Part shown: positions 1-64,000 of the stretch, piece by piece | Position numbering within the stretch: the first letter of the stretch is position 1 | How the letters are laid out: the number at the start of each line of letters is the position of its first letter | Assembly: GCA_947629985.1 (NCBI GenBank) | Contig: CANRFV010000001.1 | Location: 49,329 to 113,328 of the forward strand | Length of the DNA: 64,000 nt | From: an uncultured Clostridia bacterium | Lineage (GTDB): Bacteria; Bacillota; Clostridia; Christensenellales; CAG-314 | Direction of reading: 5' to 3' | Notes under the pieces: model-generated | Database searches by the model: none | Told to the model about the DNA's origin: nothing | The model's input: the letters and a program-made list of their open reading frames with translations, nothing else | Translations under genes and position numbers: made by a program

Positions 1-501
1 CAGCGATTCGTAATCGGGCAAGTCGGTTACGTTACTGATCGAAAACCTCTTCAAAAATTCGTCCGTAGTTGCAAACAACAACGGTTTGCCTATCGTATCT
101 TTACGCCCGACAACTTCTACCAAGCCCAATCTGACAAGGTTTTGCACGGAATATGTGCAGTCAACGCTGCGGATCTCTTCTATTTCGATGCGCGTTACCG
201 GTTGTTTGTAAGCGATTATCGCCAACGTTTCCAACATGGCGTTGGTCAATTCCTTCTCTTTTATGGGGTTAAGCACCGCCTCCACTTCCTTGGAGTAGTT
301 GGGATTGGTTGCAAATTGCAATTTATTGTTGAAGCGCAACAAATGTATGCCGCTGTTGCCGCTGAATTTTGCAAGCAATTCGGATACGGCTTCGCGCATT
401 TCTTTGTCGGTTGCATTTAATTTTTCTTTAATAAAACTCTCTTCCACCGCCTTGCCTGAAACAAACAGCACGGCTTCGATATGATCACTCAGCTGACTCA
501 T
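1..501 (-). CDS. scpB: Segregation and condensation protein B (ScpB), C-terminal end cut by window edge
   Basis: Absent from the ORF track because it is open at position 1. Reverse translation from the ATG at 501 gives MSQLSDHIEAVLFVSGKAVEE...ETLAIIAYKQPVTRIEIEEIRSVDCTYSVQNLVRLGLVEVVGRKDTIGKPLLFATTDEFLKRF, a typical ScpB winged-helix sequence. It overlaps the scpA stop by 17 nt, in the canonical scpA-scpB order. Confidence 0.85.
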   Translation of the reverse strand, partial: MSQLSDHIEAVLFVSGKAVEESFIKEKLNATDKEMREAVSELLAKFSGNSGIHLLRFNNKLQFATNPNYSKEVEAVLNPIKEKELTNAMLETLAIIAYKQPVTRIEIEEIRSVDCTYSVQNLVRLGLVEVVGRKDTIGKPLLFATTDEFLKRFSISNVTDLPDYESL

Positions 502-1312
502 ATTCATCTCCTACATCCACTTCGATATTGTCGCTGTCGGGGCGTTTTTCTATATAAATATCTTCAAAAAGCCCTTCTTGCCTGACGGTAATAATTTGCA
601 ATTTAAGCAATTCCAACACAGCCAAAAACGTTGTAACTATTTCGTTTTGGGAAGCGTCCGCGTCGAACAATTGGTCAAATCTAAACTTGTCTTCGGTAAG
701 CAAGATCTCGCGAATGTACGATATCTTTTGCGGAACGGAAAAACTCTCTTTTTCTATTGCGCGAGAAACGTTTTCGGCGGCATTTTTTACTTGCAATTTC
801 ATCAAAAATTTGCCGAACGCTTGCACAAAACCTTCCATGCTGAGATTTTCTTTTACAACCGTTACTTCCTTGCCGACGTTTTTGTCCGGTTCACGGTAAA
901 AACGGTCTACATTTTCGTGCGTTTTAAGTTCGGCAACTATCTCTTTGAACAGTTTGTATTCTTCCAACTGACGAATGAGCACTTTTTCGGGAGATTCTTC
1001 GTCGTTTTCTTCTTCGGGAATGGGCGGCAACAATGCGTGCGATTTAATTTCCAACAATGTGGCTGCCATTGCCATATATTCGCTTGCCTTGTCTATGTCC
1101 AACTCGGACAATTGCGTCATATATTGTAAAAACTGCTCGGTAACCTGCGAAACAAAAATATCTTTTATTTCGATCTTGTTTTCTTTTACCAATTCCAACA
1201 ACAAATCCAACGGTCCGGAAAAATTCGTCAATTTAAGTTCCAATGCGGATTTTTCCTTATCGAAAATGTATTCTTGCTGTAACTCTTCCGCCATCAGAAA
1301 ATCAACCTCCAA
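485..1312 (-). CDS. scpA: Segregation and condensation protein A (ScpA kleisin)
   Basis: The 275-aa ORF contains LKLTNFSGPLDLLLELVKENKIEIKDIFVSQVTEQFLQYM and EYMAMAATLLEIKSHALLP, the ScpA signature. An alternative start at 1294 (MAEELQQ) forms a TGATG overlap with the upstream gene's stop. Confidence 0.9.
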   Translation of the reverse strand: MEVDFLMAEELQQEYIFDKEKSALELKLTNFSGPLDLLLELVKENKIEIKDIFVSQVTEQFLQYMTQLSELDIDKASEYMAMAATLLEIKSHALLPPIPEEENDEESPEKVLIRQLEEYKLFKEIVAELKTHENVDRFYREPDKNVGKEVTVVKENLSMEGFVQAFGKFLMKLQVKNAAENVSRAIEKESFSVPQKISYIREILLTEDKFRFDQLFDADASQNEIVTTFLAVLELLKLQIITVRQEGLFEDIYIEKRPDSDNIEVDVGDEYESAE

Positions 1313-2031
1313 AAGTTTTCAAAACCTCTTAATATCAACGAGCCCAACCCGCCTATATACAAATTGAGCGGGGCGTAATCGCCAATGATGGGAATATAAT
1401 CCAAAATTATAAAGCCCAACAAAATATACAGACTGTATTTGCGCAAAAATCTCATAAACCCGTTGTTTTCGTTGACGAAACAACTCATCAAGCGGTAGCC
1501 GTCCAACGGATATATGGGCAATATGTTAAACAATGCAAACGAAACGTTAAGCGACGCAAGCAGGGAACATACACACAAACAAAAATACACAATATAGTAT
1601 TTTGCGTCGTTAACAGAAGCCATGTTTACCCACAAACGTTCGAATAGAACAAAGCCCATTGCAGCAATAAATGCAAGCAACAAATTGGTTACAACGCCCG
1701 CTATGGACACCGTAACGGCGCCGACTTTACGGTTGCGAAAATTGTTGGGATTTACGGGAACGGGTTTTGCCCAACCGAACCCCACCAACAACATCAGTAG
1801 CAGCCCCATTATGTCGAAATGCCGTACGGGATTTAACGACAAACGTCCGTAAACTTTTGCGGTATTGTCGCCGTTCCACAATGCAACCAAACCGTGGGCG
1901 ATTTCGTGCAGAACCAAGGCTGCAAGCAAAGCAACTACAAACGCCACCACTCGCAAAAGACCTTCGCGCGATAAGCCGGGCTCGGACACACCTAATATAA
2001 TGTCTTGCGTAAACAACCTATACAGATACAT
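1294..2031 (-). CDS. Site-2 protease family (peptidase M50) integral membrane zinc metalloprotease
   Basis: Polytopic membrane protein with HEIAHG (HExxH) in a TM segment and the second S2P motif NILPIYPLDGYRL (NxxPxxxLDG). Confidence 0.8.
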   Translation of the reverse strand: MYLYRLFTQDIILGVSEPGLSREGLLRVVAFVVALLAALVLHEIAHGLVALWNGDNTAKVYGRLSLNPVRHFDIMGLLLMLLVGFGWAKPVPVNPNNFRNRKVGAVTVSIAGVVTNLLLAFIAAMGFVLFERLWVNMASVNDAKYYIVYFCLCVCSLLASLNVSFALFNILPIYPLDGYRLMSCFVNENNGFMRFLRKYSLYILLGFIILDYIPIIGDYAPLNLYIGGLGSLILRGFENFWRLIF

Positions 2032-2037
2032 AACGCT

Positions 2038-2066
2038 ATTTTAGCAAAATATTACAATAAAGTCAA
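2038..2066 (-). promoter_or_regulatory. Sigma-70-type promoter placed for a leaderless transcript of the M50 protease gene
   Basis: The minus strand reads TTGACT - 17 nt - TAAAAT. Only 6 nt separate the -10 hexamer from the ATG at 2031, and there is no Shine-Dalgarno sequence. Confidence 0.4.
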
Positions 2067-2136
2067 TTAAAATATAATTTCAACCGACGGCGCACAGTTC
2101 GCCCTTGCTTTATGTGCAGGTGTACTGCTGCGCCCC

Positions 2137-2172
2137 AAAAAATTACGGCGCCGACCGCTGAAATCGACGCCG
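2137..2172 (-). terminator. Rho-independent terminator downstream of the D,D-carboxypeptidase gene
   Basis: The minus strand has an 8-bp GC-rich stem (cggcgtcg / cggcgccg, one G-U pair) followed by taattttttgg. Confidence 0.5.
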
Positions 2173-2199
2173 CAAATATAAGTTTTTACGTTGTTGTCA

Positions 2200-3336
2200 T
2201 TAAGCAACAATTTGTTGCAAATAATCCCAATAAGTTTTGGCTTTTACGTCTTGCTTTGCAAGCAGATCGGTTTGCTTTACTACGTTGCCCTGCATATCTA
2301 CCAATTGAACGGTACCTACTACGTCTCCCTTGGCAACTGGAGCCTTAACTTCCGCATACGGTTGAATGTTTACGCTGTAATCGACCGAACCTTTTTTGCC
2401 GAAAGCCGTTAACTTTTCGCGCGGGGCAACTTCGACAGACGCCTGTTTGCCGCCGCAGACTGTTACGTTATCCAACTTACCGTCGCAACCAAGGTAAACT
2501 TTTGTTTCGTAATTGGCAAACGCATAGTTAAACAGTTCGCTTACTTCTCTGAATCGCGTTTTGCTATCGGGCGCGCCAACAACAACGGCAATTACTCGCG
2601 TGTCTCCGCGCTTGGCGGTTGCGGCAAGACAATGTTGCGCTTCGGCGGTATATCCCGTTTTGCCGCCGTCGCAGCCGTCGTAAAAGCGCACGAGTTTGTT
2701 GGTGTTAGTCATGCCTGTTATGCGTCCGGACGGATGGACAAAATCTTCCATCCAAATATTTGCACAGGTAAAGTAATGCGGATGTTTGATCAAGTGAGAA
2801 AACATTACGCCGACATCCTTTGCGCAGGAAAATTGACTGACTGCAGGCAAGCCCGTACAATTTTCAAAATGCGTTGCGCACAAATTCAAATCCGCGGCTT
2901 TTTGATTCATCAATTCGACAAAGTTTTCAACGCTACCGCTGATGTGCTCGGCTACGGCAACGCAACTGTCATTTGCCGAACATACTACAATGGACTTTAT
3001 TAAATTTTCCATTTTGTAACTTCCGTTAGCGTCCAAAAACACTTGCGAACCGCCCATTGACGCAGCGCGAGCGCTGACAATTACGTCGTCATCCAGCGAA
3101 ATTTTACCGCTGTCGATTGCGTCGTAAGCGCACAACAACGTCATTATTTTCGTCATGCTTGCAATCGGGCGTTTTTCAACGGCATTTTGTTCGAAAATGA
3201 TCTGTCCGTCCTCGGACATCAAAACCGCTTCTTTGCACGATACGTTGGAAATTACGGTTTGTCCGCACGCCACCGACGGCGCCGCAATAGCGACAAGTAC
3301 CGCCAAACAAATTGCGCACAGTAATAACTTTTTCAT
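2200..3336 (-). CDS. Serine-type D-alanyl-D-alanine carboxypeptidase (PBP5/DacA-DacB-DacF family)
   Basis: SxxK (ASMTKIMT), SxN (CSANDS) and KTG (GGKTGYT) motifs in the canonical order, plus an N-terminal signal peptide MKKLLLCAICLAVLVAIAAPSVA. I place the start at the ATG at 3336, which is preceded by AAGGAG; the track start at 3360 adds 8 aa. Confidence 0.88.
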   Translation of the reverse strand: MKKLLLCAICLAVLVAIAAPSVACGQTVISNVSCKEAVLMSEDGQIIFEQNAVEKRPIASMTKIMTLLCAYDAIDSGKISLDDDVIVSARAASMGGSQVFLDANGSYKMENLIKSIVVCSANDSCVAVAEHISGSVENFVELMNQKAADLNLCATHFENCTGLPAVSQFSCAKDVGVMFSHLIKHPHYFTCANIWMEDFVHPSGRITGMTNTNKLVRFYDGCDGGKTGYTAEAQHCLAATAKRGDTRVIAVVVGAPDSKTRFREVSELFNYAFANYETKVYLGCDGKLDNVTVCGGKQASVEVAPREKLTAFGKKGSVDYSVNIQPYAEVKAPVAKGDVVGTVQLVDMQGNVVKQTDLLAKQDVKAKTYWDYLQQIVA

Positions 3337-3598
3337 ACAAAACTCCTTAACGATTTGCAATTAGTATTTGCAATTAAACGATTGCTATGCGCCCGCGACT
3401 CGGTAGATTACGCGGCTTGTTTCATAGCGAAATTTTACCGCAATGAGTATGCATAGCCGAACGCAATGTACGCGCTGCCGCTTTGCGGGCAATTTGCAAA
3501 GATAAGTTTGCGCTAACGCACACTCGCAAAGGCAGATTTACACGCGAGACAGGCAGACGCATCGTGTGTTACGCAAAACACTGCCACTCAAAGAAAAA

Positions 3599-3874
3599 TC
3601 AGCCGTTTACGCGCTCGGAAAAAGATTTTGACGGCTTAAACACAATCACTTGGCGCTCGGGAATGTGCATAGTCTTTTTAGTTGCGGGATTGATACTTGT
3701 ACGAGATTCGCGTTTTTTCATCTTAAACGTTCCTATACCCGTCAAGCAAACTTCTTTGCCTTTGTGCAATTGCTCTTCGATACTTTGCCAAAACGCTTTG
3801 TAAAATTGTTCGGTCTTTTTGGTTGTTTCGCCTGTTTTGTGTACAAGACACTCAATAAAATCACTTTTTTTCAT
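3599..3874 (-). CDS. hup: HU family nucleoid-associated DNA-binding protein
   Basis: MKKSDFIECLVHKTGETTKKTEQFYKAFWQSIEEQLHKGKEVCLTGIGTFKMKKRESRTSINPATKKTMHIPERQVIVFKPSKSF is a typical 91-aa HU/IHF fold with the beta-arm (RNPxT-like INPATKK). The ATG at 3874 has a GGAGAG RBS. The 145-aa track ORF is an upstream in-frame extension. Confidence 0.9.
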   Translation of the reverse strand: MKKSDFIECLVHKTGETTKKTEQFYKAFWQSIEEQLHKGKEVCLTGIGTFKMKKRESRTSINPATKKTMHIPERQVIVFKPSKSFSERVNG

Positions 3875-4292
3875 TTTATACTCTCCTACGATTATTTTAA
3901 CGAGCATTACCCGTTTTCCGTATTGTGCCCCATGCGAAATAAAATATACATAACCGAGATATTCGACCGCGCGCTTTGCACGATTTGCGACTGCTTCCGC
4001 AATCAACTTACACTTTTTAATATGAACAATCGGCAATTGAGTAATTATAATACAAACAATACTATGTCTAAAATAGTATTATGTATTTTTATAAAACTCG
4101 TCATAGTTTAGAATATATTTGGTTGTTCAAACGTTAAAAATCGAAAAAAGACTCCAAAATATGCGTTGACGTACCACACTGACCGTGGCAAACAGCGACG
4201 TTAAAAAACTTCTCCGCAACTCCAGCGCACAAAAACTCGATTGCATGCGCGTTTTGCACGGCAAAAACAGTAAAATCCGGTTTCGGCACAGT

Positions 4293-4320
4293 AAAAAATC
4301 CCGTTGCAAAGTGCAACGGG
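4293..4320 (-). terminator. Rho-independent terminator of deoB
   Basis: The minus strand has a perfect 9-bp stem cccgttgca / tgcaacggg with a 3-nt loop, followed by atttttt. Confidence 0.65.
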
Positions 4321-4408
4321 AAAACATATTATTGATTTTGATAGCCAAATCGGCAACTTTACAAAACGCTTGCCGTAACAAACACGGGCACAGGCGTGCA
4401 TAATTACA

Positions 4409-5557
4409 CTACCGCGTAACCTTTTCCCACACGGATTTGGCGGCGTTGCGTATTCCGAGTTGTTCGCGAATAGTATCTGCAATTACGTCAAATCCCTTGA
4501 TGGTACCGAGATTTGTCGGAACGACATCGCAACCGTACATTAGCAACGGCGTATACTCGCGCGTGTGATCGGTATGCAACTTATGCGTGGGATCGCAACC
4601 GTGATCGCCCGTTATGTACAAAACATCGTCGTGTTGCATAACTTTTATCAGTTCCGCCACTTTGGAGTCGATTTCTTCCAACGCCTCGGCATAGCCGAAA
4701 ACATCGCGTCTATGACCGTATTTCATATCGGTATCGACAAGATTTACAAACACAAGTCCGTCAAAACGCTCCTTGACGATTGCAATCGTTTGGTTAAGCC
4801 CGTCCAAATTGCTTACGGTATGGACGCTGCGCGTTATTCCCTGACCGTTAAAAATATATTCGATTTTACCGACTGCAACGCTTTGCATTCCCGCTTCTTT
4901 GACGTCGTCGAGAATGGTTTTGGCGGGCGGATTGAGACTGAAATCCTTGCGCTCGGCAGTGCGCACAAACGGGTACTCACCCGTAAACGGCCTTGCGATA
5001 ACTCTGCCAACGGCATATTTGCCAACGCACAGATCGCGAGCCTTTTGACACATATCGTAAAGTTGCTCTATCGTGTATTTGTCCATATGCACGGCAATTT
5101 GCAATACGCTGTCCGCCGAGGTGTAAACAATAGGGTAGCCCGTAGCCAAGTGTTCGGCACCGTAATCTTTTATTACTTCCGTGCCGCTATACGGCTTGTT
5201 GCACAAAACTTTTGTACCGAGTTCTCTTTCGAGTTTGGTAATAAAACTTTGCGGAAACCCGTTTGGAAACGTAGGCATCGGTTCGTTTGTTATAACTCCT
5301 GCCATTTCCCAATGGCCTACGGTTGTATCCTTGCCCTTGGACAGTTCTTCCAAGCGTGCATAAGCGCCTATAGGCATACGGTCGTCGTTGTAAGTGCCGT
5401 CAATATTGTACAATCCCATATCCGACAAAATCGGCAAATTAAGGTCGTAGGCATTGCGAATATTTTTTAACGTATTTGCTCCAAAATCGTTAAATTTTTT
5501 ACAATCCGGCATTGCTCCGATGCCAAAACCGTCAATTACGAGTATGATTGCTCTCAT
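4409..5557 (-). CDS. deoB: Phosphopentomutase
   Basis: Full-length 382 aa with MRAIILVIDGFGIGAMPD at the N-terminus, LVFVNLVDTDMKYGHRRD and ITGDHGCDPT, the metal-binding motifs of DeoB. Confidence 0.92.
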   Translation of the reverse strand: MRAIILVIDGFGIGAMPDCKKFNDFGANTLKNIRNAYDLNLPILSDMGLYNIDGTYNDDRMPIGAYARLEELSKGKDTTVGHWEMAGVITNEPMPTFPNGFPQSFITKLERELGTKVLCNKPYSGTEVIKDYGAEHLATGYPIVYTSADSVLQIAVHMDKYTIEQLYDMCQKARDLCVGKYAVGRVIARPFTGEYPFVRTAERKDFSLNPPAKTILDDVKEAGMQSVAVGKIEYIFNGQGITRSVHTVSNLDGLNQTIAIVKERFDGLVFVNLVDTDMKYGHRRDVFGYAEALEEIDSKVAELIKVMQHDDVLYITGDHGCDPTHKLHTDHTREYTPLLMYGCDVVPTNLGTIKGFDVIADTIREQLGIRNAAKSVWEKVTR

Positions 5558-5607
5558 AGTTCACTCCTTTACAACTTTATTATATCAAAAGTCGTAAATT
5601 TTTACAA

Positions 5608-6186
5608 TCAAATGACAGCAGTTAATATTTTCAGAATTACAAAAAACCCTAATATTTTTACTATAAATGACGCAACTATTATCAGCAAAGCCAATTTCGT
5701 GTCCCTAATTATCTCTCCGAAGGATTGACAAGCGCTTGGCATACAGCATATTGCAAAACTACACAGGCAAAAACCCGCCAATTGCACCGCCATGGCAAAA
5801 GCCGCATACATCACTCCCCAAACCGTCCATATGGAAATAACCGCCGCGGCGTTTGCTCCGCAGTACAAACAACCGACAAGCAGTACAACAAACACCAAAA
5901 AACGAGTTTTGGGCGAGAGATTACATATAACCGTTGCCAAATAAAATATCGCATATCCCAGCAAAAAATCAAATACCAGCGAAAAACCGCCGCCGTAAAT
6001 TTTTTCCGCATAGGTACAACGATTGCTGTACCACCAGGTGTACGAAAAAACGTGTAGCAAAACAAATCCCAAAACAACGCCTACAAGCGAAATTATGCCG
6101 CAAAGCAACATTTTGAGTTTGTTGGCACATATTTTATATTTTATGTCTTGACAAAAATTTTTGAGCAAACTTATGCACTTCATCAT
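5608..6186 (-). CDS. Polytopic membrane protein of unknown function (about 5 TM, Cys-rich; SpoIIM-like architecture is only a guess)
   Basis: The 192-aa ORF is almost entirely hydrophobic helices, and I recognise no catalytic motif. Confidence 0.5.
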   Translation of the reverse strand: MMKCISLLKNFCQDIKYKICANKLKMLLCGIISLVGVVLGFVLLHVFSYTWWYSNRCTYAEKIYGGGFSLVFDFLLGYAIFYLATVICNLSPKTRFLVFVVLLVGCLYCGANAAAVISIWTVWGVMYAAFAMAVQLAGFCLCSFAICCMPSACQSFGEIIRDTKLALLIIVASFIVKILGFFVILKILTAVI

Positions 6187-6871
6187 ATAATTTGTTATGT
6201 CGCAACAACAATAATTATGTTACATTTTGTAAAAACTGAGCAAAATACTCCGCTTTACAAGCCGCAAACGTAACAAAAAAACGCTAAAGGCACCTTGTGT
6301 TTGTAGCCGATACACAGCCAACGATTTTTACGTATGTCTGACTGTGGGCAATTAAATTTTAGACTAACGCCGGTTAGAGCGCTCCGATTTTTTAATATGC
6401 GTAAATTGTTGATATACAACCGTAATAAATCGGCATAAGTACTGCGACGGCAAAAAAACGCAAAAGCGGGTCAAAATTAAGCGAAATGCCACGTCGTGCA
6501 ATTCGCTTAACAATTTACACTATTGAAATTTTTATGTCCTTTTTTCGCAGTTATTTTTTTCGGTCATTTATCGCTTTTGACCGAAATGCCGATTCGCACT
6601 TACATACTACTTATATTTTCAAGCGGTTTTATCATTAAATATTTATTTGCTGAACGCGCCGCTTGGTAATCTGTCGAACGGCACCACACAGCGAAATTAT
6701 GCTGTGTGTTTGAAGAACAGGACTGTTGATATCACGCCAAATTATCACTGCACGTTAATTTAATTTGTCAACATCCACTTGGCATACATGCCGTAGCCGC
6801 GCGTCGGATCGTTTATAAATACGTGAGTAACTGTCAATAAGTTATAAACAAAAAAATTAAAATTGGGCAAA

Positions 6872-7966
6872 TTAAAGATATGTTGCACCCTTTATCTTGT
6901 CAACAATACTCTTTGCCTTTCCCTTGCTCAGTCCAACATAAGCCGCCAAGTTCATCAAATCCTGCTCGGCGGGATTGGGATTGCCCATCACGGTCATTTC
7001 ATGCTCGGACTTGTCAATAGTTTTCGTCAGATCGTATGCAGGAGACAATCTGTATCCGTTGAGAGTCTCATCGTATACAAAAGAAAAATTTTTTCCGTGG
7101 TCGTCCTTGTTGCCGTACAACACATTGAACGTCATGCGAGCAAAAGCTTCGTATAGGTCGCTCTTATCTGCGCAGATGTTTTGAACCACTTGAAAGAGAT
7201 GCACATAGTCCAGGTTGGGAATTCTATGCGTCGTTTCCAAAATGGATGACAACGAAACGACATGTATTCTCTTGCCGACTTTGCGATCAAAACGTTTTGC
7301 ACCAAAATAACCCGTACAACGCTTTGACGGAAACAATTTGAATTCGTTTACATCCAATCCGCACCGTTGGGCGGCGGCATTTGCCTCAAATTCGGCAAGC
7401 CCGGCATCCGGTGGATCGATTCTACACGGAAATTTAACAATCCAATCGTCTCCATCCGTTTTTATGTGCGCTTTTGGACGCGCTCCACCACTTGAACCGC
7501 CCAACAAAAACAAGCTATCCAACTCGTCAATAGGCTTTGAGTCATTCAAAACAGCGTTTGCTTCTTCCGCAAGCTCTTCCAAGTCGAAGTGGGAGTCATT
7601 TGCTTCCGTCGCTTGCGTCGGTTCATAGTTCAAACCGCCAAGTCCATTTTCGCCAATGAGAGACAGCTTGGTGAGCGGATTGAGCTTATCGTAGTTTACG
7701 CCCTTTTGCGCAAGCATACGCTTGACTAACAACTCCCCCCATCCATCGGGGAGCGAGTCGTGAAAAACACCATACAGCCCTTCAAAATTAAACTTTCTGT
7801 TAATATATATTTTGTCAGAAATGGGTAGCGAAAAGGGCGATATGGAAAACCCGTTTTTCTGCCACTCGTCGCTATATTGAAAGGCAATTCCTTCGTTCGT
7901 CATTGCAAGGTAGCCAACCGTTCGACCGTTGTATTTAACAATGGATTTAGTAACTTCACCGACCAT
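6872..7966 (-). CDS. hipA: HipA-family serine/threonine kinase toxin (type II TA)
   Basis: N-terminal HipA coupling region (VKYNGRTVGYLAMTNEGIAFQYSDEW), a P-loop-like LLGGSSGGARPKAHI and the catalytic loop GNKDDHGKNFSF. I take the start at the ATG at 7966 (MVGEVTK), which overlaps the hipB stop. The track start at 8131 runs through hipB. Confidence 0.85.
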   Translation of the reverse strand: MVGEVTKSIVKYNGRTVGYLAMTNEGIAFQYSDEWQKNGFSISPFSLPISDKIYINRKFNFEGLYGVFHDSLPDGWGELLVKRMLAQKGVNYDKLNPLTKLSLIGENGLGGLNYEPTQATEANDSHFDLEELAEEANAVLNDSKPIDELDSLFLLGGSSGGARPKAHIKTDGDDWIVKFPCRIDPPDAGLAEFEANAAAQRCGLDVNEFKLFPSKRCTGYFGAKRFDRKVGKRIHVVSLSSILETTHRIPNLDYVHLFQVVQNICADKSDLYEAFARMTFNVLYGNKDDHGKNFSFVYDETLNGYRLSPAYDLTKTIDKSEHEMTVMGNPNPAEQDLMNLAAYVGLSKGKAKSIVDKIKGATYL

Positions 7967-8249
7967 TTTTGTAATCCTTGACGCTGGTAATAATCTCGTG
8001 TTTGAAAAGTTCTTCAAAATCCGCCAGACGACCGATAGCGTTTGCAAGCTTGACAAGCGAATGTAAGGAAATCTCTCCCGTCTGTTCAAACCTGCGAATT
8101 GAGGAATAAGTAACCCCCGAACATTGCGCAAGCTTTACCTGAGAAAATTTCATTTCCTTTCGTCTCATCCTGAACCGTGCCGCCAAACTGTCTAACGTTG
8201 TTTTTTCTGTCAGCGTGGGGACAAATTCCCCTATATCAAATTTGTTCAT
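7956..8249 (-). CDS. hipB: HipB-like XRE-family HTH antitoxin
   Basis: The 97-aa ORF has an XRE HTH (RMRRKEMKFSQVKLAQCSGVTYSSIRRFEQTGEISL). It lies immediately upstream of hipA and overlaps it. Confidence 0.75.
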   Translation of the reverse strand: MNKFDIGEFVPTLTEKTTLDSLAARFRMRRKEMKFSQVKLAQCSGVTYSSIRRFEQTGEISLHSLVKLANAIGRLADFEELFKHEIITSVKDYKNGR

Positions 8250-8258
8250 AGTGCTAAT

Positions 8259-8287
8259 ATTTTAGCAAAAATTGAATTTAGTGTCAA
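8259..8287 (-). promoter_or_regulatory. Sigma-70-type promoter of hipBA (near-leaderless geometry)
   Basis: The minus strand reads TTGACA - 17 nt - TAAAAT, with only 9 nt and no RBS before the hipB ATG at 8249. Confidence 0.45.
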
Positions 8288-8342
8288 GTTATTGCCAAAA
8301 TATAAACAAAAACATTTTGCTTTACAAATTCACTTCGCACAT

Positions 8343-8367
8343 TAAAGAAAACAGGCAGACACCTGTT
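8343..8367 (-). terminator. Rho-independent terminator after the recombinase genes
   Basis: The minus strand has the stem aacagg / cctgtt (6 bp, 6-nt loop) followed by ttctttaat, 40 nt downstream of the recombinase stop. Confidence 0.5.
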
Positions 8368-8406
8368 CTCTATTTATTATTGTAATATATTACATAACAA
8401 CTAAAT

Positions 8407-10134
8407 TTAAGCTTGTATTCTATATGGAATACTTACATTTTCAGCAAGGCTCAAATTCCGATTCTTAGTCAACATTTCTATTGCGTCTGTAAACTCATCT
8501 TTGAAATTAAACTCAATTCTGACGCTACCATCATGTTCTATATAAATCATCTGTATCAGCTCTTCTATTATACCACGATTTAGACGCGTAATGTTTTGAT
8601 GTTTCTTAAAAGATTCAACAAAGCTGTTTTGCGTCATTGATTCAGGATTTAATTGCGCCAATTCTTCATTTAGCTGGGAAATATTGATTTCAAGTTGCGT
8701 TATCTTTTCGGAATATTCTTTTTTGAAATGAAAATACTGTTCCCTTGTTATTATTTCATTTTTGAAATCGCCGTATAATTCGTTTTGAAACCTGACTAAT
8801 TTCTCTTTCTCCGCCCCGCAAGCGCATATCCCGTTTTTGATCTTAGCAACCTTCCAATCTACAATTGGATTGTTTTTGATTTTTTGCAAAAGAACGTCCA
8901 TTTCAACAGCTATATCAACGTATTTTCGTATGATTGCTATTACGACTTCATTCAATTTATTGACACGAATTGCATGCCTTGAACATTGTTTCCATTGCAA
9001 ATATGAACCGCAAACAAAATAATAAAACGACTTGCCATTCTTTATATATCCGCTTCTTTGCATAGCACGACCACAATCAGCGCATTTAATGTATCCCACA
9101 TAAATTGCGCCGGTAGCCTCACCACTTTCTGAAAGAGTTTCTGCTCCTTTTGCTTGCCAAGTATCTCGCTCAAATCTTTTCTGCGCTTTCTCAAAAGTTT
9201 CTTTATCGATAATAGCTTCGTGTGTTCCTTCTTTAATTATATAGTTTTCCTTTGGAACCGAAACACATTTATGAATTTTGTGACTGATTGTCTGATATGT
9301 TCCTTGTACCATATCGCCTATATACATTCTATTTTTAAGCATACGACGTATAGTTTGAGTAGACCAACCGGTATTTTTCTGCTCATATCTCAATGCCGAA
9401 TTGCTACCTAATCCTTTTCGCTGTTTGTATTCGGTAGGATTAAGTATACCCATTACTTTAAGTTTAAGCGCTATGTTATAGATGCTTACGCCTTCAATAA
9501 ACATACGATAAATCAATCTTACATTCTCGGCGGCTTCTTTATCTATAAGTAGCTTATGGTGATCATTCGGATCTTTTATATATCCATACAAGGCAAATGA
9601 GCCAATATATTCTCCTCTTCTACGCTTTGCGTTAAAAGAACTTTTGATTTTGGAAGAAATATCACGCGCATACTCATCGTTCATTACATTCTTAAAAGAA
9701 ACAGTAGAATTTCTGATTGATTCCGGCTGCTTAAAACTGTCGATATTATCATTTACTGAGATAAATCTCAATTTCAGTAGCGGAAAAACGACTTCAAGAT
9801 ACCGACCTGTTTCATGATAATTTCGTCCAAATCTTGATAAGTCCTTAACGATAACGCAATTTACTTTGCGACTTTTTATATCTTCCAACAGTCTTTTCAT
9901 ATTCGGGCGGTCAAAATCCGTACCCGAAAAACCATCGTCCGTATATACGTCATAAACTTCAATATCCGGATTTTTATCAAGATACCTTTCGATAATTTTA
10001 TGCTGATTTATAATGCTGTCGCTTTCCAACTTATCGCCATCTTCGCGCGATAACCTTAAATATACTCCGCACTTCCACACACTTTGTGCTACATAGTTAA
10101 TTGACGAATACTTACTGTTTCTTCCTGTACTCAT
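8407..10134 (-). CDS. Large serine recombinase (resolvase/invertase N-domain + recombinase domain + zinc ribbon + coiled coil)
   Basis: Catalytic-Ser region CGVYLRLSREDGDKLESDSIINQ and VIVKDLSRFGRNY, a recombinase domain, the zinc ribbon CADCGRAM...YYFVCGSY...CSRH, and a C-terminal coiled coil. Confidence 0.92.
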   Translation of the reverse strand: MSTGRNSKYSSINYVAQSVWKCGVYLRLSREDGDKLESDSIINQHKIIERYLDKNPDIEVYDVYTDDGFSGTDFDRPNMKRLLEDIKSRKVNCVIVKDLSRFGRNYHETGRYLEVVFPLLKLRFISVNDNIDSFKQPESIRNSTVSFKNVMNDEYARDISSKIKSSFNAKRRRGEYIGSFALYGYIKDPNDHHKLLIDKEAAENVRLIYRMFIEGVSIYNIALKLKVMGILNPTEYKQRKGLGSNSALRYEQKNTGWSTQTIRRMLKNRMYIGDMVQGTYQTISHKIHKCVSVPKENYIIKEGTHEAIIDKETFEKAQKRFERDTWQAKGAETLSESGEATGAIYVGYIKCADCGRAMQRSGYIKNGKSFYYFVCGSYLQWKQCSRHAIRVNKLNEVVIAIIRKYVDIAVEMDVLLQKIKNNPIVDWKVAKIKNGICACGAEKEKLVRFQNELYGDFKNEIITREQYFHFKKEYSEKITQLEINISQLNEELAQLNPESMTQNSFVESFKKHQNITRLNRGIIEELIQMIYIEHDGSVRIEFNFKDEFTDAIEMLTKNRNLSLAENVSIPYRIQA

Positions 10135-11873
10135 AGCGCTACCTCTTGATTTATATTTGTCGTAACTTGTAGAAGATTTTCTTGCTCAAACTCATCGAGC
10201 AAATTCCGGTTTATGTTGACATAATCAAGCGCATTCTTGAATGTATCTTGAAACTTAAATATAATTTCGATGCCCTTATTCTCGTGGACATATATAACAT
10301 CAACCAAAGCGATCAATATTTCACGCGTCAGCCTGTCTATGTTTCTATATTTAATAAAATGTTTTACCAATTCAGTTGATTCGTCTATACAATTCTTTTC
10401 TTGCGCCAGCAGTCCGTTTAGTTTATTGATTACGCTCTCTATTGATTTTAATTCCGTCTCATATTTTTCTTTTAACATCAAATATTGCGTTTTAGAAATC
10501 AATGCGTTTTTATAATCGGGATAGAGATCCAACAGTATTCTATTTGTTTTACTTTTTTCATTTTCTTTTTCAACAAGAATTTTCTCCAATTGGGATGCGC
10601 TACTTCTTTTATTTGGTGATTGACTGATTTTTTCGATTAATCTATCTATTTCCACCGCGGCATCAATGTATTTCGATATTACTGTTAAAACGGTTTTTTC
10701 GAGCAAATCTGATCTTACCGTATGTCTGGAACATGCAGCCTTTGTCATATTATCATACGTTTTACAAGTATAATAATGATATTTCTCTCTGAATTTTGCC
10801 CTACTCGCATTTTTCTTCACTAATTGTTTTCCACAATCAGCGCAACGTAAAAAACCTGCAAACAACGATAATTCTTGCGTTTTTGGTGAAACTCGCACAT
10901 CTCTGTTCATGATCCCTTGAATCGCAAAGAAAAGAGATTTATCAATAATTTTCTCATGATGGTTTTCAATTATTACCCATTTGTCCTCGCTTAACATTCT
11001 TACCTTCTCAACCTTATGACTGACCTTTTCATATTTACCTTGGACAAGATCCCCGGTATACATTCTATTAGTCAAAATCTTTCTGACAGTTTGAATGCTC
11101 CACAAGCCGCTATTATTACTTCTATGATAGTTAGAATATTTTTCACTCTTATATTTCGCGGGATTAGGTATTCCCATTTCATTCAACTTAAACGTAATCA
11201 TTCTATAAGATAACCCTGCCGCAAACCACTGAAATATTTGTCTGACTACGTCGGCAGCATCGGGATCAATAACCAATTGTCCTTTTACTGCCGTATCTCT
11301 AACATAGCCATATAAAGCAAAGCCGCAAATATATTCACCGTTTTCACGTTTTGCAGCAAATGTACTGCGAATTTTATTGGAAATATCCCTACAATACTCT
11401 TCATTCATAACATTTTTGAATGAGACGGATATATTGTTCATTGAAGTTGGATATAAAAAACTGTCAATGTTGTCAACCACCGAAATGAATCGAATATCCA
11501 TTACGGGGAAAAATATATCCAAATATTGACCGGCTTCTAAATAGTTTCTGCCAAATCGAGATAAATCCTTTACGATAACGCAATTTATACGTCCCATACG
11601 AATATCATCAATCAATCTCAAAAATTCCGGACGCTCAAAATTGGTTCCTGTATAACCGTCATCGGCATATTCGGAGATAATTTGAATATCAGGGTTTTCT
11701 ACCAAATAATCTTCAATAACAAGTCTTTGATTAAATATGCTATCGCTTTCATATTTATTATCATCGTCTTTATCGCCATCTTCCTTTGAAATACGCAAAT
11801 AAAGCCCTGCCTGCCACCGCTTGGTGGCTGACAAGGCTACATTATCTTTGATATATTTACTTGTGCGCGCCAT
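10131..11873 (-). CDS. Large serine recombinase, second tandem paralogue
   Basis: AGLYLRISKEDGDK...SDSIFNQ, VIVKDLSRFGRNY and CADCGKQL...YYTCKTY...CSRH. I take the start at the ATG at 11873 (MARTSKY), which follows GGAGG. It has a 4-nt overlap with the downstream recombinase. Confidence 0.92.
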   Translation of the reverse strand: MARTSKYIKDNVALSATKRWQAGLYLRISKEDGDKDDDNKYESDSIFNQRLVIEDYLVENPDIQIISEYADDGYTGTNFERPEFLRLIDDIRMGRINCVIVKDLSRFGRNYLEAGQYLDIFFPVMDIRFISVVDNIDSFLYPTSMNNISVSFKNVMNEEYCRDISNKIRSTFAAKRENGEYICGFALYGYVRDTAVKGQLVIDPDAADVVRQIFQWFAAGLSYRMITFKLNEMGIPNPAKYKSEKYSNYHRSNNSGLWSIQTVRKILTNRMYTGDLVQGKYEKVSHKVEKVRMLSEDKWVIIENHHEKIIDKSLFFAIQGIMNRDVRVSPKTQELSLFAGFLRCADCGKQLVKKNASRAKFREKYHYYTCKTYDNMTKAACSRHTVRSDLLEKTVLTVISKYIDAAVEIDRLIEKISQSPNKRSSASQLEKILVEKENEKSKTNRILLDLYPDYKNALISKTQYLMLKEKYETELKSIESVINKLNGLLAQEKNCIDESTELVKHFIKYRNIDRLTREILIALVDVIYVHENKGIEIIFKFQDTFKNALDYVNINRNLLDEFEQENLLQVTTNINQEVAL

Positions 11874-11962
11874 AATTGTACCTCCAAGATTACTTGGCGA
11901 TAGCAATTAAGATGCATTTAACGTTCTTATTTTAGCACTCCACCAAATAAATTTCAAGCCTT

Positions 11963-12217
11963 TTATGAATTTTGAGTAAATATTTTTTCCAAACTTTGTT
12001 GCAATGTTAGCCCCTTATCGTTGAAACTTACCTTTACAGGGATATTCCCCACTTTGAACAGGTATGGATTTCCCAACTGTTCAATAAGCGATAAAACACG
12101 TTCTACAACCGGTCTCTGAGTATCAACGTTTATTGTTTCTATATCTTTAAGTTCTTCAACTTTTGCGTTGCGTATCTTCAACGCTTCATACTGGTTCAAA
12201 CTATTTTTTATCATCAT
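11963..12217 (-). CDS. Small conserved hypothetical protein of the recombination module (from memory resembles DUF6870-type proteins found next to serine recombinases)
   Basis: The 84-aa ORF contains ...ERVLSLIEQLGNPYLFKVGNIPVKVSF.... Its position is directly upstream of the recombinases. The family assignment is recollection only. Confidence 0.45.
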   Translation of the reverse strand: MMIKNSLNQYEALKIRNAKVEELKDIETINVDTQRPVVERVLSLIEQLGNPYLFKVGNIPVKVSFNDKGLTLQQSLEKIFTQNS

Positions 12218-12479
12218 TTTGATTTTCGACCTTTTCGTAAAAAATAAACTTTGCTATTTAATCTTTTAATGTGATTTCGATGATAAACCAACCAAAATAA
12301 TGCCTGATATGCAAAATGTTAAGAACTTGTCAATTTGTGCTATTTTTCTAATATATTTATTTATCAATTCCCCCTGTTCAATGTCCGGAAATCTGTAATC
12401 AGTACAGATGTTTTAACATTATCTCCCTTTCATCTCCGTAACTCTGCACTGTTGCAGCACGTCCTACTTTGGGCTTACC

Positions 12480-12710
12480 CTACTTTACATTATAATTATC
12501 TTGAATTTGCTTCTGCAAAAAACGATAACCTTGCCGTATCAATTCTACCTTTGAAATTCCGTGTTCTTTCAAAAAAGAATTGATCTCGTCCAATTCGCCT
12601 CGCGGCAAATAGGTGCTGAACGTCCCATTTGCCGCTCTGCGTTTATCTTTGTTCTTTTCCTCGTATCTTCGCTTTATAATGCGACTCGGTGTATCTTCTT
12701 TTCTTTCCAT
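12480..12710 (-). CDS. Small basic protein, possibly a ribbon-helix-helix DNA binder
   Basis: The 76-aa ORF has a Lys/Arg-rich N-terminus (RIIKRRYEEKNKDKRRAANGTFSTYLPRGELDEINSFLKEHGISKVELIRQGY). I recognise no catalytic motif. Confidence 0.4.
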   Translation of the reverse strand: MERKEDTPSRIIKRRYEEKNKDKRRAANGTFSTYLPRGELDEINSFLKEHGISKVELIRQGYRFLQKQIQDNYNVK

Positions 12711-12719
12711 AGTTACACC

Positions 12720-13082
12720 TCAGTCCACATAAACAAGTTCCGACAGAATCTCATTCTCGATTGCCTTGTTAAGCGCATTCAAACGGCGCGTATCTGTAAT
12801 ATAATCGCCTGTCCGTTTGTACTCGTCCAACTGCGACAACTTTTTTCGCAACACGTCGTCCATTTCTTCCGCCTGACGATCAATACCGTGCAAATATTCG
12901 GGAAGATTGACTATACCCAACATCTTTGCCACGTTATGTTCTTCAAGGTAAATTTTGGCAAGAGTTCCATACTTGCCATAGATGTGTTTTTGCGGTTTTA
13001 CGAGTTCTTGATAGCGTTTGATTTCTGCTACTGTCAACTCCTCTCCCGCTTCTGCTTTTTTCAAAATTTCTTTGTCGGTCAT
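12720..13082 (-). CDS. TnpV-like transposon accessory protein
   Basis: The 120-aa ORF matches the pattern GKYG...YLEEH...LPEYLHGIDRQAEEM...ILSELVY that I remember from TnpV of Tn4451-type serine-recombinase elements. It has a GGAGG RBS. Confidence 0.6.
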   Translation of the reverse strand: MTDKEILKKAEAGEELTVAEIKRYQELVKPQKHIYGKYGTLAKIYLEEHNVAKMLGIVNLPEYLHGIDRQAEEMDDVLRKKLSQLDEYKRTGDYITDTRRLNALNKAIENEILSELVYVD

Positions 13083-13179
13083 AATTACCTCCTTTTATGC
13101 TATTGTCGTAAGCATACGATACACTATTTTTCCGAAAGAGTCAAGAGGTTTATCTTATTTTTTTCTGTTTCATGGAATT

Positions 13180-15153
13180 TTATGTTACAAGCGCGGCAAT
13201 GCCTCTGACAAGGAACGGTGCGGCGACTATTATTGAGAAAATAATCACGATACCGACAACATAATTTATGAGCATTTTCTTTGCTTTCTCTTTATCTTCG
13301 TTCTTTTGGGCGATTATGATAGCCACACCGATGGCAATACTCCATACTCCTGCTGTTGCAATAAAAACCCAAACCATATATGGGCGATACTGTTCAAATA
13401 AATATTCCACATAGTTTGTTACTTCTTCATATTGATTGCCGAGTTCTTGCGTGTAGCTGTCGCCACAAACCGAGCAAGTATAGGTTCTTTTCGTGTTCCC
13501 GTTGCGACTTTGCACATCGGAAATCATGTAGTTATGTCCTTTTGCCGATATTTTTGTTTCATACGAATGTCCACAGGTGTCGCATACGCTTCGCATAATG
13601 CCCTCTTGCGTACACGTTGCTTCTCGGATGACACTATTTGTGTAATCATGTCCCGTTGGCAAACTTCCGTCTGACTCTGATTTTTCAAAATTACAGACTT
13701 GACAATGGTATACTGTTTTTCCGCTCTCTTTACAACTCGCAGGAACTTCAACTGTTTCAAAATTGTGTCCAAGCGGCTGTGTTTCATTGTCCCTGTAATT
13801 ATTACCACATCGACTGCACTCATGCAGTGTATAGCCGCCTTCCGTGCAAGTTGCCGTCGATGTTCTCGTAACATAGTTGTGCCCCGTTGCTTCCGTCAAG
13901 CCACTTTGATATTCATCTCCACATCGGCTGCAAGTATAGAGCGTATAACCACTCTCTGTACATTTCGGCGCAATGACAGCTGCCCTGTAATTATGACCGA
14001 GTGCTTTCGATACTGTATCTTGATAGATATAACCGCATTTCGTACAAGTATAAATTGTATAACCATCTTCGGTGCAGGTTGCCGCCGTTGTTCGAGTTGT
14101 AAAACTATGTCCCGTCCCATTTTTGTCAATTATTTCGGTATAACTATAATAACACCGAGAACAAGTATAAACCAACTTTTCACCTGTACAAGTTGCCGAT
14201 GTTTCGACAGTATAACTATGCCCTAATGGAGAAAATTTACCGTCCACATAACTCGTCTTGCAACGGGAACAAACATGAGTGGTATATCCCCCTGTTGTAC
14301 AAGTCGGAGCGGTTGTTGTGCTGTCATAACTATGTCCGAGAGCCGGCGATTCATTACTTTTATATGTATATCCGCATCGCGTACATTTATTTGTAGTGTA
14401 TCCGCCAGATGTACAAGTAGGTGATGTCGTTGTTGCGCTGTAACTATGTCCCAATGCAGATGCCGTATTTTCTGTGTAGTAATGTCCGCAGGTGCATCTG
14501 TACGTTATGTAACCTTCTTCTGTACAAGTGGGTTTTGTCACGGTCGAGGTGTAACTGTGAATATGGTAGTCGATTTTGAATGAGAAAGTACATTCGATTT
14601 GTTCAATAAAATGAAGAGTACGAATAGAACTTTCTTCTTCCCAAACACTTACACCTAAAAATGACACATAATAAGTACCGTCACTTAAAACAGCCATTAT
14701 TTCTTTTGAATTTGTTGTACTTGTCTGCGCAACAACATTTCCAGATGCGTTTTTGATTGTGAAAGTGTTTTTCGCGAAGTCGGACTTTACATTGATAGTA
14801 ACTTCTCTCGATTTTATTGTTCCGCCCTGTTGAAGTGTCCCTGTTTCAGTTCCGTAATAACTTCCGTAAATTTCAAACTCTACAACACATTGTTTATCAT
14901 TCCTTCCACAATCAACGAGATCGGATTTCAATACATTCGATTTTTCCGAATCAAGACGAGGTGTCGGATTAGCATTTCCCATAACACCACCACTATAATG
15001 CTTATAATCAAAATATATTTTATAACGTGGCGTCTCTGCTGCATAAGCTGATGTCGTAGCGTTCCCGGTCAAAGCAAGCGCTATCAATATAAGCAGACAT
15101 ACTCCGAATAGTAACGCTACGCTCAACATAGCCCCTTTTGTTTTTGTACTCAT
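13180..15153 (-). CDS. Secreted His/Cys-repeat array protein ending in a VirB2-like two-helix membrane module
   Basis: Signal peptide (MLSVALLFGVCLLILIALALTGNATTSAYA), a beta-rich N-domain and about 10 tandem ~37-aa GH-x-Y...C-T-x2-GY...C-x2-CG units. The C-terminal 70 aa are homologous to the product of 19082-19378. It has an ATGA overlap with virB4. Confidence 0.85.
   Translation of the reverse strand: MSTKTKGAMLSVALLFGVCLLILIALALTGNATTSAYAAETPRYKIYFDYKHYSGGVMGNANPTPRLDSEKSNVLKSDLVDCGRNDKQCVVEFEIYGSYYGTETGTLQQGGTIKSREVTINVKSDFAKNTFTIKNASGNVVAQTSTTNSKEIMAVLSDGTYYVSFLGVSVWEEESSIRTLHFIEQIECTFSFKIDYHIHSYTSTVTKPTCTEEGYITYRCTCGHYYTENTASALGHSYSATTTSPTCTSGGYTTNKCTRCGYTYKSNESPALGHSYDSTTTAPTCTTGGYTTHVCSRCKTSYVDGKFSPLGHSYTVETSATCTGEKLVYTCSRCYYSYTEIIDKNGTGHSFTTRTTAATCTEDGYTIYTCTKCGYIYQDTVSKALGHNYRAAVIAPKCTESGYTLYTCSRCGDEYQSGLTEATGHNYVTRTSTATCTEGGYTLHECSRCGNNYRDNETQPLGHNFETVEVPASCKESGKTVYHCQVCNFEKSESDGSLPTGHDYTNSVIREATCTQEGIMRSVCDTCGHSYETKISAKGHNYMISDVQSRNGNTKRTYTCSVCGDSYTQELGNQYEEVTNYVEYLFEQYRPYMVWVFIATAGVWSIAIGVAIIIAQKNEDKEKAKKMLINYVVGIVIIFSIIVAAPFLVRGIAALVT
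13440..14565 (-). repeat. About 10 tandem coding repeats (~111 nt / ~37 aa) of an H-x(10)-C-x(10)-C-x2-C module
   Basis: Example units: GHSYSATTTSPTCTSGGYTTNKCTRCGYTYKSNESPAL, GHSFTTRTTAATCTEDGYTIYTCTKCGYIYQDTVSKAL and GHNYVTRTSTATCTEGGYTLHECSRCGNNYRDNETQPL. Confidence 0.85.
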
Positions 15154-17789
15154 TGGTTATCCTCCTCTTTTCGCCCCTCATCAAACAAATCTTTCGTGTA
15201 CTTACCCGCCTTTATGCAGATACAGGCTCTAAGTTCAGTCGAGCCCACGAAAAACGCTTGCCCCGTAACAGCTGAGATTATCATCCGTTGCTCGTCATCG
15301 TTGAAACTGTCGCCAGCTCTGTAAACGTCTAAGACATCTTTCATGTCGGGAGCAGCAAGCTTGAAGATGAAGTTGTACTGACTGTTTTTTAGAATGGTTG
15401 AAGTCTTGTTGCGAAGCTCTTCATTTGCATTCCAATCCGCGATGTTCTGCGTTGCGGGGATGAACGCACCGCCGTACTTTCTGATTCGCTTATTCATCGA
15501 ATAAAAGAAGTCAAGAGCAATCGGGAACTTCGCATCTATAAACAGGTGCGCTTCGTCCACGACGATCATTGTGTGCAGATTTGCCCCATTTTTGTTGCGT
15601 TCTCTGGCGTTGATAACTTCCTGTTCAATGAAGCGGAACACAAGTAGCATTTGTGCATTAGCGACGACGTTATTTTTGTTCGCAAAGAGCGATTGAAAGT
15701 CGAAGTCAATGAGATTTGCGTTGACTTGCAAGGTAGACGGTGCGTTCCAAATGTCGCTGTAACGTCCCGTTACAAACTTCTGCAAGTAAAGCTCCGCCGT
15801 TCGCATATCTCTCTTTGTCATCTCGTCCATTTCCGCCGTATTTTTCGATTTCAGCGTGTCCATAAGGTCTGAAAACAATGGAAAGTAGTCCGCAGGAAAA
15901 TGCGAGCAATCCGTATTTTCGGTGATCCCCATTCTTTCATACGTTTCCACCGTCAGGTTATTGATAAGTTCGATAACATCTGTGGGCGCATCCGCAAGTA
16001 CAATTTTGAAGAAACTCTCCAACATCTTCAAGTGAGTGTTGAATGTTACTTTGCTATCCGCAGGCGTTCCGTCCTCTGTCAAAATCTTGTAGATATGGAA
16101 TGGATTGATTCTCCCTTCTCTCGCATTACCAACATTGATGATGTTACCGTACAGATTTCTTGTCAGCGCAAGATACTCCGCTTCGGGGTCAAGGACAATT
16201 ACTCTCGTCCCGTTCGCCCATTCGTGAAGAATAAGGTTTTTCAGGAAGAATGATTTGCCGCTTCCCGACTTCCCTATAATCATCGCGTTCGAGTTCTGAT
16301 ACAAGTTCCCTCGCTTCCAAAGATTGAAGATGAACGGATAGCCGTTGGTCTTGTTCTCTCCGAGCAGGATGCCGCCCTCGTCCATGACGAAAGTACGAAC
16401 AAACGGGAACGCCGCGGCAAGCGACGAAGAATTGATACCCCGTTCTTGATTTTTGAGCGTAGACACGGGAGACACCGCCGCCGATTTGAAGCCTTCGATT
16501 TGCAAACCATAGAGTGTAGAGGGACGGAAATTGCCTGTCAGCATAGCCCGCCTCGTCGCCTTTTTGTAATTATCGTCTTTCAGATAGTTGTATGCCGTAA
16601 TGGTCAGCGTAACGTCAAACAGGCTTTCGTTCTCCGTTTGCAAGGCGTCGAGAAGTGTGTTCATCGTTTCTTGGTGGATTTCAGCACTATTCGCATCGCT
16701 CGCCTTGTCCGAAATGATTTGCTTGGTCTGCATCTCTCCGATAACCTTGTCGATACGTCGTATGGCTTTCATTTTGTCAACGGGCTTGACGTGCATTACT
16801 ACTTTTGTATTAGGAATGTTGAACAAGTCTGCTCCCCATGCGTTCTTGACACGAAGCGGATAGTCCGATACCGCGAACGTCGCCACTTCCGTACCGTCGA
16901 TTTGATACTTGTTGCCGCGAAATATGACTTCTTTCGGCTTGACCCATTCAATGAGTTCTTCATCGGACAGATCCTTGATTTCTCTCTCGTCGAAGTTTCG
17001 GGAGAAACTGTATTTCAGGAACACTGCCGCATCTCTCTTGCCAAGGATTTTCGTGTTCAGTCCGCACTTTGCGATTTCTGCCGCGACATTGATTGCCGTA
17101 CTTTCGAGATCGAGTTCGTTTCTGCCGTACACGACTATGTAGTAGTCCGAAAGATACTGCTTGCGGATATTGTTGAGTTTATCAATACGGTCAATTCTTT
17201 CTCGTAGGATACCCGTTTTGATTTCCTTGATACCATTTTCATCGTCATTTTCCGCAACGTCCGAAAGTCTGCCGAAAAGTTCTTTGGCAAAGCCGTCTAA
17301 GTTCACGGGACGATCTATCTTCACGATGTCCGCACTTTGGTTTTGATCGAGGATTTTCAGCGCATTTGCAAAGTAGTTGATGTCTATGTTCTGTTGCACC
17401 ACATCCTCGATACCAAAATTCTTCTGTCCGACCTTTATTACCCGTCCATACATACCGCCACCGTAGCCGAGCAAGCCGTTGTCTTTGATTTCTTTCAGGT
17501 CAATAAGCGCATTGACATTTTCTTTTGCGTTTGTTGCCTTGCTTGTATATCTCTTCTTCGAAAACAGGAACTTGACGTTCTCGAAGATAAATGTGTAGAA
17601 GATGCCGTCGGGCGTAGGCATAAACATTACAACTGCGCACAGTCCCATAATGATTGCAAATGCCCAACTTCCTGCTGTGATTGCAATGAAAATGATTGCG
17701 AACACAACAAGGGCAACAATGACGTCTACCATTGAGTAACACTTCCACACGGTATTCTTCACCTTGACTTTTTTAGGAATGATTCTCAT
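15150..17789 (-). CDS. virB4: VirB4/TcpF/PrgJ-family conjugative ATPase with an N-terminal VirB3-like membrane segment
   Basis: The 879-aa ORF has two N-terminal TM helices (VIVALVVFAIIFIAITAGSWAFAIIMGLCAVVMF), Walker A IIGKSGSGKSFFLKN and Walker B MIVVDEAHLF. Confidence 0.92.
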   Translation of the reverse strand: MRIIPKKVKVKNTVWKCYSMVDVIVALVVFAIIFIAITAGSWAFAIIMGLCAVVMFMPTPDGIFYTFIFENVKFLFSKKRYTSKATNAKENVNALIDLKEIKDNGLLGYGGGMYGRVIKVGQKNFGIEDVVQQNIDINYFANALKILDQNQSADIVKIDRPVNLDGFAKELFGRLSDVAENDDENGIKEIKTGILRERIDRIDKLNNIRKQYLSDYYIVVYGRNELDLESTAINVAAEIAKCGLNTKILGKRDAAVFLKYSFSRNFDEREIKDLSDEELIEWVKPKEVIFRGNKYQIDGTEVATFAVSDYPLRVKNAWGADLFNIPNTKVVMHVKPVDKMKAIRRIDKVIGEMQTKQIISDKASDANSAEIHQETMNTLLDALQTENESLFDVTLTITAYNYLKDDNYKKATRRAMLTGNFRPSTLYGLQIEGFKSAAVSPVSTLKNQERGINSSSLAAAFPFVRTFVMDEGGILLGENKTNGYPFIFNLWKRGNLYQNSNAMIIGKSGSGKSFFLKNLILHEWANGTRVIVLDPEAEYLALTRNLYGNIINVGNAREGRINPFHIYKILTEDGTPADSKVTFNTHLKMLESFFKIVLADAPTDVIELINNLTVETYERMGITENTDCSHFPADYFPLFSDLMDTLKSKNTAEMDEMTKRDMRTAELYLQKFVTGRYSDIWNAPSTLQVNANLIDFDFQSLFANKNNVVANAQMLLVFRFIEQEVINARERNKNGANLHTMIVVDEAHLFIDAKFPIALDFFYSMNKRIRKYGGAFIPATQNIADWNANEELRNKTSTILKNSQYNFIFKLAAPDMKDVLDVYRAGDSFNDDEQRMIISAVTGQAFFVGSTELRACICIKAGKYTKDLFDEGRKEEDNQ

Positions 17790-19024
17790 TCACTACCTCC
17801 TTCTCCTGCGCTCTCGTCTGTTCCACTATCTGACGATTCGCTTGATGAGCCATTTTCGCTTTCCGTGTATTTATCTCCGCTTTCGTCTGATGAATCGCTG
17901 CTATCCGACCCGCTCGAACCGCCGTCGCCATCCGAGTGCTTATGGTGTCTGGCGGCGTGAGCGATACCTTTAATGCCTTTCGCCGCTAAGCCTATCGTCA
18001 TACCACCAATTATTCGACCACCGTAAAATGCGCTTCTGAGGAAACTGCCTCCCGCATGCATATCGTCTGCTTGACCGAATAGCCTTGCAAATAATGTTTG
18101 ACCGGCAGGAATAACCATTGCACCACCTATAATCATGAATATCGTGAACATCGCGTTCCCGAAGCCACTCACGTTCGGCAAACTCATCTGCGAAATGAAT
18201 GGTAGTATCAGGACAAAGATGTTCACCGACAGAACCGCACCGTAAGCAAGAATGATTTTTGTAACAAACTGCTCTCGCCAATTTTTGAACCTTGCCCCAT
18301 CGTCGAGTGCAAGCGTTGACATAGACACGGGCATACAGAAGTATAGGAAAATGATTTCATATACTCTCTTTGCAAGGTTGAGAGTAGCCACGATCAGAGC
18401 AATGCACAGTGCTACACCTGCAATCAATGCAGGCAAGTACATAAACGTATTCGGGTTGACCATACCATTACACTTCCACGATGTGGGCCATATTCCAAAG
18501 AGTGCGGCATTATAGCCGCCGAAGATGTCGCTTACCGAGTAGGAAGTGATATTGATTCCATTGATCGAATGTCCTTTGAGCCAATCTCCCACACAGGCAT
18601 CGAATATAGCGTTTGAAAGTTTTGTTGTGTTCCCAATTTGGAAAATCTCTGCAAGCAGTTGCAACAATGCTCCCGAAATCATAATGCCGAGAAATACAAC
18701 AGCAAGCATCGCCATTGTGCCGAGAAGCGCAAGGAAAAACTTTCCGACTATTGTTGAAATATTTTTGTTGTTGGCTATCATATTCTTCACGAGAGCGACA
18801 ATGGTAAATATACAAGTTAATCCAACGGCGAGAATGAATATACACCAAAAGATTGTTCCAACGGTCGAATCTCCAATAAGAAACTCAATGATATTTATGT
18901 GCTGTCCGTGATAATTGATAGAAGCCACACCCGAAATCGCGGAGAATATTTCCATTGTTCCATCGATGAGTTGCAACATCCATAAGAATAATTGCAATCC
19001 GATCTCTTGAAAAAATATTAACAT
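17786..19024 (-). CDS. VirB6/TrbL-like polytopic channel protein with a Ser/Asp/Gly-rich C-terminal tail
   Basis: The 412-aa ORF has at least 6 TM helices and a low-complexity acidic tail (GGSSGSDSSDSSDESGD...). It sits between the pilin-like gene and virB4, with a 4-nt overlap with virB4. Confidence 0.6.
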   Translation of the reverse strand: MLIFFQEIGLQLFLWMLQLIDGTMEIFSAISGVASINYHGQHINIIEFLIGDSTVGTIFWCIFILAVGLTCIFTIVALVKNMIANNKNISTIVGKFFLALLGTMAMLAVVFLGIMISGALLQLLAEIFQIGNTTKLSNAIFDACVGDWLKGHSINGINITSYSVSDIFGGYNAALFGIWPTSWKCNGMVNPNTFMYLPALIAGVALCIALIVATLNLAKRVYEIIFLYFCMPVSMSTLALDDGARFKNWREQFVTKIILAYGAVLSVNIFVLILPFISQMSLPNVSGFGNAMFTIFMIIGGAMVIPAGQTLFARLFGQADDMHAGGSFLRSAFYGGRIIGGMTIGLAAKGIKGIAHAARHHKHSDGDGGSSGSDSSDSSDESGDKYTESENGSSSESSDSGTDESAGEGGSE

Positions 19025-19049
19025 AATACCTCCTCTTTCCGAAAAGTTT

Positions 19050-19073
19050 GGGCGGCGAGTTACCCCGCCGCCC
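19050..19073 (-). promoter_or_regulatory. GC-rich hairpin between the pilin-like gene and the VirB6-like gene (possible partial terminator/attenuator)
   Basis: The 8-bp stem gggcggcg / cgccgccc has an 8-nt loop. On the minus strand it is followed by aaactttt and then the GAGGAGG RBS of the next gene. Confidence 0.4.
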
Positions 19074-19081
19074 GTTTACAG

Positions 19082-19378
19082 TTAAGCACCTACCCAAGCG
19101 GATAAACCGTTGATAAGAAGCGGCGCGCCCATAGCGACGACAAAGATTATCACTATACCGATTATTAAATTCTTGACCATATCGCGGGCGTTAATCTTTT
19201 CCTCATTACGGTGTGCAATTGCAATTTTTATGCCAATATACGCACCCCAAATGACTACTACCGCCGCGAGTGCGAGAACAATATAGATCCAAAATGAATC
19301 CATAAGAGCCTTGATTTTTTCTACGATTTGCGAAAGACTGCCATTCAGTCCTTCATCTGCTGCCAAAAGATTTATCAT
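19082..19378 (-). CDS. VirB2/TrbC-like (pilin-type) small two-TM protein
   Basis: The 98-aa ORF has two hydrophobic helices separated by a charged loop (IVLALAAVVVIWGAYIGIKIAIAHRNEEKINARDMVKNLIIGIVIIFVVAMGAPLLINGLSAWVGA). Its architecture, its C-terminal G-A-P-x-L-I motif and its position before the VirB6-like gene all resemble VirB2/TrbC. Confidence 0.55.
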   Translation of the reverse strand: MINLLAADEGLNGSLSQIVEKIKALMDSFWIYIVLALAAVVVIWGAYIGIKIAIAHRNEEKINARDMVKNLIIGIVIIFVVAMGAPLLINGLSAWVGA

Positions 19379-19403
19379 AGATAACTTATTTTCTCCTTTA
19401 TTT

Positions 19404-21047
19404 TCAATTTTTGTTGTTCTTTTTCTTCTTGATGATGAAATATGCCGCTATGCCTCCGCCCGCAAGGACAATAAGCACGATGAACAGAATGATTGACGTT
19501 ACACCATTATTCTTGTTGCCACCCTGCACTTCTCCCTCGTCGGGATTTACAGGTTCATTCGGTTCATCAGTATCGCCGGGGTTTTCGGGCGTTACGGACG
19601 AATCAGGCTTGTCCTGCTCATCGGGAGTGTCGGGATTGTTTGGATTGCTTTCATCGGGGTTTACGGGAGTATCAGGCTTGTCCTGCTGTTCAGGCGGATT
19701 TTGTTCATTCGGTTTTTCCTCTTGATCGGGTTTGTCTTGCTCGTCAGGGGGTGTTGTAGGTTGATCGGAAACAGTGGGCGCTTGCTCGCTAATACCGCCC
19801 GATGTGAGCCAAAACGTTTTGAGTTCGATCCCCTTTTCATCTACGATTTTCACTTCATACATTGCGTTCAGATCGGAATAAAATACCTGTCCATACGCAT
19901 TGACTTCAAATGGCACAAAGTTCGTTCCGTCTTTCGAGCCAAGAACACTCAAACCACTACCGCGGACATTACCGCAGTTACAAACGCGAAGCACAATAAA
20001 GAATCTCTCTGCTGTATTATCTTGTACATAGAGTTGATATGAGTGTACATGTGGCTCTGTGGGTTCGACGGGTTCGGGAATATAACCTGTATCGCCGCTT
20101 GTTACGATGTCGGAGATAAAGCTATAATTACATTTGATGCAAATATGTCGTGTATACCCTACGCTTTCGGGCGTTGCTTCTACCATAACGTGCAAATACT
20201 CATGTCCCGTAGGCACTTCATAGTCCGATACAAATCGGTCGTTGCAGACGGAACAGATATGCTCCGTGTATCCGTAACTCACACAGGATGCAGGCGTAGT
20301 CGTCAAAACATAATCATGTCCAAGTTTATCTGTGTAATCACCTATGTAGCTATCTTCGCAATTCACACATGTATAGGTCGTATAACCGCCCGTTGTACAA
20401 GTGGGTTCTACAACAGCTTTTCCGTATTCGTGTTCAAACGCATCCATGAAATTGTCATTGTAGAAATATCCGCAGACCGAGCAGGTGTGCTTCGTGTAGC
20501 CCTGTGTAGTACAAGTCGCAGGATAGGATTCTTCTTCATAAAGATGTCCCGTCTCACTTTGATAGCTGTCCGAATACTCGTAGCCGCATGTAGTACAGAA
20601 ATGAGTAGTATATCCTTTGTGAGTACAACTTGCAGGCACAACAATCTCCACGAACCGGTGTCCGAGTTCCGCCGATGTCATGACTTCATATTGGTCGCCA
20701 CACTTTTGACAAGAATAACGAATACATCCTTTTGTTGTACAAGTCGCAGGAATCGTCAGTTCAGTATAATCGTGCCCACTCGCCTTAGTATAATTATCCT
20801 GTTTTGTTTCACCGCAAATAGAACATGTATAAAGCGTATAGCCTTGTTCCGTACACTTCGCAGGAACGATTTGCGTTTCTTCAAATTGATGTTTACAATT
20901 CGATTGTGCTACTGATAGCATATATTGCGGCGATTCGATTCCCGCAGCATTTGCATTAGACGGTGCGTTGCCAAGCGCAAATGCTATGCATACAAACAAC
21001 ACTGAAATAAGTATGCCATACAATAGTCGTCTTTTCAGTTTTACCAT
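19404..21047 (-). CDS. Membrane-anchored His/Cys-repeat array ectoprotein with a Pro/Asp/Glu-rich stalk
   Basis: Signal peptide, about 8 units of the same H...C...CxxC repeat (e.g. GHDYTELTIPATCTTKGCIRYSCQKCGDQYEV), a beta-rich domain and a ~90-aa linker (PPDEQDKPDQEEKPNEQNPPEQQDKPDTPVNPD...). The C-terminus is a TM segment plus the KKKKNNKN stop-transfer sequence. Confidence 0.85.
   Translation of the reverse strand: MVKLKRRLLYGILISVLFVCIAFALGNAPSNANAAGIESPQYMLSVAQSNCKHQFEETQIVPAKCTEQGYTLYTCSICGETKQDNYTKASGHDYTELTIPATCTTKGCIRYSCQKCGDQYEVMTSAELGHRFVEIVVPASCTHKGYTTHFCTTCGYEYSDSYQSETGHLYEEESYPATCTTQGYTKHTCSVCGYFYNDNFMDAFEHEYGKAVVEPTCTTGGYTTYTCVNCEDSYIGDYTDKLGHDYVLTTTPASCVSYGYTEHICSVCNDRFVSDYEVPTGHEYLHVMVEATPESVGYTRHICIKCNYSFISDIVTSGDTGYIPEPVEPTEPHVHSYQLYVQDNTAERFFIVLRVCNCGNVRGSGLSVLGSKDGTNFVPFEVNAYGQVFYSDLNAMYEVKIVDEKGIELKTFWLTSGGISEQAPTVSDQPTTPPDEQDKPDQEEKPNEQNPPEQQDKPDTPVNPDESNPNNPDTPDEQDKPDSSVTPENPGDTDEPNEPVNPDEGEVQGGNKNNGVTSIILFIVLIVLAGGGIAAYFIIKKKKNNKN
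20110..20895 (-). repeat. About 8 tandem coding repeats of the H-C-CxxC module
   Basis: Units include KHQFEETQIVPAKCTEQGYTLYTCSICGETKQDNYTKAS, GHRFVEIVVPASCTHKGYTTHFCTTCGYEYSDSYQSET and GHLYEEESYPATCTTQGYTKHTCSVCGYFYNDNFMDAF. Confidence 0.85.
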
Positions 21048-21061
21048 TGTTTTCTCCTTTT

Positions 21062-23290
21062 TTATTTATTTTTAGCTGCCGCTTGCAAATAATTAAGTTT
21101 CGCAAGCGCCGTTTTAAGATATTTGATGAATTCGCGAAGTTTCTGTTCTATACTTCCCTCGTAATTGTCTGAGATAGCATATAGGATCATCTGCTTATCT
21201 TCGAGTTTCGCTTGCTTCAATGCGATAGCGTCTTCTTCCGCAAGCACATCGCATATTTTCAGAACTTTTGCGTGGATTTCATCGACAATTCTGTCCCATT
21301 CATCATCCAGTTTTTTAAGACGTTCCACTTCTTGCTCTTTGTCAATCTCTTCTTGCGCCGCTTCTTCTTGTTCGCGGCGCTCAATGCCTTCAAGCATCAT
21401 CTCTTCCTCTTTTGCTTGATTACCACCGAGAATGTCAAATACATACTCTCGCTTGTCGAACAGTCGCGCTTCTCTCTTTCCGATATCCGCTTTGCCTGCC
21501 GCGAAATACACGTCTTTGAGTTCATAGGACGGCGTAAACTTCGTCCAAATGGGTTCATATCCACGAACGGACACGATGGCATCTCCCTTTTCGTCGCCGT
21601 TAAGCCGTTCAAGCATACCGACCGTGATAAGCGGTTGATTGCTTGCGCCGGTGTTGCTTGACGCAGGATTTTCGGCGTTTGTGTTGACCGAGAAGTTTTT
21701 GATTTTCTTCTGTCCGCAAAGGTCGCTGAACTCTTTTCTCGTTTCGGGATCGTCCGAGCCAATGAATATTTTTACATTGCAATTAGTTTTCAAAATATCC
21801 CCGATGTCCCTGCCGTACTTCGCCGTAAGTTGACTGAACGATTGCAGAACGAACAAATAGCGTATTCCTCTCGAACGTCCGACCGTAACCATGCCTTCAA
21901 TGTATTCGAACTTCGGCAAATTGCCGAACTCATCAAGAATGAAGTATGTTTTTCGTTTTAGGATCGCCGTCTCGGTCTGCTTGCGCCGCAGGTTGAGATT
22001 CGCCTTTTCGACCAACTCCTTGTACATTTGCGTTACAAACAGCGTTACAAAACGATGTCTTGTAAAGCGTTCATCAGGGACGATGATAAATACCGCATTC
22101 GGTTGTTCGTCCATGTTTACGATATCAAGGTCGTTTGCGCTCGTCATTGACAGAATGCCGTCGTCCGAAAGTTGCTGTATGTAACTGTTGACTTCGGACA
22201 GGTAGCTCGTGAGCGTTTTATCCGATGTAATAAGCACAGTATTGACAAGTCCCCTTACTTTGGAATACTCATCTCTCCCTTCAAGCAGATAGGTTTTGAG
22301 TGCCGTCGTATCCTCCGAACAATACTTTGTTATGTTATGGTAGACGTTGAAGAGTTGCAGTTGCTTCTCATCCATTTTGCCTTTTATAACGTCCTCGCAG
22401 AACGCAAGCACAAGTCCGAATATAAGGTTTCGTGCGCCCTCTTCCCAAGTGGGTTGGTCTTTGTTCTGCACGGGACACAAGGTGTACACCAAGTCCATTG
22501 CGTTTTCGTAGATTTCGTCTTTGAGTTCTTGCACCCTTGTCCGCGCATCTCTATGGGACAGGAACATCTCTTCGCCCGCATAATACTTGCCGTCTTTTTG
22601 AATGAGGTTGTTTTCAAGTTCCTTTACCATACGGATGCGGCGAAGTAATACTTCCATAGGATTCCACCTTGCCGACGAATACGGCTCTCGCAGGTCGAGG
22701 ACAGAGATTTTGTACCCTTCCGATTCAAGTTGTTTAGCGTGTTTCTCATAGAGTTCCTTCTTGGGGTCAGCGATGACGATTGACGGCTTTCCTTTGCTTC
22801 GTCCGAGAATTGCAATATTCTGATCTACAAATCCCGTGGTCTTGCCGCTTCCCGTTGTACCAACTATAAGCGCATGAAGTTGGCTTGTTGAAATTATTTC
22901 CACGTCGCCCTTTTTCGTCTTTTCCGCGCCGATCACGATTTCATCATCGTGTTCCTTTACGCCGTTCCAAGTCGTGACCGTAAACTCTTTCATCTTTCGG
23001 AGTTTCTTTGTCGTCAGCCATTCGGTATCTTCGAGGTCGTTCTCTCGCATCGCTATGTTCTGTGCGTCAATACGATACATAAACAAGTAGCCGATAAGCA
23101 ACAAGCCGTTCACGACGCCTACTAAGAGCCAATAGTTCCTATTGCCGAAAATGCCGCTAATGTCTTTCCCGAACAGCGAGAAGATAAACGCTATGAGAAC
23201 AGCGACGAACACGAACAGGAACAGCCATACGAACAATCCCGCCTTGCGTGATTTTCGTTTCTTATGTTTGAATGCCTCGTTTCTATTCAT
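21062..23290 (-). CDS. Type IV coupling protein (VirD4/TraG/TcpA family)
   Basis: Two N-terminal TM helices, Walker A VGTTGSGKTTGFV, Walker B YFILDEFGNLP, and a C-terminal acidic coiled-coil extension. Confidence 0.92.
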   Translation of the reverse strand: MNRNEAFKHKKRKSRKAGLFVWLFLFVFVAVLIAFIFSLFGKDISGIFGNRNYWLLVGVVNGLLLIGYLFMYRIDAQNIAMRENDLEDTEWLTTKKLRKMKEFTVTTWNGVKEHDDEIVIGAEKTKKGDVEIISTSQLHALIVGTTGSGKTTGFVDQNIAILGRSKGKPSIVIADPKKELYEKHAKQLESEGYKISVLDLREPYSSARWNPMEVLLRRIRMVKELENNLIQKDGKYYAGEEMFLSHRDARTRVQELKDEIYENAMDLVYTLCPVQNKDQPTWEEGARNLIFGLVLAFCEDVIKGKMDEKQLQLFNVYHNITKYCSEDTTALKTYLLEGRDEYSKVRGLVNTVLITSDKTLTSYLSEVNSYIQQLSDDGILSMTSANDLDIVNMDEQPNAVFIIVPDERFTRHRFVTLFVTQMYKELVEKANLNLRRKQTETAILKRKTYFILDEFGNLPKFEYIEGMVTVGRSRGIRYLFVLQSFSQLTAKYGRDIGDILKTNCNVKIFIGSDDPETRKEFSDLCGQKKIKNFSVNTNAENPASSNTGASNQPLITVGMLERLNGDEKGDAIVSVRGYEPIWTKFTPSYELKDVYFAAGKADIGKREARLFDKREYVFDILGGNQAKEEEMMLEGIERREQEEAAQEEIDKEQEVERLKKLDDEWDRIVDEIHAKVLKICDVLAEEDAIALKQAKLEDKQMILYAISDNYEGSIEQKLREFIKYLKTALAKLNYLQAAAKNK

Positions 23291-24610
23291 TCAGTCTTTG
23301 TAATCCTCCTCTTTCTTCTTTTTTTCATTTTGTTTTCTCTCGCGCTCCATTTCATCTTCAATGTCTTGCAGACGGTGAGAAAAATCGCGTTCGAGCAATT
23401 CACTTTCCTGTCCCAAAGTTGCAAAGAATTTTCTACAAGCACGGTTGACCATTTTGCGTGATATACTGAGCCGACGTTTCAAAGCCGTATCGTTTGGCTT
23501 TGTGATTTTGCTCTTGTATAATTTCGGCTTTATATACTTCGCAAATTTAAGAACAAGATTTCCCTGCCGTCGCTTGTAATCTTCTTCCAACTCCTCAATG
23601 ATGTGGATGTTCTTCTCGTCGATTTCGTTATGATATTTGGGCAAGTCGTTTTCCATAGCCTCCGCCGAAACGCTTTGGTTGGAAAAGGCGAAAGGCTTTG
23701 TGCCGCAAATATTTTGGATTTTATTTTTCCTTTTCTCAACCGCCTGCTGAAATTTTATGTTTGCCACCCGCGCCCGCCCATTACAAGACAACAACATTCG
23801 CACTATCCTGTCCACCCTATCGCGATACGGCATCATATCCTTGCTTCCATAGGTCAATCGTCCCGTACTCGGCAAATCCTTTGCAAGAGCAATGATTTCC
23901 TTTTTTACATCTTCATCGAAAGACACCACTTGTTTTATGCCCATTAACTCGCGCAACTCTTTGATCGCTTTGTCGCGGGCTTTATACACTCGGTCTTTGT
24001 CACCGTCCAAAAACAATGCTGTTCGGACGAACAAATTGTTTATCGCTTTCTTTTCGATTTTGCCCCTGCGCCGATATTGCAGATTGCCGTTCTTGTCCTT
24101 GAACTTTGGCTCTTTCTCCCAAAAGACAAAGTGAATATGCAAGTGTTCTGGTCTATCCATGTGCAGAGCACACATAAGGTCAACGTTATCCTTGCTGAGT
24201 TTTGCATCCGAAAAGAATTGCGGAAACGTTCTCTTTACAAGTTCAATACACTTTTCGGGCGTGTCGATCTTGTGCGATTTCTCGGCATTGATTGAAATGA
24301 AACCGTGCCATATATTTCCCTCATTCTTTTCAAGTCGCGCCTTCATAGCCGCCACTTCATCTTTGGGTATAACGCCTTTGTCGTTGAACACTCCCGTACT
24401 TTTTTGCAGATACTCGAACGCAGTCAGCTTCTTTGTCTTTTTGCCAGTCTGCTTTTCTTCCGTGGTTATGTAATCGAAGATGTTTTTGCCGCCCGACATA
24501 TCGTAGAATGCCCGCTCGCCTGCGTGTTTTTCTCGCTCTTCTGCGGTCGCCGATTTCGGCAAACTGTATGGTGTATATTGAATATTGATTACAACCGGTT
24601 GATTGCTCAC
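23291..24610 (-). CDS. Relaxase, MobL-like
   Basis: The 439-aa ORF has an N-terminal Tyr-containing region (ERAFYDMSGGKNIFDYI) and the histidine cluster ALHMDRPEHLHIHFVFWE (HxD...H.H.H type). It lies immediately downstream of a small accessory gene and upstream of the coupling protein. Confidence 0.7.
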   Translation of the reverse strand: MSNQPVVINIQYTPYSLPKSATAEEREKHAGERAFYDMSGGKNIFDYITTEEKQTGKKTKKLTAFEYLQKSTGVFNDKGVIPKDEVAAMKARLEKNEGNIWHGFISINAEKSHKIDTPEKCIELVKRTFPQFFSDAKLSKDNVDLMCALHMDRPEHLHIHFVFWEKEPKFKDKNGNLQYRRRGKIEKKAINNLFVRTALFLDGDKDRVYKARDKAIKELRELMGIKQVVSFDEDVKKEIIALAKDLPSTGRLTYGSKDMMPYRDRVDRIVRMLLSCNGRARVANIKFQQAVEKRKNKIQNICGTKPFAFSNQSVSAEAMENDLPKYHNEIDEKNIHIIEELEEDYKRRQGNLVLKFAKYIKPKLYKSKITKPNDTALKRRLSISRKMVNRACRKFFATLGQESELLERDFSHRLQDIEDEMERERKQNEKKKKEEDYKD

Positions 24611-25080
24611 TTCTTCTTGCCACCGATATTTTTAAGTCCTTTCAGCTCATAGCTTTCAAGGTAATCTGGAGTCCCCGAATATCCGCCCACTGCAAACTCT
24701 TTGCCCGAAACAGTTTCGCCGTTATAGCCCTCTTTACAGGCATTGAATATGGACGAGAGCATAGATTTGTTTATAGTTTCGTTAAGAACGATCTCTTTGA
24801 GAAGTCTGACGATTATTTGATAGAACTCGTTGTTCGCGCCGTCATCTCTCACCTGTTCTCGATGTCGCTCATAGGTTTCAGGTATTTCGTCTTGCACATC
24901 TCCAAATAACTTTTTATAGAGAATAGGCAGTCCATAAAACAATGCGTCGTTGATGATCAGGTTGAAACTTTTGCTATATTTTTCGATTTGAGATATATTG
25001 TCTATTTGTTGCCAAAGTCCCTCGTCCGTTATGCGGATATACCGCCTTGTGCGTGTGTCTGTCGTACTCTTTTTTGTCAT
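24607..25080 (-). CDS. Hypothetical protein, possible relaxosome accessory factor
   Basis: The ATG at 25080 follows GAGGGAGG. The N-terminus RRYIRITDEGLWQQIDNIS...FNLIINDALFYGL looks ribbon-helix-helix-like. It has a 4-nt overlap with the relaxase gene. The track start at 25200 is an upstream extension across hairpins. Confidence 0.5.
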   Translation of the reverse strand: MTKKSTTDTRTRRYIRITDEGLWQQIDNISQIEKYSKSFNLIINDALFYGLPILYKKLFGDVQDEIPETYERHREQVRDDGANNEFYQIIVRLLKEIVLNETINKSMLSSIFNACKEGYNGETVSGKEFAVGGYSGTPDYLESYELKGLKNIGGKKK

Positions 25081-25096
25081 AACCTCCCTCAAAGGA

Positions 25097-25138
25097 AAGC
25101 GGGTTTCCCGCTTGTCCTTGCCCCCTTGTCGGGGGCAA
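25097..25138. promoter_or_regulatory. Two adjacent GC-rich inverted repeats: candidate oriT and/or terminator of the methylase gene
   Basis: IR1 is aagcggg ttt cccgctt (25097-25113). IR2 is ttgccccc ttgtc gggggcaa (25118-25138). Both lie in the only sizeable non-coding gap upstream of the accessory-protein/relaxase genes. Confidence 0.35.
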
Positions 25139-25196
25139 CTCGAAAGTGTCAAAAACAAAGTTGTGGCACTTTCCTTATCCTGCCTCCCGTTTTTCC

Positions 25197-26201
25197 TCAA
25201 TGTGCAACATTTCCCCCACCGTTTTTCACAGCCGGATTTGTTCCAATCTCAGTCGTTATTTCAGGGATTACTTTGTCTATTCTCTCCTGTGCTTTTTGCA
25301 CATATCTCTCATTTAGTTCAATGCCGATATACTCCCTTCCAAGTCGCTTAGCGACAGCTCCCGTTGTTCCGCTTCCGAAAAAAGGATCGAGAACCACACC
25401 GCCGATTTTGCTTCCTGCAAGTATGCAAGGCTCTATGAGTTTTTCGGGGAACATTGCAAAATGTTCGTCCATTTTATAGCTGTTTGTGCTGACCTCCCAC
25501 ACATCGCGTTTGCGCCGGTATTGTTGGTCAAAATGCGCAAAGTCTTTCGTAGGATTTGAAATTCCCTGTTGTGTTGCATACTTGTTTCCATTGCCTCGTC
25601 CTCGTTTATAACGCGCTTTGCTTACTTCTTTCAAAGGCTCTTGAATAGCCTTATAATCAAAGTAATAATGCGGTGCTTTGGCAAGCAGAAATATATGTTC
25701 GTAACATTTCGTCGGTCTGTCTTTTATGCTTTCGGAGAGGCAATTCATCTTGTGCCAAATGATGTCCGAACGCAGATACCAACCGTGCGCCCGAAGCGCA
25801 AATGCAAGCATCCACGGTATGCCAATCAAATCTTTTGGTTTGATGCCACTCCACTTTTTTGGCACTTCGTAAATTCGATTCTGCATATTGAACACGTCTT
25901 TATTTTTGCCATTAGCAGAAATCGTCATTGGACCTTTTCCACTGCCGGCATAACTGTCCCCAATATTGAGCCAAAGCGTACCGTCATCTGCAAGCACACG
26001 GTAGACTTCATCAAATACGTTTACAAGCCGCGCTATGTATTCGTCGGGCGATTGCTCAATCCCTATTTGTCCATCCACGCCATAATCGCGCAGTCCGTAA
26101 TACGGCGGACTTGTAACGCACATGTTCACGCTACCTGCGGGGAGCGTTTCCAAACACTTAACCGCATCGCCACAAAGCAATTTACTTGTTGGTTTGTCCA
26201 T
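25197..26201 (-). CDS. Orphan beta-class N4-cytosine/N6-adenine DNA methyltransferase
   Basis: Motif IV is CVTSPPYYGLRDY near the N-terminus and motif I is VLDPFFGSGTTGAVA near the C-terminus (circularly permuted beta order). No cognate endonuclease lies nearby. Confidence 0.88.
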   Translation of the reverse strand: MDKPTSKLLCGDAVKCLETLPAGSVNMCVTSPPYYGLRDYGVDGQIGIEQSPDEYIARLVNVFDEVYRVLADDGTLWLNIGDSYAGSGKGPMTISANGKNKDVFNMQNRIYEVPKKWSGIKPKDLIGIPWMLAFALRAHGWYLRSDIIWHKMNCLSESIKDRPTKCYEHIFLLAKAPHYYFDYKAIQEPLKEVSKARYKRGRGNGNKYATQQGISNPTKDFAHFDQQYRRKRDVWEVSTNSYKMDEHFAMFPEKLIEPCILAGSKIGGVVLDPFFGSGTTGAVAKRLGREYIGIELNERYVQKAQERIDKVIPEITTEIGTNPAVKNGGGNVAH

Positions 26202-26514
26202 TTTTATCTTTCTTAGAAGTTACCACAACTGTTTCTATCAGCATGCCCAGGTTATTTGCGACTTTTTGTTTTTGTTTAATTTCCGCAAGCTTTTCCGCTC
26301 CTTTTTTGCCATTTACGGCATTCATTGCAGACACGTCAAGCTCACGTTTGACGTAAATATAAACGCCTTTGAGATATTCATCTTTCGTGTTAAGTGGCTT
26401 GCCGTCAAAGACGTATCCGCACACACCTTTGATAAACTCGCCAGCCTGCTTGTCGGTCATGTCGCGCATGACTGTATAGAAATTTCTTTTGAATTTGAAG
26501 TTGTTGCCTTTCAT
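26182..26514 (-). CDS. Small hypothetical protein (DUF6291-like by recollection)
   Basis: The ATG at 26514 follows GGAGAAAAA. The sequence FKFKRNFYTVMRDMTDKQAGEFIKGVCGYVFDGKPL...NGKKGAEK matches a pattern common in phage and ICE leading regions. Confidence 0.4.
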   Translation of the reverse strand: MKGNNFKFKRNFYTVMRDMTDKQAGEFIKGVCGYVFDGKPLNTKDEYLKGVYIYVKRELDVSAMNAVNGKKGAEKLAEIKQKQKVANNLGMLIETVVVTSKKDKNGQTNK

Positions 26515-26533
26515 TTTTTCTCCTTTTTTTGTA

Positions 26534-27082
26534 TTAAACTTCGTTTCCCCAACAGTCCCAACCCTCTGCGTACTGTCTTGCGAACAACTCAATGCGGGGA
26601 ACATCGCCGAACAGTTTTACGATACTTTCACGGACAAAGGGTGGCTTGACGGAATGTCCCATGCGCGGGTGCATGACCACTTGCCGAACGGTTTTATCCG
26701 CGCTTTTAAGGTGTCCTCTCATGCCCAATAAGCACAATTCGGCGTTTGCCTTTGTGTAACTTCCCATGCCCGCAAGCGGACTTCCGTCTTTCTTCGTCTT
26801 GATCCAAGTAAAAGCACAGGTCTTGTAATGGAATCCCCACGCCTGCATGACTTTGATTGCATCGGGCAGACAGGGCATCGTTGCCCACATCAGTAACGCA
26901 CAATTCTTTGCGGCTATCCTTTTAATATCAAGGGCGCATATTTCATCTGTTGACATTGTGCTGTAATGTTTTTCGGGCGCAAAATGCCCGCCGTCTTTGC
27001 CTTTGCCCCACAAGTATGCCCACGGTGGATCTGCATAAATGACGCTGTACTTTTTCTCCGTTTCAAAGATGTTCTCTTTCAT
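26534..27082 (-). CDS. MT-A70 family N6-adenine DNA methyltransferase (orphan)
   Basis: YSVIYADPPWAY (DPPW catalytic motif), 182 aa, typical MT-A70 size and layout. Confidence 0.88.
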   Translation of the reverse strand: MKENIFETEKKYSVIYADPPWAYLWGKGKDGGHFAPEKHYSTMSTDEICALDIKRIAAKNCALLMWATMPCLPDAIKVMQAWGFHYKTCAFTWIKTKKDGSPLAGMGSYTKANAELCLLGMRGHLKSADKTVRQVVMHPRMGHSVKPPFVRESIVKLFGDVPRIELFARQYAEGWDCWGNEV

Positions 27083-27085
27083 CTT

Positions 27086-28795
27086 TTACGACTTGGCGTT
27101 GACACCAAAATGTCCGCCTTTTCCACTGCCGGACGAACGAGCAGGCGCACTCGTCTGTTTGCCTTTTAAGCCCTCTATGAACTTGATTTCGTCCTTTATC
27201 AGCTGTTGATAATAAGCGTTCGGTTTCTCGTCGCGGTATTGTCCCGATGATTTGAGAATACGCATAATTTGTTCCTCATCGCCCGTAAACATCGCAAGAC
27301 GTGAAAGTAATGATCGCTCGTCTTTTGCTTCGCTTCCGAGAAGTGAACCACCATTATACAGCGTATCGAACTTCTCTCCGCTCTTTGTTGCTCTCGCTCT
27401 TTCAACCACATCTCTATCACTCAAATGAGTAAGGCTGTCAATACCTCTACCCGCCATATCCACGGTGGCAATCGTCGCTCCAACGACCGCTCGCGCCGCG
27501 ATTTCCTGTGCGGCAATTTCACTCGGACGAATATAGATTTCTGACTGCACTTCCTTTATCTCTTCCTTTCGACGTTCGCTTTGTTCCGTTTCAGCATTTT
27601 CATTTTTTGCGCTTATTTCCCGAAGTTCGTCAAGACTTACCTCTTGGAACTCTTTATCCGAATACATTGGAAGTTCTTGCATTTTGCCAACCTCTGCCAT
27701 TAGAGCCTCACGACTGTCAAACGACGTTGCAAATGCCTGCCTTACTTGCCCGTGTTCGGATGCCACATAGAGCCTGTAAATCGGATCTCCAAGTTCATTT
27801 GTATCTTCCTCAACGGCAAAATGCTCGACCTCTTTCTGCGTTTCCTTTGCCATAACGAATTTCGCAATTTTGTCGGCTTCGGCAATAGCCTCAAACAGAA
27901 CATCTGGGTTATCTTTGATTTTTTCTTTCCAAGACTCTATGTATGCCGCATTGTTTTGGATATGGTTTTCGCCCATTTCAATCTCCAAGTCCTGCGCAAT
28001 AAACATCGAAGCAATTTCCGCTCGTAGTTCTTCCTCTGCGTAAGACGGAGTACCAAAGCCGTCCCCCATATTCCTGTTCAAACGTTTCTCGTGTCCCGTG
28101 CTATGCCCGACCTCGTGCAGAGCCGTTGAGTAGTATTCCTGCATTGAGTAGAAATCCTCTTTTTGCGGCAAATGTATTCTGTCCGTTCCTTTATGGTAAT
28201 AGGCTTGACTGCCGCCGTAAATGATAGGCGATTCTGTTTCGCTCCATAATTTTAAGATTGCTTCTGCTCGTCCGGAATAGCCACTTTGATCTATCTCGTG
28301 CTTCTGTCGTTCGGGAATACCCTCGATAATGTCGCCGTTGAATACACGGTAATATTTACGAAGCGGAAAAACGTTCTCCTTCATATATTCTTCTCGCTCG
28401 TCTGCGGTCATACCGTCCAAAACGTGTCTATCGAAAGGTTGTTTCGTTTCCTTATCCCGTAACTCAAAATACTCTATGACTGCTCCTGCACCCTTGCCGA
28501 GCGATTTTCCTTGCTCATTCGTCCTGAACTTCCAACCTTTATCGTGTATTTGGTTGAATGTAGCCCAACGATTATCCGAATAGCCGTTCGCCATAGCCAC
28601 GAGAGTCAGAAAGAAGTTGTTTACTCCCCTATATTTCTTGCCCGTGATTGCCGATTCGGGAGTACCTGCGTTTGTCCAACCCTGATGCCAAAGTCCACCG
28701 CAATTTTCAAGGTTTTTCAGCACCTCATCTACAAGCTGTTTTCTTTGGGGTGTCAACTTGTCGTAAGCATCATTTTTTATCGTTGTTTCACTCAA
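27086..28795 (-). CDS. ardC: ArdC-like antirestriction protein (ssDNA-binding N-domain + zincin metalloprotease) with a C-terminal PriCT-like extension
   Basis: The N-domain has LWHQGWTNAGTPESAITGKKYRGVNNFFL and the HExxH site is ALHEVGHSTGHE. The C-terminal ~85 aa (DRDVVERARATKSGEKFDTLYNGG...SRLAMFTGDEEQIMRILKSSGQYRDEKPNAYY) are homologous to the tail of the giant protein. It uses a TTG start with a GGAGGAGG RBS. Confidence 0.88.
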   Translation of the reverse strand: MSETTIKNDAYDKLTPQRKQLVDEVLKNLENCGGLWHQGWTNAGTPESAITGKKYRGVNNFFLTLVAMANGYSDNRWATFNQIHDKGWKFRTNEQGKSLGKGAGAVIEYFELRDKETKQPFDRHVLDGMTADEREEYMKENVFPLRKYYRVFNGDIIEGIPERQKHEIDQSGYSGRAEAILKLWSETESPIIYGGSQAYYHKGTDRIHLPQKEDFYSMQEYYSTALHEVGHSTGHEKRLNRNMGDGFGTPSYAEEELRAEIASMFIAQDLEIEMGENHIQNNAAYIESWKEKIKDNPDVLFEAIAEADKIAKFVMAKETQKEVEHFAVEEDTNELGDPIYRLYVASEHGQVRQAFATSFDSREALMAEVGKMQELPMYSDKEFQEVSLDELREISAKNENAETEQSERRKEEIKEVQSEIYIRPSEIAAQEIAARAVVGATIATVDMAGRGIDSLTHLSDRDVVERARATKSGEKFDTLYNGGSLLGSEAKDERSLLSRLAMFTGDEEQIMRILKSSGQYRDEKPNAYYQQLIKDEIKFIEGLKGKQTSAPARSSGSGKGGHFGVNAKS

Positions 28796-28922
28796 AACGC
28801 AATCTCACCTCCTCCGTCAAAATCGGTTCTTCTTCGAAGTCGTCATCATCGAAGTCCATAACTTCGTCAAGGTTATATCCCACAGGGATCACTACTTCGG
28901 GTATTTCTTTTTTCTGTTTCAT
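28788..28922 (-). CDS. Possible 44-aa acidic small protein
   Basis: Below the ORF-track cutoff. The ATG at 28922 follows GGAGGAAAA. The translation is MKQKKEIPEVVIPVGYNLDEVMDFDDDDFEEEPILTEEVRLRFE, and the stop overlaps the ardC start. Confidence 0.3.
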   Translation of the reverse strand: MKQKKEIPEVVIPVGYNLDEVMDFDDDDFEEEPILTEEVRLRFE

Positions 28923-28958
28923 TTTTCCTCCGTTTTCAATCTTATCGAATTAATTTAT

Positions 28959-29019
28959 AGCAAATTACTTAAACAAAATACTACAAAACACTTAAATGAT
29001 TTGCAGCAAATTACTTAAA
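28959..29019. repeat. Perfect 15-bp direct repeat agcaaattacttaaa (28959-28973 and 29005-29019)
   Basis: Read directly from the sequence. The two copies are 46 bp apart, and the second ends 4 nt before the -35 of the ATPase promoter, so they are a candidate operator pair. Confidence 0.6.
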
Positions 29020-29023
29020 TTAT

Positions 29024-29053
29024 TTGACTTTTCACAGCCGATAGTTGTATAAT
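29024..29053 (+). promoter_or_regulatory. Sigma-70-type promoter of the plus-strand ATPase gene
   Basis: TTGACT (29024-29029) - 18 nt - TATAAT (29048-29053), 25 nt upstream of the ATG, with a GAGG RBS. Confidence 0.5.
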
Positions 29054-29078
29054 ATAGAAAATATAAGCGAGGTTTACT

Positions 29079-30377
29079 ATGAGCGAATACACTTATCTTC
29101 CAAGACTTATGGATGCGCAACTTCAAGAGACGCTTTCATACATCGGTGCGGTGCTTGTCGTCGGACCCAAATGGTGCGGTAAGACCACCACTGCCGAAAT
29201 GCACGCAAAAAGCGTTTTGAAAATGCAAGATCCCGACCAAGCAAAAGGTTATCTTGCCACTGCGGAAACCAAGCCGTCCATACTTCTTATGGGCGAAAAT
29301 CCACGACTTTTGGACGAATGGCAGATTGCCCCTGTTCTTTGGGATGCCGTGCGCACAGCTGTAGACAACAGGCACGAAACGGGTCTGTTCATATTGACAG
29401 GTTCAAATTCCGTTGACGACAAGCAAATCATGCACTCAGGCACAGGCAGGATCGCCAAATTGCAAATGTATCCAATGAGCCTTTACGAATCAAAAGAATC
29501 GAGTGGTTCCATTTCGTTACAAGAGTTGTTTGACAATCCAAACCTTGACGTTGACGGCATAAAATCCCCCCTATCCATAGAACGCCTTGTTTTTGCCGCT
29601 TGCCGCGGCGGTTGGCCTGCAAGCCTGAATGCACAAACCGAAAAAGGCGCATTATTCATTGCAAAGACCTACCTGCAAAGCGTTTGCGATGAAGATTGTT
29701 CGAGCATTGACGGAGTAAAACGCGATCCGCAACGGATGAGAACACTGCTACGTTCCTATGCCAGGAATATTTCCACACTGGCGACCAACGCTTCGATCTT
29801 GTCAGATCTGCAAGCAAACTTTTCCGATTTCAGCGAGCCGACGCTCTACGCTTATTTGAACGTACTTAAACGCTTGTTTGTCATAGAGGACGTCCCCGCT
29901 TGGAATCCTGCGATCCGTTCCGCCTCATCTATCCGGAGCGGTGACAAAAAAGAGTTTACCGACCCGTCCATTGCCGTCGCCGCTCTCAATCTTACTCCCG
30001 AAAAGTTGCTGTTTGACCTACACACATTCGGCTTTATATTCGAAACTCTGTGCATAAGAGATTTGAAAGTCTACTCTTCTGCACTTGGAGGAAGAGTGTC
30101 TTACTACCACGACCGCTTTGGTTTGGAAGCAGATTGTGTACTACATCTTGACAACGGCAAGTACGCGTTGATCGAGTTCAAACTTGGCAGTAAACAAATC
30201 GAAGAAGGCGCACAACATTTACGTCAACTCGGCGACCTGATACGCAAGCATAATGCCGAAAACCCTCAACAACGTTTGTCCGAACCCGATCTACTCATTG
30301 TGATAACAGGCGGCGAAATTGCATACAAGCGTGACGATGGCGTATATGTTATTCCTATCGGGTGTTTGAAAGACTGA
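29079..30377 (+). CDS. AAA-family ATPase of the AAA_14 + DUF4143 type
   Basis: Walker A is VVGPKWCGKTTTAE and Walker B is LFILTGS. The C-terminal restriction-endonuclease-like region (E..D.V....KYALIEFKLG) is typical of DUF4143 ATPases. This is the only plus-strand gene in the window. Confidence 0.85.
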   Translation: MSEYTYLPRLMDAQLQETLSYIGAVLVVGPKWCGKTTTAEMHAKSVLKMQDPDQAKGYLATAETKPSILLMGENPRLLDEWQIAPVLWDAVRTAVDNRHETGLFILTGSNSVDDKQIMHSGTGRIAKLQMYPMSLYESKESSGSISLQELFDNPNLDVDGIKSPLSIERLVFAACRGGWPASLNAQTEKGALFIAKTYLQSVCDEDCSSIDGVKRDPQRMRTLLRSYARNISTLATNASILSDLQANFSDFSEPTLYAYLNVLKRLFVIEDVPAWNPAIRSASSIRSGDKKEFTDPSIAVAALNLTPEKLLFDLHTFGFIFETLCIRDLKVYSSALGGRVSYYHDRFGLEADCVLHLDNGKYALIEFKLGSKQIEEGAQHLRQLGDLIRKHNAENPQQRLSEPDLLIVITGGEIAYKRDDGVYVIPIGCLKD

Positions 30378-30383
30378 TTTTTC

Positions 30384-30415
30384 GCGGCTACCGGCTATTC
30401 GGTAGCCGCTTTCCT
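30384..30415 (+). terminator. Rho-independent terminator between convergent genes
   Basis: A perfect 10-bp stem gcggctaccg / cggtagccgc with a 6-nt loop, followed by tttcctt. It lies between the ATPase stop (30377) and the giant-gene stop (30420). Confidence 0.7.
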
Positions 30416-30419
30416 TGTC

Positions 30420-31300
30420 TTACACTTTACCGTTACCGCCACCCGATGATTTGGGCGCGGAATTGCTTGCTTTGGGCGGATTATATGCCGGGGACGATTT
30501 CACGGCTTTCATCGCGGTGTACTCATAGTAACTTTGCGGTTTATCGGGCCGATAGAGTCCGCTCGTCGCAAAGATGCGGAGCATCTGATCTTTGTCGTGT
30601 CTGCACCAAAACGCAAGCTGATTCATAAGACTCATGTCGCTGTTGCTGTGATTATTTCTAATGTCCTCGCCGTTATAAAGCCTTTTGAATGTGTCGCCGT
30701 TTTTGGCACTCATAGCCCTGTCGAGAACCTCTCTGTCGTACATCACTGACAAACCGTCGATACCTGCGCCTACGCCTTTCCACTCGGTGCGCTTCTCGCA
30801 TTTTTGCGAAATAAACTCGCGCATACCCGTCTTATCGAGGTCTTTGAGTTCTTTGCTCGTAACGCTCGTTAAAGGGTTGCCTGTCATAGCGATGAAGTGT
30901 TTGTCTTGGTAGAACTCCAAATCACCGTCTTTCGAGAACGCTCTCACATCGAGGTTCTGCATCTTGCCGAAAACGTGGAGACCCTTACCGCTAATCGAAC
31001 GCTCGCTGTACGTCCCGTTGCCGAAACCCGCCGTTGTCGCACCAACCGAATTGATATTGCCTACCTCGTCAATACAGTCGTCCACGTCGATGCAGACGAT
31101 ATTGTCCTGCCCGTCGAGAGCGTAGGCAAGTGCAACGCCACCATTCTCTTTGGCGTACTGACAAGCCGAGTCAAAGTCCGTCCACGTTGAGGCATCGTTG
31201 CTCTTTGCCGCCTTGCCTGTATGAACATCTATGAGATACTTGTCAAATCGTCCCGTGTCCTTGTTCTCGCTCGTGCGGACGATGACCCAATTCGGTTTGG
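30420..31300 (-). other. Domain: archaeo-eukaryotic primase-polymerase (PrimPol) + PriCT-like helical tail (aa ~3820-4114)
   Basis: The DxD motif is NIVCIDVDDC (about 31074-31094) and the sGxGxH motif is SISGKGLHVFG (about 30966-30992). The tail is NGDTFKRLYNGE...SNSDMSLMNQLAFWCRHDKDQMLRIFATSGLYR. Confidence 0.75.
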
Positions 31301-34300
31301 CTTTCATCTCAGCGGGAACGTTCTCACGGAGATTTTTCTCCACCGCTTCAAACGCCTTGACTTTTTCTTCGCTTGGCTTTCTGAAATTCGTTTCGTAGTC
31401 CTCGTTGGTTTTGTCCTTGATCGCCGCGACGAGTGTCGCGGCATCGAGGTCGATCACCTTGTCGTCGCCTTTGAGATGTGCCGTGAAATCTTCGGGAATA
31501 CGCAAGTCCAAACCTTTCTCGCTCTCTTTTATAAAGCCGTTTGGGACATAGCAAACAAGTCCCGCATATTCCCCTTTCGGCATCTTCAAGAGTGTGCTGT
31601 TTTCGTACTTGTGCAGAACGGCTTTCTCGTTCAACGGAACGGTCTGCCACTTCGTTTGTTGTTCATCTTCGCCCTGTTGTTCGCGGTATTCGTCCATTGC
31701 GGTCGGCTGACGTTTATAGCTGTCTGCGTTCGTCTTGCCGAGCAACTCCGCGAACTGCTCTCCCGTGAACTGAACTTTCTCGTCCCCTTTACGCAAGGTT
31801 ACATTGAAGTTCTTGCCGATGTTCGCCGCAATGTCGCCCTTCTCCGTATCGGTATTTTCTTTGATGACCGAATTGGGAAGATAGTAAATGTACCCGTCGT
31901 ACCCTACACCGTTCGGTGCGGCAAAAAGCGTCGTACTTTCATAGGTTTTCATTACCGCTTCTCGTGGAATGACAATATTGTTCCTCTCGCTCTGCGGCGT
32001 AGCATATCTTTCCGATGTCGAGCCGTCCACAAGGGCGATGAACTCCTTTGCCGACAATTCCTTCTCGTCACCATCGCGGTTTTTGAGCCGAACGATTTCG
32101 TCCTCTGCGATAGCGATTCCCCATGCACTTTCGCTCTCATCGCCTTGACCATCCAATGGAATTACGGTTTCCCACATGCGATTTGTGAATACGTTGTATG
32201 TGTAGTCCTTGTATTCAGGGTTATCCTGCGGCATTTTCATCCACGTCCACCTGTTGTAGATGCGAATGACCGCATCTGTGCTGACCTTGTATCTGAGCCA
32301 ATTTCTCTGCGGTTTTGTTGCCGCTTGTGCCTGTGCCTGATTTTCGGGCATTTCTTTTTCTTCCTCCTTAATTTCTGATTTTTGCTTCTCGTACTCTTTT
32401 CTGATATCGTCCGCGACCGAGTTCACCAACACGGGATGCGCCGAAAGATGCAAACCTGCACGGCTTCTTTCATCTCCCGTAAGCGGAACAGTTCTCGCCC
32501 ATTCCTTGTTCTCGTCCGTGTATCGCTTGTCCCAATCACTCTGCGTTATCGTCGATGCGATAATGTTAGAAACGCGATCTATGCCGTACTTCTCGACGAA
32601 ACCCTTGACAAACTCCTTGTTCAGAATGTTATCTTTGAAGTTGTTGCCGATTGCTTTGTCAAGTTCTTCCTTACACTCCTGATTGAGACGCATTGACCAC
32701 CTGTACTCTGCAATTTCGCCGTGTTCAAGCGCATACTCCGCTGTTTGCATATATAGTGGCTCGGCTCTCCGAACTGCCACTTGCATGCTCTCGATGTTTC
32801 GGACGGGAATTTTCAACTCTTCCTCTGCAATGTCGCGGTCTAACTTCAAGAACTGAATGTTGTATTCATCCAACTGCTCTTTTGACAGGTGGCAAGTGGG
32901 CGCAACGATGATGTACCGACTTGTCTCTCTTTTGATTTCTGCAAGATTCTCTCTGTTTAGTGCCGGCAAGAAGTAATACGCTGTTCCGTTTTCATCATTG
33001 CCGAAGTAATACGTTTGTTCGCCATTAAAAAGAAGCGGTTGTTCCATGATATCATCGTGGAAATGCTCGTTGTATCCTTTTATAAATTGTGCTGTATCCC
33101 AATATGTTTCAACGCTCACTCCGTCTCTATCTATAAATTCATCGTAGAGTAACCGCAAAACATTTCCGCGTTCCTCGTATAAGGCACGAAAATCCTTCTC
33201 TGTTAAATCTTCTCCGTCTTGTATGGTGTCGCATAGTTCCGTGTAGATGTGTATTTTATAGTTGTTCAGAAACACTTCTTCGGGAGACTTGTTCAACATT
33301 TTCGCTTTGAAGTCCGCGAACTCATTGGCAACACTATCTTGGACGATCTGCTTATATACAAGTTCCTCTCCCGTGAAATTCTCAATCTGCTCCGCATGGG
33401 GATATTCCTGTTCCAGGAAGTCCTCGGCGGCTTGATAACTTGTAAAGTCGTAGTCGCCCTGCGCCCATTCTCCCCTACGGTCGTTATAACCACGGGCAAC
33501 GATATAGTCTTTGTCTCCGTTTGTGCGCTCACGACGCAAAATCGCGTGTTTTCTTTCACCGTCATCAAACACTGCAAGGACAGGATAGCCTTGCTTGGAT
33601 TTTTTCTTAAAGTTCCCTTCAACTTCAATATCGTCAAGCATTGCCGCCGTGAACGGATCTTCGTCCGCGAAGTCTTTGGGGTTTTCCTCTTTCATTGCTT
33701 GCTCGTAGTTTTCTTTCTCTTCTACCAATTTTTTCTCCTCAATCTTTACTGCCTCTTCTGCGTATATACGAAGCTCGTTATCAAAAATGTTTCGTGCGAT
33801 TGCTCTCTTTACATCAGCCAACGTCCAACCATAGGCTTCATACGGCACACCACCCAACCTGCCTTTCTGTTCGGAAATGAGATCCATAATGTACGGTTTC
33901 GTTTCATCCGCAGTCGGTGGCTCAATACCTTTCAAAAACTCGTTGAGTTCTGTTTTTTCCTCGAAATTGCTGTCCGATAACGGGTCGGTAAATTTAGCAT
34001 CGAAGTAGTCCATTTCACGATTGAGAAGTATTCCATTTGCATCTGCCACCACTTTCCTTGCGTACAAGTAAGCCACTCCTTCTTTTGAGTTTATAAACTC
34101 GTTCCAGTCTGGCTTTTCCACGCCGAAGATGCCGTTATGCACTTCAATGTCGTTCTCGCTCTTGACTTCGCTTTCCGTATCATTTCCGTAAAGTGCATAG
34201 AGAGTTATATGGTTCAATAGGGTTTTAGCCATTTCTCTGCGAACAGGCAGCATACCATTCCATTTGTAGCCATAATCGTTCATACTTTCTTGGCTTATCG

Positions 34301-37300
34301 TGCGGTCGGGTAAAACTTCGACTTGCATTTCAGCCACTTTATCTTCGTTTTCTATAAAATCTACCTCCTTTACCCGTGGAATAGGCTCTATTACGAGTGT
34401 TTTTTCGCCACGGTCAACGAGCTGTGCAACATAATTATCAAGTTCGCTTTCCTTGATAGGCAACACTGCATAACTTTTCCCGTCCACTATTTCCGTCTTG
34501 ATGTGCAAACCGTTTTCGGCAGCAAACCGTTCCGCTTGCTCTCCAATCAAGTCATATCCGTCGCCATTCTTATAGAAGATGTTGACGTTGGGATTCTGTT
34601 CAGCCTGCTTATTGATTTGCTCGGTCGCAATATTGTCTAACCGTTTTCTCGGTCTCCCCTTTTGTGTTCGTTCGTTTCTATCAGGTAATACCGTATAGTT
34701 TTCACCATCCGATGATCCACCCTCATCTTCGATAATGACTTCTTCTCGCTTATCCAAATTAAGTTCGGCATTAAGTTCAGCCTGTTCTTTCAAAAGTTCT
34801 GCAAGATGCTCTTCATGTTCAAACGGCTTTTTTACTTCTTCCTCGGCTATCGCCAAGTTCTGACGTATTTGTTCCAACTTCTGAGTCATTCGTCTCTCGC
34901 GGTTTGAAAAGTCCTCTATGAAGTTCTCAAACCTTGTAAGATTACCGCTTGCACTTTGTCCGATGTTCATTCCATACTGACCGCTTCCTGCTATCGTTAC
35001 CGTGCGCTCCGCCCCTATCAATACTATTGGATCTATCGAGATTTTGAAACCGCAATACTCCGCAACAACTGTTTCCGGGCTGCTTGCATAAAGAGCTTCC
35101 GTAAGTGCCTTTCCGCCCTCTTTTTTGTCGGTATAAACTTTGCCGTTTACGCTTATCTCAAACGTTTCGGGGTTGTACTTCTCTTTAAGCATCGCCGTAT
35201 CTTCCCGTACACGTTCAATAAGAAGTTCCTGCCGCCGTATCTCTTCGGGGAATTTCTTGCGGATATTGTCCTGCAATGCGTAAAGGTTTTTACGGTATTG
35301 TCCCTCTAATACTCGTAGCCTTGCCACTTCTGCATCCACTTCCATTTTCCGTTTGATTCTCGGATTGGCGGCTGTGATTGCTTTGATTTCCGCATACGAA
35401 AGCGTTCGGTCGTCAATGTCCTCTGCCTCTCTCACCGTCAGGTCGCCTCTGTCGATTTGTGAAATAAACCTCTGCTTGTTTTCCAAGATTTGATAAGAAT
35501 AACTATCAAATGTTCGCTCGGTAACGTAAGTAAAGATTTGTACCTTTTCGTTAATGTTGCCTTGACGAATAATTCTTCCCTCACGCTGTTGCATATCGCT
35601 CGGACGGTAAGGCGTATCGAGATGATGAAGTGCCACAAGTCGCTTTTGTACGTTCGTTCCTGCTCCGCACTTTTCCGTACTTCCTATAAGCACTCGCACC
35701 GTGCCGCCGTTTACCTTGTCGAATAAGGCTTGCTTCTGCTCATCGGTATTAGCATCGTGAATAAACGCTATTTCTTCGGGCGGTATTCCACGCTCAACGA
35801 GCTTATGTTTCAGGTCGTTATATGCGTCAAAGTCTTTGCCGTACTCGTATTCCTCGTACCTGCATTTAGGCGTTGATAAGTCGCAGAATACGATTTGTGT
35901 TCCTTTCTTTTCCGTGGACTGCTCCCATACCTCATAGACACGGGCGGCGCACTCATTGAGTTTGCTTCCCTCCTCGTCGCTTGCCGTATCGACATAACAT
36001 CTCGGATCGAGAGCAAGTTTCTTGCCGTCGGAAGTAACCTTTAACATATTGTCAATGTGAGGATCAACGCCGCCACCGTTTATTCTGTCCGCTCTTTTTG
36101 CTATCTCCTCTGCAAGATCGACCACCGTGTCGCTCGGTTTGAGATTTACGACGATGCGCTCCGCTTCGGGTACGTCGAGCTTTACCATATCTGCCGTCTG
36201 CACATCGGCAAACGAACGATACATAGTCAGTAGTTCGGGTAAGTTCGTAAACTTGCTAAATCTCGTCCTTGCCTTGTAACCTTGTCCACTCGGCGCAAGT
36301 TCAAGCGACGTTACAGTTTCCCCGAAATCTGCCGCCCAGCTGTCAAAGAAGTTAATTCCTGCCTCTTGTAGTACGGACGGCTGTAAGTAAGATTGCATTG
36401 TGTACATCTCGGTCATTGAGTTGCTTATCGGTGTTCCTGTCGCAAACACAACGCCCCGGTCGCTTCCGTGTTTTTCCTGCAAGTATTCGATTTTCAGTTT
36501 TAGGTCGCTTGCTCGTTGGCTTGCCGCCGCCGAAATTCCTGCCACATTGTTCATCTTCGAGTACAAGAACAAGTTTTTGTAGTAATGCGCTTCGTCGATG
36601 TATAGATAGTCCACGCCAAGACTTTCAAAGTTCAGAACGCTGTCCTTGTCCGAACTATCCATCAATTTTTTGAGCTGTGCTTCCTTGCTCTTTTTAATGC
36701 GCTCCAAGTTTTTGACTGCGCCACGAGGCATCTCGCTTTCTTCCCACGTTTTCTTTACGGTCATTTCAATTCTTGCGATTTCTTTTTGCAAGTTTTCTAT
36801 CTGCCGCTCCGTCGAAACGGGGATTTTAGCGAACGAGCTTTGAGCGATGATGATTCCGTCCCAATCGCCCATTGCGCATTTAGAAACGAACTTCCTGCGG
36901 TTATCCTTTTCCAAGTCCTCTTTTGTAGCAATCAGAAGTTTAGCGTTCGGATAGAGCTTTCTCCATTCAGCCGCCCATTGCTGTACAAGGTGGTTTGGAA
37001 CGGCTACCATTGCCTTGTTACAAAGTCCGTACTGCCGCATTTTCATAATCGAGGCAATCATTGTATAGGTCTTGCCTGCGCCGACGACGTGATGTAAAAG
37101 CGTACTGACTTTGCCCGATATTATTCGATGAACAGCATTTTTTTGATGCGGTTTTAGTTCTATTGTCGGGTTCATCTCAGGAAAGCGCAAATACGAACCG
37201 TCAAAACTCGGAAGCCTTATCCTATTGAACAACGAATTGTATGTCCGCTCCAAGTCCTCTCGGCGTTCGGGGTCAGCGAATATCCACTTCGCAAATTCCT

Positions 37301-40300
37301 CCTTTATCTTGTTCTGTTTTTCCCTTGCGGCAATGGTTTCTGCTTGATTGATAACTCGCTTCTCTTTACCGTCTGCATCCTGTATCGTGTCATAAATTGT
37401 TGTCGCTCGTAGGTTTAGCAAGTCCTCAAAAAGCCTATACGCCGGTGCCCGTTTTGTTCCGTAAACCTCCTTTTGCTTCATATCTGTGGTATATCTAACA
37501 TGCGCTTTTTGGTCAAGCCGCCAACTACTATCATGCGGATTGTAAAAAAGTTGAAAGTCGTGCCGAAAATACCAAGGAAGCCCTATGAGTTCTCTGTAAA
37601 ATTCCTCGTAATATTTTTTGTCAACCCAACTTGCGCCAAGTCGAACTGAAATTTCTCCTGCGGTAAGTGGCGTAGGCTGTATTTGTTCCAATGCAGCGAC
37701 ATTCTTTTGAAAGTCGGGATGTTCTGTTGCATAATCTCTCGCTGTCTGCAATTTTGATACAACTTGTCCCGAAAGATATTCTTCTGCCGTCTGAAAGCCC
37801 GAATACTTATCTCCGTCTACTACCGTATCTGGATCACGAAAAACCGCATTTCCAAGTTCGGACAAAACAGTGTCGTAATCCTTTTTCGTCAGTTCTTCGA
37901 TGTACGAAATATCTACTCTGCCACGCTCGTTTTGAGAAATCTGTAATGCCTCAAAGCAGTCATCCGTGCTTGTTACAGCCGTGTACGGTCTTATTGTCCG
38001 TTTTGTGAAGATGTCCGCTTTGAATATGACTTTGGTTTCCTCGTCAATATCCTCACAAGCAAAAAGAAGTGCGCTATCGCCATCTTCTTTGAACAGTTTT
38101 GTGTTCGTTTGGCTGTTTACGTTACCGTACTTTTTTACGAATGTGTCATAGTGAGCGTTGAGTTGCCTTTGTTCAAGTGCTAATACTTCATCCGAACAGC
38201 CCTGTATCTGAATGTCGAGAATATGGTGAAGTTCCTCTCTGAGTGCTATCATAGCCACGATACGTTGATATGCGTCTTTCGGATATTTGGGAATAGCCTG
38301 TTCGACCATTTCTTCCCCAATACGCATATACAATCTTCCGTTCTCCGCCTTGTAGCACAGGTGCTTAACATTGTAGTCCACTTCCGTCGTCTGTTCGACT
38401 TCGGGCGACTCTTGTGGTGCATCGAATATTCCTTGTGGCAACTTCTCGATTGCTTCAATCAATGCTTCTGAGAGCGGTCTGCCGTCTGGTTTTACAGTTA
38501 TATTCTCGGTATTGTATAGCCCGTGTTCTTTGGCAAGAATTCCGAGTATCATTTCGGGGTGTTTGATAAAGTAGTTATTTATCTCAAACCCCGCTTCGGT
38601 CGTACCTGTGGATAACCACTCTGTATTCTCTGTATTTGCATTAATACGCTCGTCGCGCTTTTTGAAAAACAAAATGTCCGTTATTACATCTGTTCCCGCT
38701 GTTTGCTTGAAGGCTGTATTCGGAAGTCGTATCGCACCGAGAAGTTCTGCCCTGTCTGCAAGATACTTCCTTGCATTGGGGTTAAGTTTATCCATAGTGC
38801 CTTTGCTTGTAACCACCGCCATTACGCCGCCTGCTTTGAGTTTGTCTATACTCTTTGCAAGAAAGTAATCGTGGATGTAGAAGTTGTACTTGTTATAATC
38901 TGTATCAAAGACCGAGTAGCCACCGAACGGCACATTTCCCACAACAACATCAAAGCGATCATTCGGAAATGTGGTATCTTCAAAACCTTTGATTTGGACG
39001 TTAGCCTCAGGATATAACTTTGTCGCTATTCTGCCCGTAAGATTATCAAGTTCAACACCATACAGCTTTGAACCGTCGGCTATTTCCTGCGGCATATATC
39101 CGAAGAAATTGCCCGTTCCCATAGCGGGTTCGAGAATACGGTTGTTGCCTTTTATGCCGAAACGTTCAAGCGCATGGTAGATACCACCGATAACTTCCTT
39201 TGATGTGTAATGCGCATTCAGGGTGCTACCCTTTGCGCGCTCGTAGTCCTCTTCCGAAAGAAGTTCTTTCAGCTCTGCATATTCCCTGCGCCACTCTTCG
39301 TTTTTCTCATCAAAGACTTGTGAAAGTCCACCCCATCCCACATATATTGCCAAAATTTTCTTTTCTTCGTCCGTGGGATCACGATTCTCTGCATATAATC
39401 TGTTGACGAGTTTGATTGCCGCAACATTGTTACGGAAACGTGTTTTGTTTCCACCAAGTTCTTTTTGTTCAAAGCCGATTTTGTTCAAATCGGTCTGTTC
39501 GGGCTTGCGTTGTTCCGCTTCCCGCTGTGGTGATAAGTCAATGACTACCTCTCGCAGTTTAATACCGTTTTTGAGAAGTTCGTCCCTGTCAATGTTCTGC
39601 GTTACGGTGTAGGGCTTTCCGTCCAAAGACTTTTTCTGCGAGCAAACAACCTCGTTCGGGTATATGCCCTGCAAACCTGTAACAGTCAGCGTATCGCCTT
39701 TGTAAATGTATTTATCCCCGACTCTTATCTCTCCCGATGCTGTGTTTCCTTGTTCTTTCTCGGTTTCCTCTTCATCGCGCTCCCCATCTTTCCATTCGTA
39801 GTTGGGACAGTAACTCAGATAGAAGTTCGTATCAAAACTGTCATCGTCAAGAACAACGTCCGATACTTCTTCTCTTTCTTCAAGTGCATCAGCAATCTCT
39901 TCTTTGTGTTCTCGAACAAACTGTTCGTCGTCCTTAAACTCGTCGAAATAGACGATCCAATTACCCTCGCTTGTGTTCTCCGTTCCCTCTTTTACGATGT
40001 CGTCTACAATGCTTTTGATTTTTTGCTTTATACGATCATCTGTTTTTTCGAGGTTTTCTTTACGTTCCCACGCTTTCCAATATCTCGGATGCCACCTTTG
40101 AAGCGACTCGTCAATGCCTTTGTTCCAATCCTTGAAAAATTGCTCTTTCTGCTCGTCGGTCAATGTATCGAATGGTACATAGTCATCTATGTTGCCTGTA
40201 TGCTCTAAATTGACATAAGAATGTAGAAAGTAAGCGTTGTCTTTCTGTAATATTCCCTTGTCATAGAGTTCTCGAAGCGGAATCGCAGCATCGCAATCTT

Positions 40301-42764
40301 CTTCGTAGCAATAGTAGCCGTTGTACATGTCTGTCCGATTTGCAAGTGCTTCGCCTGTCAGAATTTTCTCTGCCAATCCTGCCACTATCATAATGCCGCC
40401 GTGTCCGTCCGTGGATACAGAGTAAATACCATTTGCTATCGTTGTACACGATTGCACTTCGTCCCACGGTGAACTGCGCGGAATTAAGTTAGACGACTGT
40501 TGATTCTCTTCGATTATTCTTTTAGCTTCGGGGGATAATTCCTTAAAGCGATTTAACGTTGACTCTGTTGATTGACGAGGAGTAGGTCGTAATTTTCCCG
40601 CACGGATTAACTTTTCCCAATCTTCATCTTCTTCCGCATCCAAATCTCGACCGTCAAGTACGGGTATCTCCTGTTGCTCATCATCGATATACTTGTCGTT
40701 CTCAATCAAAGTACAAACCCTATCCGCAAAATCGTTCCACGTCAGTGTATAACGATCCTGCGTATTTCCCGCGGAGTTGTATCTTGTAATCCACACAGCA
40801 GCCGCATCGTACCTTGCCCGATAGCCATCACCACTTTCGATACTTGTACCGTATTCGTTGGACAGAAACTCAGCAAATGTAGTAAGTTCCGTTGTTTTGG
40901 CATATTCATCCAAAATTCGTTGCTTTCGATCTGCCGTTGTCCTTTTGATGATTTTACCGATAAAAGCGTTTTTGTCCTTTTCTGCTTCTTCTTGCTCCTG
41001 CTTTTCCCTTTCCTGCTCGGCAACATACTTCGGATATTCTTTCTTCTCCTGTTCGGTCAAGTAATTGTCATCATCAATAAGATCAGCTATGCGAACGGCT
41101 ACTTGATTCCAATTCAATGAAACGGTTATAAGTTTTTCGCCGTTTTCCCCACAGACGGACATTTTGATGCCCTTTGCATCGTGATTTTCGTCATCTCCAC
41201 CCCATTCGCTGTGTCCACCCCAACCGTATTCTTCTTTCAGAAACTCGGCAAACTCATGTTCGGTTGGATTCTCATTGTATTTGTCATAGATACGATATTT
41301 TCCGTATTCTACTCCGCTGCCATACTTTAACTGTCGCTCGATGAGAGCTTCTTCGGGCGACTGCTCCTGTTGCTCCTCCATAAGGTCAAAAATTGACAGC
41401 TGTGAAATATTTTTCCGTTTCCTATCCTTTATAGGTTTAGCATTTCCCGATGTGGTTCCTTTCTTTTTATCGGACTTGGGCTTTTCTTCGCTTAAATCTT
41501 CGGGATAATCTTCCTGTTCGCTTGCATCCGAAACGTCGTCATCGTCGTTCTCATACTCATCTTTTATAGGAAAGTGTGTGTCTATATCTCCGACATAATC
41601 CGGCTGTTTTTCTTCGTCATCAAACGGACTTGGTTCATCGTCCGTTATCTCAGTAAGCATTGGCATTTTTCCCATTGCTTCATCGTGGGATAGAATATAT
41701 CTTGCTTCTTCGTCCGATGCTTCTATCCAAACGATAGGATGTTTTTCAAGGATTTTTTCGGTATATAACTCTGCTACGTGATATGGAAAACCGCACATCG
41801 GCGCACGCTCGTCCTGCGCCACAGTTCGCCCCGTAAGTGTAAGGTCAAGCTCATCAGCAACATCTTCCGCCTTGTCGCCAAATACTTCATAAAAATCTCC
41901 GAGTCTCTGAATTACGACCGCCTCAGGGTATTTTTTCTGTTCGTCCAAATACCGCTGATAATACGGCTTATATTTCGGCTGTTCAACCTGTTCGGTTGGC
42001 TCATCCATAGGTTGGTCGGACGTATCTGTCTGTCCGACAGGTATCTCCGTCTGTTCAACGGGAATAGGAACTTTGTCCGTTGTGGTTTCGTCTTCCGTGT
42101 CATCAATAACATTGACTGCTTGCGCCCTACGCTCAAAAGCGTCCTCTATTTCCTGCGACAGAAAATCTGCCGTCATGTATATCTGCTTGAACAGTTCGGC
42201 ATTTTCCTTGTAGGAATACGGCAATCCGTTAAGCATGATTCCATTGTCTTTCGGAAAACCTGTCTTGCAATACAAAGAGTAAGCCGTTCCCTCTATCAGG
42301 AGTCCGTCATAAGTTTCGTTGCCCGTAAGTCTGCTCTGTTCGCGCAGATAGGTCTGTACTCCACGATGTATCTTTCGATAGTCGCTTCGCCCGTCGCCTT
42401 GCAAAGACGTACCGTTCAGTTCGTCCAAGCCTTCGAGCATCCGCTTCAACGGATAGAACAACCGCTGATACCTTGCGTCTCCGTTTGTATCTTGCGCGTC
42501 GAATACGAAACCTTTGTTGCCATCGCGGTCATAATACGGGATTCCTTTCTTGCCACGAGTAATGCGCCTGTCCATAGCGTTCCACTCTTCAAACGAAAAG
42601 CAGACGGAAGCGTTTGGACGGTTAATAACAATTTGGCAAGCCTCGTAAAGTTCGATGTGCGGATTTTGCGCAGAAAAACGATAGAAGTTGCGAAGTTGAT
42701 TTCCATCCGCAAGCATCGCGGCAACAAGTTTATTCCGTTCTTCCAAACTTATTATTCCGCTCAC
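30420..42764 (-). CDS. 4114-aa polyvalent ICE protein (ArdC-N-like, MutS-I-like, DarB-like N6-methylase + SNF2 helicase, DUF3848/3849-like, PrimPol + PriCT)
   Basis: A single uninterrupted 12.3-kb ORF. The motifs are listed in the domain features below. Confidence 0.95.
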   Translation of the reverse strand: MSGIISLEERNKLVAAMLADGNQLRNFYRFSAQNPHIELYEACQIVINRPNASVCFSFEEWNAMDRRITRGKKGIPYYDRDGNKGFVFDAQDTNGDARYQRLFYPLKRMLEGLDELNGTSLQGDGRSDYRKIHRGVQTYLREQSRLTGNETYDGLLIEGTAYSLYCKTGFPKDNGIMLNGLPYSYKENAELFKQIYMTADFLSQEIEDAFERRAQAVNVIDDTEDETTTDKVPIPVEQTEIPVGQTDTSDQPMDEPTEQVEQPKYKPYYQRYLDEQKKYPEAVVIQRLGDFYEVFGDKAEDVADELDLTLTGRTVAQDERAPMCGFPYHVAELYTEKILEKHPIVWIEASDEEARYILSHDEAMGKMPMLTEITDDEPSPFDDEEKQPDYVGDIDTHFPIKDEYENDDDDVSDASEQEDYPEDLSEEKPKSDKKKGTTSGNAKPIKDRKRKNISQLSIFDLMEEQQEQSPEEALIERQLKYGSGVEYGKYRIYDKYNENPTEHEFAEFLKEEYGWGGHSEWGGDDENHDAKGIKMSVCGENGEKLITVSLNWNQVAVRIADLIDDDNYLTEQEKKEYPKYVAEQEREKQEQEEAEKDKNAFIGKIIKRTTADRKQRILDEYAKTTELTTFAEFLSNEYGTSIESGDGYRARYDAAAVWITRYNSAGNTQDRYTLTWNDFADRVCTLIENDKYIDDEQQEIPVLDGRDLDAEEDEDWEKLIRAGKLRPTPRQSTESTLNRFKELSPEAKRIIEENQQSSNLIPRSSPWDEVQSCTTIANGIYSVSTDGHGGIMIVAGLAEKILTGEALANRTDMYNGYYCYEEDCDAAIPLRELYDKGILQKDNAYFLHSYVNLEHTGNIDDYVPFDTLTDEQKEQFFKDWNKGIDESLQRWHPRYWKAWERKENLEKTDDRIKQKIKSIVDDIVKEGTENTSEGNWIVYFDEFKDDEQFVREHKEEIADALEEREEVSDVVLDDDSFDTNFYLSYCPNYEWKDGERDEEETEKEQGNTASGEIRVGDKYIYKGDTLTVTGLQGIYPNEVVCSQKKSLDGKPYTVTQNIDRDELLKNGIKLREVVIDLSPQREAEQRKPEQTDLNKIGFEQKELGGNKTRFRNNVAAIKLVNRLYAENRDPTDEEKKILAIYVGWGGLSQVFDEKNEEWRREYAELKELLSEEDYERAKGSTLNAHYTSKEVIGGIYHALERFGIKGNNRILEPAMGTGNFFGYMPQEIADGSKLYGVELDNLTGRIATKLYPEANVQIKGFEDTTFPNDRFDVVVGNVPFGGYSVFDTDYNKYNFYIHDYFLAKSIDKLKAGGVMAVVTSKGTMDKLNPNARKYLADRAELLGAIRLPNTAFKQTAGTDVITDILFFKKRDERINANTENTEWLSTGTTEAGFEINNYFIKHPEMILGILAKEHGLYNTENITVKPDGRPLSEALIEAIEKLPQGIFDAPQESPEVEQTTEVDYNVKHLCYKAENGRLYMRIGEEMVEQAIPKYPKDAYQRIVAMIALREELHHILDIQIQGCSDEVLALEQRQLNAHYDTFVKKYGNVNSQTNTKLFKEDGDSALLFACEDIDEETKVIFKADIFTKRTIRPYTAVTSTDDCFEALQISQNERGRVDISYIEELTKKDYDTVLSELGNAVFRDPDTVVDGDKYSGFQTAEEYLSGQVVSKLQTARDYATEHPDFQKNVAALEQIQPTPLTAGEISVRLGASWVDKKYYEEFYRELIGLPWYFRHDFQLFYNPHDSSWRLDQKAHVRYTTDMKQKEVYGTKRAPAYRLFEDLLNLRATTIYDTIQDADGKEKRVINQAETIAAREKQNKIKEEFAKWIFADPERREDLERTYNSLFNRIRLPSFDGSYLRFPEMNPTIELKPHQKNAVHRIISGKVSTLLHHVVGAGKTYTMIASIMKMRQYGLCNKAMVAVPNHLVQQWAAEWRKLYPNAKLLIATKEDLEKDNRRKFVSKCAMGDWDGIIIAQSSFAKIPVSTERQIENLQKEIARIEMTVKKTWEESEMPRGAVKNLERIKKSKEAQLKKLMDSSDKDSVLNFESLGVDYLYIDEAHYYKNLFLYSKMNNVAGISAAASQRASDLKLKIEYLQEKHGSDRGVVFATGTPISNSMTEMYTMQSYLQPSVLQEAGINFFDSWAADFGETVTSLELAPSGQGYKARTRFSKFTNLPELLTMYRSFADVQTADMVKLDVPEAERIVVNLKPSDTVVDLAEEIAKRADRINGGGVDPHIDNMLKVTSDGKKLALDPRCYVDTASDEEGSKLNECAARVYEVWEQSTEKKGTQIVFCDLSTPKCRYEEYEYGKDFDAYNDLKHKLVERGIPPEEIAFIHDANTDEQKQALFDKVNGGTVRVLIGSTEKCGAGTNVQKRLVALHHLDTPYRPSDMQQREGRIIRQGNINEKVQIFTYVTERTFDSYSYQILENKQRFISQIDRGDLTVREAEDIDDRTLSYAEIKAITAANPRIKRKMEVDAEVARLRVLEGQYRKNLYALQDNIRKKFPEEIRRQELLIERVREDTAMLKEKYNPETFEISVNGKVYTDKKEGGKALTEALYASSPETVVAEYCGFKISIDPIVLIGAERTVTIAGSGQYGMNIGQSASGNLTRFENFIEDFSNRERRMTQKLEQIRQNLAIAEEEVKKPFEHEEHLAELLKEQAELNAELNLDKREEVIIEDEGGSSDGENYTVLPDRNERTQKGRPRKRLDNIATEQINKQAEQNPNVNIFYKNGDGYDLIGEQAERFAAENGLHIKTEIVDGKSYAVLPIKESELDNYVAQLVDRGEKTLVIEPIPRVKEVDFIENEDKVAEMQVEVLPDRTISQESMNDYGYKWNGMLPVRREMAKTLLNHITLYALYGNDTESEVKSENDIEVHNGIFGVEKPDWNEFINSKEGVAYLYARKVVADANGILLNREMDYFDAKFTDPLSDSNFEEKTELNEFLKGIEPPTADETKPYIMDLISEQKGRLGGVPYEAYGWTLADVKRAIARNIFDNELRIYAEEAVKIEEKKLVEEKENYEQAMKEENPKDFADEDPFTAAMLDDIEVEGNFKKKSKQGYPVLAVFDDGERKHAILRRERTNGDKDYIVARGYNDRRGEWAQGDYDFTSYQAAEDFLEQEYPHAEQIENFTGEELVYKQIVQDSVANEFADFKAKMLNKSPEEVFLNNYKIHIYTELCDTIQDGEDLTEKDFRALYEERGNVLRLLYDEFIDRDGVSVETYWDTAQFIKGYNEHFHDDIMEQPLLFNGEQTYYFGNDENGTAYYFLPALNRENLAEIKRETSRYIIVAPTCHLSKEQLDEYNIQFLKLDRDIAEEELKIPVRNIESMQVAVRRAEPLYMQTAEYALEHGEIAEYRWSMRLNQECKEELDKAIGNNFKDNILNKEFVKGFVEKYGIDRVSNIIASTITQSDWDKRYTDENKEWARTVPLTGDERSRAGLHLSAHPVLVNSVADDIRKEYEKQKSEIKEEEKEMPENQAQAQAATKPQRNWLRYKVSTDAVIRIYNRWTWMKMPQDNPEYKDYTYNVFTNRMWETVIPLDGQGDESESAWGIAIAEDEIVRLKNRDGDEKELSAKEFIALVDGSTSERYATPQSERNNIVIPREAVMKTYESTTLFAAPNGVGYDGYIYYLPNSVIKENTDTEKGDIAANIGKNFNVTLRKGDEKVQFTGEQFAELLGKTNADSYKRQPTAMDEYREQQGEDEQQTKWQTVPLNEKAVLHKYENSTLLKMPKGEYAGLVCYVPNGFIKESEKGLDLRIPEDFTAHLKGDDKVIDLDAATLVAAIKDKTNEDYETNFRKPSEEKVKAFEAVEKNLRENVPAEMKAKPNWVIVRTSENKDTGRFDKYLIDVHTGKAAKSNDASTWTDFDSACQYAKENGGVALAYALDGQDNIVCIDVDDCIDEVGNINSVGATTAGFGNGTYSERSISGKGLHVFGKMQNLDVRAFSKDGDLEFYQDKHFIAMTGNPLTSVTSKELKDLDKTGMREFISQKCEKRTEWKGVGAGIDGLSVMYDREVLDRAMSAKNGDTFKRLYNGEDIRNNHSNSDMSLMNQLAFWCRHDKDQMLRIFATSGLYRPDKPQSYYEYTAMKAVKSSPAYNPPKASNSAPKSSGGGNGKV
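31395..32310 (-). repeat. Three tandem copies of an unassigned ~90-aa domain inside the giant ORF
   Basis: The copies start at LRYKVSTDAVIRIYNRWTWMKMPQ..., IVIPREAVMKTYESTTLFAAPNGVGYDGYIYYLPNSVIKE... and QTVPLNEKAVLHKYENSTLLKMPKGEYAGLVCYVPNGFIKE.... Each ends ...V.L...EF..L. Confidence 0.5.
34385..34590 (-). other. Domain: second, divergent MutS domain I-like module (aa ~2726-2793)
   Basis: NIFYKNGDGYDLIGEQAERFAAENGLHIKTEIVDGKSYAVLPIKESELDNYVAQLVDRGEKTLVIE has the same spacing as copy 1 but with GDGYD in place of GDFYE. Confidence 0.4.
35480..37160 (-). other. Domain: SNF2/DEAD-like superfamily-2 helicase (aa ~1870-2430)
   Basis: LKPHQKNAVHRI, motif I VVGAGKTYTM, motif II YLYIDEAHYYKN and motif VI QQREGRIIRQGN. 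Together with the methylase this gives a phage P1 DarB-like arrangement. Confidence 0.85.
38650..39470 (-). other. Domain: gamma-class N6-adenine DNA methyltransferase (aa ~1100-1370)
   Basis: Motif I is ILEPAMGTGNFFG (about 39099-39137) and motif IV is VVGNVPFG (about 38919-38948). Confidence 0.85.
41720..41965 (-). other. Domain: MutS domain I-like module, copy 1 (aa ~267-348)
   Basis: YYQRYLDEQKKYPEAVVIQRLGDFYEVFGDKAEDVADELDLTLTGRTVAQDERAPMCGFPYHVAELYTEKILEKHPIVWIE follows the MutS N-terminal mismatch-domain pattern (GDFYE.F..DA......L...LT.R.....PM.G.P.H....Y...L...G..V...E). Confidence 0.6.
42464..42704 (-). other. Domain: ArdC-N/DUF1738-like ssDNA-binding module (aa ~20-100)
   Basis: SVCFSFEEWNAMDRRITRGKKGIPYYDRDG resembles the ArdC-N pattern [FW]xTFxQ...G..V.KGEKG. 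The match is weak. Confidence 0.4.
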
Positions 42765-43021
42765 TTTGCAACCTCAACGCTATCGGTTTGTGCAACCGGA
42801 AAGTAAATAATATTGTAGGCGGCTCTGATACCCACAAAATTTATTAGCGCCATAAGTTGTTCCCAAGAAAAAGGCTCGCGCTTGCACAGTTTTTTCTTGA
42901 ACTCCACCACATCAATGCCCAATTTCTTTGCCATTTCTGTTTGAGTTAGCCCATGTTGGAATATCCAACGTTTTAGGCTGTTCTTTTTTAAGGAATAACT
43001 TTCTCTTATTTCTTCTTGCAT
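42761..43021 (-). CDS. XRE-family HTH protein
   Basis: The 86-aa ORF contains LKRWIFQHGLTQTEMAKKLGIDVVEFKKKL and has a 4-nt overlap with the giant gene. Confidence 0.7.
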   Translation of the reverse strand: MQEEIRESYSLKKNSLKRWIFQHGLTQTEMAKKLGIDVVEFKKKLCKREPFSWEQLMALINFVGIRAAYNIIYFPVAQTDSVEVAK

Positions 43022-43269
43022 ACTTCCTCCAAGTAATCGTCTGCACTAAGCGGATTTTTTTTATTTATTGCTTTCCAATCAATAAAGTCTTGCGCCTTGT
43101 CTGCTTTCATAAAGTAAATAAACTTTTTTGCCGTGTCATACCCAACAGCTTGTCCACTTAACATATTTTCCACTTCGCTCTTTTTCACGTTCAATTTCGC
43201 TGCAAATTGGGCGATAGTCAGTTGATGCTCGTCCAGGTATGCTCTCAGCTTTTCCTTTTTTACAATCAT
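43006..43269 (-). CDS. XRE-like HTH protein
   Basis: The ATG at 43269 follows GGAGGG. The HTH is LRAYLDEHQLTIAQFAAKLNVKKSEVENMLSG. The track start at 43329 is an upstream extension. Confidence 0.65.
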   Translation of the reverse strand: MIVKKEKLRAYLDEHQLTIAQFAAKLNVKKSEVENMLSGQAVGYDTAKKFIYFMKADKAQDFIDWKAINKKNPLSADDYLEEVCKKK

Positions 43270-43337
43270 CAAATCCCTCCGTAATTTTTGTGAGAACCTT
43301 CCATAATACTTGGGACAGAAAAATAGCAAAATCGGAC

Positions 43338-43769
43338 CTATTTCAAAAAATTTTTGAAAATTTTATTGTAAGCCGCAATCAAGCGCTTTCTCACCGCCTT
43401 TTCGGAAACATTAAGCATTTTGGCAATTTTGACTTTTCTAATGCCCTTTATGTGATGCAGTATGTAAACCTCGCGTTGTTTGTCAGTCAACAAGCCCATA
43501 ATTTTTTGACTTAGTTCTTGCGCCTGCTCCTCTTGCAAAATACGATTCAGCGGATTGGCATCTACCAACGGCTCTTGTCCAACTTCGCGCAACTGTTCCA
43601 ACGACACATCTGCTTTTGTGGACAGACCTGCTCGCTGTTTTTGTTTTTTGACTTTCGCTTTGTAGTTTTTCTCTTGTGCGTCAAGCTGTTCAAGCGCAAG
43701 TTTCACTTCATCGCTCACCTCAATTTCTTCCGTATGACCATCGGCAAACTGATATAGTACCTTTTCCAT
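43338..43769 (-). CDS. Sigma-70 region-4-type transcription factor (Tn916 orf7-like ICE regulator)
   Basis: LTDKQREVYILHHIKGIRKVKIAKMLNVSEKAVRKRLIAAYNKI is a region 4.2 HTH. It has an AGGAGG RBS. Confidence 0.75.
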   Translation of the reverse strand: MEKVLYQFADGHTEEIEVSDEVKLALEQLDAQEKNYKAKVKKQKQRAGLSTKADVSLEQLREVGQEPLVDANPLNRILQEEQAQELSQKIMGLLTDKQREVYILHHIKGIRKVKIAKMLNVSEKAVRKRLIAAYNKIFKNFLK

Positions 43770-43791
43770 AAAATAACCTCCTATTTGCTTT

Positions 43792-43825
43792 CGCTATCGG
43801 AGGTATAGAAAAACCCCCGATAGCG
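43792..43825 (-). promoter_or_regulatory. Hairpin in the 5' leader of the sigma-like gene
   Basis: A 9-bp stem cgctatcgg / ccgatagcg with a 16-nt loop, ending about 22 nt upstream of the start codon. Its function is unknown. Confidence 0.3.
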
Positions 43826-43939
43826 TTGTTAAACGCCATCGAGGGCACTATAAAAAAAATCTACGCACAACAACCCACAAAAGGTTCAACTTGCTCAGTA
43901 GACCACAATTACAAAATATACAAAAGTTTTCAACTTCCG

Positions 43940-43965
43940 AATCTCCCCGCAAAGGCGGGGAGATT
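43940..43965 (-). terminator. Strong hairpin downstream of the 1446-aa surface-protein gene
   Basis: An 11-bp perfect stem aatctccccgc / gcggggagatt with a 4-nt loop. The downstream U-tract on the minus strand is poor (tcggaagttgaaaactttt), so it may act as a terminator or as an RNA-stability element. Confidence 0.5.
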
Positions 43966-44020
43966 GAGGAGTTAAACATGATCTCAATTGCGAGATCCGT
44001 GCAAATATGAGTTTAGCAAC

Positions 44021-47000
44021 TCATACATACAATTCTTTCCTGTCATTAAGTATGACGGGCAGGGACGCCAAGATGTTAGCCGAGGCGGTTGAGTTTCCGT
44101 TGTGCCAAATCACAATGTTGTCAAGTTCGTGTTCTCCGCTGTCGTCCCAACGCCAACAACCCGCTATCCAATCGCGGAAATAGCCAAAATAATCGGAGTA
44201 GCTATTACCGCAAGGATTGTTGCCGGGATCGTTCGCAGAATAAACAAACACTTTTCCTTTCAACAACACGTCCTCTCCACGCATAAACAGCCAAGCACAT
44301 GTAAGAATTTGATCGAGCGGACGTTCGATATACACCGCTTTCAGCGCGAGGTCACCGTCAAAGACACCACCGGCAAATTCATAAAATTTCGTTCCTCTTA
44401 TAATTACCGTTTCTAATGATGTGCAACGCGCAAAGTTACCACCGCCAAGGATTTTTACACCCTCGCCCAATTCAACGCTTATTAACGATGTACAATCCTT
44501 ACACATATCTATCCCGTATGATTGAACGGTATTTGGAATTACAAGGTGTTCAAGCCGAGAATTGGCAAAACAGGATATTCCCAGTGTTTCAATCGTACTC
44601 GGTATCTCTATACTAGTGCCCAAGTATCCGTAAAAGGAAAACCCACCAAACGCTTTCAAACTCAATGCGCGTCCCCAATTAAGTTTAGCCGCAGTTCCGT
44701 CAAAAGCATGTTCACCTATCTTCGTAAGATAGTTTGTCATCTGAACGCTTGTCAGGTTGGTGCAACCGGCAAACGCATAATTGCCAAATTCAGACACCTG
44801 ACGAGAGAACGTAAGCGTTATTAGTTCCGAATGTCCGTCAAAAGCATGATCGCCAATGACGGTAACGTTATCCGGCACATTTACCGTTTCCGCATATCCG
44901 TAATAAGACTTCAATGTGTTGCCCTGTATCTCAAAGATATGAAATCCGCAAACAGAACATTGTTCCATACCTTCGGAGAAATCGAATACGCCGTCATTCA
45001 ATTGATAGACGTGCGGCTGCATACCAAATTCGGCTCCGCAACCTGAACACGCATAGTAATGCCCTTCGGCATTGGCAGACAAAGAATCTTGCTGATCGTG
45101 AGGAGTCTTTTTGCCCGCAACACCGTTGCTGTCTTCGATATAGGAACATCCGTCATCTGTACAACGATACCAGTGATAATCATTGTCACGAGTCAGTTCA
45201 AGATGATGTTCGGCAACGACCGTAAATGTAAGTTCGTTGACAGTATCGCCAACCTTGATCGTAACAGTTACCGTCTTATCTTCACTATGTTCCTGCTTGG
45301 CGACGGTGAAGGTAAGAGTATTGGAAGTCGCGTCATAGGAGTAAGTAATATAGCCGTCCTCGTTACCTTGGTAGGAAACATAAACTTCGTTCTCTCTTAT
45401 ATTCTTAAATGGAACGGTAAATAACCTTGCCGTTGCCTTTTCGCCACGATGCAAATTCGTATCTCCGTTGAAGCTCAACACATAATCATCGGCAACGTCT
45501 TTATCCAAACGGTCGATGAGTAGTACAGGTCTATGCATGGACAGGTCTATCGTCAGAAGATATTCGGCACGAGTAATGATAACAATGTTATTCTGATCGC
45601 CACTTGTGACATCGTAGTCGCTCGTCCATCCGCCGTAGTTGATATCGCTTAGCTCTTCTACAAGATTGACTGTATTAATCTCACCCGTCCAGGTGTCGGG
45701 ATCCATACCGAGGAACACGATCTTAAACTTGCCAGAATCGCCGGAAACAGGCGGAACGAATTGTAACGTGTATTTTGTAGGACTTATCTGAGTAAAGGTA
45801 TATTGCTGCCGAGAGCTTCCCTGTGTAGTCGTTACGTCCTGACCAAGTGCTGTCCATCCACCGTATGATTCACCTATCACATAAAATTGATCGGAATAGA
45901 ACAACACATCAACGACAGCCGAAACAGACGAATCGGCAAGAGACACCGCCTTGATTTTAATTGTACCGAGAGAGCGGGCGGTAATTTGTCCCGTGACGGA
46001 ATCGACTATGGCGCGCGTGCTTGAAGGATGAGACAACAACGCAGAGTAATCCGTCACATCGTAGTAACGCACCTGTTGATTGGTCGCATCAGAATTGACA
46101 GTTGCTTTGACAGTCGTAGTCCAATCTCCAACGCCGTTGTTGACGTTGACTTGGTAACTATTTTGTTCAAAACGTATCGAACGCACCGGCACTTCGGAAC
46201 TACCGCTAGATAAAACATAAAGTTCTACCGACGACTCAACTCCGAGAATCGCTATCTTTACCTCAACAGTAAACTGTTGCGTGATCGTTCCGCTGACCTG
46301 CACGACAAATTGTCTTTGCGCAAAGTTGAGTTTGCAACTAACAAACCTTTCGCAATCTACAAAATCGGAATGTACCTCAATGGAAATATCCGACTCCGCG
46401 AGTTTTACATTGGCGGGAGTAACGACAAAACCAAACGTAGAACTGCCACCACTGCGAAGAACGTAGTCGCCCTGCGACAAAGAAATTTCGACAGACTGAA
46501 CACCCAACGACACCAAATTGATGTACACCTGCGCTTTGGAACCGGTGAGGTCTAACGTTATCTTGTACACACCGGGAGCGTTTACACAAAGATGATCCAC
46601 CGCATTGGAAATGTAACTATCATCGGAACGAGCGGCATTGTAATAATAGTCGGATGATACCCATTGAGACGGAATATTTTTGTTCCATACGTCCTCGTTC
46701 TTGGATTCATCGTGTTGCGTGAAGTTTGCCACTTGTGGGAATATGATCTGGAAGCCGTTGTCGGGAGTGAGATAGCGCGTCAAGGAGTAAACGCCCTTCT
46801 GCTCTTCCTGCATCAATACTTCCGCTTGTGCAGCGCCTTCGCGGTCGGTAGTAAAGGACCAATCCCAATCGCTGTTGCCCAATCCGTAACCGTAAATGAA
46901 GAAATATTCGTCGGTTACAAGAACGCTGCATCTTGCCGTATAGCTGTGGCTGTTGCTATCGTAGACAGTGGCAGTTACCGTTGTCGAACCGAAGTTTACG

Positions 47001-48361
47001 CCTGTAATCGTGGCGGTATCGCCATTGCCGGAAACGGTAGCCACATCGCTGTTGGAAACAGACCAAACAACACGAGACAATTCGGCATTGACAAGAGATA
47101 CTTTCAAATCGGTTGACGTGCCGATGTACACTTGCGCACTGCTCTGCATATCCGCCAAAACTGTGCCCTTGGCAAGCACTTTGACTGTACAGGTTGCCAC
47201 AAGGGAAGGATCTTCCGCAGAGGTTGCTTTGATCGTGGCTGTGCCTGTCGCTTTACCCTTGACAGACACAACGCCCGCGCCGTCGTCTTGTACGGAGACT
47301 AACTCACTGCCGCTTGTTACGGACAGCGTGTAAGCCGTATTTGTGGCGTCAGCGGGGGAGAATACAAGGCTGACTTGTCTTGCAGCGGCTTCCGCCACCA
47401 CTGTGATGGAATCTTCGCTGAAACTGATAGATTCGACGTGCCTGACAACTGTTACCACGCACTGGTCGGTGTAACCGCCCTGTGCCGTGCTGACCGTGAT
47501 AGTTGCCTTGCCATAGCCGACAGCTGTAACAACGCCTTGTTGGTCTACGGTTACAACGCTGTCGTCATCCACACTCCAAGTTACAAGCCGACTGTTTGCT
47601 TCCAAAGGCAAAACGGTCGCGGTAAGTTGCCGTTCATCGCCGAGTTCCAAAGAAAGTTCCTTTTGACTGAGTTGAACGCCGTTGACTTCGACGCTGCTCT
47701 GTTCCACCGTGATATCGAGCGAATCACTGAGTTCGCCTATCGTTGCGGTCAGCGTTGCGTTGCCGACGGCAATCGCTTGCACTTCGCCTTGCGCATTGAC
47801 GGTAAGCACCGCACTATTGCTCGAAGCCCAAACGGGCGTTTCTTCTGCGCTTGTTCCGTCGGAATAGGTTACGGCAGCCTTGTAGGCATACTTGTCGCCG
47901 ACATACAAAGTGGATACTTTGGTTGTGATCTCCAACGAAAGGCGCTGTGTGGTAAAGGCGTATTCCAACGTGTTTTCCGCTTGATCGTAGGAGAAAACAT
48001 AAGTTCCGCCATGCGCTACCTTTACACTGCCTTCATCGCCTTGCACCAAATGGTTTTCCGCAGAGAACATACTGTCGAAGCCTATCTTGCCGTCATCGCC
48101 CACATTGCGAAGAAAGAACTGTTCTCCTTGTGCAAGCGTAACGGTCAACATGTATATATCGTTACCCGCAGACTGAAAATGCAATCTTTGTGGTATTTTT
48201 TCCTTAGAATCGTATGTTTGCCAATTCTCCGATTGGAGCGACAAATAGTATTCTTTTGACGTATCGTCCTTGCGACAGGCAGCGACCGAAACGGTCAACA
48301 GCGCAACAAGCAAAAATACGCAAAGAATGGATAAGATATGATGTTTTTTTGTTCGTAACAC
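44021..48361 (-). CDS. Giant surface lipoprotein: multiple Big_2 Ig-like domains, Cys modules, C-terminal BspA-type leucine-rich repeats
   Basis: I take the GTG start at 48361, which follows GAGGAGGG. The lipobox is LLTVSVAAC. There are at least 5 Big_2-like units (e.g. VTWSVDDDSVVTVDQQGVVTAVGYGKATITVST). Cys modules include YHWYRCTDDGCSY, HYYACSGCGAEF and QCSVCGF. LRR units include VTVIGDHAFDGHSELITLTF and NYAFAGCTNLTSVQM. Confidence 0.85.
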   Translation of the reverse strand: MLRTKKHHILSILCVFLLVALLTVSVAACRKDDTSKEYYLSLQSENWQTYDSKEKIPQRLHFQSAGNDIYMLTVTLAQGEQFFLRNVGDDGKIGFDSMFSAENHLVQGDEGSVKVAHGGTYVFSYDQAENTLEYAFTTQRLSLEITTKVSTLYVGDKYAYKAAVTYSDGTSAEETPVWASSNSAVLTVNAQGEVQAIAVGNATLTATIGELSDSLDITVEQSSVEVNGVQLSQKELSLELGDERQLTATVLPLEANSRLVTWSVDDDSVVTVDQQGVVTAVGYGKATITVSTAQGGYTDQCVVTVVRHVESISFSEDSITVVAEAAARQVSLVFSPADATNTAYTLSVTSGSELVSVQDDGAGVVSVKGKATGTATIKATSAEDPSLVATCTVKVLAKGTVLADMQSSAQVYIGTSTDLKVSLVNAELSRVVWSVSNSDVATVSGNGDTATITGVNFGSTTVTATVYDSNSHSYTARCSVLVTDEYFFIYGYGLGNSDWDWSFTTDREGAAQAEVLMQEEQKGVYSLTRYLTPDNGFQIIFPQVANFTQHDESKNEDVWNKNIPSQWVSSDYYYNAARSDDSYISNAVDHLCVNAPGVYKITLDLTGSKAQVYINLVSLGVQSVEISLSQGDYVLRSGGSSTFGFVVTPANVKLAESDISIEVHSDFVDCERFVSCKLNFAQRQFVVQVSGTITQQFTVEVKIAILGVESSVELYVLSSGSSEVPVRSIRFEQNSYQVNVNNGVGDWTTTVKATVNSDATNQQVRYYDVTDYSALLSHPSSTRAIVDSVTGQITARSLGTIKIKAVSLADSSVSAVVDVLFYSDQFYVIGESYGGWTALGQDVTTTQGSSRQQYTFTQISPTKYTLQFVPPVSGDSGKFKIVFLGMDPDTWTGEINTVNLVEELSDINYGGWTSDYDVTSGDQNNIVIITRAEYLLTIDLSMHRPVLLIDRLDKDVADDYVLSFNGDTNLHRGEKATARLFTVPFKNIRENEVYVSYQGNEDGYITYSYDATSNTLTFTVAKQEHSEDKTVTVTIKVGDTVNELTFTVVAEHHLELTRDNDYHWYRCTDDGCSYIEDSNGVAGKKTPHDQQDSLSANAEGHYYACSGCGAEFGMQPHVYQLNDGVFDFSEGMEQCSVCGFHIFEIQGNTLKSYYGYAETVNVPDNVTVIGDHAFDGHSELITLTFSRQVSEFGNYAFAGCTNLTSVQMTNYLTKIGEHAFDGTAAKLNWGRALSLKAFGGFSFYGYLGTSIEIPSTIETLGISCFANSRLEHLVIPNTVQSYGIDMCKDCTSLISVELGEGVKILGGGNFARCTSLETVIIRGTKFYEFAGGVFDGDLALKAVYIERPLDQILTCAWLFMRGEDVLLKGKVFVYSANDPGNNPCGNSYSDYFGYFRDWIAGCWRWDDSGEHELDNIVIWHNGNSTASANILASLPVILNDRKELYV

Positions 48362-48549
48362 TTTGTTGCCCTCCTCTTCTTCCACCGCCTGTACAACAAA
48401 AAATCCGCAAGGACTTGTTTGCGTACCCGTCAAATGCTGCGCCGCGCAATAGGCGGCGCAGACTTGAACGAGAATTGTTGTCCACGCCCTGTCGGAAGAA
48501 CGACAGGGTAGGACACAAAGGCGAAATGGAAATTTCGCTTAGCCAAATA

Positions 48550-48654
48550 CTATTCGGCAGAAGCTGTGGCGGACACGAAGTTGAGTTCGACACCCGTCAA
48601 AATACCGTCGTCATTAACAATTGTTACATTTGTTCTCAAAATTGCCTTTTTCAT
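48550..48654 (-). CDS. Possible 34-aa small ORF in the intergenic region between the two surface-protein genes
   Basis: Below the track cutoff. The ATG at 48654 follows GGAGAA with 6-nt spacing. The translation is MKKAILRTNVTIVNDDGILTGVELNFVSATASAE. Confidence 0.3.
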   Translation of the reverse strand: MKKAILRTNVTIVNDDGILTGVELNFVSATASAE

Positions 48655-48900
48655 ATCAAATTCTCCTTAAAATATAGTATTTTGTCCAATCGGGTGGAAC
48701 CGCCCAGTCCAAGGTATTGCCTTGGACGTTGGTGCTTTTGCACCGAGTAACATTGATACATTTCGGCCGTTTTCGCCACCGACTTGCGCCACTTAATTAT
48801 CCCATTGGTGTAATCCTCCTTTCTACATATTTGCACCTTGTGCATCTACTTGCCGAGACATTTACACATTTAGTACATATAACAAATCATCTCATAGGCA

Positions 48901-51528
48901 TTACATCTCCTTCCAGGGTTTCGGTAAAATTTGGTCTGTTTCCCAATGCCACTCAGTATCGTTGCCGCTTTCAGCTTTGTAGAACAAAACTTGTTTCGGT
49001 TGAGTCAATACACCGGTTATATCAATCAATTGCCATTGGTCTTGTGTGCCAAGGAAATAAATTGTATTTAGTGTCGCATCAAATCCCTCAAAACCTATTC
49101 CAAATGCCCCACTGTTAATTGTCTTTATTGTTTCGGGAAGAACCAACCAATCAAAATTCGTACACAACATAAGAAAATCCGTTGGTATATCGGTAACTTG
49201 TGCAAGAATTATTAATGTGTTAAGATTGGAACAACCACTAAACATACCGGCGGGCAATTCAGTAATATTACATTCTCTGGGAATGATAACGTTAGTTATT
49301 GTCGCATTATTATTAAAGCAACCACTATTTTGACTACCCTGAATTACTTCTACAGATATTCCGTCAATTTTGTCAGGAATTCTCAATTTTTTGTAGTTTC
49401 CGTTATACTTTGTGATTGCGCGAGTTTGTAAGTCAAACGTCCATGTGTTATTGTAATTTTTACCACATATATCGCACACTCCATCGTAATACCCGTACTC
49501 ATCGGCAGTATCGATTTCTTCGTGTTCATCTGTTTTAAGGTAACCGCACTTTGAGCACGCCTTATTATCGCCGAGTTGATCGTGCGCTTCCAACGCCAAC
49601 TCGTTGCCGCATATGCACTTTCCTCTGTGACCGCTTTCGGGTGCTGCAGAGTCGGCAGTATAAACTACTTGACCGCTTTCTTCGCACTTAATCGGTTCTG
49701 TTTTATATGTACAATTACTATTTTGACACTCTTCGTGATGGGAGTCTGCATCAAAAACCAATTTCAGATTATGATCACGGAACCTGGCTTTGTATGTGCA
49801 TCCGTTAGCATCACAAACTTGATACTCTCCGTCAGGACTAGAATAATCTGTACGATAGTGATGTTGTTCTTTTACAAGCGCCTCACAAATGTCGCATCTA
49901 TATGTATGACCGCCAGCACCTGCATTTTCGTATACTCCGGACGAATTAACGTGTGCAACAGTCTCTGTAACGTAATCACAATCAAGGCAATTGGTGTGAT
50001 GTCCCTGATTGCCGTCTGATGCATATTCGGGATCCAAGTTGTGAGATTTAACTTCGCCTTCGTAACCACAACCCTCAGTTTTGCAAACTTCTTTGTGTCC
50101 GCTTTCACCTGCGGATTTGGTTTCGAGATCGTGGCTGTGAGCAACTTCGTATTCGCACTGCTCACATTCGAACTTGGTCTTGTCGGAGTTGATCTTTAAG
50201 CTGTGTGCGGAAACTGCTCCTTCATATCCGCAGCCTTCGGTTTTACAAACTTCTTTGTGTCCGCTTTCACCTGCGGATTTTGTTTCGAGAGCGTGGCTGT
50301 GAGCAACTTCGTATTCGCACTGTTCGCACTCGAACTTGGTCTTGTCGGAGTTTATTTTGAGACTGTGATTTGCAGTGGATGTGTAACCGCAACCTTCAAC
50401 AGTACAGGAAACGGTATGTTGTTCGCTGCCGGTAGATTTATATGAAAGAGTGTGGGTGTGGGCAACTTCGTATTCGCATTGTTCACACTCGAACTTAGTC
50501 TTATCGGAGTTAATTTTAAGACTATGAGCGGAAACAGCACCTTCATATCCACAACCTTCGGTTTTGCAAACTTCTTTGTGTCCGCTTACACCGGCGGACT
50601 CTACCTTGATATCGTGGTTGTGAGCAACTTCGTATTCGCACTGTTCACATTCGAACTTGTCCTTGGCGGAGTTGATTTTGAGACTGTGTTTTGCTGTGGA
50701 TGTGTAACCGCAACCTTCAACAGTACAGGAGATGGTATGTTGTTCGCCGTCGGTAGATTTATATGAAAGGGAGTGAGTGTGGTTTTCTTCATATTCGCAT
50801 TGTTCGCACTCGAATTTAGTCTTGTCGGAGTTGATTTTGAGACTGTGAGCGGCAACTTCGCTTTCATAGCCGCAGCCATCTACGCCGCAGACAGACTTGT
50901 GTCCGCTTTCGCCGGCGGATACAGTTGTAAGTTGGTGATCGGTTACCGTAACGGTGCAGGTTGCCGTTTTGCCGTCGCCCGCCGTTGCAGTGATGACCGT
51001 TTCGCCTGCCGCTACTGCCGTGATTTTGCCGTTGTTGTCAACTGTGGCAACCGCAGGAACGCTTGACGTCCAGGTTACGGTCTTGTCGGTAGCATTTTCG
51101 GGGAGAACTTGCGCTGTGAGCGTATCGTCTTGCTTGGTAACGTGTACGCTGAGCGACTGCTTGTTGAGAGAAACGCTCTCTACTGCCACCGTGGTGGACT
51201 TGAAGGTAACGGTTATGGTCGTGTCTTGTTGTACTTTGAACACAAATTTGCCTTCGCTGTTGAGTTCGCCGACTTTTTCTTCCGAGCCGAGCTTGAATGA
51301 CTCGACTGCGTAGCCATCAACCGGCTTTACGGTAACGGTGAGTTCCGTGCCTTCTTTGTATTGACCGTCCTGCGATTCGGGCGAAAGCGTAACTGAACCT
51401 TGCGCCTTGTCATAATTCGCAATCTTAACTGAATAGGTTTTGTTGCATGCGGCAAACGTCAGGCAAAGAGCCACGAGCGTTACCAAACACAACAGAACAA
51501 TTAATGTGTGCTTTTGGTTTTGTTTCAT
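48901..51528 (-). CDS. Surface lipoprotein: Big_2 domain, tandem four-Cys modules, C-terminal BspA-type LRR
   Basis: The lipobox is LCLTFAAC and the Big_2 unit is VTWTSSVPAVATVDNNGKITAVAAGETVITATA. About 7 units of ...GHKEVCKTEGCGYEG...HSLKINSDKTKFECEQCEYEVAH... are followed by degenerate Cys modules and LRR units (ITELPAGMFSGCSNLNTLII). Confidence 0.85.
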   Translation of the reverse strand: MKQNQKHTLIVLLCLVTLVALCLTFAACNKTYSVKIANYDKAQGSVTLSPESQDGQYKEGTELTVTVKPVDGYAVESFKLGSEEKVGELNSEGKFVFKVQQDTTITVTFKSTTVAVESVSLNKQSLSVHVTKQDDTLTAQVLPENATDKTVTWTSSVPAVATVDNNGKITAVAAGETVITATAGDGKTATCTVTVTDHQLTTVSAGESGHKSVCGVDGCGYESEVAAHSLKINSDKTKFECEQCEYEENHTHSLSYKSTDGEQHTISCTVEGCGYTSTAKHSLKINSAKDKFECEQCEYEVAHNHDIKVESAGVSGHKEVCKTEGCGYEGAVSAHSLKINSDKTKFECEQCEYEVAHTHTLSYKSTGSEQHTVSCTVEGCGYTSTANHSLKINSDKTKFECEQCEYEVAHSHALETKSAGESGHKEVCKTEGCGYEGAVSAHSLKINSDKTKFECEQCEYEVAHSHDLETKSAGESGHKEVCKTEGCGYEGEVKSHNLDPEYASDGNQGHHTNCLDCDYVTETVAHVNSSGVYENAGAGGHTYRCDICEALVKEQHHYRTDYSSPDGEYQVCDANGCTYKARFRDHNLKLVFDADSHHEECQNSNCTYKTEPIKCEESGQVVYTADSAAPESGHRGKCICGNELALEAHDQLGDNKACSKCGYLKTDEHEEIDTADEYGYYDGVCDICGKNYNNTWTFDLQTRAITKYNGNYKKLRIPDKIDGISVEVIQGSQNSGCFNNNATITNVIIPRECNITELPAGMFSGCSNLNTLIILAQVTDIPTDFLMLCTNFDWLVLPETIKTINSGAFGIGFEGFDATLNTIYFLGTQDQWQLIDITGVLTQPKQVLFYKAESGNDTEWHWETDQILPKPWKEM
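50031..50940 (-). repeat. Tandem near-identical coding repeats, ~126-nt period with two alternating subtypes (~252-nt super-repeat)
   Basis: Long DNA stretches recur, e.g. gagcaacttcgtattcgcactgttc...gaacttggtcttgtcggagtt and ccttcggttttacaaacttctttgtgtccgctttcacctgcggatt. The protein units SAGESGHKEVCKTEGCGYEGAVSAHSLKINSDKTKFECEQCEYEVAHSH occur almost verbatim three times. Confidence 0.85.
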
Positions 51529-51716
51529 TGTTGTAATACTCCTTGTAATTATTTTTTCGCAGTTATTTATGGCGCGAATCCCATCTCTTTACGGAAGTGT
51601 GGTTCGGTTTTGTTTGACCGACAATTTTGCCTAAACTTTTTACACCCGAAATGTAAACTCAAACCATAGAAGTTCTCACCCCTTTTTTGTTCTGTATTTA
51701 AGTAACACAACGCCTG

Positions 51717-54305
51717 TCAGCCCTCGAAATAGAACTGTGCGTTGTCAATATTGCCCCAAGGACCTGCGCCCGTGAAGTCTGCCTTGACGTGGATACCTAT
51801 CGTTACGCTTTGAACGTTGCTCGCGTCGAACTCCGCGCCCGTAACGGACGTTCTGGTCCACTTTTGCCAACCGTTCATCTGCGCCTGCGTGCCCGTAAAG
51901 GTATGCTCCGTGCCGTCCTTGTATTTGACCGTGATGTATGCATGTATGTCGCAATTTGTTCCGTCCGCGCCTTGGAAATCGAAACTGCACCCCCACTTGC
52001 CACTACCGTAAGTTTGAAGTTTGCTTACGTCTACGGTTTGATAGAGATCGAAATCGACCGCTTTGTCATCCCAGAAGTGGAAACTGTTTATTCCCATGCG
52101 GGCGTTGCCTATGTTGTTGCTTACAAATAGTTGCAAATTTTCCGTCTTGGTGTAACGAAGCCGCCAATTGCCGAGATCCGCCTGAACAAACTTGACCGTG
52201 GCGTCGCCGTAGGATTGGAATCCCTCGAAACTGCCTTCGTCCAAAATGTTGACGTTCATTACCCACACGTAGCAGTAGCAAGTTCCGCCAAAGAGCGTTG
52301 TGCCCGTTACCGTGTACATATCCACGGCGGATATATATTGCGTGAGTTGCGCTTGCTCGATGTTCCAAATGGCGTCTGTTACCTGTTTGGAGCCGTTGTT
52401 GAGAACGATACTGACCGTCTTTGGCAACTCTATCGTGCCTTCGTTGACCGTGTAGTAAACTTCCTGATCGGACAGATAGTCGGCGCGCAGGTCGGTTGTG
52501 TGTCCGCCTTTGACATATTTGAACACTTTGAGCGCCTCTATCGGCGAACCGTCGGACAGGAAAAATGCGTTGTTGTCTACCATAGAACCACCGCCGACAG
52601 GTGCGCCCGTAGGACTTGCCGCAGGTGCGGAACTATCGTACGAGTGAGCGTATGACGTTGCCCATCCGCAACCGTATCTGAGACACAAGTCGCGATTTGT
52701 GGCGCCTTCGGCGCTGTCGCTTGCCGCAACCCAGGTTCCGCCCCAATATGCCACGCCGATACCGTAGTCGCCGAGATCCGCAATGGCTTTGATAACTTCA
52801 CGCACGGCGTTTGCCATACCTTGAACGGTTATCGGCTGAGTTGTCGTTTCCAGCGCGGTGCCGCCGCAACCGTCAAAGTCCTCCTGCGAGAAGGCGTATG
52901 CCGTTTCCAAAACCATTACGTCCTTGCCGAAATCTTTGTGAACGTTGGCAAGCTGTTTGGTAAGCGCGCTGAGCGATCCGTGCGACGTGTAGTACGGATA
53001 CCACGATGTGCCGAATACGTCGTAATCGACGTTGTTGTTTTTGAGCGTTTGCGCCTTGGAATAATAGGTGTTGTCCCCCGCGTTGGTGAAGTGGACGGCG
53101 ATTTTTGCACCGCCTTCCGCAACGGCGCCCGTAACTTTGCGCACCGCTCTTGCACCGGCATTCATCAGAACGGAAATGTTGGTCCAATTGGTTTCGCCCG
53201 CCATTCCGCCCGTGGTTTCGTTGCCTATCTGCACCATTGTGATTTTGACATCGGTGGCTTTGATTTGGGTGAGCGCGTCTTCGGTGAAACTTTCGAGAGC
53301 ATCAGCCTTGGCGGACAATCCCATGTTTGCCCACGCTTTGGGCGCTTTTTGCTTGCCGGGATCTGCCCAGAAATCCGAATAGTGGAAGTCGATGATGACT
53401 CCGAGTCCGACAGCCTGACAACGTTCCGAAAGCGCAACGGCGTTGTCTACATCGCAATTGCCGCCGCCGTAGGGTTGCGTTTTGGCGCTGTCGGCATAGG
53501 GATCGTTCCAAACGCGAATACGAATATCCGTTATGCCGTTGTCTTTCAACACTTGAAGAATATCGGCGTCTTGCCCGTCAAAATCCTTGAATGTCAGACC
53601 GCTTTCGCTGCGAGCCTTTTCGACGGAAAGGAGTTCGGACGCGTCCATTGCCATGATGAAATCCGTGCGGTCTTTGAGACTCGGCACGTCGCCGACATAC
53701 AGTTCGTTTGCGCTCGCTTCGCCCGCAACGGTAACGACGCACGTTGCTCTGTAATTGTTTGTAGACGTCGCCGTTATTACAGCCTGTCCGCCGCCAACAG
53801 CAGTTACAAGTCCGCTTATGCTGACCGATGCGACCGATGTGTTGGAGGACTCCCAGGTGAGAGTTTTGTCCGTGGCGTTTTCTGGCTCGACGTTCGGGAC
53901 AAACAAATATGTATCGCCCACATTGAGGGACAGCGACTGCTTGTCAAGCGAAACTCCCGATACGGGGACGGGCTGCTTGGACGGATCCACTACTGTTACT
54001 ATACATTGCGACGACTTGCCACCGACAGATACGCGGATTGCCGCCTTGCCGTCCTTTATACCCTTGACAACGCCGTTGTCTACCGTTGCGACAGTTGCGT
54101 CCGACGAACGCCAATTGGCGCTTATGCCGCTTGCTTCCTGCGGAAACACGGTGTATGTAAGCGTAGCTTGCTCTCCGACGTTGATCGTGAGCGTTGCTTG
54201 GTCGAGTTCGACGCTTGACACTTCGGCTGCCGTGTCGCAAGCCGCAAGCGGAACCACCATGCACGCTATCATTAAAATTGCCAATAAAATACTTTTTAGT
54301 TTCAT
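51717..54305 (-). CDS. ganB: Secreted lipoprotein arabinogalactan endo-beta-1,4-galactanase (GH53) with two N-terminal Big_2 domains and a C-terminal beta-rich (CBM-like) region
   Basis: The lipobox is VVPLAAC. The GH53 core has IRIRVWNDPY...GGGNCDVDNAVALSERCQAVGLGVIIDFHYSDFWADPGKQKAPKAW, the acid/base MVQIGNETTGG and the nucleophile VMVLETAYAF. Confidence 0.9.
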   Translation of the reverse strand: MKLKSILLAILMIACMVVPLAACDTAAEVSSVELDQATLTINVGEQATLTYTVFPQEASGISANWRSSDATVATVDNGVVKGIKDGKAAIRVSVGGKSSQCIVTVVDPSKQPVPVSGVSLDKQSLSLNVGDTYLFVPNVEPENATDKTLTWESSNTSVASVSISGLVTAVGGGQAVITATSTNNYRATCVVTVAGEASANELYVGDVPSLKDRTDFIMAMDASELLSVEKARSESGLTFKDFDGQDADILQVLKDNGITDIRIRVWNDPYADSAKTQPYGGGNCDVDNAVALSERCQAVGLGVIIDFHYSDFWADPGKQKAPKAWANMGLSAKADALESFTEDALTQIKATDVKITMVQIGNETTGGMAGETNWTNISVLMNAGARAVRKVTGAVAEGGAKIAVHFTNAGDNTYYSKAQTLKNNNVDYDVFGTSWYPYYTSHGSLSALTKQLANVHKDFGKDVMVLETAYAFSQEDFDGCGGTALETTTQPITVQGMANAVREVIKAIADLGDYGIGVAYWGGTWVAASDSAEGATNRDLCLRYGCGWATSYAHSYDSSAPAASPTGAPVGGGSMVDNNAFFLSDGSPIEALKVFKYVKGGHTTDLRADYLSDQEVYYTVNEGTIELPKTVSIVLNNGSKQVTDAIWNIEQAQLTQYISAVDMYTVTGTTLFGGTCYCYVWVMNVNILDEGSFEGFQSYGDATVKFVQADLGNWRLRYTKTENLQLFVSNNIGNARMGINSFHFWDDKAVDFDLYQTVDVSKLQTYGSGKWGCSFDFQGADGTNCDIHAYITVKYKDGTEHTFTGTQAQMNGWQKWTRTSVTGAEFDASNVQSVTIGIHVKADFTGAGPWGNIDNAQFYFEG

Positions 54306-54339
54306 AATACCCTCCGATATTAACCGTTTTTTTCAAATT

Positions 54340-55620
54340 TCAGGATATGCGGCGCAGTTTTTTGCGCGGTTCTTCCGCAGACGAACTTTCTTCCGCAACC
54401 GTCACGGAAACGGGCGCGTCGTCCGAATCGGAAAGAAGGTTTACTTCCGTCTCTGCCGAGAAGAAATGCGTTACGCCACTTTCAAATGTAATGTAAATGC
54501 GCGTTCCCGAAACGAGTTTTTCGACCTGCGCCGCCGTAAACGGAGCCGTCGGAACGCGAACGATAAGCTCCTCTCCCGTTTCCGTTTGGACGTGCAGATG
54601 GAAGGAACTTCCCATATTTTCGCGAACCCTTATTACGCACGGGATCGCTTCGGGGTTTTCGTGGTTGGACAGCGATATATGTTCGGGACGAACGCCGAGA
54701 ACGATATCTTGCGGTTGAATATCCTTTTTACGAAAAATCTCGCCGCGTGCACCGTCTATTCGTTTTACAACCCCGCAAAGATTGACAAAGTATCCTTCGG
54801 CATCTCGTTCGAGCCGAGTGCGGAATATGTTCATCTTGGGCGAGCCGATAAACTCCGCGACAAACAGATTTTGCGGCATATCGAACAACTCCGTGGGCGT
54901 TCCCACTTGCTGTATCACGCCGTCCTTCATAATGACTATCCTGTCTGCAAGCGTCATCGCCTCAACCTGATCGTGCGTAACATAGATAAATGTCGTATCG
55001 ATCTTCTTGCGCAGTTCGATCAATTCCGAACGCATTTGAGAACGCAACTTGGCGTCAAGGTTTGAAAGCGGTTCGTCGAGAAGAAATACCGATGCGTTTT
55101 TTACCATTGCGCGACCTATTGCAACGCGCTGCTTTTGTCCGCCCGAAAGCTCACGCGGACGACGTCCGAGATACTCCGTTATGCCGAGAATTTCCGCCGC
55201 ATTGGCAACCCTGTCAGCAATTTCTTGACTTGTCAACTTTCTATTTTTGATTTTTACATCCCGAACATTTCCGTCCTTATCCGTAACGGGGACTTCCACA
55301 GGTATACGCATAAGCGTTAGCGGAAACGCAATGTTTCGGAATATTGTATAATTGGGATACAACGCATAATTTTGGAACACCATCGAGATATCTCTGTCCT
55401 TGGGTTTCAAGTCGTTGACTACCCTGCCACCGATTTTGATAGTGCCTTCGGTAATATCTTCCAAACCCGCTATCATACGAAGCGTTGTGGATTTGCCGCA
55501 CCCCGAAGGACCGACAAATACGACAAATTCTTTGTCTTTAATTTTCAAGTTGAAGTCTTTTACTGCGACTACGTTCTTGCCGTATACTTTTTTGACTCCT
55601 GTCAATTCTACTTCTGCCAT
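54340..55620 (-). CDS. Sugar ABC transporter ATP-binding protein (MalK/MsmX/UgpC family) with an internal insertion and an acidic tail
   Basis: The ATG at 55620 gives [14 protein letters not shown]. Walker A is GPSGCGKST, the signature is [14 protein letters not shown] and Walker B is [13 protein letters not shown] ~30-aa insertion ([25 protein letters not shown]) sits between the Q-loop and the signature. The track start at 55731 overlaps the permease gene. Confidence 0.9.
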
Positions 55621-55628
55621 TTTGCACC

Positions 55629-56663
55629 TTACCCTTTTACCGCGCCGCCTGTTACACCTGCGACGTAATATTTTTGCAACAAGAGGAACAATACTGTAAT
55701 CGGCACTGCCACTACAACTCCGCCTGCACAAAAAGTTGTATAATAATCGTTCTTCATAGAATCAGTGATCAGCCACTGCAATCCTGCCGCGACGTTATAG
55801 CCTGCCGAAGCGTTGTTCGCCATAAAGGTCGCCATGACGAAATCTCCCCACGGTCCCATAAAACCCATCAATATCGTATATATGACTATGGGTTTCGATA
55901 GCGGTAAAATCAATTTGAAAAAGATTTGAAGCCGTGTTGCTCCGTCCACTCTTGCCGCTTCGTCGATCGATTTGGAAATCGTATCGAAGAAACCCTTGGC
56001 GATGTAGTAACCCATTCCCGAACTTGCGACATAGATTATCATCAATCCGTATGGTGCGTTTGCGTCCGTCAAGTTCCAATCGTGCATCCACGTGTACAAA
56101 AGAATGAGCGTCAGGAAACCGGGGAACATTCCGAATACAAGTATCAAGTTCATCAAAAACTTGCGTCCATTGAAACGGAATCTCGACAGTACATAAGCGA
56201 CCGACAATTGAAATATCGTTTGTACCACAGCGGTTACAATTCCCATCAAAAAGGTGTTGCCGTACCATTTAAGGAAAAGTCCGTTTTGGAAAGTAAACAA
56301 CCGAGCATAATTGTCAAAGCCCCATTGCTTGGGTATGAGATACCCTGCAAGTCCCGTGCTTTCGCAACGGAATGATTCGAGAACAATACCGATAAACGGC
56401 AAAATCCAAACGAAACAAAGCACTGCCAAAACAATATGTATTACAATATTTACAACTCTGTTTTTCGTTTTTTGCGAAACACGTCCTTTGTTTGCAACTG
56501 CCGTCGTACTTGTGGAGAGAGTGTCCGTCTGTGCTACGAAAATGTCCGTATATTCCGGCGTGAAGTTTTCGGCAACTTCCATTTCAATATTGGACTCTAC
56601 GGTCTTGGTTTCACTACCGTAAAATTCAAACACTTCGCCGTTTTCAATCCGTTCATTCATCAT
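55629..56663 (-). CDS. Sugar ABC transporter permease (MalG/GanQ-like) with a ~60-aa N-terminal cytoplasmic extension
   Basis: Six TM helices and the EAA-type loop SIDEAARVDGATRLQIFFKLILP. Confidence 0.88.
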   Translation of the reverse strand: MMNERIENGEVFEFYGSETKTVESNIEMEVAENFTPEYTDIFVAQTDTLSTSTTAVANKGRVSQKTKNRVVNIVIHIVLAVLCFVWILPFIGIVLESFRCESTGLAGYLIPKQWGFDNYARLFTFQNGLFLKWYGNTFLMGIVTAVVQTIFQLSVAYVLSRFRFNGRKFLMNLILVFGMFPGFLTLILLYTWMHDWNLTDANAPYGLMIIYVASSGMGYYIAKGFFDTISKSIDEAARVDGATRLQIFFKLILPLSKPIVIYTILMGFMGPWGDFVMATFMANNASAGYNVAAGLQWLITDSMKNDYYTTFCAGGVVVAVPITVLFLLLQKYYVAGVTGGAVKG

Positions 56664-58438
56664 GAAAAGTCCTCCTCTCTTCGCGTGGAAGGCATAATCG
56701 TGAAAATGATGAGCGAAAGCACCGATACCACAATAAATATCATCGTTCCGATAACCGACGCCATCTTGTAGTTGGCTTCGCTACCCGTAGTAATGCCGAA
56801 CAGCCAAGTGATAAGGATAGTTGTATCTCCCGCAATGTATCCGCCGACATCTCCCCAAGCAAAATGCGGAGGACCGCCCTGCGTCAAGAGATAAATGACG
56901 TTGAAGTTGTTGATATTGGATACAAAGTTCGTCAGAAGATACGGTCCCGTTACGAACAACATATACGGCATCGTAATTTTGCAAAACTGCTGAAATGCGT
57001 TTGCGCCATCAATTTGCGCCGATTCGTACAGATCTTGCGGAATATTCATCAAAATGCCCGTCGTTATCAACATCAGATACGGTATGCCGACCCAAATGTT
57101 GATAACAAGCACCATTACTTTGGCAAGCGTACCGTCGCCCCAAAACGATATAGGTTTGTCTATCCAACCCCAATTCATAAGCGTGGCATTTACTATGCCG
57201 TTGTCCGCAAACAAATTGCTGACGTACAACAGCGATATGAACTGCGGTATGGCTATCGTCATAACGAGAACTGTTCGCCAAAACTTTTTGATTTTGATAC
57301 CCTTTTTGTTTATCAGCATTGCTACAAACATGCCAAGGAAGTAATTGCTGAACGTTGCAAACACTGCCCAAATCAATGTCCAGGCAAGTATCTCGCCAAA
57401 TGCCAAAGACAACTGCGAGCCAAAAGTAAACATCTGATTGAAGTTTTCCAATCCCACCCATGTGAACAGGTTGTTGTAGCCGTCAGCTTCGTAGTCGTAA
57501 CTTGTAAAGCCTACAAGTATCATAAAGATGATAGGCAATATCGTGAACATCACTATGCCGAATACCGGCAGCGACAACAGCGTCTTGTGGAATTCGTCGT
57601 CGGCAAGAGACTGCACGTCTTCTTTACTCGTCTTTATCTTTTTGCCGCTTGCGGTGATTTCATCCAGAATGCGACACTGCTTTACATTGAGCCGCCAAGT
57701 GTATATGAACGCTATTATAAAGAATATCGTGATAAGTCCATACAGCAATATCTTAAATGAGTTGTCCACGTGAACGGTCGTATAGACGTCGAGAATTGGG
57801 TCATATTCTTCAATTGTAGCGACTGTGCCTAACGAGCCGAACTTGCCAAGCCAGGCTCCGCCCCAAAATACCATATACAATATGAATGCCGCTTCAAACA
57901 AGAAGAATAACAATCCGCGCAACCACTGCCCGTGAGTAAGATTGCCGAACCCCATCACTAAATAGCTGACGCGTGTTTTCCAACTGCCTTTTTTGAATGT
58001 CGTACCGATATCTTTGATGTTTTCCCAAACGGAAATTCCGAAGTCTTTGATTTTCAATCCAAGTTTTACGAATTTTTTTGCGAACCATTTGGGTATTCCG
58101 ACAAAAAATTGTTTGAATTTATATAGTATCCTTTGAAACCAGTTCAATCTTTGATATTCCAATGTGGTCAAAGGTTTATTGCCGGAAATCTTCTTTTCGT
58201 AGCGTCTTTCGAATTCTGCAAAAATTTCATCGCCGTCGTCATTGGTAATTACTTCATAGCATTTACCGCCGTCGTTTTTTAAGACGCGCGCAAGCGCAAT
58301 CTCTTCCTCTTCGGAAGAGTTTGCGCTTTGTACCGGAGTAAATGCCGCATATTTATCTCCACGGTATGTAAATTTCATAAGCAGACGCATTGAAATCGAT
58401 TCGCCGCCGATTGTCAAATCCGTCAAAAATTCTTTCAT
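56660..58438 (-). CDS. Sugar ABC transporter permease (MalF/GanP-like) with a ~110-aa N-terminal soluble extension
   Basis: The EAA loop is LYESAQIDGANAFQQFCKITMP. The N-terminus FTYRGDKYAAFTPV...EEEIALARVLKNDGGKCYEVITNDDGDEIFAEFERRYE looks DUF1292-like (recollection). Confidence 0.88.
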   Translation of the reverse strand: MKEFLTDLTIGGESISMRLLMKFTYRGDKYAAFTPVQSANSSEEEEIALARVLKNDGGKCYEVITNDDGDEIFAEFERRYEKKISGNKPLTTLEYQRLNWFQRILYKFKQFFVGIPKWFAKKFVKLGLKIKDFGISVWENIKDIGTTFKKGSWKTRVSYLVMGFGNLTHGQWLRGLLFFLFEAAFILYMVFWGGAWLGKFGSLGTVATIEEYDPILDVYTTVHVDNSFKILLYGLITIFFIIAFIYTWRLNVKQCRILDEITASGKKIKTSKEDVQSLADDEFHKTLLSLPVFGIVMFTILPIIFMILVGFTSYDYEADGYNNLFTWVGLENFNQMFTFGSQLSLAFGEILAWTLIWAVFATFSNYFLGMFVAMLINKKGIKIKKFWRTVLVMTIAIPQFISLLYVSNLFADNGIVNATLMNWGWIDKPISFWGDGTLAKVMVLVINIWVGIPYLMLITTGILMNIPQDLYESAQIDGANAFQQFCKITMPYMLFVTGPYLLTNFVSNINNFNVIYLLTQGGPPHFAWGDVGGYIAGDTTILITWLFGITTGSEANYKMASVIGTMIFIVVSVLSLIIFTIMPSTRREEDFS

Positions 58439-58452
58439 TGCCGTCTCCTTTT

Positions 58453-59685
58453 CTAATCTTTGAGATCGTTCAACGAATTGTTATAAGTTGTAAGAAGCGA
58501 TTGCAATGTGGCGTCGTCTTCTTCACTTGTCGCCGCATCGCCCACCATCGTGTCAAGTTTTGCCCACCAATTTGTCGGATATTGTCCTTGCAACGTCGTC
58601 TTTGCCTGTTTAAGAAGAACATCCAATGCGGGAGACGTAGCGTCTGCCGCCGCTTTAATGTTGGACGGTCCCCATCCGACTGTTTCAAAACGTTCACGCT
58701 GACATTCCTCGCTCGTAAGGAATATGGCGAGCTTTTGCAGATACGCCGCTCTGTACGCATCACTTTGGGGCTTAACGCCCATCAATTTGCTGCCGAGATA
58801 AGAAACAAGCTGATAACTCTTGCCGTCAACGGTGAACGAAGGCAACGGAGCCACGCCGAGATCGCTTCCCAACGCTTGTTGTGCCGCTTTGTAACCCCAA
58901 ATACCGCTTACGACGACCGCAGAAGGTATCGCCGCGTTGAAATCGCTCACTTCGGCGGAAGGATTGTAAACGCTTGATTTCAAAAGCTTTTGCAAACCTT
59001 TCAAAGCAATCACACCGTTTGCCGAAGAGAAATTGTCCTCATAGCTCTTGAAATTGCCCTTCTCGTCCGTAGTCCATTCCGACTGGCAACCTGTCGCATA
59101 AAAGAACGATGCCGAATACCAACTTCCACCGTCTTTTGTGAGGTTCATCGAGAAGTTTTTGCCAGCAGCTTTGCAATCTTCGATAATATCTTCGAGACTT
59201 CCGATATGCTCTTCCTTTACAACGCGTTTGTCATAGTACATAAAGTAACCGTTGTCTTTCGTAAACGGAAAAGCGCAAATGGTATCTCCGATTTTTGCCG
59301 CCGCAACGGACGCGTCATCACAAGTAGATGTAATTGCCGTTACCGAAGCGGTATTGAGTTTGCACAACAAATTGGAGTGGACGACGCGTGCAAGTTGATC
59401 CTGCGCAAAACAGAAAATATCCGCACACGACGCCGGAGTGGAAATCGCATTGCCTGCGGCTTTGGATTCGCTGACAATTTCGATTTTTGCCTTGAACTTA
59501 ATGCCGTCCTCGTTTGTTTCGTTAAATCTTTCAATTTGCTTTTGTGTCAGAGCATCCGTTCCTTCGCCGACCCAAACGACAATTTCATAGTCGTAGTCGC
59601 CGTCCTTGTCGCATGCGGACAAAACGCATACGATTGGAATAAGCATCAAAATACTCAACAAAATGATTAGAGCGCGTTTTTTCAT
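58453..59685 (-). CDS. Extracellular solute-binding lipoprotein (family 1; GanS/CycB/MalE-like)
   Basis: The lipobox is VCVLSAC. Its size (410 aa) and its position directly upstream of the two permease genes fit this class. Confidence 0.85.
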   Translation of the reverse strand: MKKRALIILLSILMLIPIVCVLSACDKDGDYDYEIVVWVGEGTDALTQKQIERFNETNEDGIKFKAKIEIVSESKAAGNAISTPASCADIFCFAQDQLARVVHSNLLCKLNTASVTAITSTCDDASVAAAKIGDTICAFPFTKDNGYFMYYDKRVVKEEHIGSLEDIIEDCKAAGKNFSMNLTKDGGSWYSASFFYATGCQSEWTTDEKGNFKSYEDNFSSANGVIALKGLQKLLKSSVYNPSAEVSDFNAAIPSAVVVSGIWGYKAAQQALGSDLGVAPLPSFTVDGKSYQLVSYLGSKLMGVKPQSDAYRAAYLQKLAIFLTSEECQRERFETVGWGPSNIKAAADATSPALDVLLKQAKTTLQGQYPTNWWAKLDTMVGDAATSEEDDATLQSLLTTYNNSLNDLKD

Positions 59686-59750
59686 GTTTTTTCTCCTTTT
59701 TTTTGTTTTTTGTTATTCGGTTAGATTGTTTCTGTACTATGTTTTAGTAC

Positions 59751-59776
59751 AGAAAGGGCAGGGGCGCCCCTGCCCC
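59751..59776 (-). terminator. Rho-independent terminator after the intracellular GH53 gene
   Basis: The 20-nt perfect palindrome gggcaggggcgcccctgccc (59756-59775) is followed on the minus strand by tttct. Confidence 0.7.
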
Positions 59777-59792
59777 GCAAAACGGTGCATTT

Positions 59793-60899
59793 TTAGGTTT
59801 TATACTCATCGAATGCGGGCAATTTGTGCCCGTTATAGTCGAACAGACAGTGATTTGCGTACTCGTTCCTGTTTGAACGCTTATCGCTGTGAACATACTC
59901 TTTTCCCGCGTCGGAAGCCCAACAATTTTCACCGCAAGGCGTCCACAACGGCTCCCAATAACATACAAGTTCTATCTTGTGTTTTTGAGCGAGTGCAAGA
60001 AAATCCTTAACAAACCTGCGCTGTCCGTCAACCGTCAACGGATATTGCGCATTGAATGTGGCATCTTCGTGAGTGCCACCGTTTACCATAAGCGCCTCGC
60101 TGTCTTCGCTCTTTATATAATCTTCCGTCGTAAAGGCGCGACCGAGTTCCACTACCATAATGCGCTTACCAAATTTTTTGCAATTCTCAACATTGGCAAA
60201 AAATTGTTCGAACGGACCGTGCCAATATGAATAATAGGACATGCCGATTATGTCGTAATCGACGTTGGCAGCCTGCATTTGTGAATAAAACTCATTGTAA
60301 ACCTTTTGGTCGTAGCTTCTTTCCAAATGCAAAATTATACCTGCTTTCGGATACACTTCTCTGCACGCTTTTATTCCGGCGTTAAGCAACTTAATAAGGC
60401 TATCGTAATTGGTGCGCGAGCCGTCGGGTTGTTCGTCGAGATGCCCGAAGGGCCACAATATTCCGTTTGTAATTTCGTTGCCGACTTGAATAAATTCTAT
60501 GTCAATACCGTGTGCTTTGGCTGTTTTCAATGTTTCGGCGGTAAAAGCGTAAACATGATCGACAAGGCCCTGCAGATCGAAGTTTTGCCAGGCTTTCGGG
60601 ACGCACTGTTTTGCGGGATCCGCCCAAAAATCACTGTAATGAAAATCCGCCATTATCTTGTAACCTTTCTCTTCGGAAAGCATTGCAAGTTTGATAAAAT
60701 TATCCACGTCGCAAGTGCCGGCAAGATACGGCTCTCCGTTTCGTCCGTAAGGGTCGTTCCAGATGCGTATGCGCATAACATCCACACCATTGTTGCTGAA
60801 AGCATCCAATGGCTCTATTTCTTTGTTTCCGTCAAAATATTTGGCGTGATGTATATTTTCCATTTCAAGATATGTAGAAGCATCTATACCGAGTCTCAT
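59793..60899 (-). CDS. GH53-family galactanase homologue without a signal peptide (predicted cytoplasmic)
   Basis: The ATG at 60899 gives MRLGIDASTYLEME. The core has MRIRIWNDPY...AGTCDVDNFIKLAMLSEEKGYKIMADFHYSDFWADPAKQCVPKAW, FIQVGNEITNG and IMVVELGRAF. Confidence 0.85.
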   Translation of the reverse strand: MRLGIDASTYLEMENIHHAKYFDGNKEIEPLDAFSNNGVDVMRIRIWNDPYGRNGEPYLAGTCDVDNFIKLAMLSEEKGYKIMADFHYSDFWADPAKQCVPKAWQNFDLQGLVDHVYAFTAETLKTAKAHGIDIEFIQVGNEITNGILWPFGHLDEQPDGSRTNYDSLIKLLNAGIKACREVYPKAGIILHLERSYDQKVYNEFYSQMQAANVDYDIIGMSYYSYWHGPFEQFFANVENCKKFGKRIMVVELGRAFTTEDYIKSEDSEALMVNGGTHEDATFNAQYPLTVDGQRRFVKDFLALAQKHKIELVCYWEPLWTPCGENCWASDAGKEYVHSDKRSNRNEYANHCLFDYNGHKLPAFDEYKT

Positions 60900-60900
60900 A

Positions 60901-61161
60901 TTATTGTTCACCTGCCTTATGTTCACTGAATTTGGGCGGTTCGTTATCTTCGCCGAAATCCACAACGCGCTGACGAAGCCTTCCGTATTTTTGTTTGAAT
61001 TGCTCGTTAAGCCCGATTACCTCGTCTTCGGTTCCACGAAATGCGCAACGCAAACAGTAATATTGCTTTGTTTTTTCATCGTAAAACATATCCATATCGA
61101 TGTCGCGCATAAAACAACGCGGACAACGGTAATTCAATTTACCTTTTGTAGCTTGAGCCAT
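60901..61161 (-). CDS. Small zinc-ribbon protein
   Basis: The 86-aa ORF has YRCPRCFMRD...YYCLRCAFRG (CxxC...CxxC). It overlaps the upstream gene by 28 nt and ends 2 nt before the GH53 start. Confidence 0.55.
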   Translation of the reverse strand: MAQATKGKLNYRCPRCFMRDIDMDMFYDEKTKQYYCLRCAFRGTEDEVIGLNEQFKQKYGRLRQRVVDFGEDNEPPKFSEHKAGEQ

Positions 61162-63002
61162 GTTTCCATTCCTCCCTTTGAAATATTCTTTCTTGCCCGC
61201 AAATGGAATACGGGAGAGAACGCGATCCCCTCTTCAACTTCGAATTCATCGGGATAATCCGTTGATGACCTGTCCGCCTCGTTTCCTTCCAAAGTTATTT
61301 GCGTGTGGATACTCGGCAAGCAAGCATTAGCATATATTTTTCCTACGGATTTACGTCCCTTGTACTCGTAATCGATCAATCCACCGCCGCAACAATTAGT
61401 GTAAACCCACAAACTCACATCTGTCATATCGGGTTGATATTCCGTCGTGCCGAAACCGCCCGTCAAATACTCTTCGAGCGTGACGACTTCGCCGTGCAAA
61501 TCGTTAACTATCTCTCGCCTCGTCATCATATTGCCCGTTTCTTCATCGAAGAAGAATATCGAACGCACGGTTATATCCAAACCGTCCAATGTAACCGTTA
61601 CGGGATCGGCGACAATTTTTACGCCTTTATCTGTTTTTTCATATCTTGCCATTGTACGGCAAAGACACAAATCGGCGGTTTGTCCGTGATAATGGATCTT
61701 GCACGACTTTACCGTGCCTGCGCCGGCATAGTGTGTGAAATAGCCCGCGCGATAGTTGGCTTGTATGATATAGGGATAGGACGCGTCGTACACATTATCT
61801 GTACCAATACCAACCTTTTGCGGAATTTTGGCAACATAGGGACGCAAATCTATCATTGCGCCGCCTTGGTTGAAATCCAAACAGCAGCGAAGCGACGGAG
61901 ACGCATACCAAAAATATTCCTTGTTGCTTCCATAGAGAATGTCCTTCCACATGGCGCACTCCGCACGTTTGTAATTCGGGTGGGTCTCACGGTAATAATC
62001 GGCAAGTTCGCTCATGGTCATATCAATGCATTTGCCTTCCTGTTTAAGCTTGCCGTAATATCTCATTACATCTTTATAAGACTTTGCAAGACGTTCATAG
62101 GGAGACTCCCACCGCCCTGCCTTGTTGAGCCAACCCGGTCCAACGAACATCATGTTGTAGCAGAACCCGTCATTGTACTTGGCGAGATGACGATACTGAT
62201 CTATAAGGTTGTAAAGGTAGGGATATTCCGTTCCTTTCTCATCTTCGTAATAAATCATACCGCGCAGCACATTTTGCGGATGCGTTCCGAAGTTTGATCC
62301 GTTGCCGTCAAAGCAAGCAAGTAAGTCGCGGGAGAGATGCGGAATTGCGACAATACCACTATCGTCATCTCTATCGCTTGCGGGGCAATGAGAATTTACT
62401 TTTGACGGGATCCAAGGATTCCACGGACCGCCGTCCATAAATGTGTACCAACTATTGTTGCAAGTGTGATAGGCTTTCGGTCCTTCTTCCCAACAGGTGG
62501 CAATGGCACATTTGACGGAAGGATATTTTTCCTTTATGTAGTTGATTGTAAACGCATCAAGGAAGTAACTGCCGGTAGATTCCGGATAGAAGCCGAATTT
62601 TTCATAGAAAAGCCCGAAACAGTCATCTACTATCTCTTTCTTCCTTTTTTCATCAAACATCCAAATACAAAAATCCTCTGTTTGGTATTTTTCTTTGAAC
62701 TGTTTGCAAGGCAAGCCCAAAAGCGACAAGCCTATTTCATCGCCGTATTTATCATGGTGTTCTTTTGCAAGCTCCACTATCTTGTCAGAAAACAACGAAG
62801 CATACGTTATTTGAATGGTGGTTTTCAGACCGCATTCATGAGCCGATTCCTGTTGAAATAGAAATATATCCAGCGACTCGTCCTGCACATCTCTTTTGCC
62901 ACCGAGTGCCTTTTCCGCATATTCAGGCGAAAGCTCAGGGCGATGAATAATATTCAATGCCAATTTGCTTTCGTTGTTTGTTAATTCTGTTTGACTTTGC
63001 AC
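61134..63002 (-). CDS. 622-aa cytoplasmic protein of unknown family, candidate carbohydrate-active enzyme
   Basis: A long uninterrupted ORF with no signal peptide and no motif I can assign. It is the first gene of the operon, sitting where gan loci usually carry the GH42 beta-galactosidase. Confidence 0.75.
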   Translation of the reverse strand: MQSQTELTNNESKLALNIIHRPELSPEYAEKALGGKRDVQDESLDIFLFQQESAHECGLKTTIQITYASLFSDKIVELAKEHHDKYGDEIGLSLLGLPCKQFKEKYQTEDFCIWMFDEKRKKEIVDDCFGLFYEKFGFYPESTGSYFLDAFTINYIKEKYPSVKCAIATCWEEGPKAYHTCNNSWYTFMDGGPWNPWIPSKVNSHCPASDRDDDSGIVAIPHLSRDLLACFDGNGSNFGTHPQNVLRGMIYYEDEKGTEYPYLYNLIDQYRHLAKYNDGFCYNMMFVGPGWLNKAGRWESPYERLAKSYKDVMRYYGKLKQEGKCIDMTMSELADYYRETHPNYKRAECAMWKDILYGSNKEYFWYASPSLRCCLDFNQGGAMIDLRPYVAKIPQKVGIGTDNVYDASYPYIIQANYRAGYFTHYAGAGTVKSCKIHYHGQTADLCLCRTMARYEKTDKGVKIVADPVTVTLDGLDITVRSIFFFDEETGNMMTRREIVNDLHGEVVTLEEYLTGGFGTTEYQPDMTDVSLWVYTNCCGGGLIDYEYKGRKSVGKIYANACLPSIHTQITLEGNEADRSSTDYPDEFEVEEGIAFSPVFHLRARKNISKGGMETWLKLQKVN

Positions 63003-63266
63003 ATCAATTCCTCCAACTTGATTATAAATTCGGGACTATAAGTTTAATATCGCCAAAAGGCGACAATATCCCTTTCCCAATTTAGTGATTAAATTATACA
63101 CGACAATAAATCTCATTTCTACCCCAAACTCTGCAAGAAATATATGATTTCTAAAAAAAATTTGCGTTTTAATCAAGGCATTATTATTACTCTTTATAAA
63201 TAAAAGAAATTAAGATAAACTGCAAAAAAATCGGAACATTCTTGTTGAGAACATCCCGAATATACA

Positions 63267-64000
63267 TCAACCTAATAACCCGAATTTGTATCGAATGAAA
63301 TATGAATTTATTTTATCCTTATTTAATAACGGTTGTGGAAACGAAGGAGTATTTACGGCATCGGGAAAGAATTGCGGTTCGAGAGCAAAACCTTCGCGCG
63401 GAATGAGATCGTGCGTGCCGTTAAAACCATGCAAAAAATTACCCGAATAGAATTGCAGACCGGGCATATCCGTAAATACTTCCATTTTTATGCCGCTTGA
63501 TTCGTTGAAAGCCAATGCCGCACATTCGTTTGCGCTATGCCGCAACACAAAATTGTGGTCGTAACCGCTTGTTGGCTGCAACTGAGCGGAATTTATGTCT
63601 TTGCCTATTTTTTTAGGATGACGAAAATCCAACGGCGTACCTTCTACCGAAGTAATCTCTCCCGTGGGAATTTGCCCCGCTCCCATCGGCGTGTAACAGT
63701 CGGTGTTTATTTGCAGATATGTTTCGTCAACTGTTTGTTCTGTGCCAAGGCGGAAATACGGATGGATTGTAGGTGCCCAAAACGTATCCTTGTCGCAGAC
63801 GGCGGAAAAACGCACGGTAAGCGACGCTCCGTCCAAAACAAATTCCACGCGCATAGTCAAATTACCGGGGAATCCCTGATCGCCGTCGGGACTGTTCACA
63901 GACATTACAAGCGACGTTGTATCGACCGTCTGCACCGAAAAAAGACGTTGATCAAAGCCGATTTTACCGCCGTGCAAGGTGTTTTCGCCGTCATTTTGCG
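63267..64000 (-). CDS. galM: Aldose 1-epimerase (galactose mutarotase), N-terminus beyond the window
   Basis: The frame stays open to position 64000 (...NDGENTLHGGKIGFDQRLF...). Other matches are DGDQGFPGNL, TPMGAGQIPTGE, GYDHNFVL and FALEPQFFPDAVN, the mutarotase signatures. Confidence 0.88.
   Translation of the reverse strand, partial: QNDGENTLHGGKIGFDQRLFSVQTVDTTSLVMSVNSPDGDQGFPGNLTMRVEFVLDGASLTVRFSAVCDKDTFWAPTIHPYFRLGTEQTVDETYLQINTDCYTPMGAGQIPTGEITSVEGTPLDFRHPKKIGKDINSAQLQPTSGYDHNFVLRHSANECAALAFNESSGIKMEVFTDMPGLQFYSGNFLHGFNGTHDLIPREGFALEPQFFPDAVNTPSFPQPLLNKDKINSYFIRYKFGLLG

Follow-up and report, generated by a model that had tools for sequence, protein, structure and literature searches.

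A probable conjugative mobile element of about 66 kb lies inside the sporulation gene spoIVB of an uncultured Clostridia bacterium

The window, by which we mean the whole 64,000-nt stretch that was analysed, carries the gene modules named in a preliminary description of the locus; Pfam matches showed that the two serine recombinases, relaxase, type IV coupling protein (T4CP), VirB4, anti-restriction genes and regulators are real. They form a co-oriented minus-strand run, as had been described, with a single plus-strand gene as the only exception (AAA_14/DUF4143, 29079–30377). The left end, up to the start of the conjugation genes, contains the following features:

6760–6831, minus: 3' fragment of spoIVB, chromosomal DNA at the left junction (last 23–24 codons and the stop codon, 6760–6762)
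6821–6831, minus: core of the left attachment site, GTTACTCACGT, with the crossover somewhere inside; the 11-mer is repeated where the spoIVB 5' part breaks off
6832–6865, minus: element-side arm of the left attachment site (..CCCAATTTTAATTTTTTTGTTTATAACTTATTGACA), kept beside the spoIVB fragment in loci L074 and L075
6872–8249, minus: hipA (6872–7966; Pfam HipA_C, Couple_hipA) and hipB (7956–8249; HTH_3, precomputed annotation), a toxin–antitoxin pair between the recombinase and the element end
8407–10134, minus: terminal large serine recombinase, 575 aa (Pfam Resolvase, Recombinase and Zn_ribbon_recom)
10131–11906, minus: second large serine recombinase (ORF of 591 aa from TTG; likely start ATG at 11873, giving 580 aa)
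11896–11922, minus: 27-nt element located in the second recombinase gene's 5' UTR (BLAST 26/27 against contig L077, 510–536)
11963–12217, minus: DUF6870 protein, 84 aa (Pfam PF21757), always found with this recombinase pair
12480–13082, minus: 76-aa protein and TnpV (Pfam TnpV), the last block of conserved backbone before the exchangeable recombinase module

Both recombinases, which share 43% identity and whose genes overlap by 4 nt, retain the catalytic serine motif (YLRLSRED in the terminal enzyme), and a sigma-70-like promoter is predicted for the second gene at 11957–11929. The AT-richness reported for this module was borne out, with a GC content of 0.34–0.38 at 8–13 kb against 0.42–0.51 in the rest of 13–43 kb. 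Homologues of the terminal recombinase (70–73% identity) also adjoin spoIVB fragments in L074 and L075, where the order of the DUF6870 gene and the recombinase pair is alike, the 27-nt element again lies upstream of the recombinase genes and the neighbouring genes are unrelated to those found here. An inverted copy of the 27-nt element is located just inside the right end of the element (L077, 510–536). The DUF6870 protein is a candidate directionality or accessory factor. In L074, hipBA is missing at this position and the recombinase stop codon abuts the attachment site. At the inner edge of the module, backbone homology to other loci stops at ~12.4–12.7 kb, and identical metagenome contigs break at 12564–12614.

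The genes for conjugation, DNA processing, establishment and regulation, and those to their right, are arranged as follows:

13180–15153, minus: surface protein, 657 aa; signal/TM segment, seven repeats of ~38 aa rich in Cys, and a pilin-like domain of two helices at the C-terminus
15150–17789, minus: VirB4-type ATPase (Pfam TraG P-loop; NCBIfam Mbov_0397 576 bits, cut-off 590)
17786–19024, minus: polytopic membrane protein, 412 aa (NCBIfam MMCAP2_0566 174 bits, cut-off 90; Mbov_0396 92 bits, cut-off 70)
19082–19378, minus: pilin-like two-helix protein, 98 aa (Pfam T4SS_pilin 22.8 bits, cut-off 26.6; NCBIfam Mbov_0395 28 bits, cut-off 40)
19404–21047, minus: surface protein, 547 aa; signal peptide, six Cys-rich repeats, spacer rich in Pro, Asp and Glu, and membrane anchor at the C-terminus
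21062–23290, minus: T4CP (Pfam T4SS-DNA_transf 164 bits, and TraG-D_C; NCBIfam CD1115 244 bits, cut-off 250)
23291–25200, minus: MobL-type relaxase (23291–24610; Pfam MobL 39.3 bits, cut-off 28.5) and a 197-aa accessory ORF (24607–25200)
25197–28795, minus: N6_N4 methyltransferase, DUF6291 protein, MT-A70 methyltransferase, and ArdC-N with zincin peptidase
29079–30377, plus: AAA_14/DUF4143 ATPase, the sole plus-strand backbone gene
30420–42764, minus: 4114-aa multidomain protein (MutS_I, DUF7007, Eco57I-type methylase, SNF2 helicase, DUF3848/DUF3849, NrS-1 polymerase helix bundle)
42761–43769, minus: regulatory module of two small HTH proteins and a sigma-70 region-4 protein
43770–44096, minus: end of the conserved backbone; the regulatory module's promoter region and a terminator lie here, as do the final 25 codons of the first BspA-type gene
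44021–64000, minus: probable cargo between the spoIVB halves (Pfam), running ~8.5 kb past the window end

The conjugation set comprises a relaxase, T4CP, VirB4, a polytopic protein that is probably a channel component (about six hydrophobic segments), two pilin-like proteins and two surface proteins, in line with the earlier view of a serine-recombinase ICE with a complete but small set, and all backbone ORFs are full length. The apparatus matches the NCBI Mycoplasma-ICE families (Mbov_0395/0396/0397), and the best plasmid matches of the VirB4 are from Spiroplasma and Mycoplasma (24–28% identity). The 657-aa protein, which itself matches the Mbov_0395 family weakly, shares 33% identity over its C-terminal 88 aa with the 98-aa pilin-like protein (E=1e-14), and the latter is conserved at 68–94% in most related loci; the pilin-like assignments score below curated thresholds, which counts against the conjugative reading of the locus. 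The 547-aa protein, a probable adhesin, shares its Cys-rich repeat with the 657-aa protein. The relaxase also matched NCBIfam MobP3 below the cut-off (66 bits), and its pairing with the 197-aa ORF is kept in related loci. Neither a cell-wall hydrolase nor a VirB8-like protein was detected in the conjugation set; as sporulation and cell-wall genes exist in the host lineage, this may point to an incomplete apparatus rather than to a minimal one.

The ends of the element differ from those described before. A stretch of ~90 nt located 3' of the terminal recombinase (window 6843–6760) is conserved in L074 and L075; its variation at third codon positions agrees with a minus-strand reading frame, and it codes for the SpoIVB C-terminus. 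When window positions 6763–6852 (minus strand) were compared with 1.84 billion representative proteins, the matches were to the extreme C-termini of proteins of 370–450 aa with PDZ and Peptidase_S55 (SpoIVB) domains (Pfam). The fragment is 80–83% identical to the intact spoIVB 3' ends in two related genomes (L080 and L082), and the element-side arm is not spoIVB-like. Because the attachment site at 6821–6831 abuts the last 24 spoIVB codons (6831–6760), hipBA, previously assigned to a flank of housekeeping genes, lies inside the element, whose left end is at 6821–6831 instead of 8343.

The right end, formerly placed at 43830, is located ~8.5 kb beyond the window on metagenome contig L077, which is 100% identical to window 51134–64000 (the last 12.9 kb) and continues for 8.5 kb to the 5' part of spoIVB, whose 352-aa PDZ and Peptidase_S55 product ends in ..GKLVGAVTHV*. 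As this junction is outside the window, its linkage rests on the assembly of L077 across the 12.9 kb of identity; further contigs with the same neighbours exist. The core lies at 478–488 of L077, where the spoIVB 5' part breaks off, with one mismatch against the window 11-mer. In 73 kb, the 11-bp core GTTACTCAYGT has two copies only, one at each spoIVB break and in the same orientation. Intact spoIVB genes cover the two halves with an overlap of 13 nt located exactly at the core; the two parts flank the whole block in the same orientation, and joining them at the core restores the spoIVB reading frame and the conserved C-terminus. The reconstructed attP is TTATTGACA-GTTACTCAYGT-TTAATATATAAT and the reconstructed attB is GGCGCG-GTTACTCAYGT-ATTTATAAACGATCC; no convincing inverted symmetry was found in either.

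The attachment sites, which had been thought unreadable, could be read once empty sites were found. The comparison with empty sites proposed in the preliminary description revealed uninterrupted spoIVB in conserved synteny in three related genomes:

L080: recN, spoIVB, membrane protein, metalloenzyme
L081: spoIVB, membrane protein, metalloenzyme, PBP5
L082: dxs, argR, recN, spoIVB, ..., ScpA, ScpB, SpoVA

None of the genes of the element is present at the locus in the related genomes with intact spoIVB, so the block is not a vertically inherited, syntenic region across the genus. Because spoIVB is uninterrupted in the same gene neighbourhood of these three genomes, the recombination unit is taken to be ~65.7 kb, not 35.5 kb, and to consist of the ICE backbone (to ~44096) together with the surface-protein, galactan and Leloir genes. 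The BspA/galactan block, which had been regarded as chromosomal, lies between the split spoIVB halves and is therefore inserted DNA too. The preliminary observation was thus confirmed in part, and its interpretation supported in part.

Conservation differs between the backbone and the DNA to its right. The same backbone gene order was found in 45 gut MAG loci, with VirB4 identities of 57–98% and differing recombinase modules. Two backbone relatives, L068 and L071, are ~97% identical to the window up to ~44096 and then only 74–80% identical in DNA (62% in protein, for the adjacent BspA gene), and in a third, L073, a 90% identical backbone adjoins an amylase and an ABC transporter. The window part of the cargo encodes two BspA/Big_2 surface proteins, two GH53 galactanases, a 622-aa protein, an aldose epimerase and an ABC sugar transporter (binding protein, two permeases and a MalK-type ATPase), and the part on L077 encodes a DUF6119 protein, GalE, GalK, GalT, two AraC regulators and a GT8 gene. 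The element probably carries a 28-kb galactan-utilisation gene set.

We consider it likely, with a probability of roughly three in four, that the locus is an ICE of ~65.7 kb integrated site-specifically into the 3' end of spoIVB, 19 codons before the stop. Counting against this reading, no circular junction or repaired spoIVB of this strain was found, and the 28-kb right block, in which recombinase and conjugation genes are lacking and conservation is far below that of the backbone, could have entered separately. On the latter account, which we regard as unlikely, an ICE of ~37 kb (6.8–44.1 kb) and a separate non-conjugative glycan-utilisation island (44.1–72.5 kb) accreted in spoIVB in tandem and have kept only their outer junctions; the island would then not be genuine cargo, and the ability of the ICE to excise by itself may have been lost. 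The sharp fall in conservation at ~44096 in L068 and L071, the lack of mobility genes in the right block and the differences between right-hand blocks among relatives would fit such a history; however, there is no internal att-like site or core copy throughout the 73 kb and no second recombinase in the right block, the outer junctions alone form a matched pair, and carbohydrate or surface-protein genes occupy the same position in three backbone relatives, as expected of a cargo bay.

It is very improbable that the insertion is a fixed and decaying relic, vertically inherited in a lineage without sporulation in which spoIVB is a pseudogene. Every contig of the strain shows the integrated state, neither attP nor a repaired attB sequence was seen, and the truncated SpoIVB lacks the strongly conserved C-terminal motif, but the backbone genes are all intact, both recombinases keep their catalytic motifs and both cores are preserved. 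Moreover, both spoIVB parts are open, the reconstituted C-terminal half is 80–83% identical to intact proteins, other sporulation genes (SpoVA, YtfJ) are found nearby in this lineage, and near-identical backbones stand beside diverged neighbours. Hardly tenable is the original placement of a 35.5-kb ICE (~8343 to ~43830) flanked on the chromosome by housekeeping genes and by a surface-protein/galactan locus. It does encompass all conjugation and recombination genes (8407–43769) and agrees with a composition shift near 8 kb, but 8343 leaves out hipBA and the conserved element-side arm, both of them further left, the spoIVB fragment begins at 6831 and the other spoIVB part is found beyond the galactan block, intact spoIVB in related genomes has none of these genes, and no inverted or direct repeat linking 8250–8530 to 43770–44030 was found.

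The ~65.7-kb ICE resembles the intervening elements of other sporulation genes, such as skin/sigK, SPbeta/spsM, gin/gerE, vfbin/spoVFB, vrin/spoVR and phi3T/kamA (PMC4191935, PMC5595907, PMC6957869), in lying within a coding region whose frame precise excision would rebuild, in having large serine recombinase genes at one end (gin also has several) and in the short core shared by its junctions (11 bp, compared with 16 bp in SPbeta and 9 nt in gin). Whereas the published elements are prophages, prophage remnants or non-conjugative (gin), the spoIVB element has a full conjugation module. Their targets are almost all mother-cell genes (PMC6957869); in contrast, spoIVB belongs to the forespore sigmaF/sigmaG regulons in B. 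subtilis and C. difficile (PMC3789822). Among the papers on intervening elements that literature searches returned, none mentions spoIVB in its text.

The conjugation module resembles those of Mycoplasma ICEs (ICEA/MICE) and Spiroplasma conjugative plasmids (PMC6030558), with adjacent pilin-like, polytopic and VirB4 genes, a coupling protein, surface protein(s) and a simplified type IV system without a wall hydrolase; NCBIfam models of Mycoplasma proteins match, and the annotated VirB4 proteins nearest to this one belong to Mollicutes. However, the VirB4 identity is only 24–28%, and there are differences in the relaxase, anti-restriction and regulatory modules. Integration of Mycoplasma ICEs relies on a DDE transposase and shows no site preference, whereas the spoIVB element has two serine recombinases and a specific site, and its host is a walled, sporulation-gene-bearing member of the Clostridia (Christensenellales-like) instead of a wall-less mycoplasma. 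Features in common with the clostridial transposons Tn4451/Tn4453 (TnpX, TnpV) and Tn5397 (TndX) are the end-located large serine recombinase, the presence of a TnpV homologue in the spoIVB element and the Firmicute host, but these transposons have one recombinase instead of two in tandem, the insertion here is site-specific and inside a gene, and the conjugation module is a different one (Tn5397 is Tn916-like). Two adjacent, diverged large serine recombinase genes associated with one att pair are also known from SCCmec (CcrA/CcrB), which differs in being non-conjugative and in targeting rlmH (orfX). Polysaccharide-utilisation loci of gut bacteria can be borne by ICEs, as is the porphyran locus of Bacteroides plebeius; as in these, a complete pathway of glycan degradation, uptake and catabolism lies within the boundaries of a conjugative element, with the difference that the host here belongs to the Firmicutes and an ABC transporter serves for uptake.

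We infer that the element can excise and transfer. The two recombinases encoded at the left end (575 and ~580 aa), perhaps aided by the DUF6870 protein, would recombine the two junctions, releasing the element as a circle and leaving spoIVB repaired. The MobL-type relaxase would then nick the circle, and the coupling protein would pass the DNA to a simplified mating channel like those of Mycoplasma and Spiroplasma conjugative elements. VirB4 and a single polytopic membrane protein would make up this channel together with pilin-like two-helix proteins, one of which is fused to a Cys-repeat surface protein; the element also encodes a second Cys-repeat adhesin. ArdC, the two methyltransferases and the giant helicase/methylase may protect and establish the incoming DNA, and hipBA may stabilise the integrated element. 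The recombinase module appears to be exchangeable, in that the backbone is joined to different serine recombinases at other loci and this recombinase pair targets spoIVB while joined to other gene sets. The region from the regulatory module to the right end would serve as a variable cargo bay, filled here with a galactan-degradation and galactose (Leloir) pathway and BspA-type surface proteins, which, judging only by their position between the attachment sites, would be transferred together with the backbone.

As judged from sequence comparison, the ICE is a unit of ~65.7 kb that splits the sporulation gene spoIVB; it has hipBA as cargo, a channel of the Mollicutes type and, for integration, an exchangeable module of two recombinases. 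Between 6150-8600 and 43760-44030, the surroundings of the ends proposed in the preliminary description (8343 and 43830), inverted and direct repeats gave chance-level matches only. A stretch of ~90 nt downstream of the recombinase was conserved in the window and in L074 and L075, two loci with the same type of recombinase pair; in the window it follows hipBA, at 6843-6760. Substitutions in this stretch sit on third codon positions of the minus-strand frame, and its reading as the end of a plus-strand gene was rejected on this pattern. In a search of 1.84 billion representative proteins, the encoded peptide matched the extreme C-terminus of proteins of 370-450 aa, which carry PDZ and Peptidase_S55 domains (Pfam) and are thus SpoIVB. 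The spoIVB 3′ fragment occupies 6831-6760, with homology starting at GTTACTCACGT (6831-6821). The dozen bases upstream, AACTTATTGACA, are kept among all three elements but do not resemble spoIVB, and were therefore assigned to the element arm. In a contig of 1670 nt (L006), identity to the window at 6759-8278 was 99.8% through hipBA and the spoIVB fragment, and divergence was total directly after the stop codon (6760), which suggests the same element end in a genome with different DNA downstream of spoIVB.

The 5′ part of spoIVB is absent from the window. L077, a metagenome contig 100% identical to window 51134-64000 and extending 9 kb beyond it, was retrieved by a look-up with the 622-aa protein encoded close to the end of the window. 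After the GT8 glycosyltransferase gene, this contig has a gene that shares the strand of the ICE genes and encodes a 352-aa PDZ and Peptidase_S55 product ending ..GMSGSPIVQNGKLVGAVTHV*; AT-rich DNA and a terminator come next. The break (L077 478-488) carries GTTACTCATGT, one mismatch away from the 11-mer of the left junction. Over the joined 73 kb, the core GTTACTCAYGT occurred at two places only, 6821-6831 and L077 478-488, in direct orientation, with ~0.07 occurrences expected by chance (an arithmetic estimate), and the unit measured 65,694 bp from core to core. The att sites, previously considered unreadable without a comparator, could thus be placed; the element runs off the window rather than ending at 8343 and 43830, and hipBA on the left and the BspA and galactan genes on the right, taken earlier for chromosomal flanks, both lie inside the split spoIVB.

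Genes next to the right junction and at three empty sites, in order
L077, past the window end: aldose epimerase, DUF6119, GalE, GalK, GalT, two AraC-type regulators, GT8 glycosyltransferase
L080, empty site: dxs, argR, recN, spoIVB, membrane protein, metalloenzyme
L081, empty site: spoIVB, membrane protein, metalloenzyme, PBP5
L082, empty site: dxs, argR, recN, spoIVB, metalloenzyme, PBP5, M50, ScpA, ScpB, SpoVA

The comparison with related genomes that had been recommended gave an uninterrupted spoIVB with the same neighbours in L080, L081 and L082. One side of each intact gene aligned to L077 and the other to window 6831-6760, with a 13-nt overlap at the core, indicating that all the DNA between the cores is inserted; the two halves are co-oriented, which rules out an inversion. 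They are also in the same codon phase across the core, so that excision at the core would restore the reading frame, and the joined product matches intact homologues; intact proteins found with the reconstituted C-terminal half were 80-83% identical. The spoIVB fragment was also considered as a replacement 3′ end borne by the element, a reading rejected on two grounds, its position at the far end with respect to the gene's direction and the discovery of the 5′ part upstream. BspA was discarded as the interrupted gene, as its natural C-terminus is near the junction and shows no spoIVB similarity, and the window holds no tRNA target. A protein match first taken for a second insertion site (P0223) came from a frameshift-ridden assembly, which gave the third empty site instead. 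Look-ups of exact proteins (recombinase, HipB, sigma protein and BspA) led back to the same strain only, in the integrated state and with no empty site among them. Scans of viral and metagenome collections with the N-terminus of the giant protein and with the recombinase gave nothing informative on the right end, and scoring the reconstructed attP and attB for symmetry was of no help.

Several further features of the spoIVB region were observed. An AT-rich non-coding gap of ~570 bp (6187-6759) separates the spoIVB stop codon from the following chromosomal gene, for a 167-aa membrane protein; L081 and L080, two of the empty-site loci, have next to no gap at this position. The 5′ UTR of the second recombinase gene contains a 27-nt sequence (11896-11922) with an inverted copy of 26/27 identity at L077 510-536 (window-equivalent ~72467-72493), 22 nt inside the right end of the element, just downstream of the truncated spoIVB and upstream of the terminator; the UTR copy is kept in L074 and L075. 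A read-through transcript of spoIVB would be antisense to the recombinase leader, or the two copies may be a shared protein-binding site. Three predicted proteins (P0138, P0148 and P0177) are chimeric, with an unrelated N-terminus joined to the SpoIVB C-terminus before NGKLVGAV or before LLEKTGG; they hint at other elements at other sites in the spoIVB 3′ region, or may be misassemblies.

Whether the right block belongs to the ICE was assessed by comparison with loci sharing its backbone. L068 and L071 are ~97% identical to the window up to ~44096, a point within the final 25 codons of the first BspA gene, past which the neighbouring protein is only 62% identical; in L073, a regulatory module of 90% identity lies beside an amylase and a different ABC transporter. 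A separate island accreted beside the ICE could be proposed for the DNA past this point, but we regard this as unlikely. Neither mobility genes nor att-like sites were found in the right block, including its part on L077, with the core search covering 73 kb. We interpret the right block as a cargo bay of variable content, placed between the regulatory module and the right-hand end of the element, and the galactan/galactose pathway is very probably ICE cargo. Within this block, the second BspA-type surface protein gene contains ~4 diverged tandem repeats of 160 nt (50057-50877; a 321-nt super-repeat, 85% match). In a contig of 869 nt and coverage 1.7 (L010), which matches window 7830-8527 and L077 2441-2613, an internal point of the PocR/AraC gene of the right cargo is fused to the final 120 nt of the terminal recombinase gene, with a microhomology of 2 bp (TA) at the joint. 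Taken as a deletion, this would span 61.9 kb, with loss of the ICE backbone, the larger part of the cargo and almost all of both recombinase genes but not of hipBA; the contig may represent a true deletion derivative or else a chimeric assembly. The junction at 8527 is no module boundary within the recombinase.

ORF mapping and domain scans confirmed that 8407-43769 carries, on the minus strand, the gene content already named for its modules.

Genes of the ICE backbone (8407-43769)
minus strand: two large serine recombinases (575 and 591 aa), both with Resolvase, Recombinase and Zn_ribbon_recom domains
minus strand: DUF6870 protein, 76-aa protein and TnpV (domain scans)
13180-15153, minus strand: 657-aa membrane protein
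minus strand: VirB4-type ATPase, 412-aa polytopic protein and 98-aa two-helix protein
19404-21047, minus strand: 547-aa surface protein
minus strand: coupling protein, MobL relaxase and 197-aa ORF
minus strand: N6_N4 and MT-A70 methyltransferases, DUF6291 protein and ArdC with a zincin domain
30420-42764, minus strand: 4114-aa methylase/SNF2 protein
minus strand: two HTH proteins and a sigma-70 region-4 protein
plus strand: AAA_14/DUF4143 gene, the single plus-strand gene of the block

The GC content was 0.34-0.38 over 8-13 kb versus 0.42-0.51 elsewhere in the block, so the recombinase module, described by eye as AT-rich, is truly so. Besides its methylase and SNF2 helicase, the giant protein contains two stretches of MutS domain I and a C-terminal NrS-1 polymerase helix bundle, a combination that is unusual for an establishment or anti-restriction protein.

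The view of the region as a real ICE with a small conjugation gene set was upheld by domain scores for the MobL relaxase (39.3 bits, cut-off 28.5), the coupling protein (T4SS-DNA_transf, 164 bits) and VirB4 (TraG P-loop, 51 bits). Against NCBIfam families defined on Mycoplasma ICEs, the 412-aa protein scored above the cut-offs, and VirB4 and the pilin-like proteins below theirs.

Scores against Mycoplasma ICE families (NCBIfam)
VirB4: Mbov_0397, 576 bits, just below the cut-off of 590; E=1e-172, full length
412-aa protein: MMCAP2_0566, 174 bits, cut-off 90
412-aa protein: Mbov_0396, 92 bits, cut-off 70
98-aa protein: Mbov_0395 (pilin-like), 28 bits, cut-off 40
657-aa protein, C-terminus: Mbov_0395 (pilin-like), 22 bits, cut-off 40

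The nearest annotated VirB4 proteins in plasmid records were those of Spiroplasma and Mycoplasma (24-28% identity). The C-terminus of the 657-aa protein is 33% identical to the 98-aa pilin-like protein (E=1e-14), suggesting an adhesin-pilin fusion; Gram-positive systems have been said to lack VirB2-type pilins (bioRxiv 10.1101/2025.01.22.634366). Behind signal sequences, the 547-aa and 657-aa proteins carry six and seven Cys-rich repeats, respectively, of ~38 aa (CTxxGYTxxxCxxC...GH), which are covered by no Pfam family, and both are probable adhesins. Wall hydrolase, VirB8-like and VirB3-like proteins were not detected in the backbone. The gene set, previously called unusually reduced, can be accounted for by kinship of its channel with the Mollicutes type. 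Mycoplasma-type ICEs (MICEs) insert at random by means of a DDE (Mutator-like) transposase, whereas this element has no DDE transposase and uses two serine recombinases at a specific site; it is therefore not a MICE, and the channel module alone is related.

The backbone was found in many other genomes, mostly with other recombinases. A scan for VirB4 with one genome per species identified 45 loci in gut MAGs from rabbit, human, mouse and ruminant, labelled Christensenellales/Borkfalkiaceae, 'Clostridia' or 'Bacilli'. Most of the longer loci keep the order ArdC, methylases, relaxase, T4CP, 547-aa, pilin-like, 412-aa, VirB4, 657-aa, TnpV and 76-aa and then diverge, after ~12.4-12.7 kb, into unrelated serine recombinases; only L017 shares the recombinases of the window (96% identity), and its homology continues through hipBA. 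Metagenome contigs identical to the window, from five independent assemblies, all end at 12564-12614, inside the 76-aa gene, which suggests that the backbone, but not the recombinase module, is repeated in those samples. The border between the shared backbone and the exchangeable module is at 12564-12614, and the contig ends imply that several backbone copies or variants co-exist in the samples.

Both recombinases have all three Pfam domains above cut-off and the catalytic serine motif, with a weak match to DUF4368. The TnpV homologue scored 31.9 bits (cut-off 27), and a sigma-70-like promoter was the only one predicted upstream of the second recombinase gene. In L074 and L075, the order DUF6870-recombinase-recombinase is kept among unrelated neighbours, with terminal recombinase homologues that are 70-73% identical; it is only a guess that DUF6870 is a directionality factor. 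In L074 (CANREJ010000001.1, 285-4962), from a distant genome (PBP5 48% identical), this module lies directly beside a spoIVB fragment, with an overlap between the att arm and the stop codon of the recombinase; upstream there is a gene for a class II aldolase in place of conjugation genes. Other elements, possibly non-conjugative, are therefore served by the spoIVB-targeting module as well.

Elements that interrupt sporulation genes are a textbook case of programmed DNA rearrangement, and they are thought to be tolerated because they lie in genes that the disposable mother cell alone uses. Skin, SPbeta, gin, vfbin, vrin and phi3T each lie in a sporulation gene, carry one or more serine recombinase genes at an end, have a short junction core and allow in-frame repair (PMC4191935, PMC5595907, PMC6957869). 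Here, too, a sporulation gene is split within its coding region, and both of its parts are kept. However, the published elements are prophages, prophage remnants or the non-conjugative gin, whereas this one carries a conjugation module, and their target genes are almost all mother-cell genes (PMC6957869), whereas spoIVB is a member of the forespore sigmaF/sigmaG regulons of B. subtilis and C. difficile (PMC3789822); judged by these regulons, the element departs from the skin/SPbeta/gin type in its target. In the literature library that we searched in full text, no report of any element in spoIVB was found. The authors of a compatibility study reported finding no natural ICEs with swapped recombination units (PMC6957869), and the backbone described here bears different recombinase modules in different genomes.

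The insertion strips SpoIVB of 19 residues, including the strongly conserved FxNDPxxGYG, 18 residues past the catalytic-serine motif GMSGSP, and loss of this C-terminal motif suggests that the truncated protein is probably inactive. Excision would yield the circular junction ..TTATTGACA GTTACTCAYGT TTAATATATAATAAGG.. and the repaired spoIVB junction ..GTCGGCGCG GTTACTCAYGT ATTTATAAACGATCC..; neither was present among the contigs retrieved. That the ICE acts as a reversible switch on a forespore-expressed spoIVB, with sporulation completed only after excision in the spore-forming cell, is a speculative proposal to which we give little weight. If it were true, the ICE would be the first germ-line-side intervening element, obliged either to persist as a circle and re-integrate or to be lost from every spore and depend on conjugation alone. 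Sporulation, and hence gut-to-gut transmission, would then be coupled directly to ICE excision and transfer, and a part in such coupling is conceivable for the 27-nt sequence that the recombinase 5′ UTR shares, in inverted orientation, with the DNA just past the truncated spoIVB.

With these results, the range of the simplified conjugation channel of the Mollicutes type widens to walled Clostridia, in many gut MAGs, and an entire galactan-to-galactose pathway is placed within ICE boundaries. The element is a natural example of a conjugative element with a recombinase module that differs by exchange between relatives, one version being aimed at a sporulation gene. It offers a concrete test case for two questions: whether the 'mother-cell only' rule truly acts as a constraint, and whether an ICE can gate sporulation in gut anaerobes.

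Follow-up and report, generated by a model that had tools for sequence, protein, structure and literature searches.

It is poorly understood how the machines that transfer DNA in single-membrane bacteria reach a recipient and hold it. Such systems are described in recent reviews as lacking pilins and relying on sortase-anchored adhesins, studied mostly in lactic acid bacteria (PMC12857230). PrgB/aggregation substance and the other LPxTG adhesins of enterococcal and lactococcal plasmids are stalked surface proteins that promote mating-pair formation (PMC12857230; PMC10588982). Plasmid pLS20 of Bacillus subtilis encodes in its operon p34 (TIE), an adhesin that is not sortase anchored and without which mating is inefficient, above all in liquid (PMC8092201). 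Finally, transfer of the Mycoplasma agalactiae element ICEA requires its surface lipoprotein CDS14, which is considered to promote contact between donor and recipient (PMC6030558). Here, we analyze HC547, which is encoded in a 64,000-nucleotide stretch of DNA from an uncultured Clostridia bacterium (the window). The element family to which it belongs appears to have a different solution, in the form of two fast-evolving proteins built from an uncharacterized Cys/His unit (the H/C unit), one of them carried on a plain membrane helix and the other on a pilin-like hairpin.

HC547 belongs to the transfer operon of an integrative conjugative element (ICE). Genes for VirB4, VirD4, a VirB6-like protein, and a relaxase lie in one operon, as in Firmicutes/Tenericutes-type, MPF-FATA-like T4SS, and all are on the minus strand in the order MobL, coupling protein, HC547, pil98, VirB6-like, VirB4, and HC657, with short or overlapping junctions (Table 1). 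HC547 directly follows the coupling-protein gene, as a preliminary description of this DNA had reported, and it lies 14 nt from the coupling-protein gene (stop codon at 21062-21064) and 25 nt from pil98. That position had been likened to the position of aggregation-substance or adhesin genes in other conjugative systems, but the analogy is loose. The prgB gene of pCF10 and the traO gene of pIP501 are not known to come directly behind a coupling-protein gene.

Table 1. Features of HC547 and of the surrounding transfer operon, in positions of the window
Feature	Position	Strand	Basis or remark
HC547, whole ORF, 547 aa + stop	19404..21047	-	ATG start
Shine-Dalgarno AGGAG, 7 nt upstream of HC547 ATG	21054..21058	-	direct sequence reading
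HC547 signal peptide, aa 1-34 (KLKRR, hydrophobic aa 8-26, ANA/AG)	20946..21047	-	hydrophobic segment
HC547 array, seven 38-aa H/C units, aa 51-318	20094..20897	-	
HC547 short Pro/Glu connector, aa 319-332	20052..20093	-	pLDDT <50 (AF2 model residues 285-298)
HC547 family-specific beta-sandwich module, aa 333-418; own H333-x-H335 ... C356-x-C358 site	19794..20051	-	
HC547 acidic Pro/Asp/Glu/Gln/Asn tether, 92 aa, aa 419-510	19518..19793	-	
HC547 single transmembrane helix, aa 515-539	19431..19505	-	conserved LxxxLxVLAAGG motif
HC547 cytoplasmic tail KKKKNNKN, aa 540-547	19407..19430	-	sequence
VirD4-type coupling protein, 742 aa	21062..23290	-	PF02534, E 6e-48
MobL-type relaxase	23291..24610	-	PF18555, 39.3 bits vs cut-off 28.5
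pil98, 98-aa two-TM pilin-like protein	19082..19378	-	PF18895 + Mbov_0395 family, both below cut-offs
VirB6-like polytopic membrane protein	17786..19024	-	NCBIfam MMCAP2_0566 family, 173.8 bits vs cut-off 90
VirB4-like ATPase, 879 aa	15150..17789	-	PF19044, DUF87
HC657, partner array protein	13180..15153	-	shares H/C unit

The sequence supports HC547 being a repeat-array protein that is exported and anchored in the membrane by its C terminus, with an acidic, Pro-rich tether of low complexity, and the protein is presumably exposed at the surface. The signal-peptide cleavage site was placed from the A-x-A motif, without a prediction tool. At the opposite end, the proposed single transmembrane segment and poly-Lys stop-transfer sequence are both present, as one hydrophobic segment is followed directly by KKKKNNKN, and nearly all of the 40 orthologs listed have a Lys-rich C-terminal tail. 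An LPxTG-like motif was not found in HC547 (regex [LIVS]P.[TAS]G). Three of the 40 orthologs begin with a lipobox-like N terminus, and use of that lipobox would tether both ends of the protein. A protein identical to HC547 is encoded on four metagenome contigs, with unchanged neighbors.

The ectodomain is predicted to be all beta. AlphaFold2 (AF2) modeled three-stranded repeats and one Ig-like module, and the beta-rich domain that had been proposed to follow the array was predicted confidently on its own (pLDDT 91.5, pTM 0.79). In the PDB, Foldseek matched this C-terminal module to generic Ig/FN3-like sandwiches only (E >= 0.06, TM <= 0.48), and thus the matches assign no function; they included expansin domain 2, cytokine receptors, and S-layer Sap domains. 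The model of the whole ectodomain reached a pTM of only 0.33, such that the relative orientation of the units is not confidently predicted, and its Foldseek matches in the PDB were meaningless (TM <= 0.19, rmsd 20-60 A). A PDB sequence search with HC547 gave no match.

The tether is low in complexity but is not encoded by a tandem array. Its predicted length of about 90 aa was accurate (92 aa; P 20, D 14, E 13, Q 9, N 9), and it contains PDEQDKPD twice and PEQQDKPD once. The imperfect short DNA repeats that had been thought prone to slippage, however, did not stand up to Tandem Repeats Finder (TRF) and a repeat search. TRF reported only a 9-nt unit in 2.1 copies, and the linker DNA otherwise holds three dispersed copies of about 41 nt, two of which match the reference copy at 80% and 61% identity. 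No exact direct repeat is longer than 17 nt, and the copies of that longest one lie 69 nt apart. Among HC547 orthologs, tether length ranges from 19 to 199 aa.

The H/C array is regular. The CxxC knuckles stand at aa 75, 113, 151, 189, 227, 265, and 303, exactly 38 aa apart, and the pattern H-x(8-14)-C-x(8-12)-CxxC matched HC547 six times, whereas 5000 shuffles gave 0.045 matches on average and never more than 2. The preliminary description was right about the array, and about the unit being common to HC547 and HC657, but its count of about eight copies was too high: the number is seven, and the apparent eighth unit is the HxH...CxC start of the beta-sandwich module. Units 1 to 6 read H-x10/11-C-x9-CxxC. 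Unit 7 lacks the middle Cys and has Ala291 in its place, and unit 1 opens with C51-x-H53, which puts an extra, invariant C51 at position His-2. The 32 putative ligand positions are 99% conserved among 34 distinct orthologs, compared to 44% at the other ectodomain positions.

How the ligands are grouped is suggested by the two ends of the array. Among 160 arrays, Cys or His occupied position His-2 in 55 of the 160 first units compared to 19 of 853 later units, and the middle Cys was missing from 78 of the 160 last units compared to 16 of 853 others. In the AF2 strand map, moreover, the middle Cys lies at the opposite end of the three-stranded unit from the His and the CxxC knuckle, and each of the seven CxxC motifs ends strand 2 of its unit. 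A metal site made from the H, C, and CxxC of a single unit was considered and rejected, because it would give unit 1 five ligands and unit 7 three and because the middle Cys lies opposite the His and knuckle in the strand map. Instead, the end-unit pattern fits complete CHCC sites that bridge neighboring units and would make a stapled rod. We infer from the ligand pattern that these sites bind metal, probably zinc, that they lie between units, and that the rod would be stiff.

The units appear, from their divergence, to be old and individualized rather than parts of a recently homogenized variable stalk. Units of HC547 are 18 to 45% identical to one another, and their DNA copies are 61 to 70% identical. 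Units of the same index are 56% identical between orthologs, compared to 36% between units within one protein, and copy number varies from five to eight across the family. Periscope-type stalks are recognized by highly similar DNA repeats through which copy number can change frequently. HC547 does not have such repeats, and TRF detected no array.

HC547 is a constant member of its element family. Absence from related elements, which would have spoken against a role in transfer, was not seen: a homolog came next after the coupling protein in all 38 elements whose coupling protein was full length and whose downstream sequence extended for 1.8 kb or more. The same gene order was found in L004, L005, L006, and genome loci. 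About 15 loci in which the coupling protein is cut at about aa 505 were considered as elements without HC547 and were rejected, because in L050 a foreign element interrupts the coupling-protein gene and the remainder of the operon falls outside the flanking sequence analyzed. The elements are hosted by Christensenellales-like gut Clostridia and by some "Bacilli" MAGs, and they occur commonly in the strictly anaerobic gut Clostridia of humans, mice, rabbits, and ruminants. Across the 28 complete loci, identity to the window had a median of 85% for pil98, 79% for VirB4, 75% for the coupling protein, 69% for the VirB6-like protein, 58% for MobL, 45% for HC547, and 43% for HC657. Thus, HC547 and HC657 are the fastest-evolving genes of the operon, a rate that would fit exposed surface proteins.

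Strict conservation of HC547 fits a structural part of the channel as well as it fits an adhesin. HC547, HC657, pil98, and the VirB6-like protein might assemble a fixed conduit or fibre for DNA, spanning or protruding from the envelope, that does more than adhere. The two array proteins always accompany one another, along with one to three pilin-like genes, and the C-terminal hairpin of HC657, which follows a signal peptide, an N-terminal beta domain, and about 10 H/C units, is a paralog of pil98 (33% identity, E 1e-14). Individualized units would suit fixed, position-specific interfaces. Moreover, neither a VirB1-like nor a VirB8-like protein was detected by Pfam, such that other proteins must build the extracellular part. 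Slower evolution would be expected of a channel part, however, and divergence of the two array proteins is only loosely coupled (HC547/HC657 identity of 59/40 in L058, 50/58 in L015, and 50/40 in L009). The pilin-family scores of pil98 and HC657 also fall under curated cut-offs (21.5-22.8 bits versus 26.6; 28.2 versus 40), and HC547 itself, with one transmembrane segment and no pilin match, lacks the two-TM hairpin and PF18895 / Mbov_0395 match of a T4SS pilin. Finally, reviews deny VirB2 pilins and pili to Gram-positive systems (PMC12857230; PMC12102498). We consider a conduit unlikely. Quite unlikely, in our estimate, is the more specific possibility that the array proteins and pilin-like paralogs form a metal-stapled extracellular fibre or conduit, a monoderm counterpart of the conjugative pilus, for which HC547 would be the membrane-tethered shaft or docking partner and more than a simple adhesin. 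Neither a wall hydrolase nor a VirB8-like scaffold is detectable in the transfer system concerned.

HC547 might instead mark cells that already carry the element, as a surface or entry exclusion protein that blocks redundant transfer. It is fast evolving, membrane anchored, apparently surface exposed, and encoded within the transfer operon, and such traits are typical of exclusion determinants (PrgA, YddJ, and TraS-type proteins). Exclusion genes, however, are usually dispensable and patchily distributed, at odds with the presence of HC547 in every element counted. Moreover, known exclusion lipoproteins are small, and a 547-aa rod is far larger. We regard exclusion as very improbable.

The H/C unit itself is not specific to conjugation. 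More than 2,000 unrelated surface proteins contain it, beside dockerin, SLH, LRR_5, Big_2, GH20, GH25, and CAP domains, and an association with so many partners points to a generic stalk more than to a module that binds a ligand. Searches turned up no Pfam or NCBIfam model, solved structure, or paper that covers the unit, which is among the most widespread unmodeled building blocks in clostridial surface proteins. A literature search found no experiments on members of the HC547 family and nothing specific on the H/C unit, CD1107, or Christensenellaceae conjugation. That HC547 is hitchhiking cargo that serves the host in attachment to mucus, plant fibre, or other cells would accord with the unit being common in host surface proteins with dockerin, SLH, LRR, Big_2, and glycoside hydrolase modules and with H/C arrays also occurring on proteins of gut phage contigs, but it is highly improbable given the tight fit of the gene between those for the coupling protein and pil98, its kept place in all of the elements, and the restriction of the C-terminal module to the HC547 family (27 clusters among 1.84 billion representatives).

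We favor HC547 being a dedicated surface component of the conjugation apparatus, a metal-stapled rod for donor-recipient contact, and we would put the chance that this is correct at about even. Sec would export HC547, and the single C-terminal helix and Lys-rich tail would retain it in the donor membrane, with the tether serving as a flexible spacer across the envelope and with the Ig-like module and the seven three-stranded units lying outward of it. Each junction between units would be stapled by a Cys-His-Cys-Cys site, probably occupied by zinc, to which unit n-1 contributes its middle Cys and unit n contributes its His and CxxC knuckle, and stapling between units would in turn make the array a stiff rod. 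Produced together with the channel proteins, the rod may make or stabilize the contact of mating-pair formation, and it probably works beside HC657, anchored by its pilin-like hairpin. A role in adhesion or contact is plausible from genomic context. The ligand pattern thus yields a concrete structural idea, metal sites that bridge neighboring units, and such sites, if real, would explain rigid stalks outside the cell in anaerobes.

Pfam and NCBIfam scans of HC547 returned no significant family and no domain of known binding function or known adhesin type, and at E <= 1, the Pfam scan reported only PF14283 and PF17713, both far below cut-offs. Unlike PrgB-type proteins, HC547 has no LPxTG and is held in the membrane rather than the wall, and no polymer adhesin (GbpC / antigen I/II-like) domain was found at the same Pfam threshold. 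Like p34 of pLS20, HC547 is encoded in a conjugation operon and is not sortase anchored, but p34 has an N-terminal class II thioester domain followed by Cna-type domains, neither of which was matched in HC547 by Pfam or NCBIfam. Like CDS14, HC547 is encoded by an ICE and is presumably membrane anchored and surface exposed. Moreover, the channel proteins of ICEA and the present ICE are related, as the VirB6-like protein of the window passes the cut-off of the MMCAP2_0566 family; we note that the family was defined on Mycoplasma ICEs. CDS14, however, is anchored by an N-terminal lipid instead of a C-terminal helix, and the two have no known sequence relationship. CDS14 is not known to have an H/C unit array.

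Similar in overall layout are the CD1107-like proteins of clostridial conjugative transposons (PF14283, formerly DUF4366), which share with HC547 a signal peptide, an extracellular domain, a low-complexity linker, a C-terminal transmembrane helix, and a basic tail. The ectodomains are unrelated, and the match of HC547 to PF14283 (15.4 bits versus a cut-off of 26) covers the anchor only (profile positions 109-157 of 158). At the level of the single site, HC547 resembles rubredoxin-type and zinc-ribbon proteins, with a Y-x-C-x-x-C-G-x-x-Y knuckle at a beta-hairpin turn and four conserved Cys/His ligands per site, and the only PDB matches of the unit profile were short ones to the rubredoxin / C2H2 metal knuckle YxCxxCGxxY (E 0.004-0.02). 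Unlike in those proteins, the putative sites of HC547 would be extracellular and are arranged in tandem, seven plus one per chain, and each is apparently assembled from two neighboring units.

The 547-residue array protein HC547 is encoded by an integrative conjugative element of roughly 35 kb, recognized as such because it combines a transfer operon with two large serine recombinases (8407-11906) and is flanked on both sides by ordinary chromosomal genes. DNA methylases, ArdC, and a sigma-like gene also flank the operon within the element, and nearby is a 4114-aa ORF (30420-42764), the position of which is held in related elements by a giant helicase/ResIII/DUF3849-type protein. We note that a HipA-like kinase gene (6872-8131, minus strand) adjoins the recombinase genes and that the G+C fraction is 0.35 over 8 to 12 kb (8001-12000) versus approximately 0.44 elsewhere. 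The channel proteins match families defined on Mycoplasma ICEs, with the match of the pilin-like protein pil98 below cut-off, and Pfam detected neither VirB1-like (wall hydrolase) nor VirB8-like proteins in the element (8407-43769). The transfer module seems to comprise only the coupling protein, VirB4, the VirB6-like protein, the pilin-like protein(s), and two array proteins. The VirB6-like protein ends in a Ser/Asp/Gly/Glu-rich tail of approximately 65 residues (aa ~345-412; HHKHSDGDGGSSGSDSSDSSDESGD...). The partner array protein, HC657, has an N-terminal beta domain, approximately 10 H/C units, and a C-terminal two-TM hairpin, and its last 88 residues are paralogous to pil98 (33% identity, E 1e-14). 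Its orthologs range from 578 to 1169 aa and always come after VirB4.

Transfer operon genes and segments of HC547, with median identity to the window over 28 complete loci
Feature	Position	Strand	Match or description	Median identity
MobL relaxase	23291-24610	-	PF18555	58%
VirD4-type coupling protein	21062-23290	-	PF02534, E 6e-48	75%
HC547	19404-21047	-		45%
pil98, 98-aa two-TM pilin-like protein	19082-19378	-	PF18895 and Mbov_0395, both below cut-off	85%
VirB6-like membrane protein	17786-19024	-	NCBIfam MMCAP2_0566, 173.8 bits vs cut-off 90	69%
VirB4-like ATPase	15150-17789	-	PF19044, DUF87	79%
HC657, second array protein	13180-15153	-	H/C units as in HC547	43%
Signal peptide	HC547 N-terminus		basic start, hydrophobic aa 8-26, then putative cleavage between ANA and AG	
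H/C unit array	HC547, CxxC at aa 75, 113, 151, 189, 227, 265, 303		seven units, each exactly 38 aa	
Short Pro/Glu connector	HC547, between array and module			
Compact beta module	HC547 aa 333-418			
Tether	HC547 aa 419-510		92 aa: 20 Pro, 14 Asp, 13 Glu, 9 Gln, 9 Asn, only 4 Lys	
Single hydrophobic helix	HC547 aa 515-539			
C-terminal tail	HC547, after the helix		KKKKNNKN	

The HC547 gene begins with an ATG 14 nt after the coupling-protein stop codon, preceded by a Shine-Dalgarno sequence (AGGAG, 7 nt 5' of the start) read directly in the sequence, and it ends 25 nt before the next gene. A motif search of the protein found nothing resembling LPxTG. We conclude that HC547, a product of the transfer operon, is exported and anchored as a type I membrane protein. 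The full pattern of the H/C unit, H-x10/11-C-x9-CxxC, occurs in six of the seven units, whereas shuffled sequences gave a mean of 0.045 matches and a maximum of 2; in unit 7, the position of the middle Cys is occupied by Ala. The preliminary description was right about the array and overcounted it at about eight copies, as what looks like an eighth (H333-x-H335 ... C356-x-C358) is part of the beta module.

How the units might be joined is suggested by the placement of their candidate metal ligands, 32 in all, which are 99% conserved in 34 distinct orthologs versus 44% at other ectodomain positions. An AF2 model of residues 35 to 420, built on an ortholog alignment, is all beta (mean pLDDT, 79.9), with a pTM of 0.33, as expected for an elongated chain; the module modelled alone reached a pLDDT of 91.5 and a pTM of 0.79. 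In the predicted strand map, each unit has three strands. One end of the unit holds both the His, which immediately precedes strand 1, and the CxxC, which lies at the turn between strands 2 and 3; the other end, beside the start of the following unit, holds the middle Cys in the turn between strands 1 and 2. Metal sites may therefore bridge neighboring units, each site being formed by the middle Cys of one unit and the His and CxxC of the next, such that every site would have four ligands. Such a scheme would account for the additional invariant Cys of unit 1 (C51, two positions ahead of H53), for the absence of the middle Cys in the last unit, and for the self-contained HxH...CxC that opens the module behind its flexible connector. 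In a wider survey of 160 arrays from 122 proteins, Cys or His occurred two residues before the His in 55 of 160 first units versus 19 of 853 later ones, and the middle Cys was absent from 78 of 160 last units versus 16 of 853 others. HC657 obeys the same end-unit rule, with HIH at the start and a last unit without the middle Cys. Joined by such sites, the units would form a stiff, stapled rod, and we estimate from strands of approximately seven residues that seven units would be roughly 20 nm long. The units are old and individualized rather than parts of a recently homogenized, rapidly variable stalk, as units of the same index are 56% identical between orthologs and units of one protein only 36%.

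Beyond the module, the tether contains PDEQDKPD twice and PEQQDKPD once. Its coding DNA had been described as built from imperfect short repeats, a claim that proved weak: TRF gave only a 9-nt unit present 2.1 times, a repeat search found three dispersed copies of approximately 41 nt (two of them matching the reference copy at 80% and 61% identity), and no exact direct repeat is longer than 17 nt, the length of one whose copies lie 69 nt apart. Tether length varies from approximately 19 to 199 aa among the HC547 homologs of the genome loci and tracks element subclades. Fully extended, the HC547 tether could span up to approximately 30 nm; a thick Gram-positive wall in these hosts is a presumption of the preliminary description.

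The H/C unit is widespread and the beta module of HC547 is not. A whole-protein database search gave more than 2,228 matches among 8,000 candidates scored, most sharing only the H/C unit, which is there combined with dockerin, cohesin, SLH, LRR_5, Big_2, GH20, GH25, or CAP domains. Arrays joined to SLH or LRR also occur in proteins of phage-assigned gut contigs (BFVD A0A8S5QLF9 and A0A8S5SUG5; E 1.7e-20 and 3e-5). No Pfam or NCBIfam model covers the unit, and the only matches to a 72-unit profile were metal knuckles of the kind found in rubredoxins and C2H2 fingers (YxCxxCGxxY; E 0.004-0.02). Foldseek against the PDB returned nothing meaningful for the ectodomain model and only generic Ig/FN3-like sandwiches for the module. 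The module is rare, being found in only 27 clusters at E <= 0.001 among 1.84 billion representatives, and was used to recognize true orthologs. These share a signal peptide, five to eight units, one to three modules, an acidic Pro-rich tether, a TM helix, and a Lys-rich tail; the last unit usually lacks the middle Cys, and Ala291 is kept in 26 of 34. Loci in genomes encode seven units (18 proteins), six (16), eight (3), or five (3). One family member, P0121 (1071 aa), has an N-terminal Cys/Asp/His-rich run and eight tandem HxH...CxC beta-sandwich modules after the unit array. A protein identical to HC547 occurs on four metagenome contigs with unchanged neighbors. Separately, a chromosomal 875-aa surface protein (48901-51528, minus strand) combines Big_2 and LRR_5 with a different His/Cys-rich tandem repeat (GHKxVCxxxGCGYE ... 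KFECEQCEYE; Pfam DUF7838, E 1.8e-9), and the host therefore has further types of extracellular Cys/His repeat.

Scanning one genome per species with four aligned coupling proteins gave 65 related loci from rabbit, mouse, human, and ruminant guts. Their hosts are mostly Christensenellales/Christensenellaceae or unclassified Clostridia, with some "Bacilli" MAGs, and the best match was a rabbit-gut MAG at 95% identity. Absence of the gene from otherwise identical elements would, on the preliminary description's own terms, have refuted its reading, and yet an HC547 homolog was the next gene in all 38 loci where the coupling protein is full length and 1.8 kb or more of downstream sequence is available. 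The order MobL, coupling protein, HC547, pil98 (one to three copies), VirB6-like protein, VirB4, and HC657 is kept. Two or three tandem pilin-like genes, some enlarged to 133-281 aa, lie between HC547 and the VirB6-like gene in loci L026, L029-L031, L033, L035, L036, L040, L043, L044, and L062-L064. In approximately 15 genomes (including loci L050, L045, L048, L051, L053-L056, and L061), the coupling-protein gene is cut at aa ~505-509. We rejected these as elements without HC547, the L050 gene being interrupted by a foreign element, and the cuts look like recurrent site-specific insertion of another mobile element. In L050 (10001-20046), the sequence after the break encodes a MobA/VirD2 relaxase, a large serine recombinase (DUF4368), IS200, IS1595, and an aminoglycoside-2''-adenylyltransferase. 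HC547 and HC657 evolve faster than any other gene of the operon. Taken by segment, the median identity of HC547 is 44% in the array, 41% in the anchor, and lower in the module (29%) and the tether (28%). The evolutionary rate of HC547 is of the surface type.

For HC547, we favor, at about even confidence, a role in mating-pair formation or donor-recipient contact, for which there are two precedents. In Mycoplasma ICEs, the channel proteins of which belong to the same NCBIfam families as those of the present element, transfer requires the surface lipoprotein CDS14, which appears to initiate contact between donor and recipient (PMC6030558), and efficient mating by pLS20 needs an operon-encoded adhesin that is not sortase anchored (PMC8092201). 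Two points speak against a simple adhesin: HC547 has no recognizable binding domain, and the H/C unit appears to be a generic stalk element of many unrelated surface proteins. HC547 might instead be a structural part of an extracellular conduit or fiber with HC657, pil98, and the VirB6-like protein, which we consider unlikely, and its being part of a metal-stapled fiber or conduit is more doubtful still. That HC547 is a surface exclusion protein seems improbable, and that it is cargo serving the host, very improbable.

If HC547 does act in mating contact, it would probably work like the surface contact proteins of other monoderm conjugative elements, namely, CDS14, p34 of pLS20, and PrgB, while belonging to none of their families. 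Unlike PrgB-type adhesins, it has neither LPxTG nor a polymer adhesin domain, and unlike p34, it has no thioester domain; a CD1107-like match is confined to the anchor (15.4 bits versus a cut-off of 26). Reviews describe Gram-positive conjugation systems as lacking pilins and using LPxTG adhesins (PMC12857230; PMC12102498). The HC547 element family departs from that picture, with two array proteins, one of which is fused to a pilin-like hairpin.

Follow-up and report, generated by a model that had tools for sequence, protein, structure and literature searches.

DNA binding by MutS relies in part on the clamp domains, and the MutL contacts known so far map to the connector and ATPase domains, not to domain I. 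Both subunits of the MutS dimer take part in DNA binding, with only one of them using the Phe-X-Glu motif, which among the eukaryotic proteins is present in MSH6 and missing from MSH2 and MSH3 (PMC3848065). MutS domain I (MutS-I) has already been described in giant polyvalent proteins, where it was proposed to bind DNA alongside ArdC-N, in a model in which primases are transferred together with the DNA (Iyer et al., 2017; PMC5512222). Our literature search turned up no experimental work on MutS-I domains from mobile elements.

The 64,000-nucleotide stretch analysed here (the window) belongs to a member of the Clostridia and contains a Tn1549-like integrative conjugative element, which encodes one such protein. 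Its order of domains is an N-terminal conserved domain, MutS-I copy 1, DUF7007, an N6-adenine methylase, a SNF2/ResIII helicase, MutS-I-like copy 2, DUF3848, DUF3849 and a primase-polymerase (PrimPol) with an NrS-1-type HBD. The features of this protein are:

30420..42764, minus strand: polyvalent protein ORF, 4114 aa, GTG start
41670..41966, minus strand: MutS-I copy 1, aa 267-365 (Pfam 67.3 bits, phmmer, AlphaFold2, Foldseek)
41886..41900, minus strand: mismatch wedge (Phe-X-Glu) of copy 1, G289-D-F291-Y-E293 (phmmer alignment to E. coli MutS)
38742..39137, minus strand: N6-adenine DNA methylase core, aa 1210-1341 (Pfam Eco57I and Methyltransf_25)
35559..37163, minus strand: SNF2/ResIII helicase-like ATPase, aa 1868-2402 (Pfam ResIII, SNF2-rel_dom and Helicase_C)
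34365..34676, minus strand: copy 2 module, aa 2697-2800, in which a basic patch precedes a wedge-less MutS-I-like domain (Pfam 28.0 bits, phmmer, AlphaFold2, Foldseek)
34641..34661, minus strand: AT-hook-like basic patch KGRPRKR, aa 2702-2708, conserved in the copy-2 subfamily
34551..34565, minus strand: G2734-D-G2736-Y-D2738, the Phe-X-Glu motif position in copy 2 (alignment)
30495..31322, minus strand: C-terminal primase-polymerase with helix-bundle domain, aa 3815-4090 (Pfam NrS1-1_pol-like_HBD and PDB primases)

An identical protein is present in NCBI (P0121), and 1273 relatives were found at E≤1e-10. The SNF2/ResIII region gives partial NCBIfam matches to DrmD-like SNF2 helicases, and the C-terminal PrimPol matches PDB primase 7ola (E 7.6e-24) as well as the NrS-1 primase (6k9a/6a9w, E ~1e-18).

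The modules at aa 267-365 and aa 2697-2800 (~85-100 aa each) are, with near certainty, homologues of the MutS mismatch-binding domain I, in agreement with the initial annotation. The two peptides named there occur exactly within the single ORF, at aa 283-348 (window 41721-41918) and aa 2728-2793 (34386-34583); their coordinates hold, and the strand is the minus strand, the plus-strand translation there being full of stops. PF01624 (MutS_I) matches the full ORF in two stretches (E=1.1e-23), and each copy scanned alone passes the curated cut-off of 20.6 bits, copy 1 with 67.3 bits (E 1.7e-18, profile 2-80/113; aa 267-345, window 41730-41966) and copy 2 with 28.0 bits (E 2.7e-6, profile 9-86/113). 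In phmmer searches of PDB sequences, copy 1, GDFYE segment included, aligned to E. coli MutS 10-88 (E 6.6e-13) and copy 2 to MutS 19-97 (E 1.7e-3), and jackhmmer seeded with copy 2 retrieved copy 1 in 121 of 121 giants. The AlphaFold2 models of both copies have core pLDDT >90, that of copy 2 being biased to the MutS-I fold because its input alignment included MutS-I sequences; the evidence for copy 2 from Pfam, phmmer and jackhmmer is independent of this model. In a Foldseek comparison with the PDB, which had been suggested as a check on the assignment, the top 50 matches to the two models were MutS/MSH domain I only (best E 2.4e-8 for copy 1 and 2.4e-4 for copy 2), and an unrelated fold was not seen. 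A six-frame scan of the window with custom HMMs (543 ORFs of at least 50 aa) found these two MutS-I sites only, over a background of at most 5.6 bits. Pfam and NCBIfam scans of the ORF found none of MutS_II to MutS_V, and the previously noted lack of ATPase, clamp and lever domains extends to the connector (Pfam).

Both copies are under purifying selection, with dN/dS of about 0.11-0.16 (copy 1, 0.13-0.16; copy 2, 0.11-0.15; whole protein, 0.09-0.10), and identity among six relatives is 0.71 in copy 1, 0.68 in copy 2 and 0.22-0.45 in the linkers. The domain cores carry net charges of -8 (pI 4.6) in copy 1 and -7 in copy 2, compared with -2 in E. coli domain I.

Copy 1 is a MutS domain I of the canonical mobile-element type and the standard N-terminal MutS-I of its protein family, occupying the same N-terminal place (aa ~250-490) in all 121 giants tested (120 relatives listed). 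Its F291 and E293 correspond to E. coli MutS F36 and E38, and the LTxR and PMxGxP loops are also retained. Across 87 distinct copy-1-type domains, the Phe is found in 84, the Glu in 86 and the Gly and Asp in all 87, with the equivalents of R58 and M68 in 85 and 87, respectively. Since the same fold accommodates G, K, N or R as wedge residue in the copy-2 subfamily, and since the motif is missing in MSH2 and MSH3, this near-invariance is functional and not simply structural.

Copy 2 is divergent and, as had been described, lies on the other side of the methylase-helicase core from copy 1. It is a lineage-specific insertion of ~100 aa that separates the C-terminal region of the helicase from the module after it, as judged by BLASTP against P0127, P0167 and P0187, and among 121 relatives jackhmmer restricts it to the window protein, P0121 and P0122-P0126. 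The inserted module includes the KGRPRKR patch, directly upstream of the structured core (aa 2711-2792, window 34389-34634); the patch was not found in relatives without copy 2 by BLASTP comparison. Its consensus in the subfamily is (K/R)(K/R)PR(K/R)xL, with the GRP core present in 2 of the 6 sub-clade sequences, and copy 2 is always preceded by this KPRK-type patch. The wedge has Gly in place of Phe and Asp in place of Glu, identically in 6/6 sub-clade copy-2 sequences, and the wider subfamily has G, K, N, R or F at the wedge position. The Arg58 and PMxGxP equivalents are likewise replaced, the former position being acidic, so that none of the examined residues by which MutS contacts bases or backbone is left, and copy 2 is therefore unlikely to act as in MutS. 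Copy 2 is a member of a distinct MutS-I-like subfamily in which the wedge residue varies and which is also present in a few other giant proteins. An N-terminal GDFYE copy with a copy-2-type module after the helicase recurs in P0249, P0251 (where the second copy retains FYE) and P0258, and arrays of 3-4 degenerate, motif-less MutS-I-like copies occur in P0298, P0313, P0253, P0261 and P0305. The view of copy 2 as a duplicate of copy 1 is not established, given its equal distance (19-35 bits) from true MutS, from the solo MutS-I proteins of mobile elements and from the copy-1-type domains of polyvalent proteins, its confinement to one sub-clade and its subfamily with an upstream basic patch.

The neighbouring genes of the element include an MT-A70 gene and the following:

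27086..28795, minus strand: ArdC-N and zincin MPTase protein, 569 aa (Pfam ArdcN 75.5 bits, MPTase-PolyVal 126.6 bits)
15150..24610, minus strand: conjugation genes, namely a MobL-type relaxase (23291-24610), a type IV coupling protein (21062-23290) and a VirB4-like ATPase (15150-17789)
8407..11906, minus strand: probable integrases of the element, a pair of large serine recombinases at 8407-10134 and 10131-11906 (Pfam Resolvase, Recombinase and Zn_ribbon_recom)

In L005 and L006 the giant gene is likewise followed by the ArdC-N/MPTase gene, a conserved synteny. ArdC-N is the usual companion of MutS-I and is present here in the neighbouring 569-aa protein. Solo MutS-I proteins adjoin PcfK/PcfJ conjugation genes and also occur in phages, a spread in keeping with a portable module by which mobile elements handle DNA.

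By analogy, the giant protein would enter the recipient with the DNA, and its methylase, SNF2 ATPase and primase-polymerase activities would be expected on element DNA just after transfer. The likeliest role of copy 1 is that of an anchor for DNA distortions or ss/ds junctions of the entering element: as a DNA-binding head, it may insert Phe291 where the DNA kinks or unstacks readily, for example at mispairs, at hairpin bases or at ss/ds junctions of the entering strand during conversion to duplex, and would thereby hold the methylase-helicase-primase machine on the DNA of its own element. The chances that copy 1 anchors DNA at all are about balanced. Copy 2 probably serves without reading bases: it may be a folded adaptor or spacer, or it may present its basic arm to DNA as a platform. 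The whole account, an element-borne machine with copy 1 as DNA anchor and copy 2 as non-base-reading module, we consider somewhat more probable than its negation. Counted against a DNA anchor were the acidic core of copy 1, the acidic copy 2 without contact residues and a patch that is merely AT-hook-like.

Alternatively, the MutS-I fold, without DNA binding of its own, could have been reused either as a neutral folded unit or to dock another domain or a host factor, the GDFYE hairpin being kept for that interface. The acidity of both cores, the motif-less arrays in other giants and the conservation of copy 2 despite loss of all MutS DNA-contact residues would suit such a scaffold; however, Phe and Glu are near-invariant in copy-1-type domains even though other residues are compatible with the fold at these positions, and true MutS domain I cores are likewise acidic (-2 to -4), so that charge alone does not exclude DNA binding. 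We regard this reading as unlikely. The recurrence of the two-module pattern in P0249, P0251 and P0258, and the use of Phe-X-Glu by only one MutS subunit, as with MSH6 beside MSH2 or MSH3 (PMC3848065), would also suit an asymmetric grip on DNA by an MSH6-like copy 1 and an MSH2-like copy 2 within one polypeptide, the two pairing in the manner of domain I from each subunit of MutS. This pairing is quite improbable: most relatives (about 114/121) have copy 1 only, the second copy of P0251 still has FYE, and the Arg58-equivalent position in copy 2 is acidic.

Slightly less probable again is the proposal of the initial annotation that the isolated domains cover mismatches, or titrate a host MutS partner, and thus lower mismatch repair and the recombination barrier in the recipient. 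The exact mismatch-contact motif of copy 1 and the spread of solo proteins are compatible with such an anti-host role, but no result obtained here supports it, and the two large serine recombinases point to site-specific integration, so that the element could establish itself without homologous recombination, the step that mismatch repair restricts, and would have no obvious gain from relaxed homeologous recombination. Furthermore, complementary-strand synthesis on a transferred strand is not known to create mismatches, the domains carrying the MutL contacts are missing from the ORF, and a single domain that has neither clamp nor dimer partner would be unlikely to compete successfully with MutS; our literature search found no support for a decoy. 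Chance resemblance or a decayed, functionless remnant, which the weak pairwise match of copy 2 (E 1.7e-3) might have suggested, is refuted by the profile scores, the matching folds, the dN/dS values and the low background, and its probability is negligible.

For copy 1, binding to mismatches or ssDNA junctions, as initially annotated, is plausible and is essentially the proposal of Iyer et al. (2017); for copy 2, a MutS-like mode is unlikely. MutS acts with a dimer and a clamp, whereas the giant polyvalent protein lacks both, and isolated copy 1 may for this reason bind weakly or not at all. The MutS-I fusion in the giant protein is genuine, but fusions of this kind have been known since 2017, which makes it largely ordinary.

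The giant protein of the integrative conjugative element (4114 aa, one ORF on the minus strand, 30420-42764 of the window) carries two MutS-I-like modules, copy 1 (aa 267-365) and copy 2 (aa 2697-2800), as the initial annotation had proposed, and sequence, structure and control evidence together confirm that the feature is real and was correctly recognised. The peptides it gave occur exactly in the ORF, at aa 283-348 (window 41721-41918) for copy 1 and aa 2728-2793 (window 34386-34583) for copy 2; a plus-strand reading of the coordinates it stated yields stop-rich frames only, and the feature lies on the minus strand. Pfam, phmmer-type alignment to PDB sequences, and AlphaFold2 modelling followed by Foldseek all identify both modules. 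The Pfam MutS_I profile (PF01624) matches the whole ORF in two stretches (E 1.1e-23), and when each is scanned alone, copy 1 reaches 67.3 bits over positions 2-80 of the 113 in the profile and copy 2 reaches 28.0 bits over positions 9-86, both above the curated gathering threshold of 20.6 bits. Against PDB sequences, copy 1 aligns with E. coli MutS 10-88 (E 6.6e-13), placing RLGDFYEVF opposite RMGDFYELF, and copy 2 aligns with MutS 19-97 (E 1.7e-3). When seeded with copy 2 alone, jackhmmer also brings in the N-terminal copy from each of the giant relatives. Purpose-built HMMs run over all six frames of the window found no third MutS-I copy (background ≤5.6 bits).

In the AlphaFold2 models, the cores of both copies have pLDDT >90. 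Domain I consists of a helix followed by a mixed sheet with two helices, and both models superpose on solved MutS. The Foldseek comparison with MutS domain I that had been suggested as a check returned only MutS/MSH chains among the top 50 PDB matches of either copy, MSH2 and MSH3 chains being among those of copy 2 (E 2.4e-8 for copy 1 and 2.4e-4 for copy 2, with ~77-110 columns aligned); the alignment used to model copy 2 contained MutS-I sequences, which makes its fold test partly circular, and the sequence tests are independent of it. MutS_II to MutS_V have no Pfam match in the giant ORF, and the NCBIfam MutS models TIGR01070 (mutS1) and NF003810 are matched only at positions 2-81, scoring 85 bits where cut-offs of 480 and 642 apply. 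The ATPase, clamp and lever domains of MutS are thus absent, as had been stated, and on these profile scans the giant protein is not a MutS/MSH mismatch-repair ATPase.

The aromatic GDFYE segment pointed out earlier is indeed kept in copy 1 (G289-D-F291-Y-E293), on the beta hairpin. Its Phe-X-Glu (E. coli F36/E38) marks those members of the superfamily that read mismatches, and not the fold. In MutS, the mismatched base receives a stacking contact from Phe36 and a hydrogen bond from Glu38, and specific binding is lost in F36A (PMC3848065). A copy 1 domain is found at aa ~250-490 in all 121 giant proteins examined, and the residues equivalent to those of MutS are nearly invariant.

Copy 1 and the conservation of copy-1-type domains (87 distinct sequences, E. 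coli numbering)
aa 267-365: structured part of copy 1 in the AlphaFold2 model (helix, beta hairpin, helix, two strands, helix, strand, short strand-helix)
G34 and D35 equivalents: each kept in 87/87
F36 equivalent: kept in 84/87
E38 equivalent: kept in 86/87
R58 equivalent: kept in 85/87
M68 equivalent: kept in 87/87
G70 and P72 equivalents: each kept in 86/87

This near-invariance of the contact residues argues for a retained base-contacting function. The Phe-X-Glu motif occurs in MSH6 and is absent from MSH2 and MSH3 (PMC3848065), so the MutS-I fold does not need these residues, which the subfamily of copy 2 confirms. Copy-1-type domains score 114-134 bits with solo MutS-I proteins and 94-100 bits with true MutS; they are nearer to the former, which suggests a mobile-element clade of MutS-I. 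Against two relatives, dN/dS is 0.13-0.16 for copy 1 and 0.09-0.10 for the whole protein, values that are approximate since dS is near 1.

Copy 2 has no wedge. In all six sequences of the sub-clade to which the window protein belongs (P0121-P0126), the Phe position is Gly (G2736), the Glu position is Asp (D2738), the Arg58 equivalent is Glu, and PMxGxP has become (S/A/P)(V/I)(L/V)(S/P)(I/V)K. P0121 is 100% identical to the window ORF and comes from NCBI-derived data on a 330-kb contig. BLASTP against three relatives that do not have copy 2 (P0127, P0167 and P0187) delimits a clean insertion at aa ~2697-2800, whose flanks, ...ENYTVLPD and KEVDFIENEDKVAEMQVEVLPD..., adjoin each other in these relatives. 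MAFFT had placed the KVAEMQVEVLPD stretch after copy 2 as the last strand of MutS domain I; we rejected this placement because the stretch belongs to the next module, which in relatives lacking copy 2 directly continues the helicase tail, and its pLDDT in the model is <50. Inside the insertion lies a basic stretch, KGRPRKR (aa 2702-2708). Compared with an AT-hook, which has an Arg-Gly-Arg-Pro core with basic flanks, the patch reads KGRPRKR in the window and GKPRK, RKPRR or KRPHK in relatives, and the GRP core is present in 2/6 sub-clade sequences. Beyond copy 2, aa ~2800-3790 (window 31400-34360, minus strand) consist of repeated modules with the motif ...MQV(D/E)VLPDY..(S/T).E.M..YGY.W.GMLP..., which are also repeated within relatives (for example P0127 at 2696-2889 and 2988-3168) in differing number.

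Among the 121 giants, copy 2 is confined to the window protein and P0121-P0126, and when 185,579 species genomes were scanned by pattern, it turned up at one locus, in an uncultured Clostridia MAG (the P0126 sequence). Searching 1.84 billion representatives exhaustively with HMMER, we obtained 73 matches to the copy 2 profile at E≤1e-3 and only 2 at E≤1e-10. By their sequences, these matches form a distinct MutS-I-like subfamily, with a (K/R)(K/R)PR(K/R)xL patch and, after it, F(I/Y)xNGxxY(E/D) as its hallmark and with G, K, N or R at the wedge position, which is still F in P0251. A copy-2-type module follows the helicase in the giants P0249, P0251 and P0258, which also have an N-terminal GDFYE copy, and three or four degenerate MutS-I-like copies occur in P0298, P0313, P0253, P0261 and P0305. 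Together with P0227, a further giant that has a tandem N-terminal pair (aa 264-350 and 396-475), they show arrays of two to four MutS-I-like domains, most of which do not have GDFYE.

Copy 2 had been described as a divergent duplicate of copy 1. The divergence holds, in that the motif residues are replaced; a duplication of copy 1 is not established, because copy 2 lies equally far (19-35 bits) from the profiles of copy-1-type domains, solo proteins and true MutS, and a recent intragenic duplicate is not supported either. Mean identity among six relatives is 0.68 for copy 2, 0.71 for the whole protein and 0.22-0.45 for the linkers, and the dN/dS of copy 2 against two relatives is 0.11-0.15 (approximate, as dS is near 1). 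As judged from these substitution patterns, copy 2 is not decaying.

The giant protein also contains DUF7007, an Eco57I-type adenine methylase, an SNF2/ResIII helicase, DUF3848 and DUF3849 (Pfam), and it ends in a primase-polymerase, so that it could prime complementary-strand synthesis. It is a polyvalent protein, being very large (4114 aa) and combining several unrelated domains with a methylase-SWI2/SNF2 dyad and a PrimPol domain. The search returned 1273 relatives at E≤1e-10, and PF01624 is in the precomputed Pfam annotation of 120/120 of the relatives listed. Its gene lies in a locus with conjugation and integration genes.

Features of the element in the window
6872-8131, minus: HipA-family kinase toxin, adjoining the serine recombinases
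8407-10134 and 10131-11906, minus: two tandem large serine recombinases
25197-26201, minus: N6_N4_Mtase, an orphan DNA methylase, as is the MT-A70 methylase
26534-27082, minus: MT-A70 methylase, directly after the ArdC-N/MPTase gene
27086-28795, minus, as the giant: ArdC-N + MPTase protein, downstream of the giant
30495-31322, minus: C-terminal primase-polymerase of the giant (aa 3815-4090; PDB 7ola E 7.6e-24; NrS-1 primase, 6k9a, E ~1e-18)
Downstream of the giant, same strand: MobL relaxase, type IV coupling protein (T4CP) and VirB4-like ATPase
43338-43769, upstream of the giant: sigma-70 region-4 protein gene

The relaxase, T4CP, VirB4-like ATPase and serine recombinases identify a conjugative element. 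The order sigma factor, giant, ArdC-N/MPTase, MT-A70, ..., relaxase, T4CP is common to two relatives' loci (L005 and L006), and the conserved gene content and order make the locus an integrative conjugative element of a Clostridia-type bacterium. The HipA and serine recombinase region (6872-11906) is probably its left end, and host genes (HU, phosphopentomutase-like, DacA-like and ScpA) lie further left. Between the giant and ArdC-N/MPTase genes, an AAA_14/DUF4143 ATPase gene (29079-30377) is encoded on the opposite, plus strand; L005 has another AAA_14/ATPase_2 gene with HTH and DUF3990 genes there and L006 has none, and this looks like a variable cargo slot. The element has three methylases (MT-A70, N6_N4 and the giant's own), for which no restriction partner is recognisable in the window. 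Upstream of the giant are galactan-utilisation genes and, just beyond the sigma-70 region-4 gene (44021-51528, minus strand), two very large surface proteins (1470 and 875 aa) with Big_2 Ig-like repeats and BspA-type leucine-rich repeats, which may be element cargo or host genes.

The primase-polymerase is related to that of phage NrS-1 and carries an NrS-1-type helix-bundle domain. At the other end of the giant, the N-terminal domain (aa 1-230, window 42075-42764, minus strand) has 77% mean identity in the sub-clade and invariant motifs FYRF.AQN, C.S..EW.A..RR..KG and GFPK. For aa 1-215, we found no Pfam match, an hhalign probability of 0.14% against ArdC-N with only W...KG aligned, and nothing among PDB sequences searched with a profile. 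This domain could be an ArdC-N-like header that has diverged greatly.

We propose that copy 1 acts as a DNA-binding head, in which Phe291 and Glu293 would act on unstacked or kinkable sites. It would engage the element's DNA during or after entry, and presumably tether the methylase, translocase and primase to it. Copy 2 would no longer read bases and may serve as an adaptor, or present its basic arm to DNA. Two points weigh against DNA binding. MutS clamp domains supply much of the DNA contact, and there is no clamp here. Both cores are acidic (net charge −8 for copy 1 and −7 for copy 2, compared with −2 for E. coli domain I), and a domain I by itself is without the dimer context in which MutS binds DNA (PMC3848065).

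The initial annotation had offered, besides ssDNA or mismatch binding, that the domains act as a decoy blocking mismatch repair in the recipient, and this idea is not supported. The element integrates through its serine recombinases; complementary-strand synthesis creates no mismatches; and the contacts of MutS with MutL lie in parts that are absent from the giant in the Pfam and NCBIfam scans. A beta-clamp motif in MutS domain I was also considered and dropped, as our literature check found no paper describing one. By analogy with MSH6/MSH2, copies 1 and 2 might pair in cis, an attractive, minority view that has against it that most relatives have copy 1 only. Mobile elements do appear to have their own radiation of MutS domain-I modules, as the sequences suggest, comprising canonical GDFYE giants, solo 150-190-aa proteins and a wedge-variable basic-arm subfamily. 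It is conceivable, and in our view quite improbable, that such modules have diversified in specificity and read non-B or mispaired DNA, pairing in cis like an MSH6/MSH2 head or masking such sites from the recipient's repair and defence nucleases; if so, they would be a new class of anti-host DNA-structure shields and not simple tethers. Should copy 1, as we propose, read distorted DNA through Phe-X-Glu, it would show how the giant 'Swiss-army' proteins encoded by conjugative elements of gut Firmicutes locate and keep hold of the entering strand, which bears on the establishment of these elements, major carriers of resistance genes. As for what the MutS-I fold can do without the rest of MutS, the wedge-less copy 2 and the solo forms would amount to a natural experiment.

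Polyvalent proteins were defined by Iyer et al. (Iyer, Burroughs, Anand, de Souza and Aravind, 2017, J Bacteriol 199:e00245-17; PMC5512222), who stated that, MutS itself apart, polyvalent proteins of Bacteroidetes and Firmicutes are the only place where MutS-I is found. A family of solo MutS-I proteins of 146-195 aa that seem complete was seen here (P0002-P0009, P0019, P0021 and P0027), with RLGDFYEVFGDNA, an acidic linker and a conserved C-terminal tail ...EEEMREFDGDIEEP...FD.SAFDK.AL..L.E.FG..L..R. One of them (P0007; L001 1043-1579) is encoded between PcfK-like and PcfJ genes near DNA methylases, a conjugative-element setting, and small MutS-I proteins occur in gut phage genomes (BFVD A0A8S5PPT8 and A0A8S5PL02). 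On plasmid pB of Chroococcidiopsis sp. CCNUC1 (L003), a 2256-aa 'strawberry notch C-terminal domain-containing protein' (CDS 34-6804) has a MutS-I-like segment near its C-terminus (6001-6255; 40% identity to copy 1, E 8e-10). The solo forms and this cyanobacterial plasmid extend the range beyond the 2017 statement. Most other tblastn plasmid matches of copy 1 were genuine mutS genes on megaplasmids or mislabelled chromosomes, and matches in Acinetobacter, which have no annotated gene beneath them and adjoin an IS1 transposase gene, were likewise set aside. No experimental work on any mobile-element MutS-I was found in the literature.

The giant is thus of a known kind, and what was found is for the most part a domain fusion already in print. 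What it adds is modest: the anatomy of the copy-2 subfamily and a somewhat wider distribution of MutS-I than reported, with functions that are predicted. Among the closest precedents are the polyvalent proteins of Iyer et al., which likewise include giants of Firmicutes conjugative elements with MutS-I, the methylase-SWI2/SNF2 dyad and PrimPol domains having been described in Tn1549-like elements (PMC5512222). Their MutS-I was considered probably MutS-derived and possibly able to recognise short stretches of ssDNA in the replicating element shortly after it enters (PMC5512222), a DNA-binding role on the entering element that we propose too. ArdC-N usually, though not necessarily, accompanies MutS-I, co-occurring with about 80% of polyvalent MutS-I domains (PMC5512222), and it is in the locus here as well, although in the neighbouring ArdC-N/MPTase gene, the giant's own N-terminal domain having no significant match. 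That text is silent on a second copy devoid of the motif, on the basic-patch subfamily, on multi-copy arrays and on solo MutS-I proteins.

Bacterial MutS domain I (E. coli aa 2-115, PDB 1E3M and 7AI6; Taq 1EWQ) has the same fold and clear homology. Copy 1 keeps G-D-F-Y-E, LTxR and PMxGxPxH, whereas the motif is gone from copy 2; the last ~20 residues of domain I give way to a shorter strand-helix in the copy 1 model and are missing from copy 2. The connector, core, lever, clamp, ATPase and HTH domains of MutS are all missing from the giant. Domain I of MSH2 and MSH3 resembles copy 2 in having the fold without Phe-X-Glu (PMC3848065), but MSH2 and MSH3 are full ATPases in heterodimers, whereas copy 2 stands alone as an insert, with a basic patch upstream of it. 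ArdC-N of the anti-restriction protein ArdC is, similarly, a non-catalytic DNA-binding head of conjugatively transferred proteins; its fold is unrelated, and ssDNA binding is experimental for ArdC-N and predicted for mobile-element MutS-I. A survey of DGRs described weak MutS_I-like extensions of reverse transcriptases and MutS-like (MSL) accessory proteins (Wu et al., 2018; PMC5758913), which, although of weak similarity and from another type of element, are also small MutS-related modules outside mismatch repair on mobile or retro-elements.
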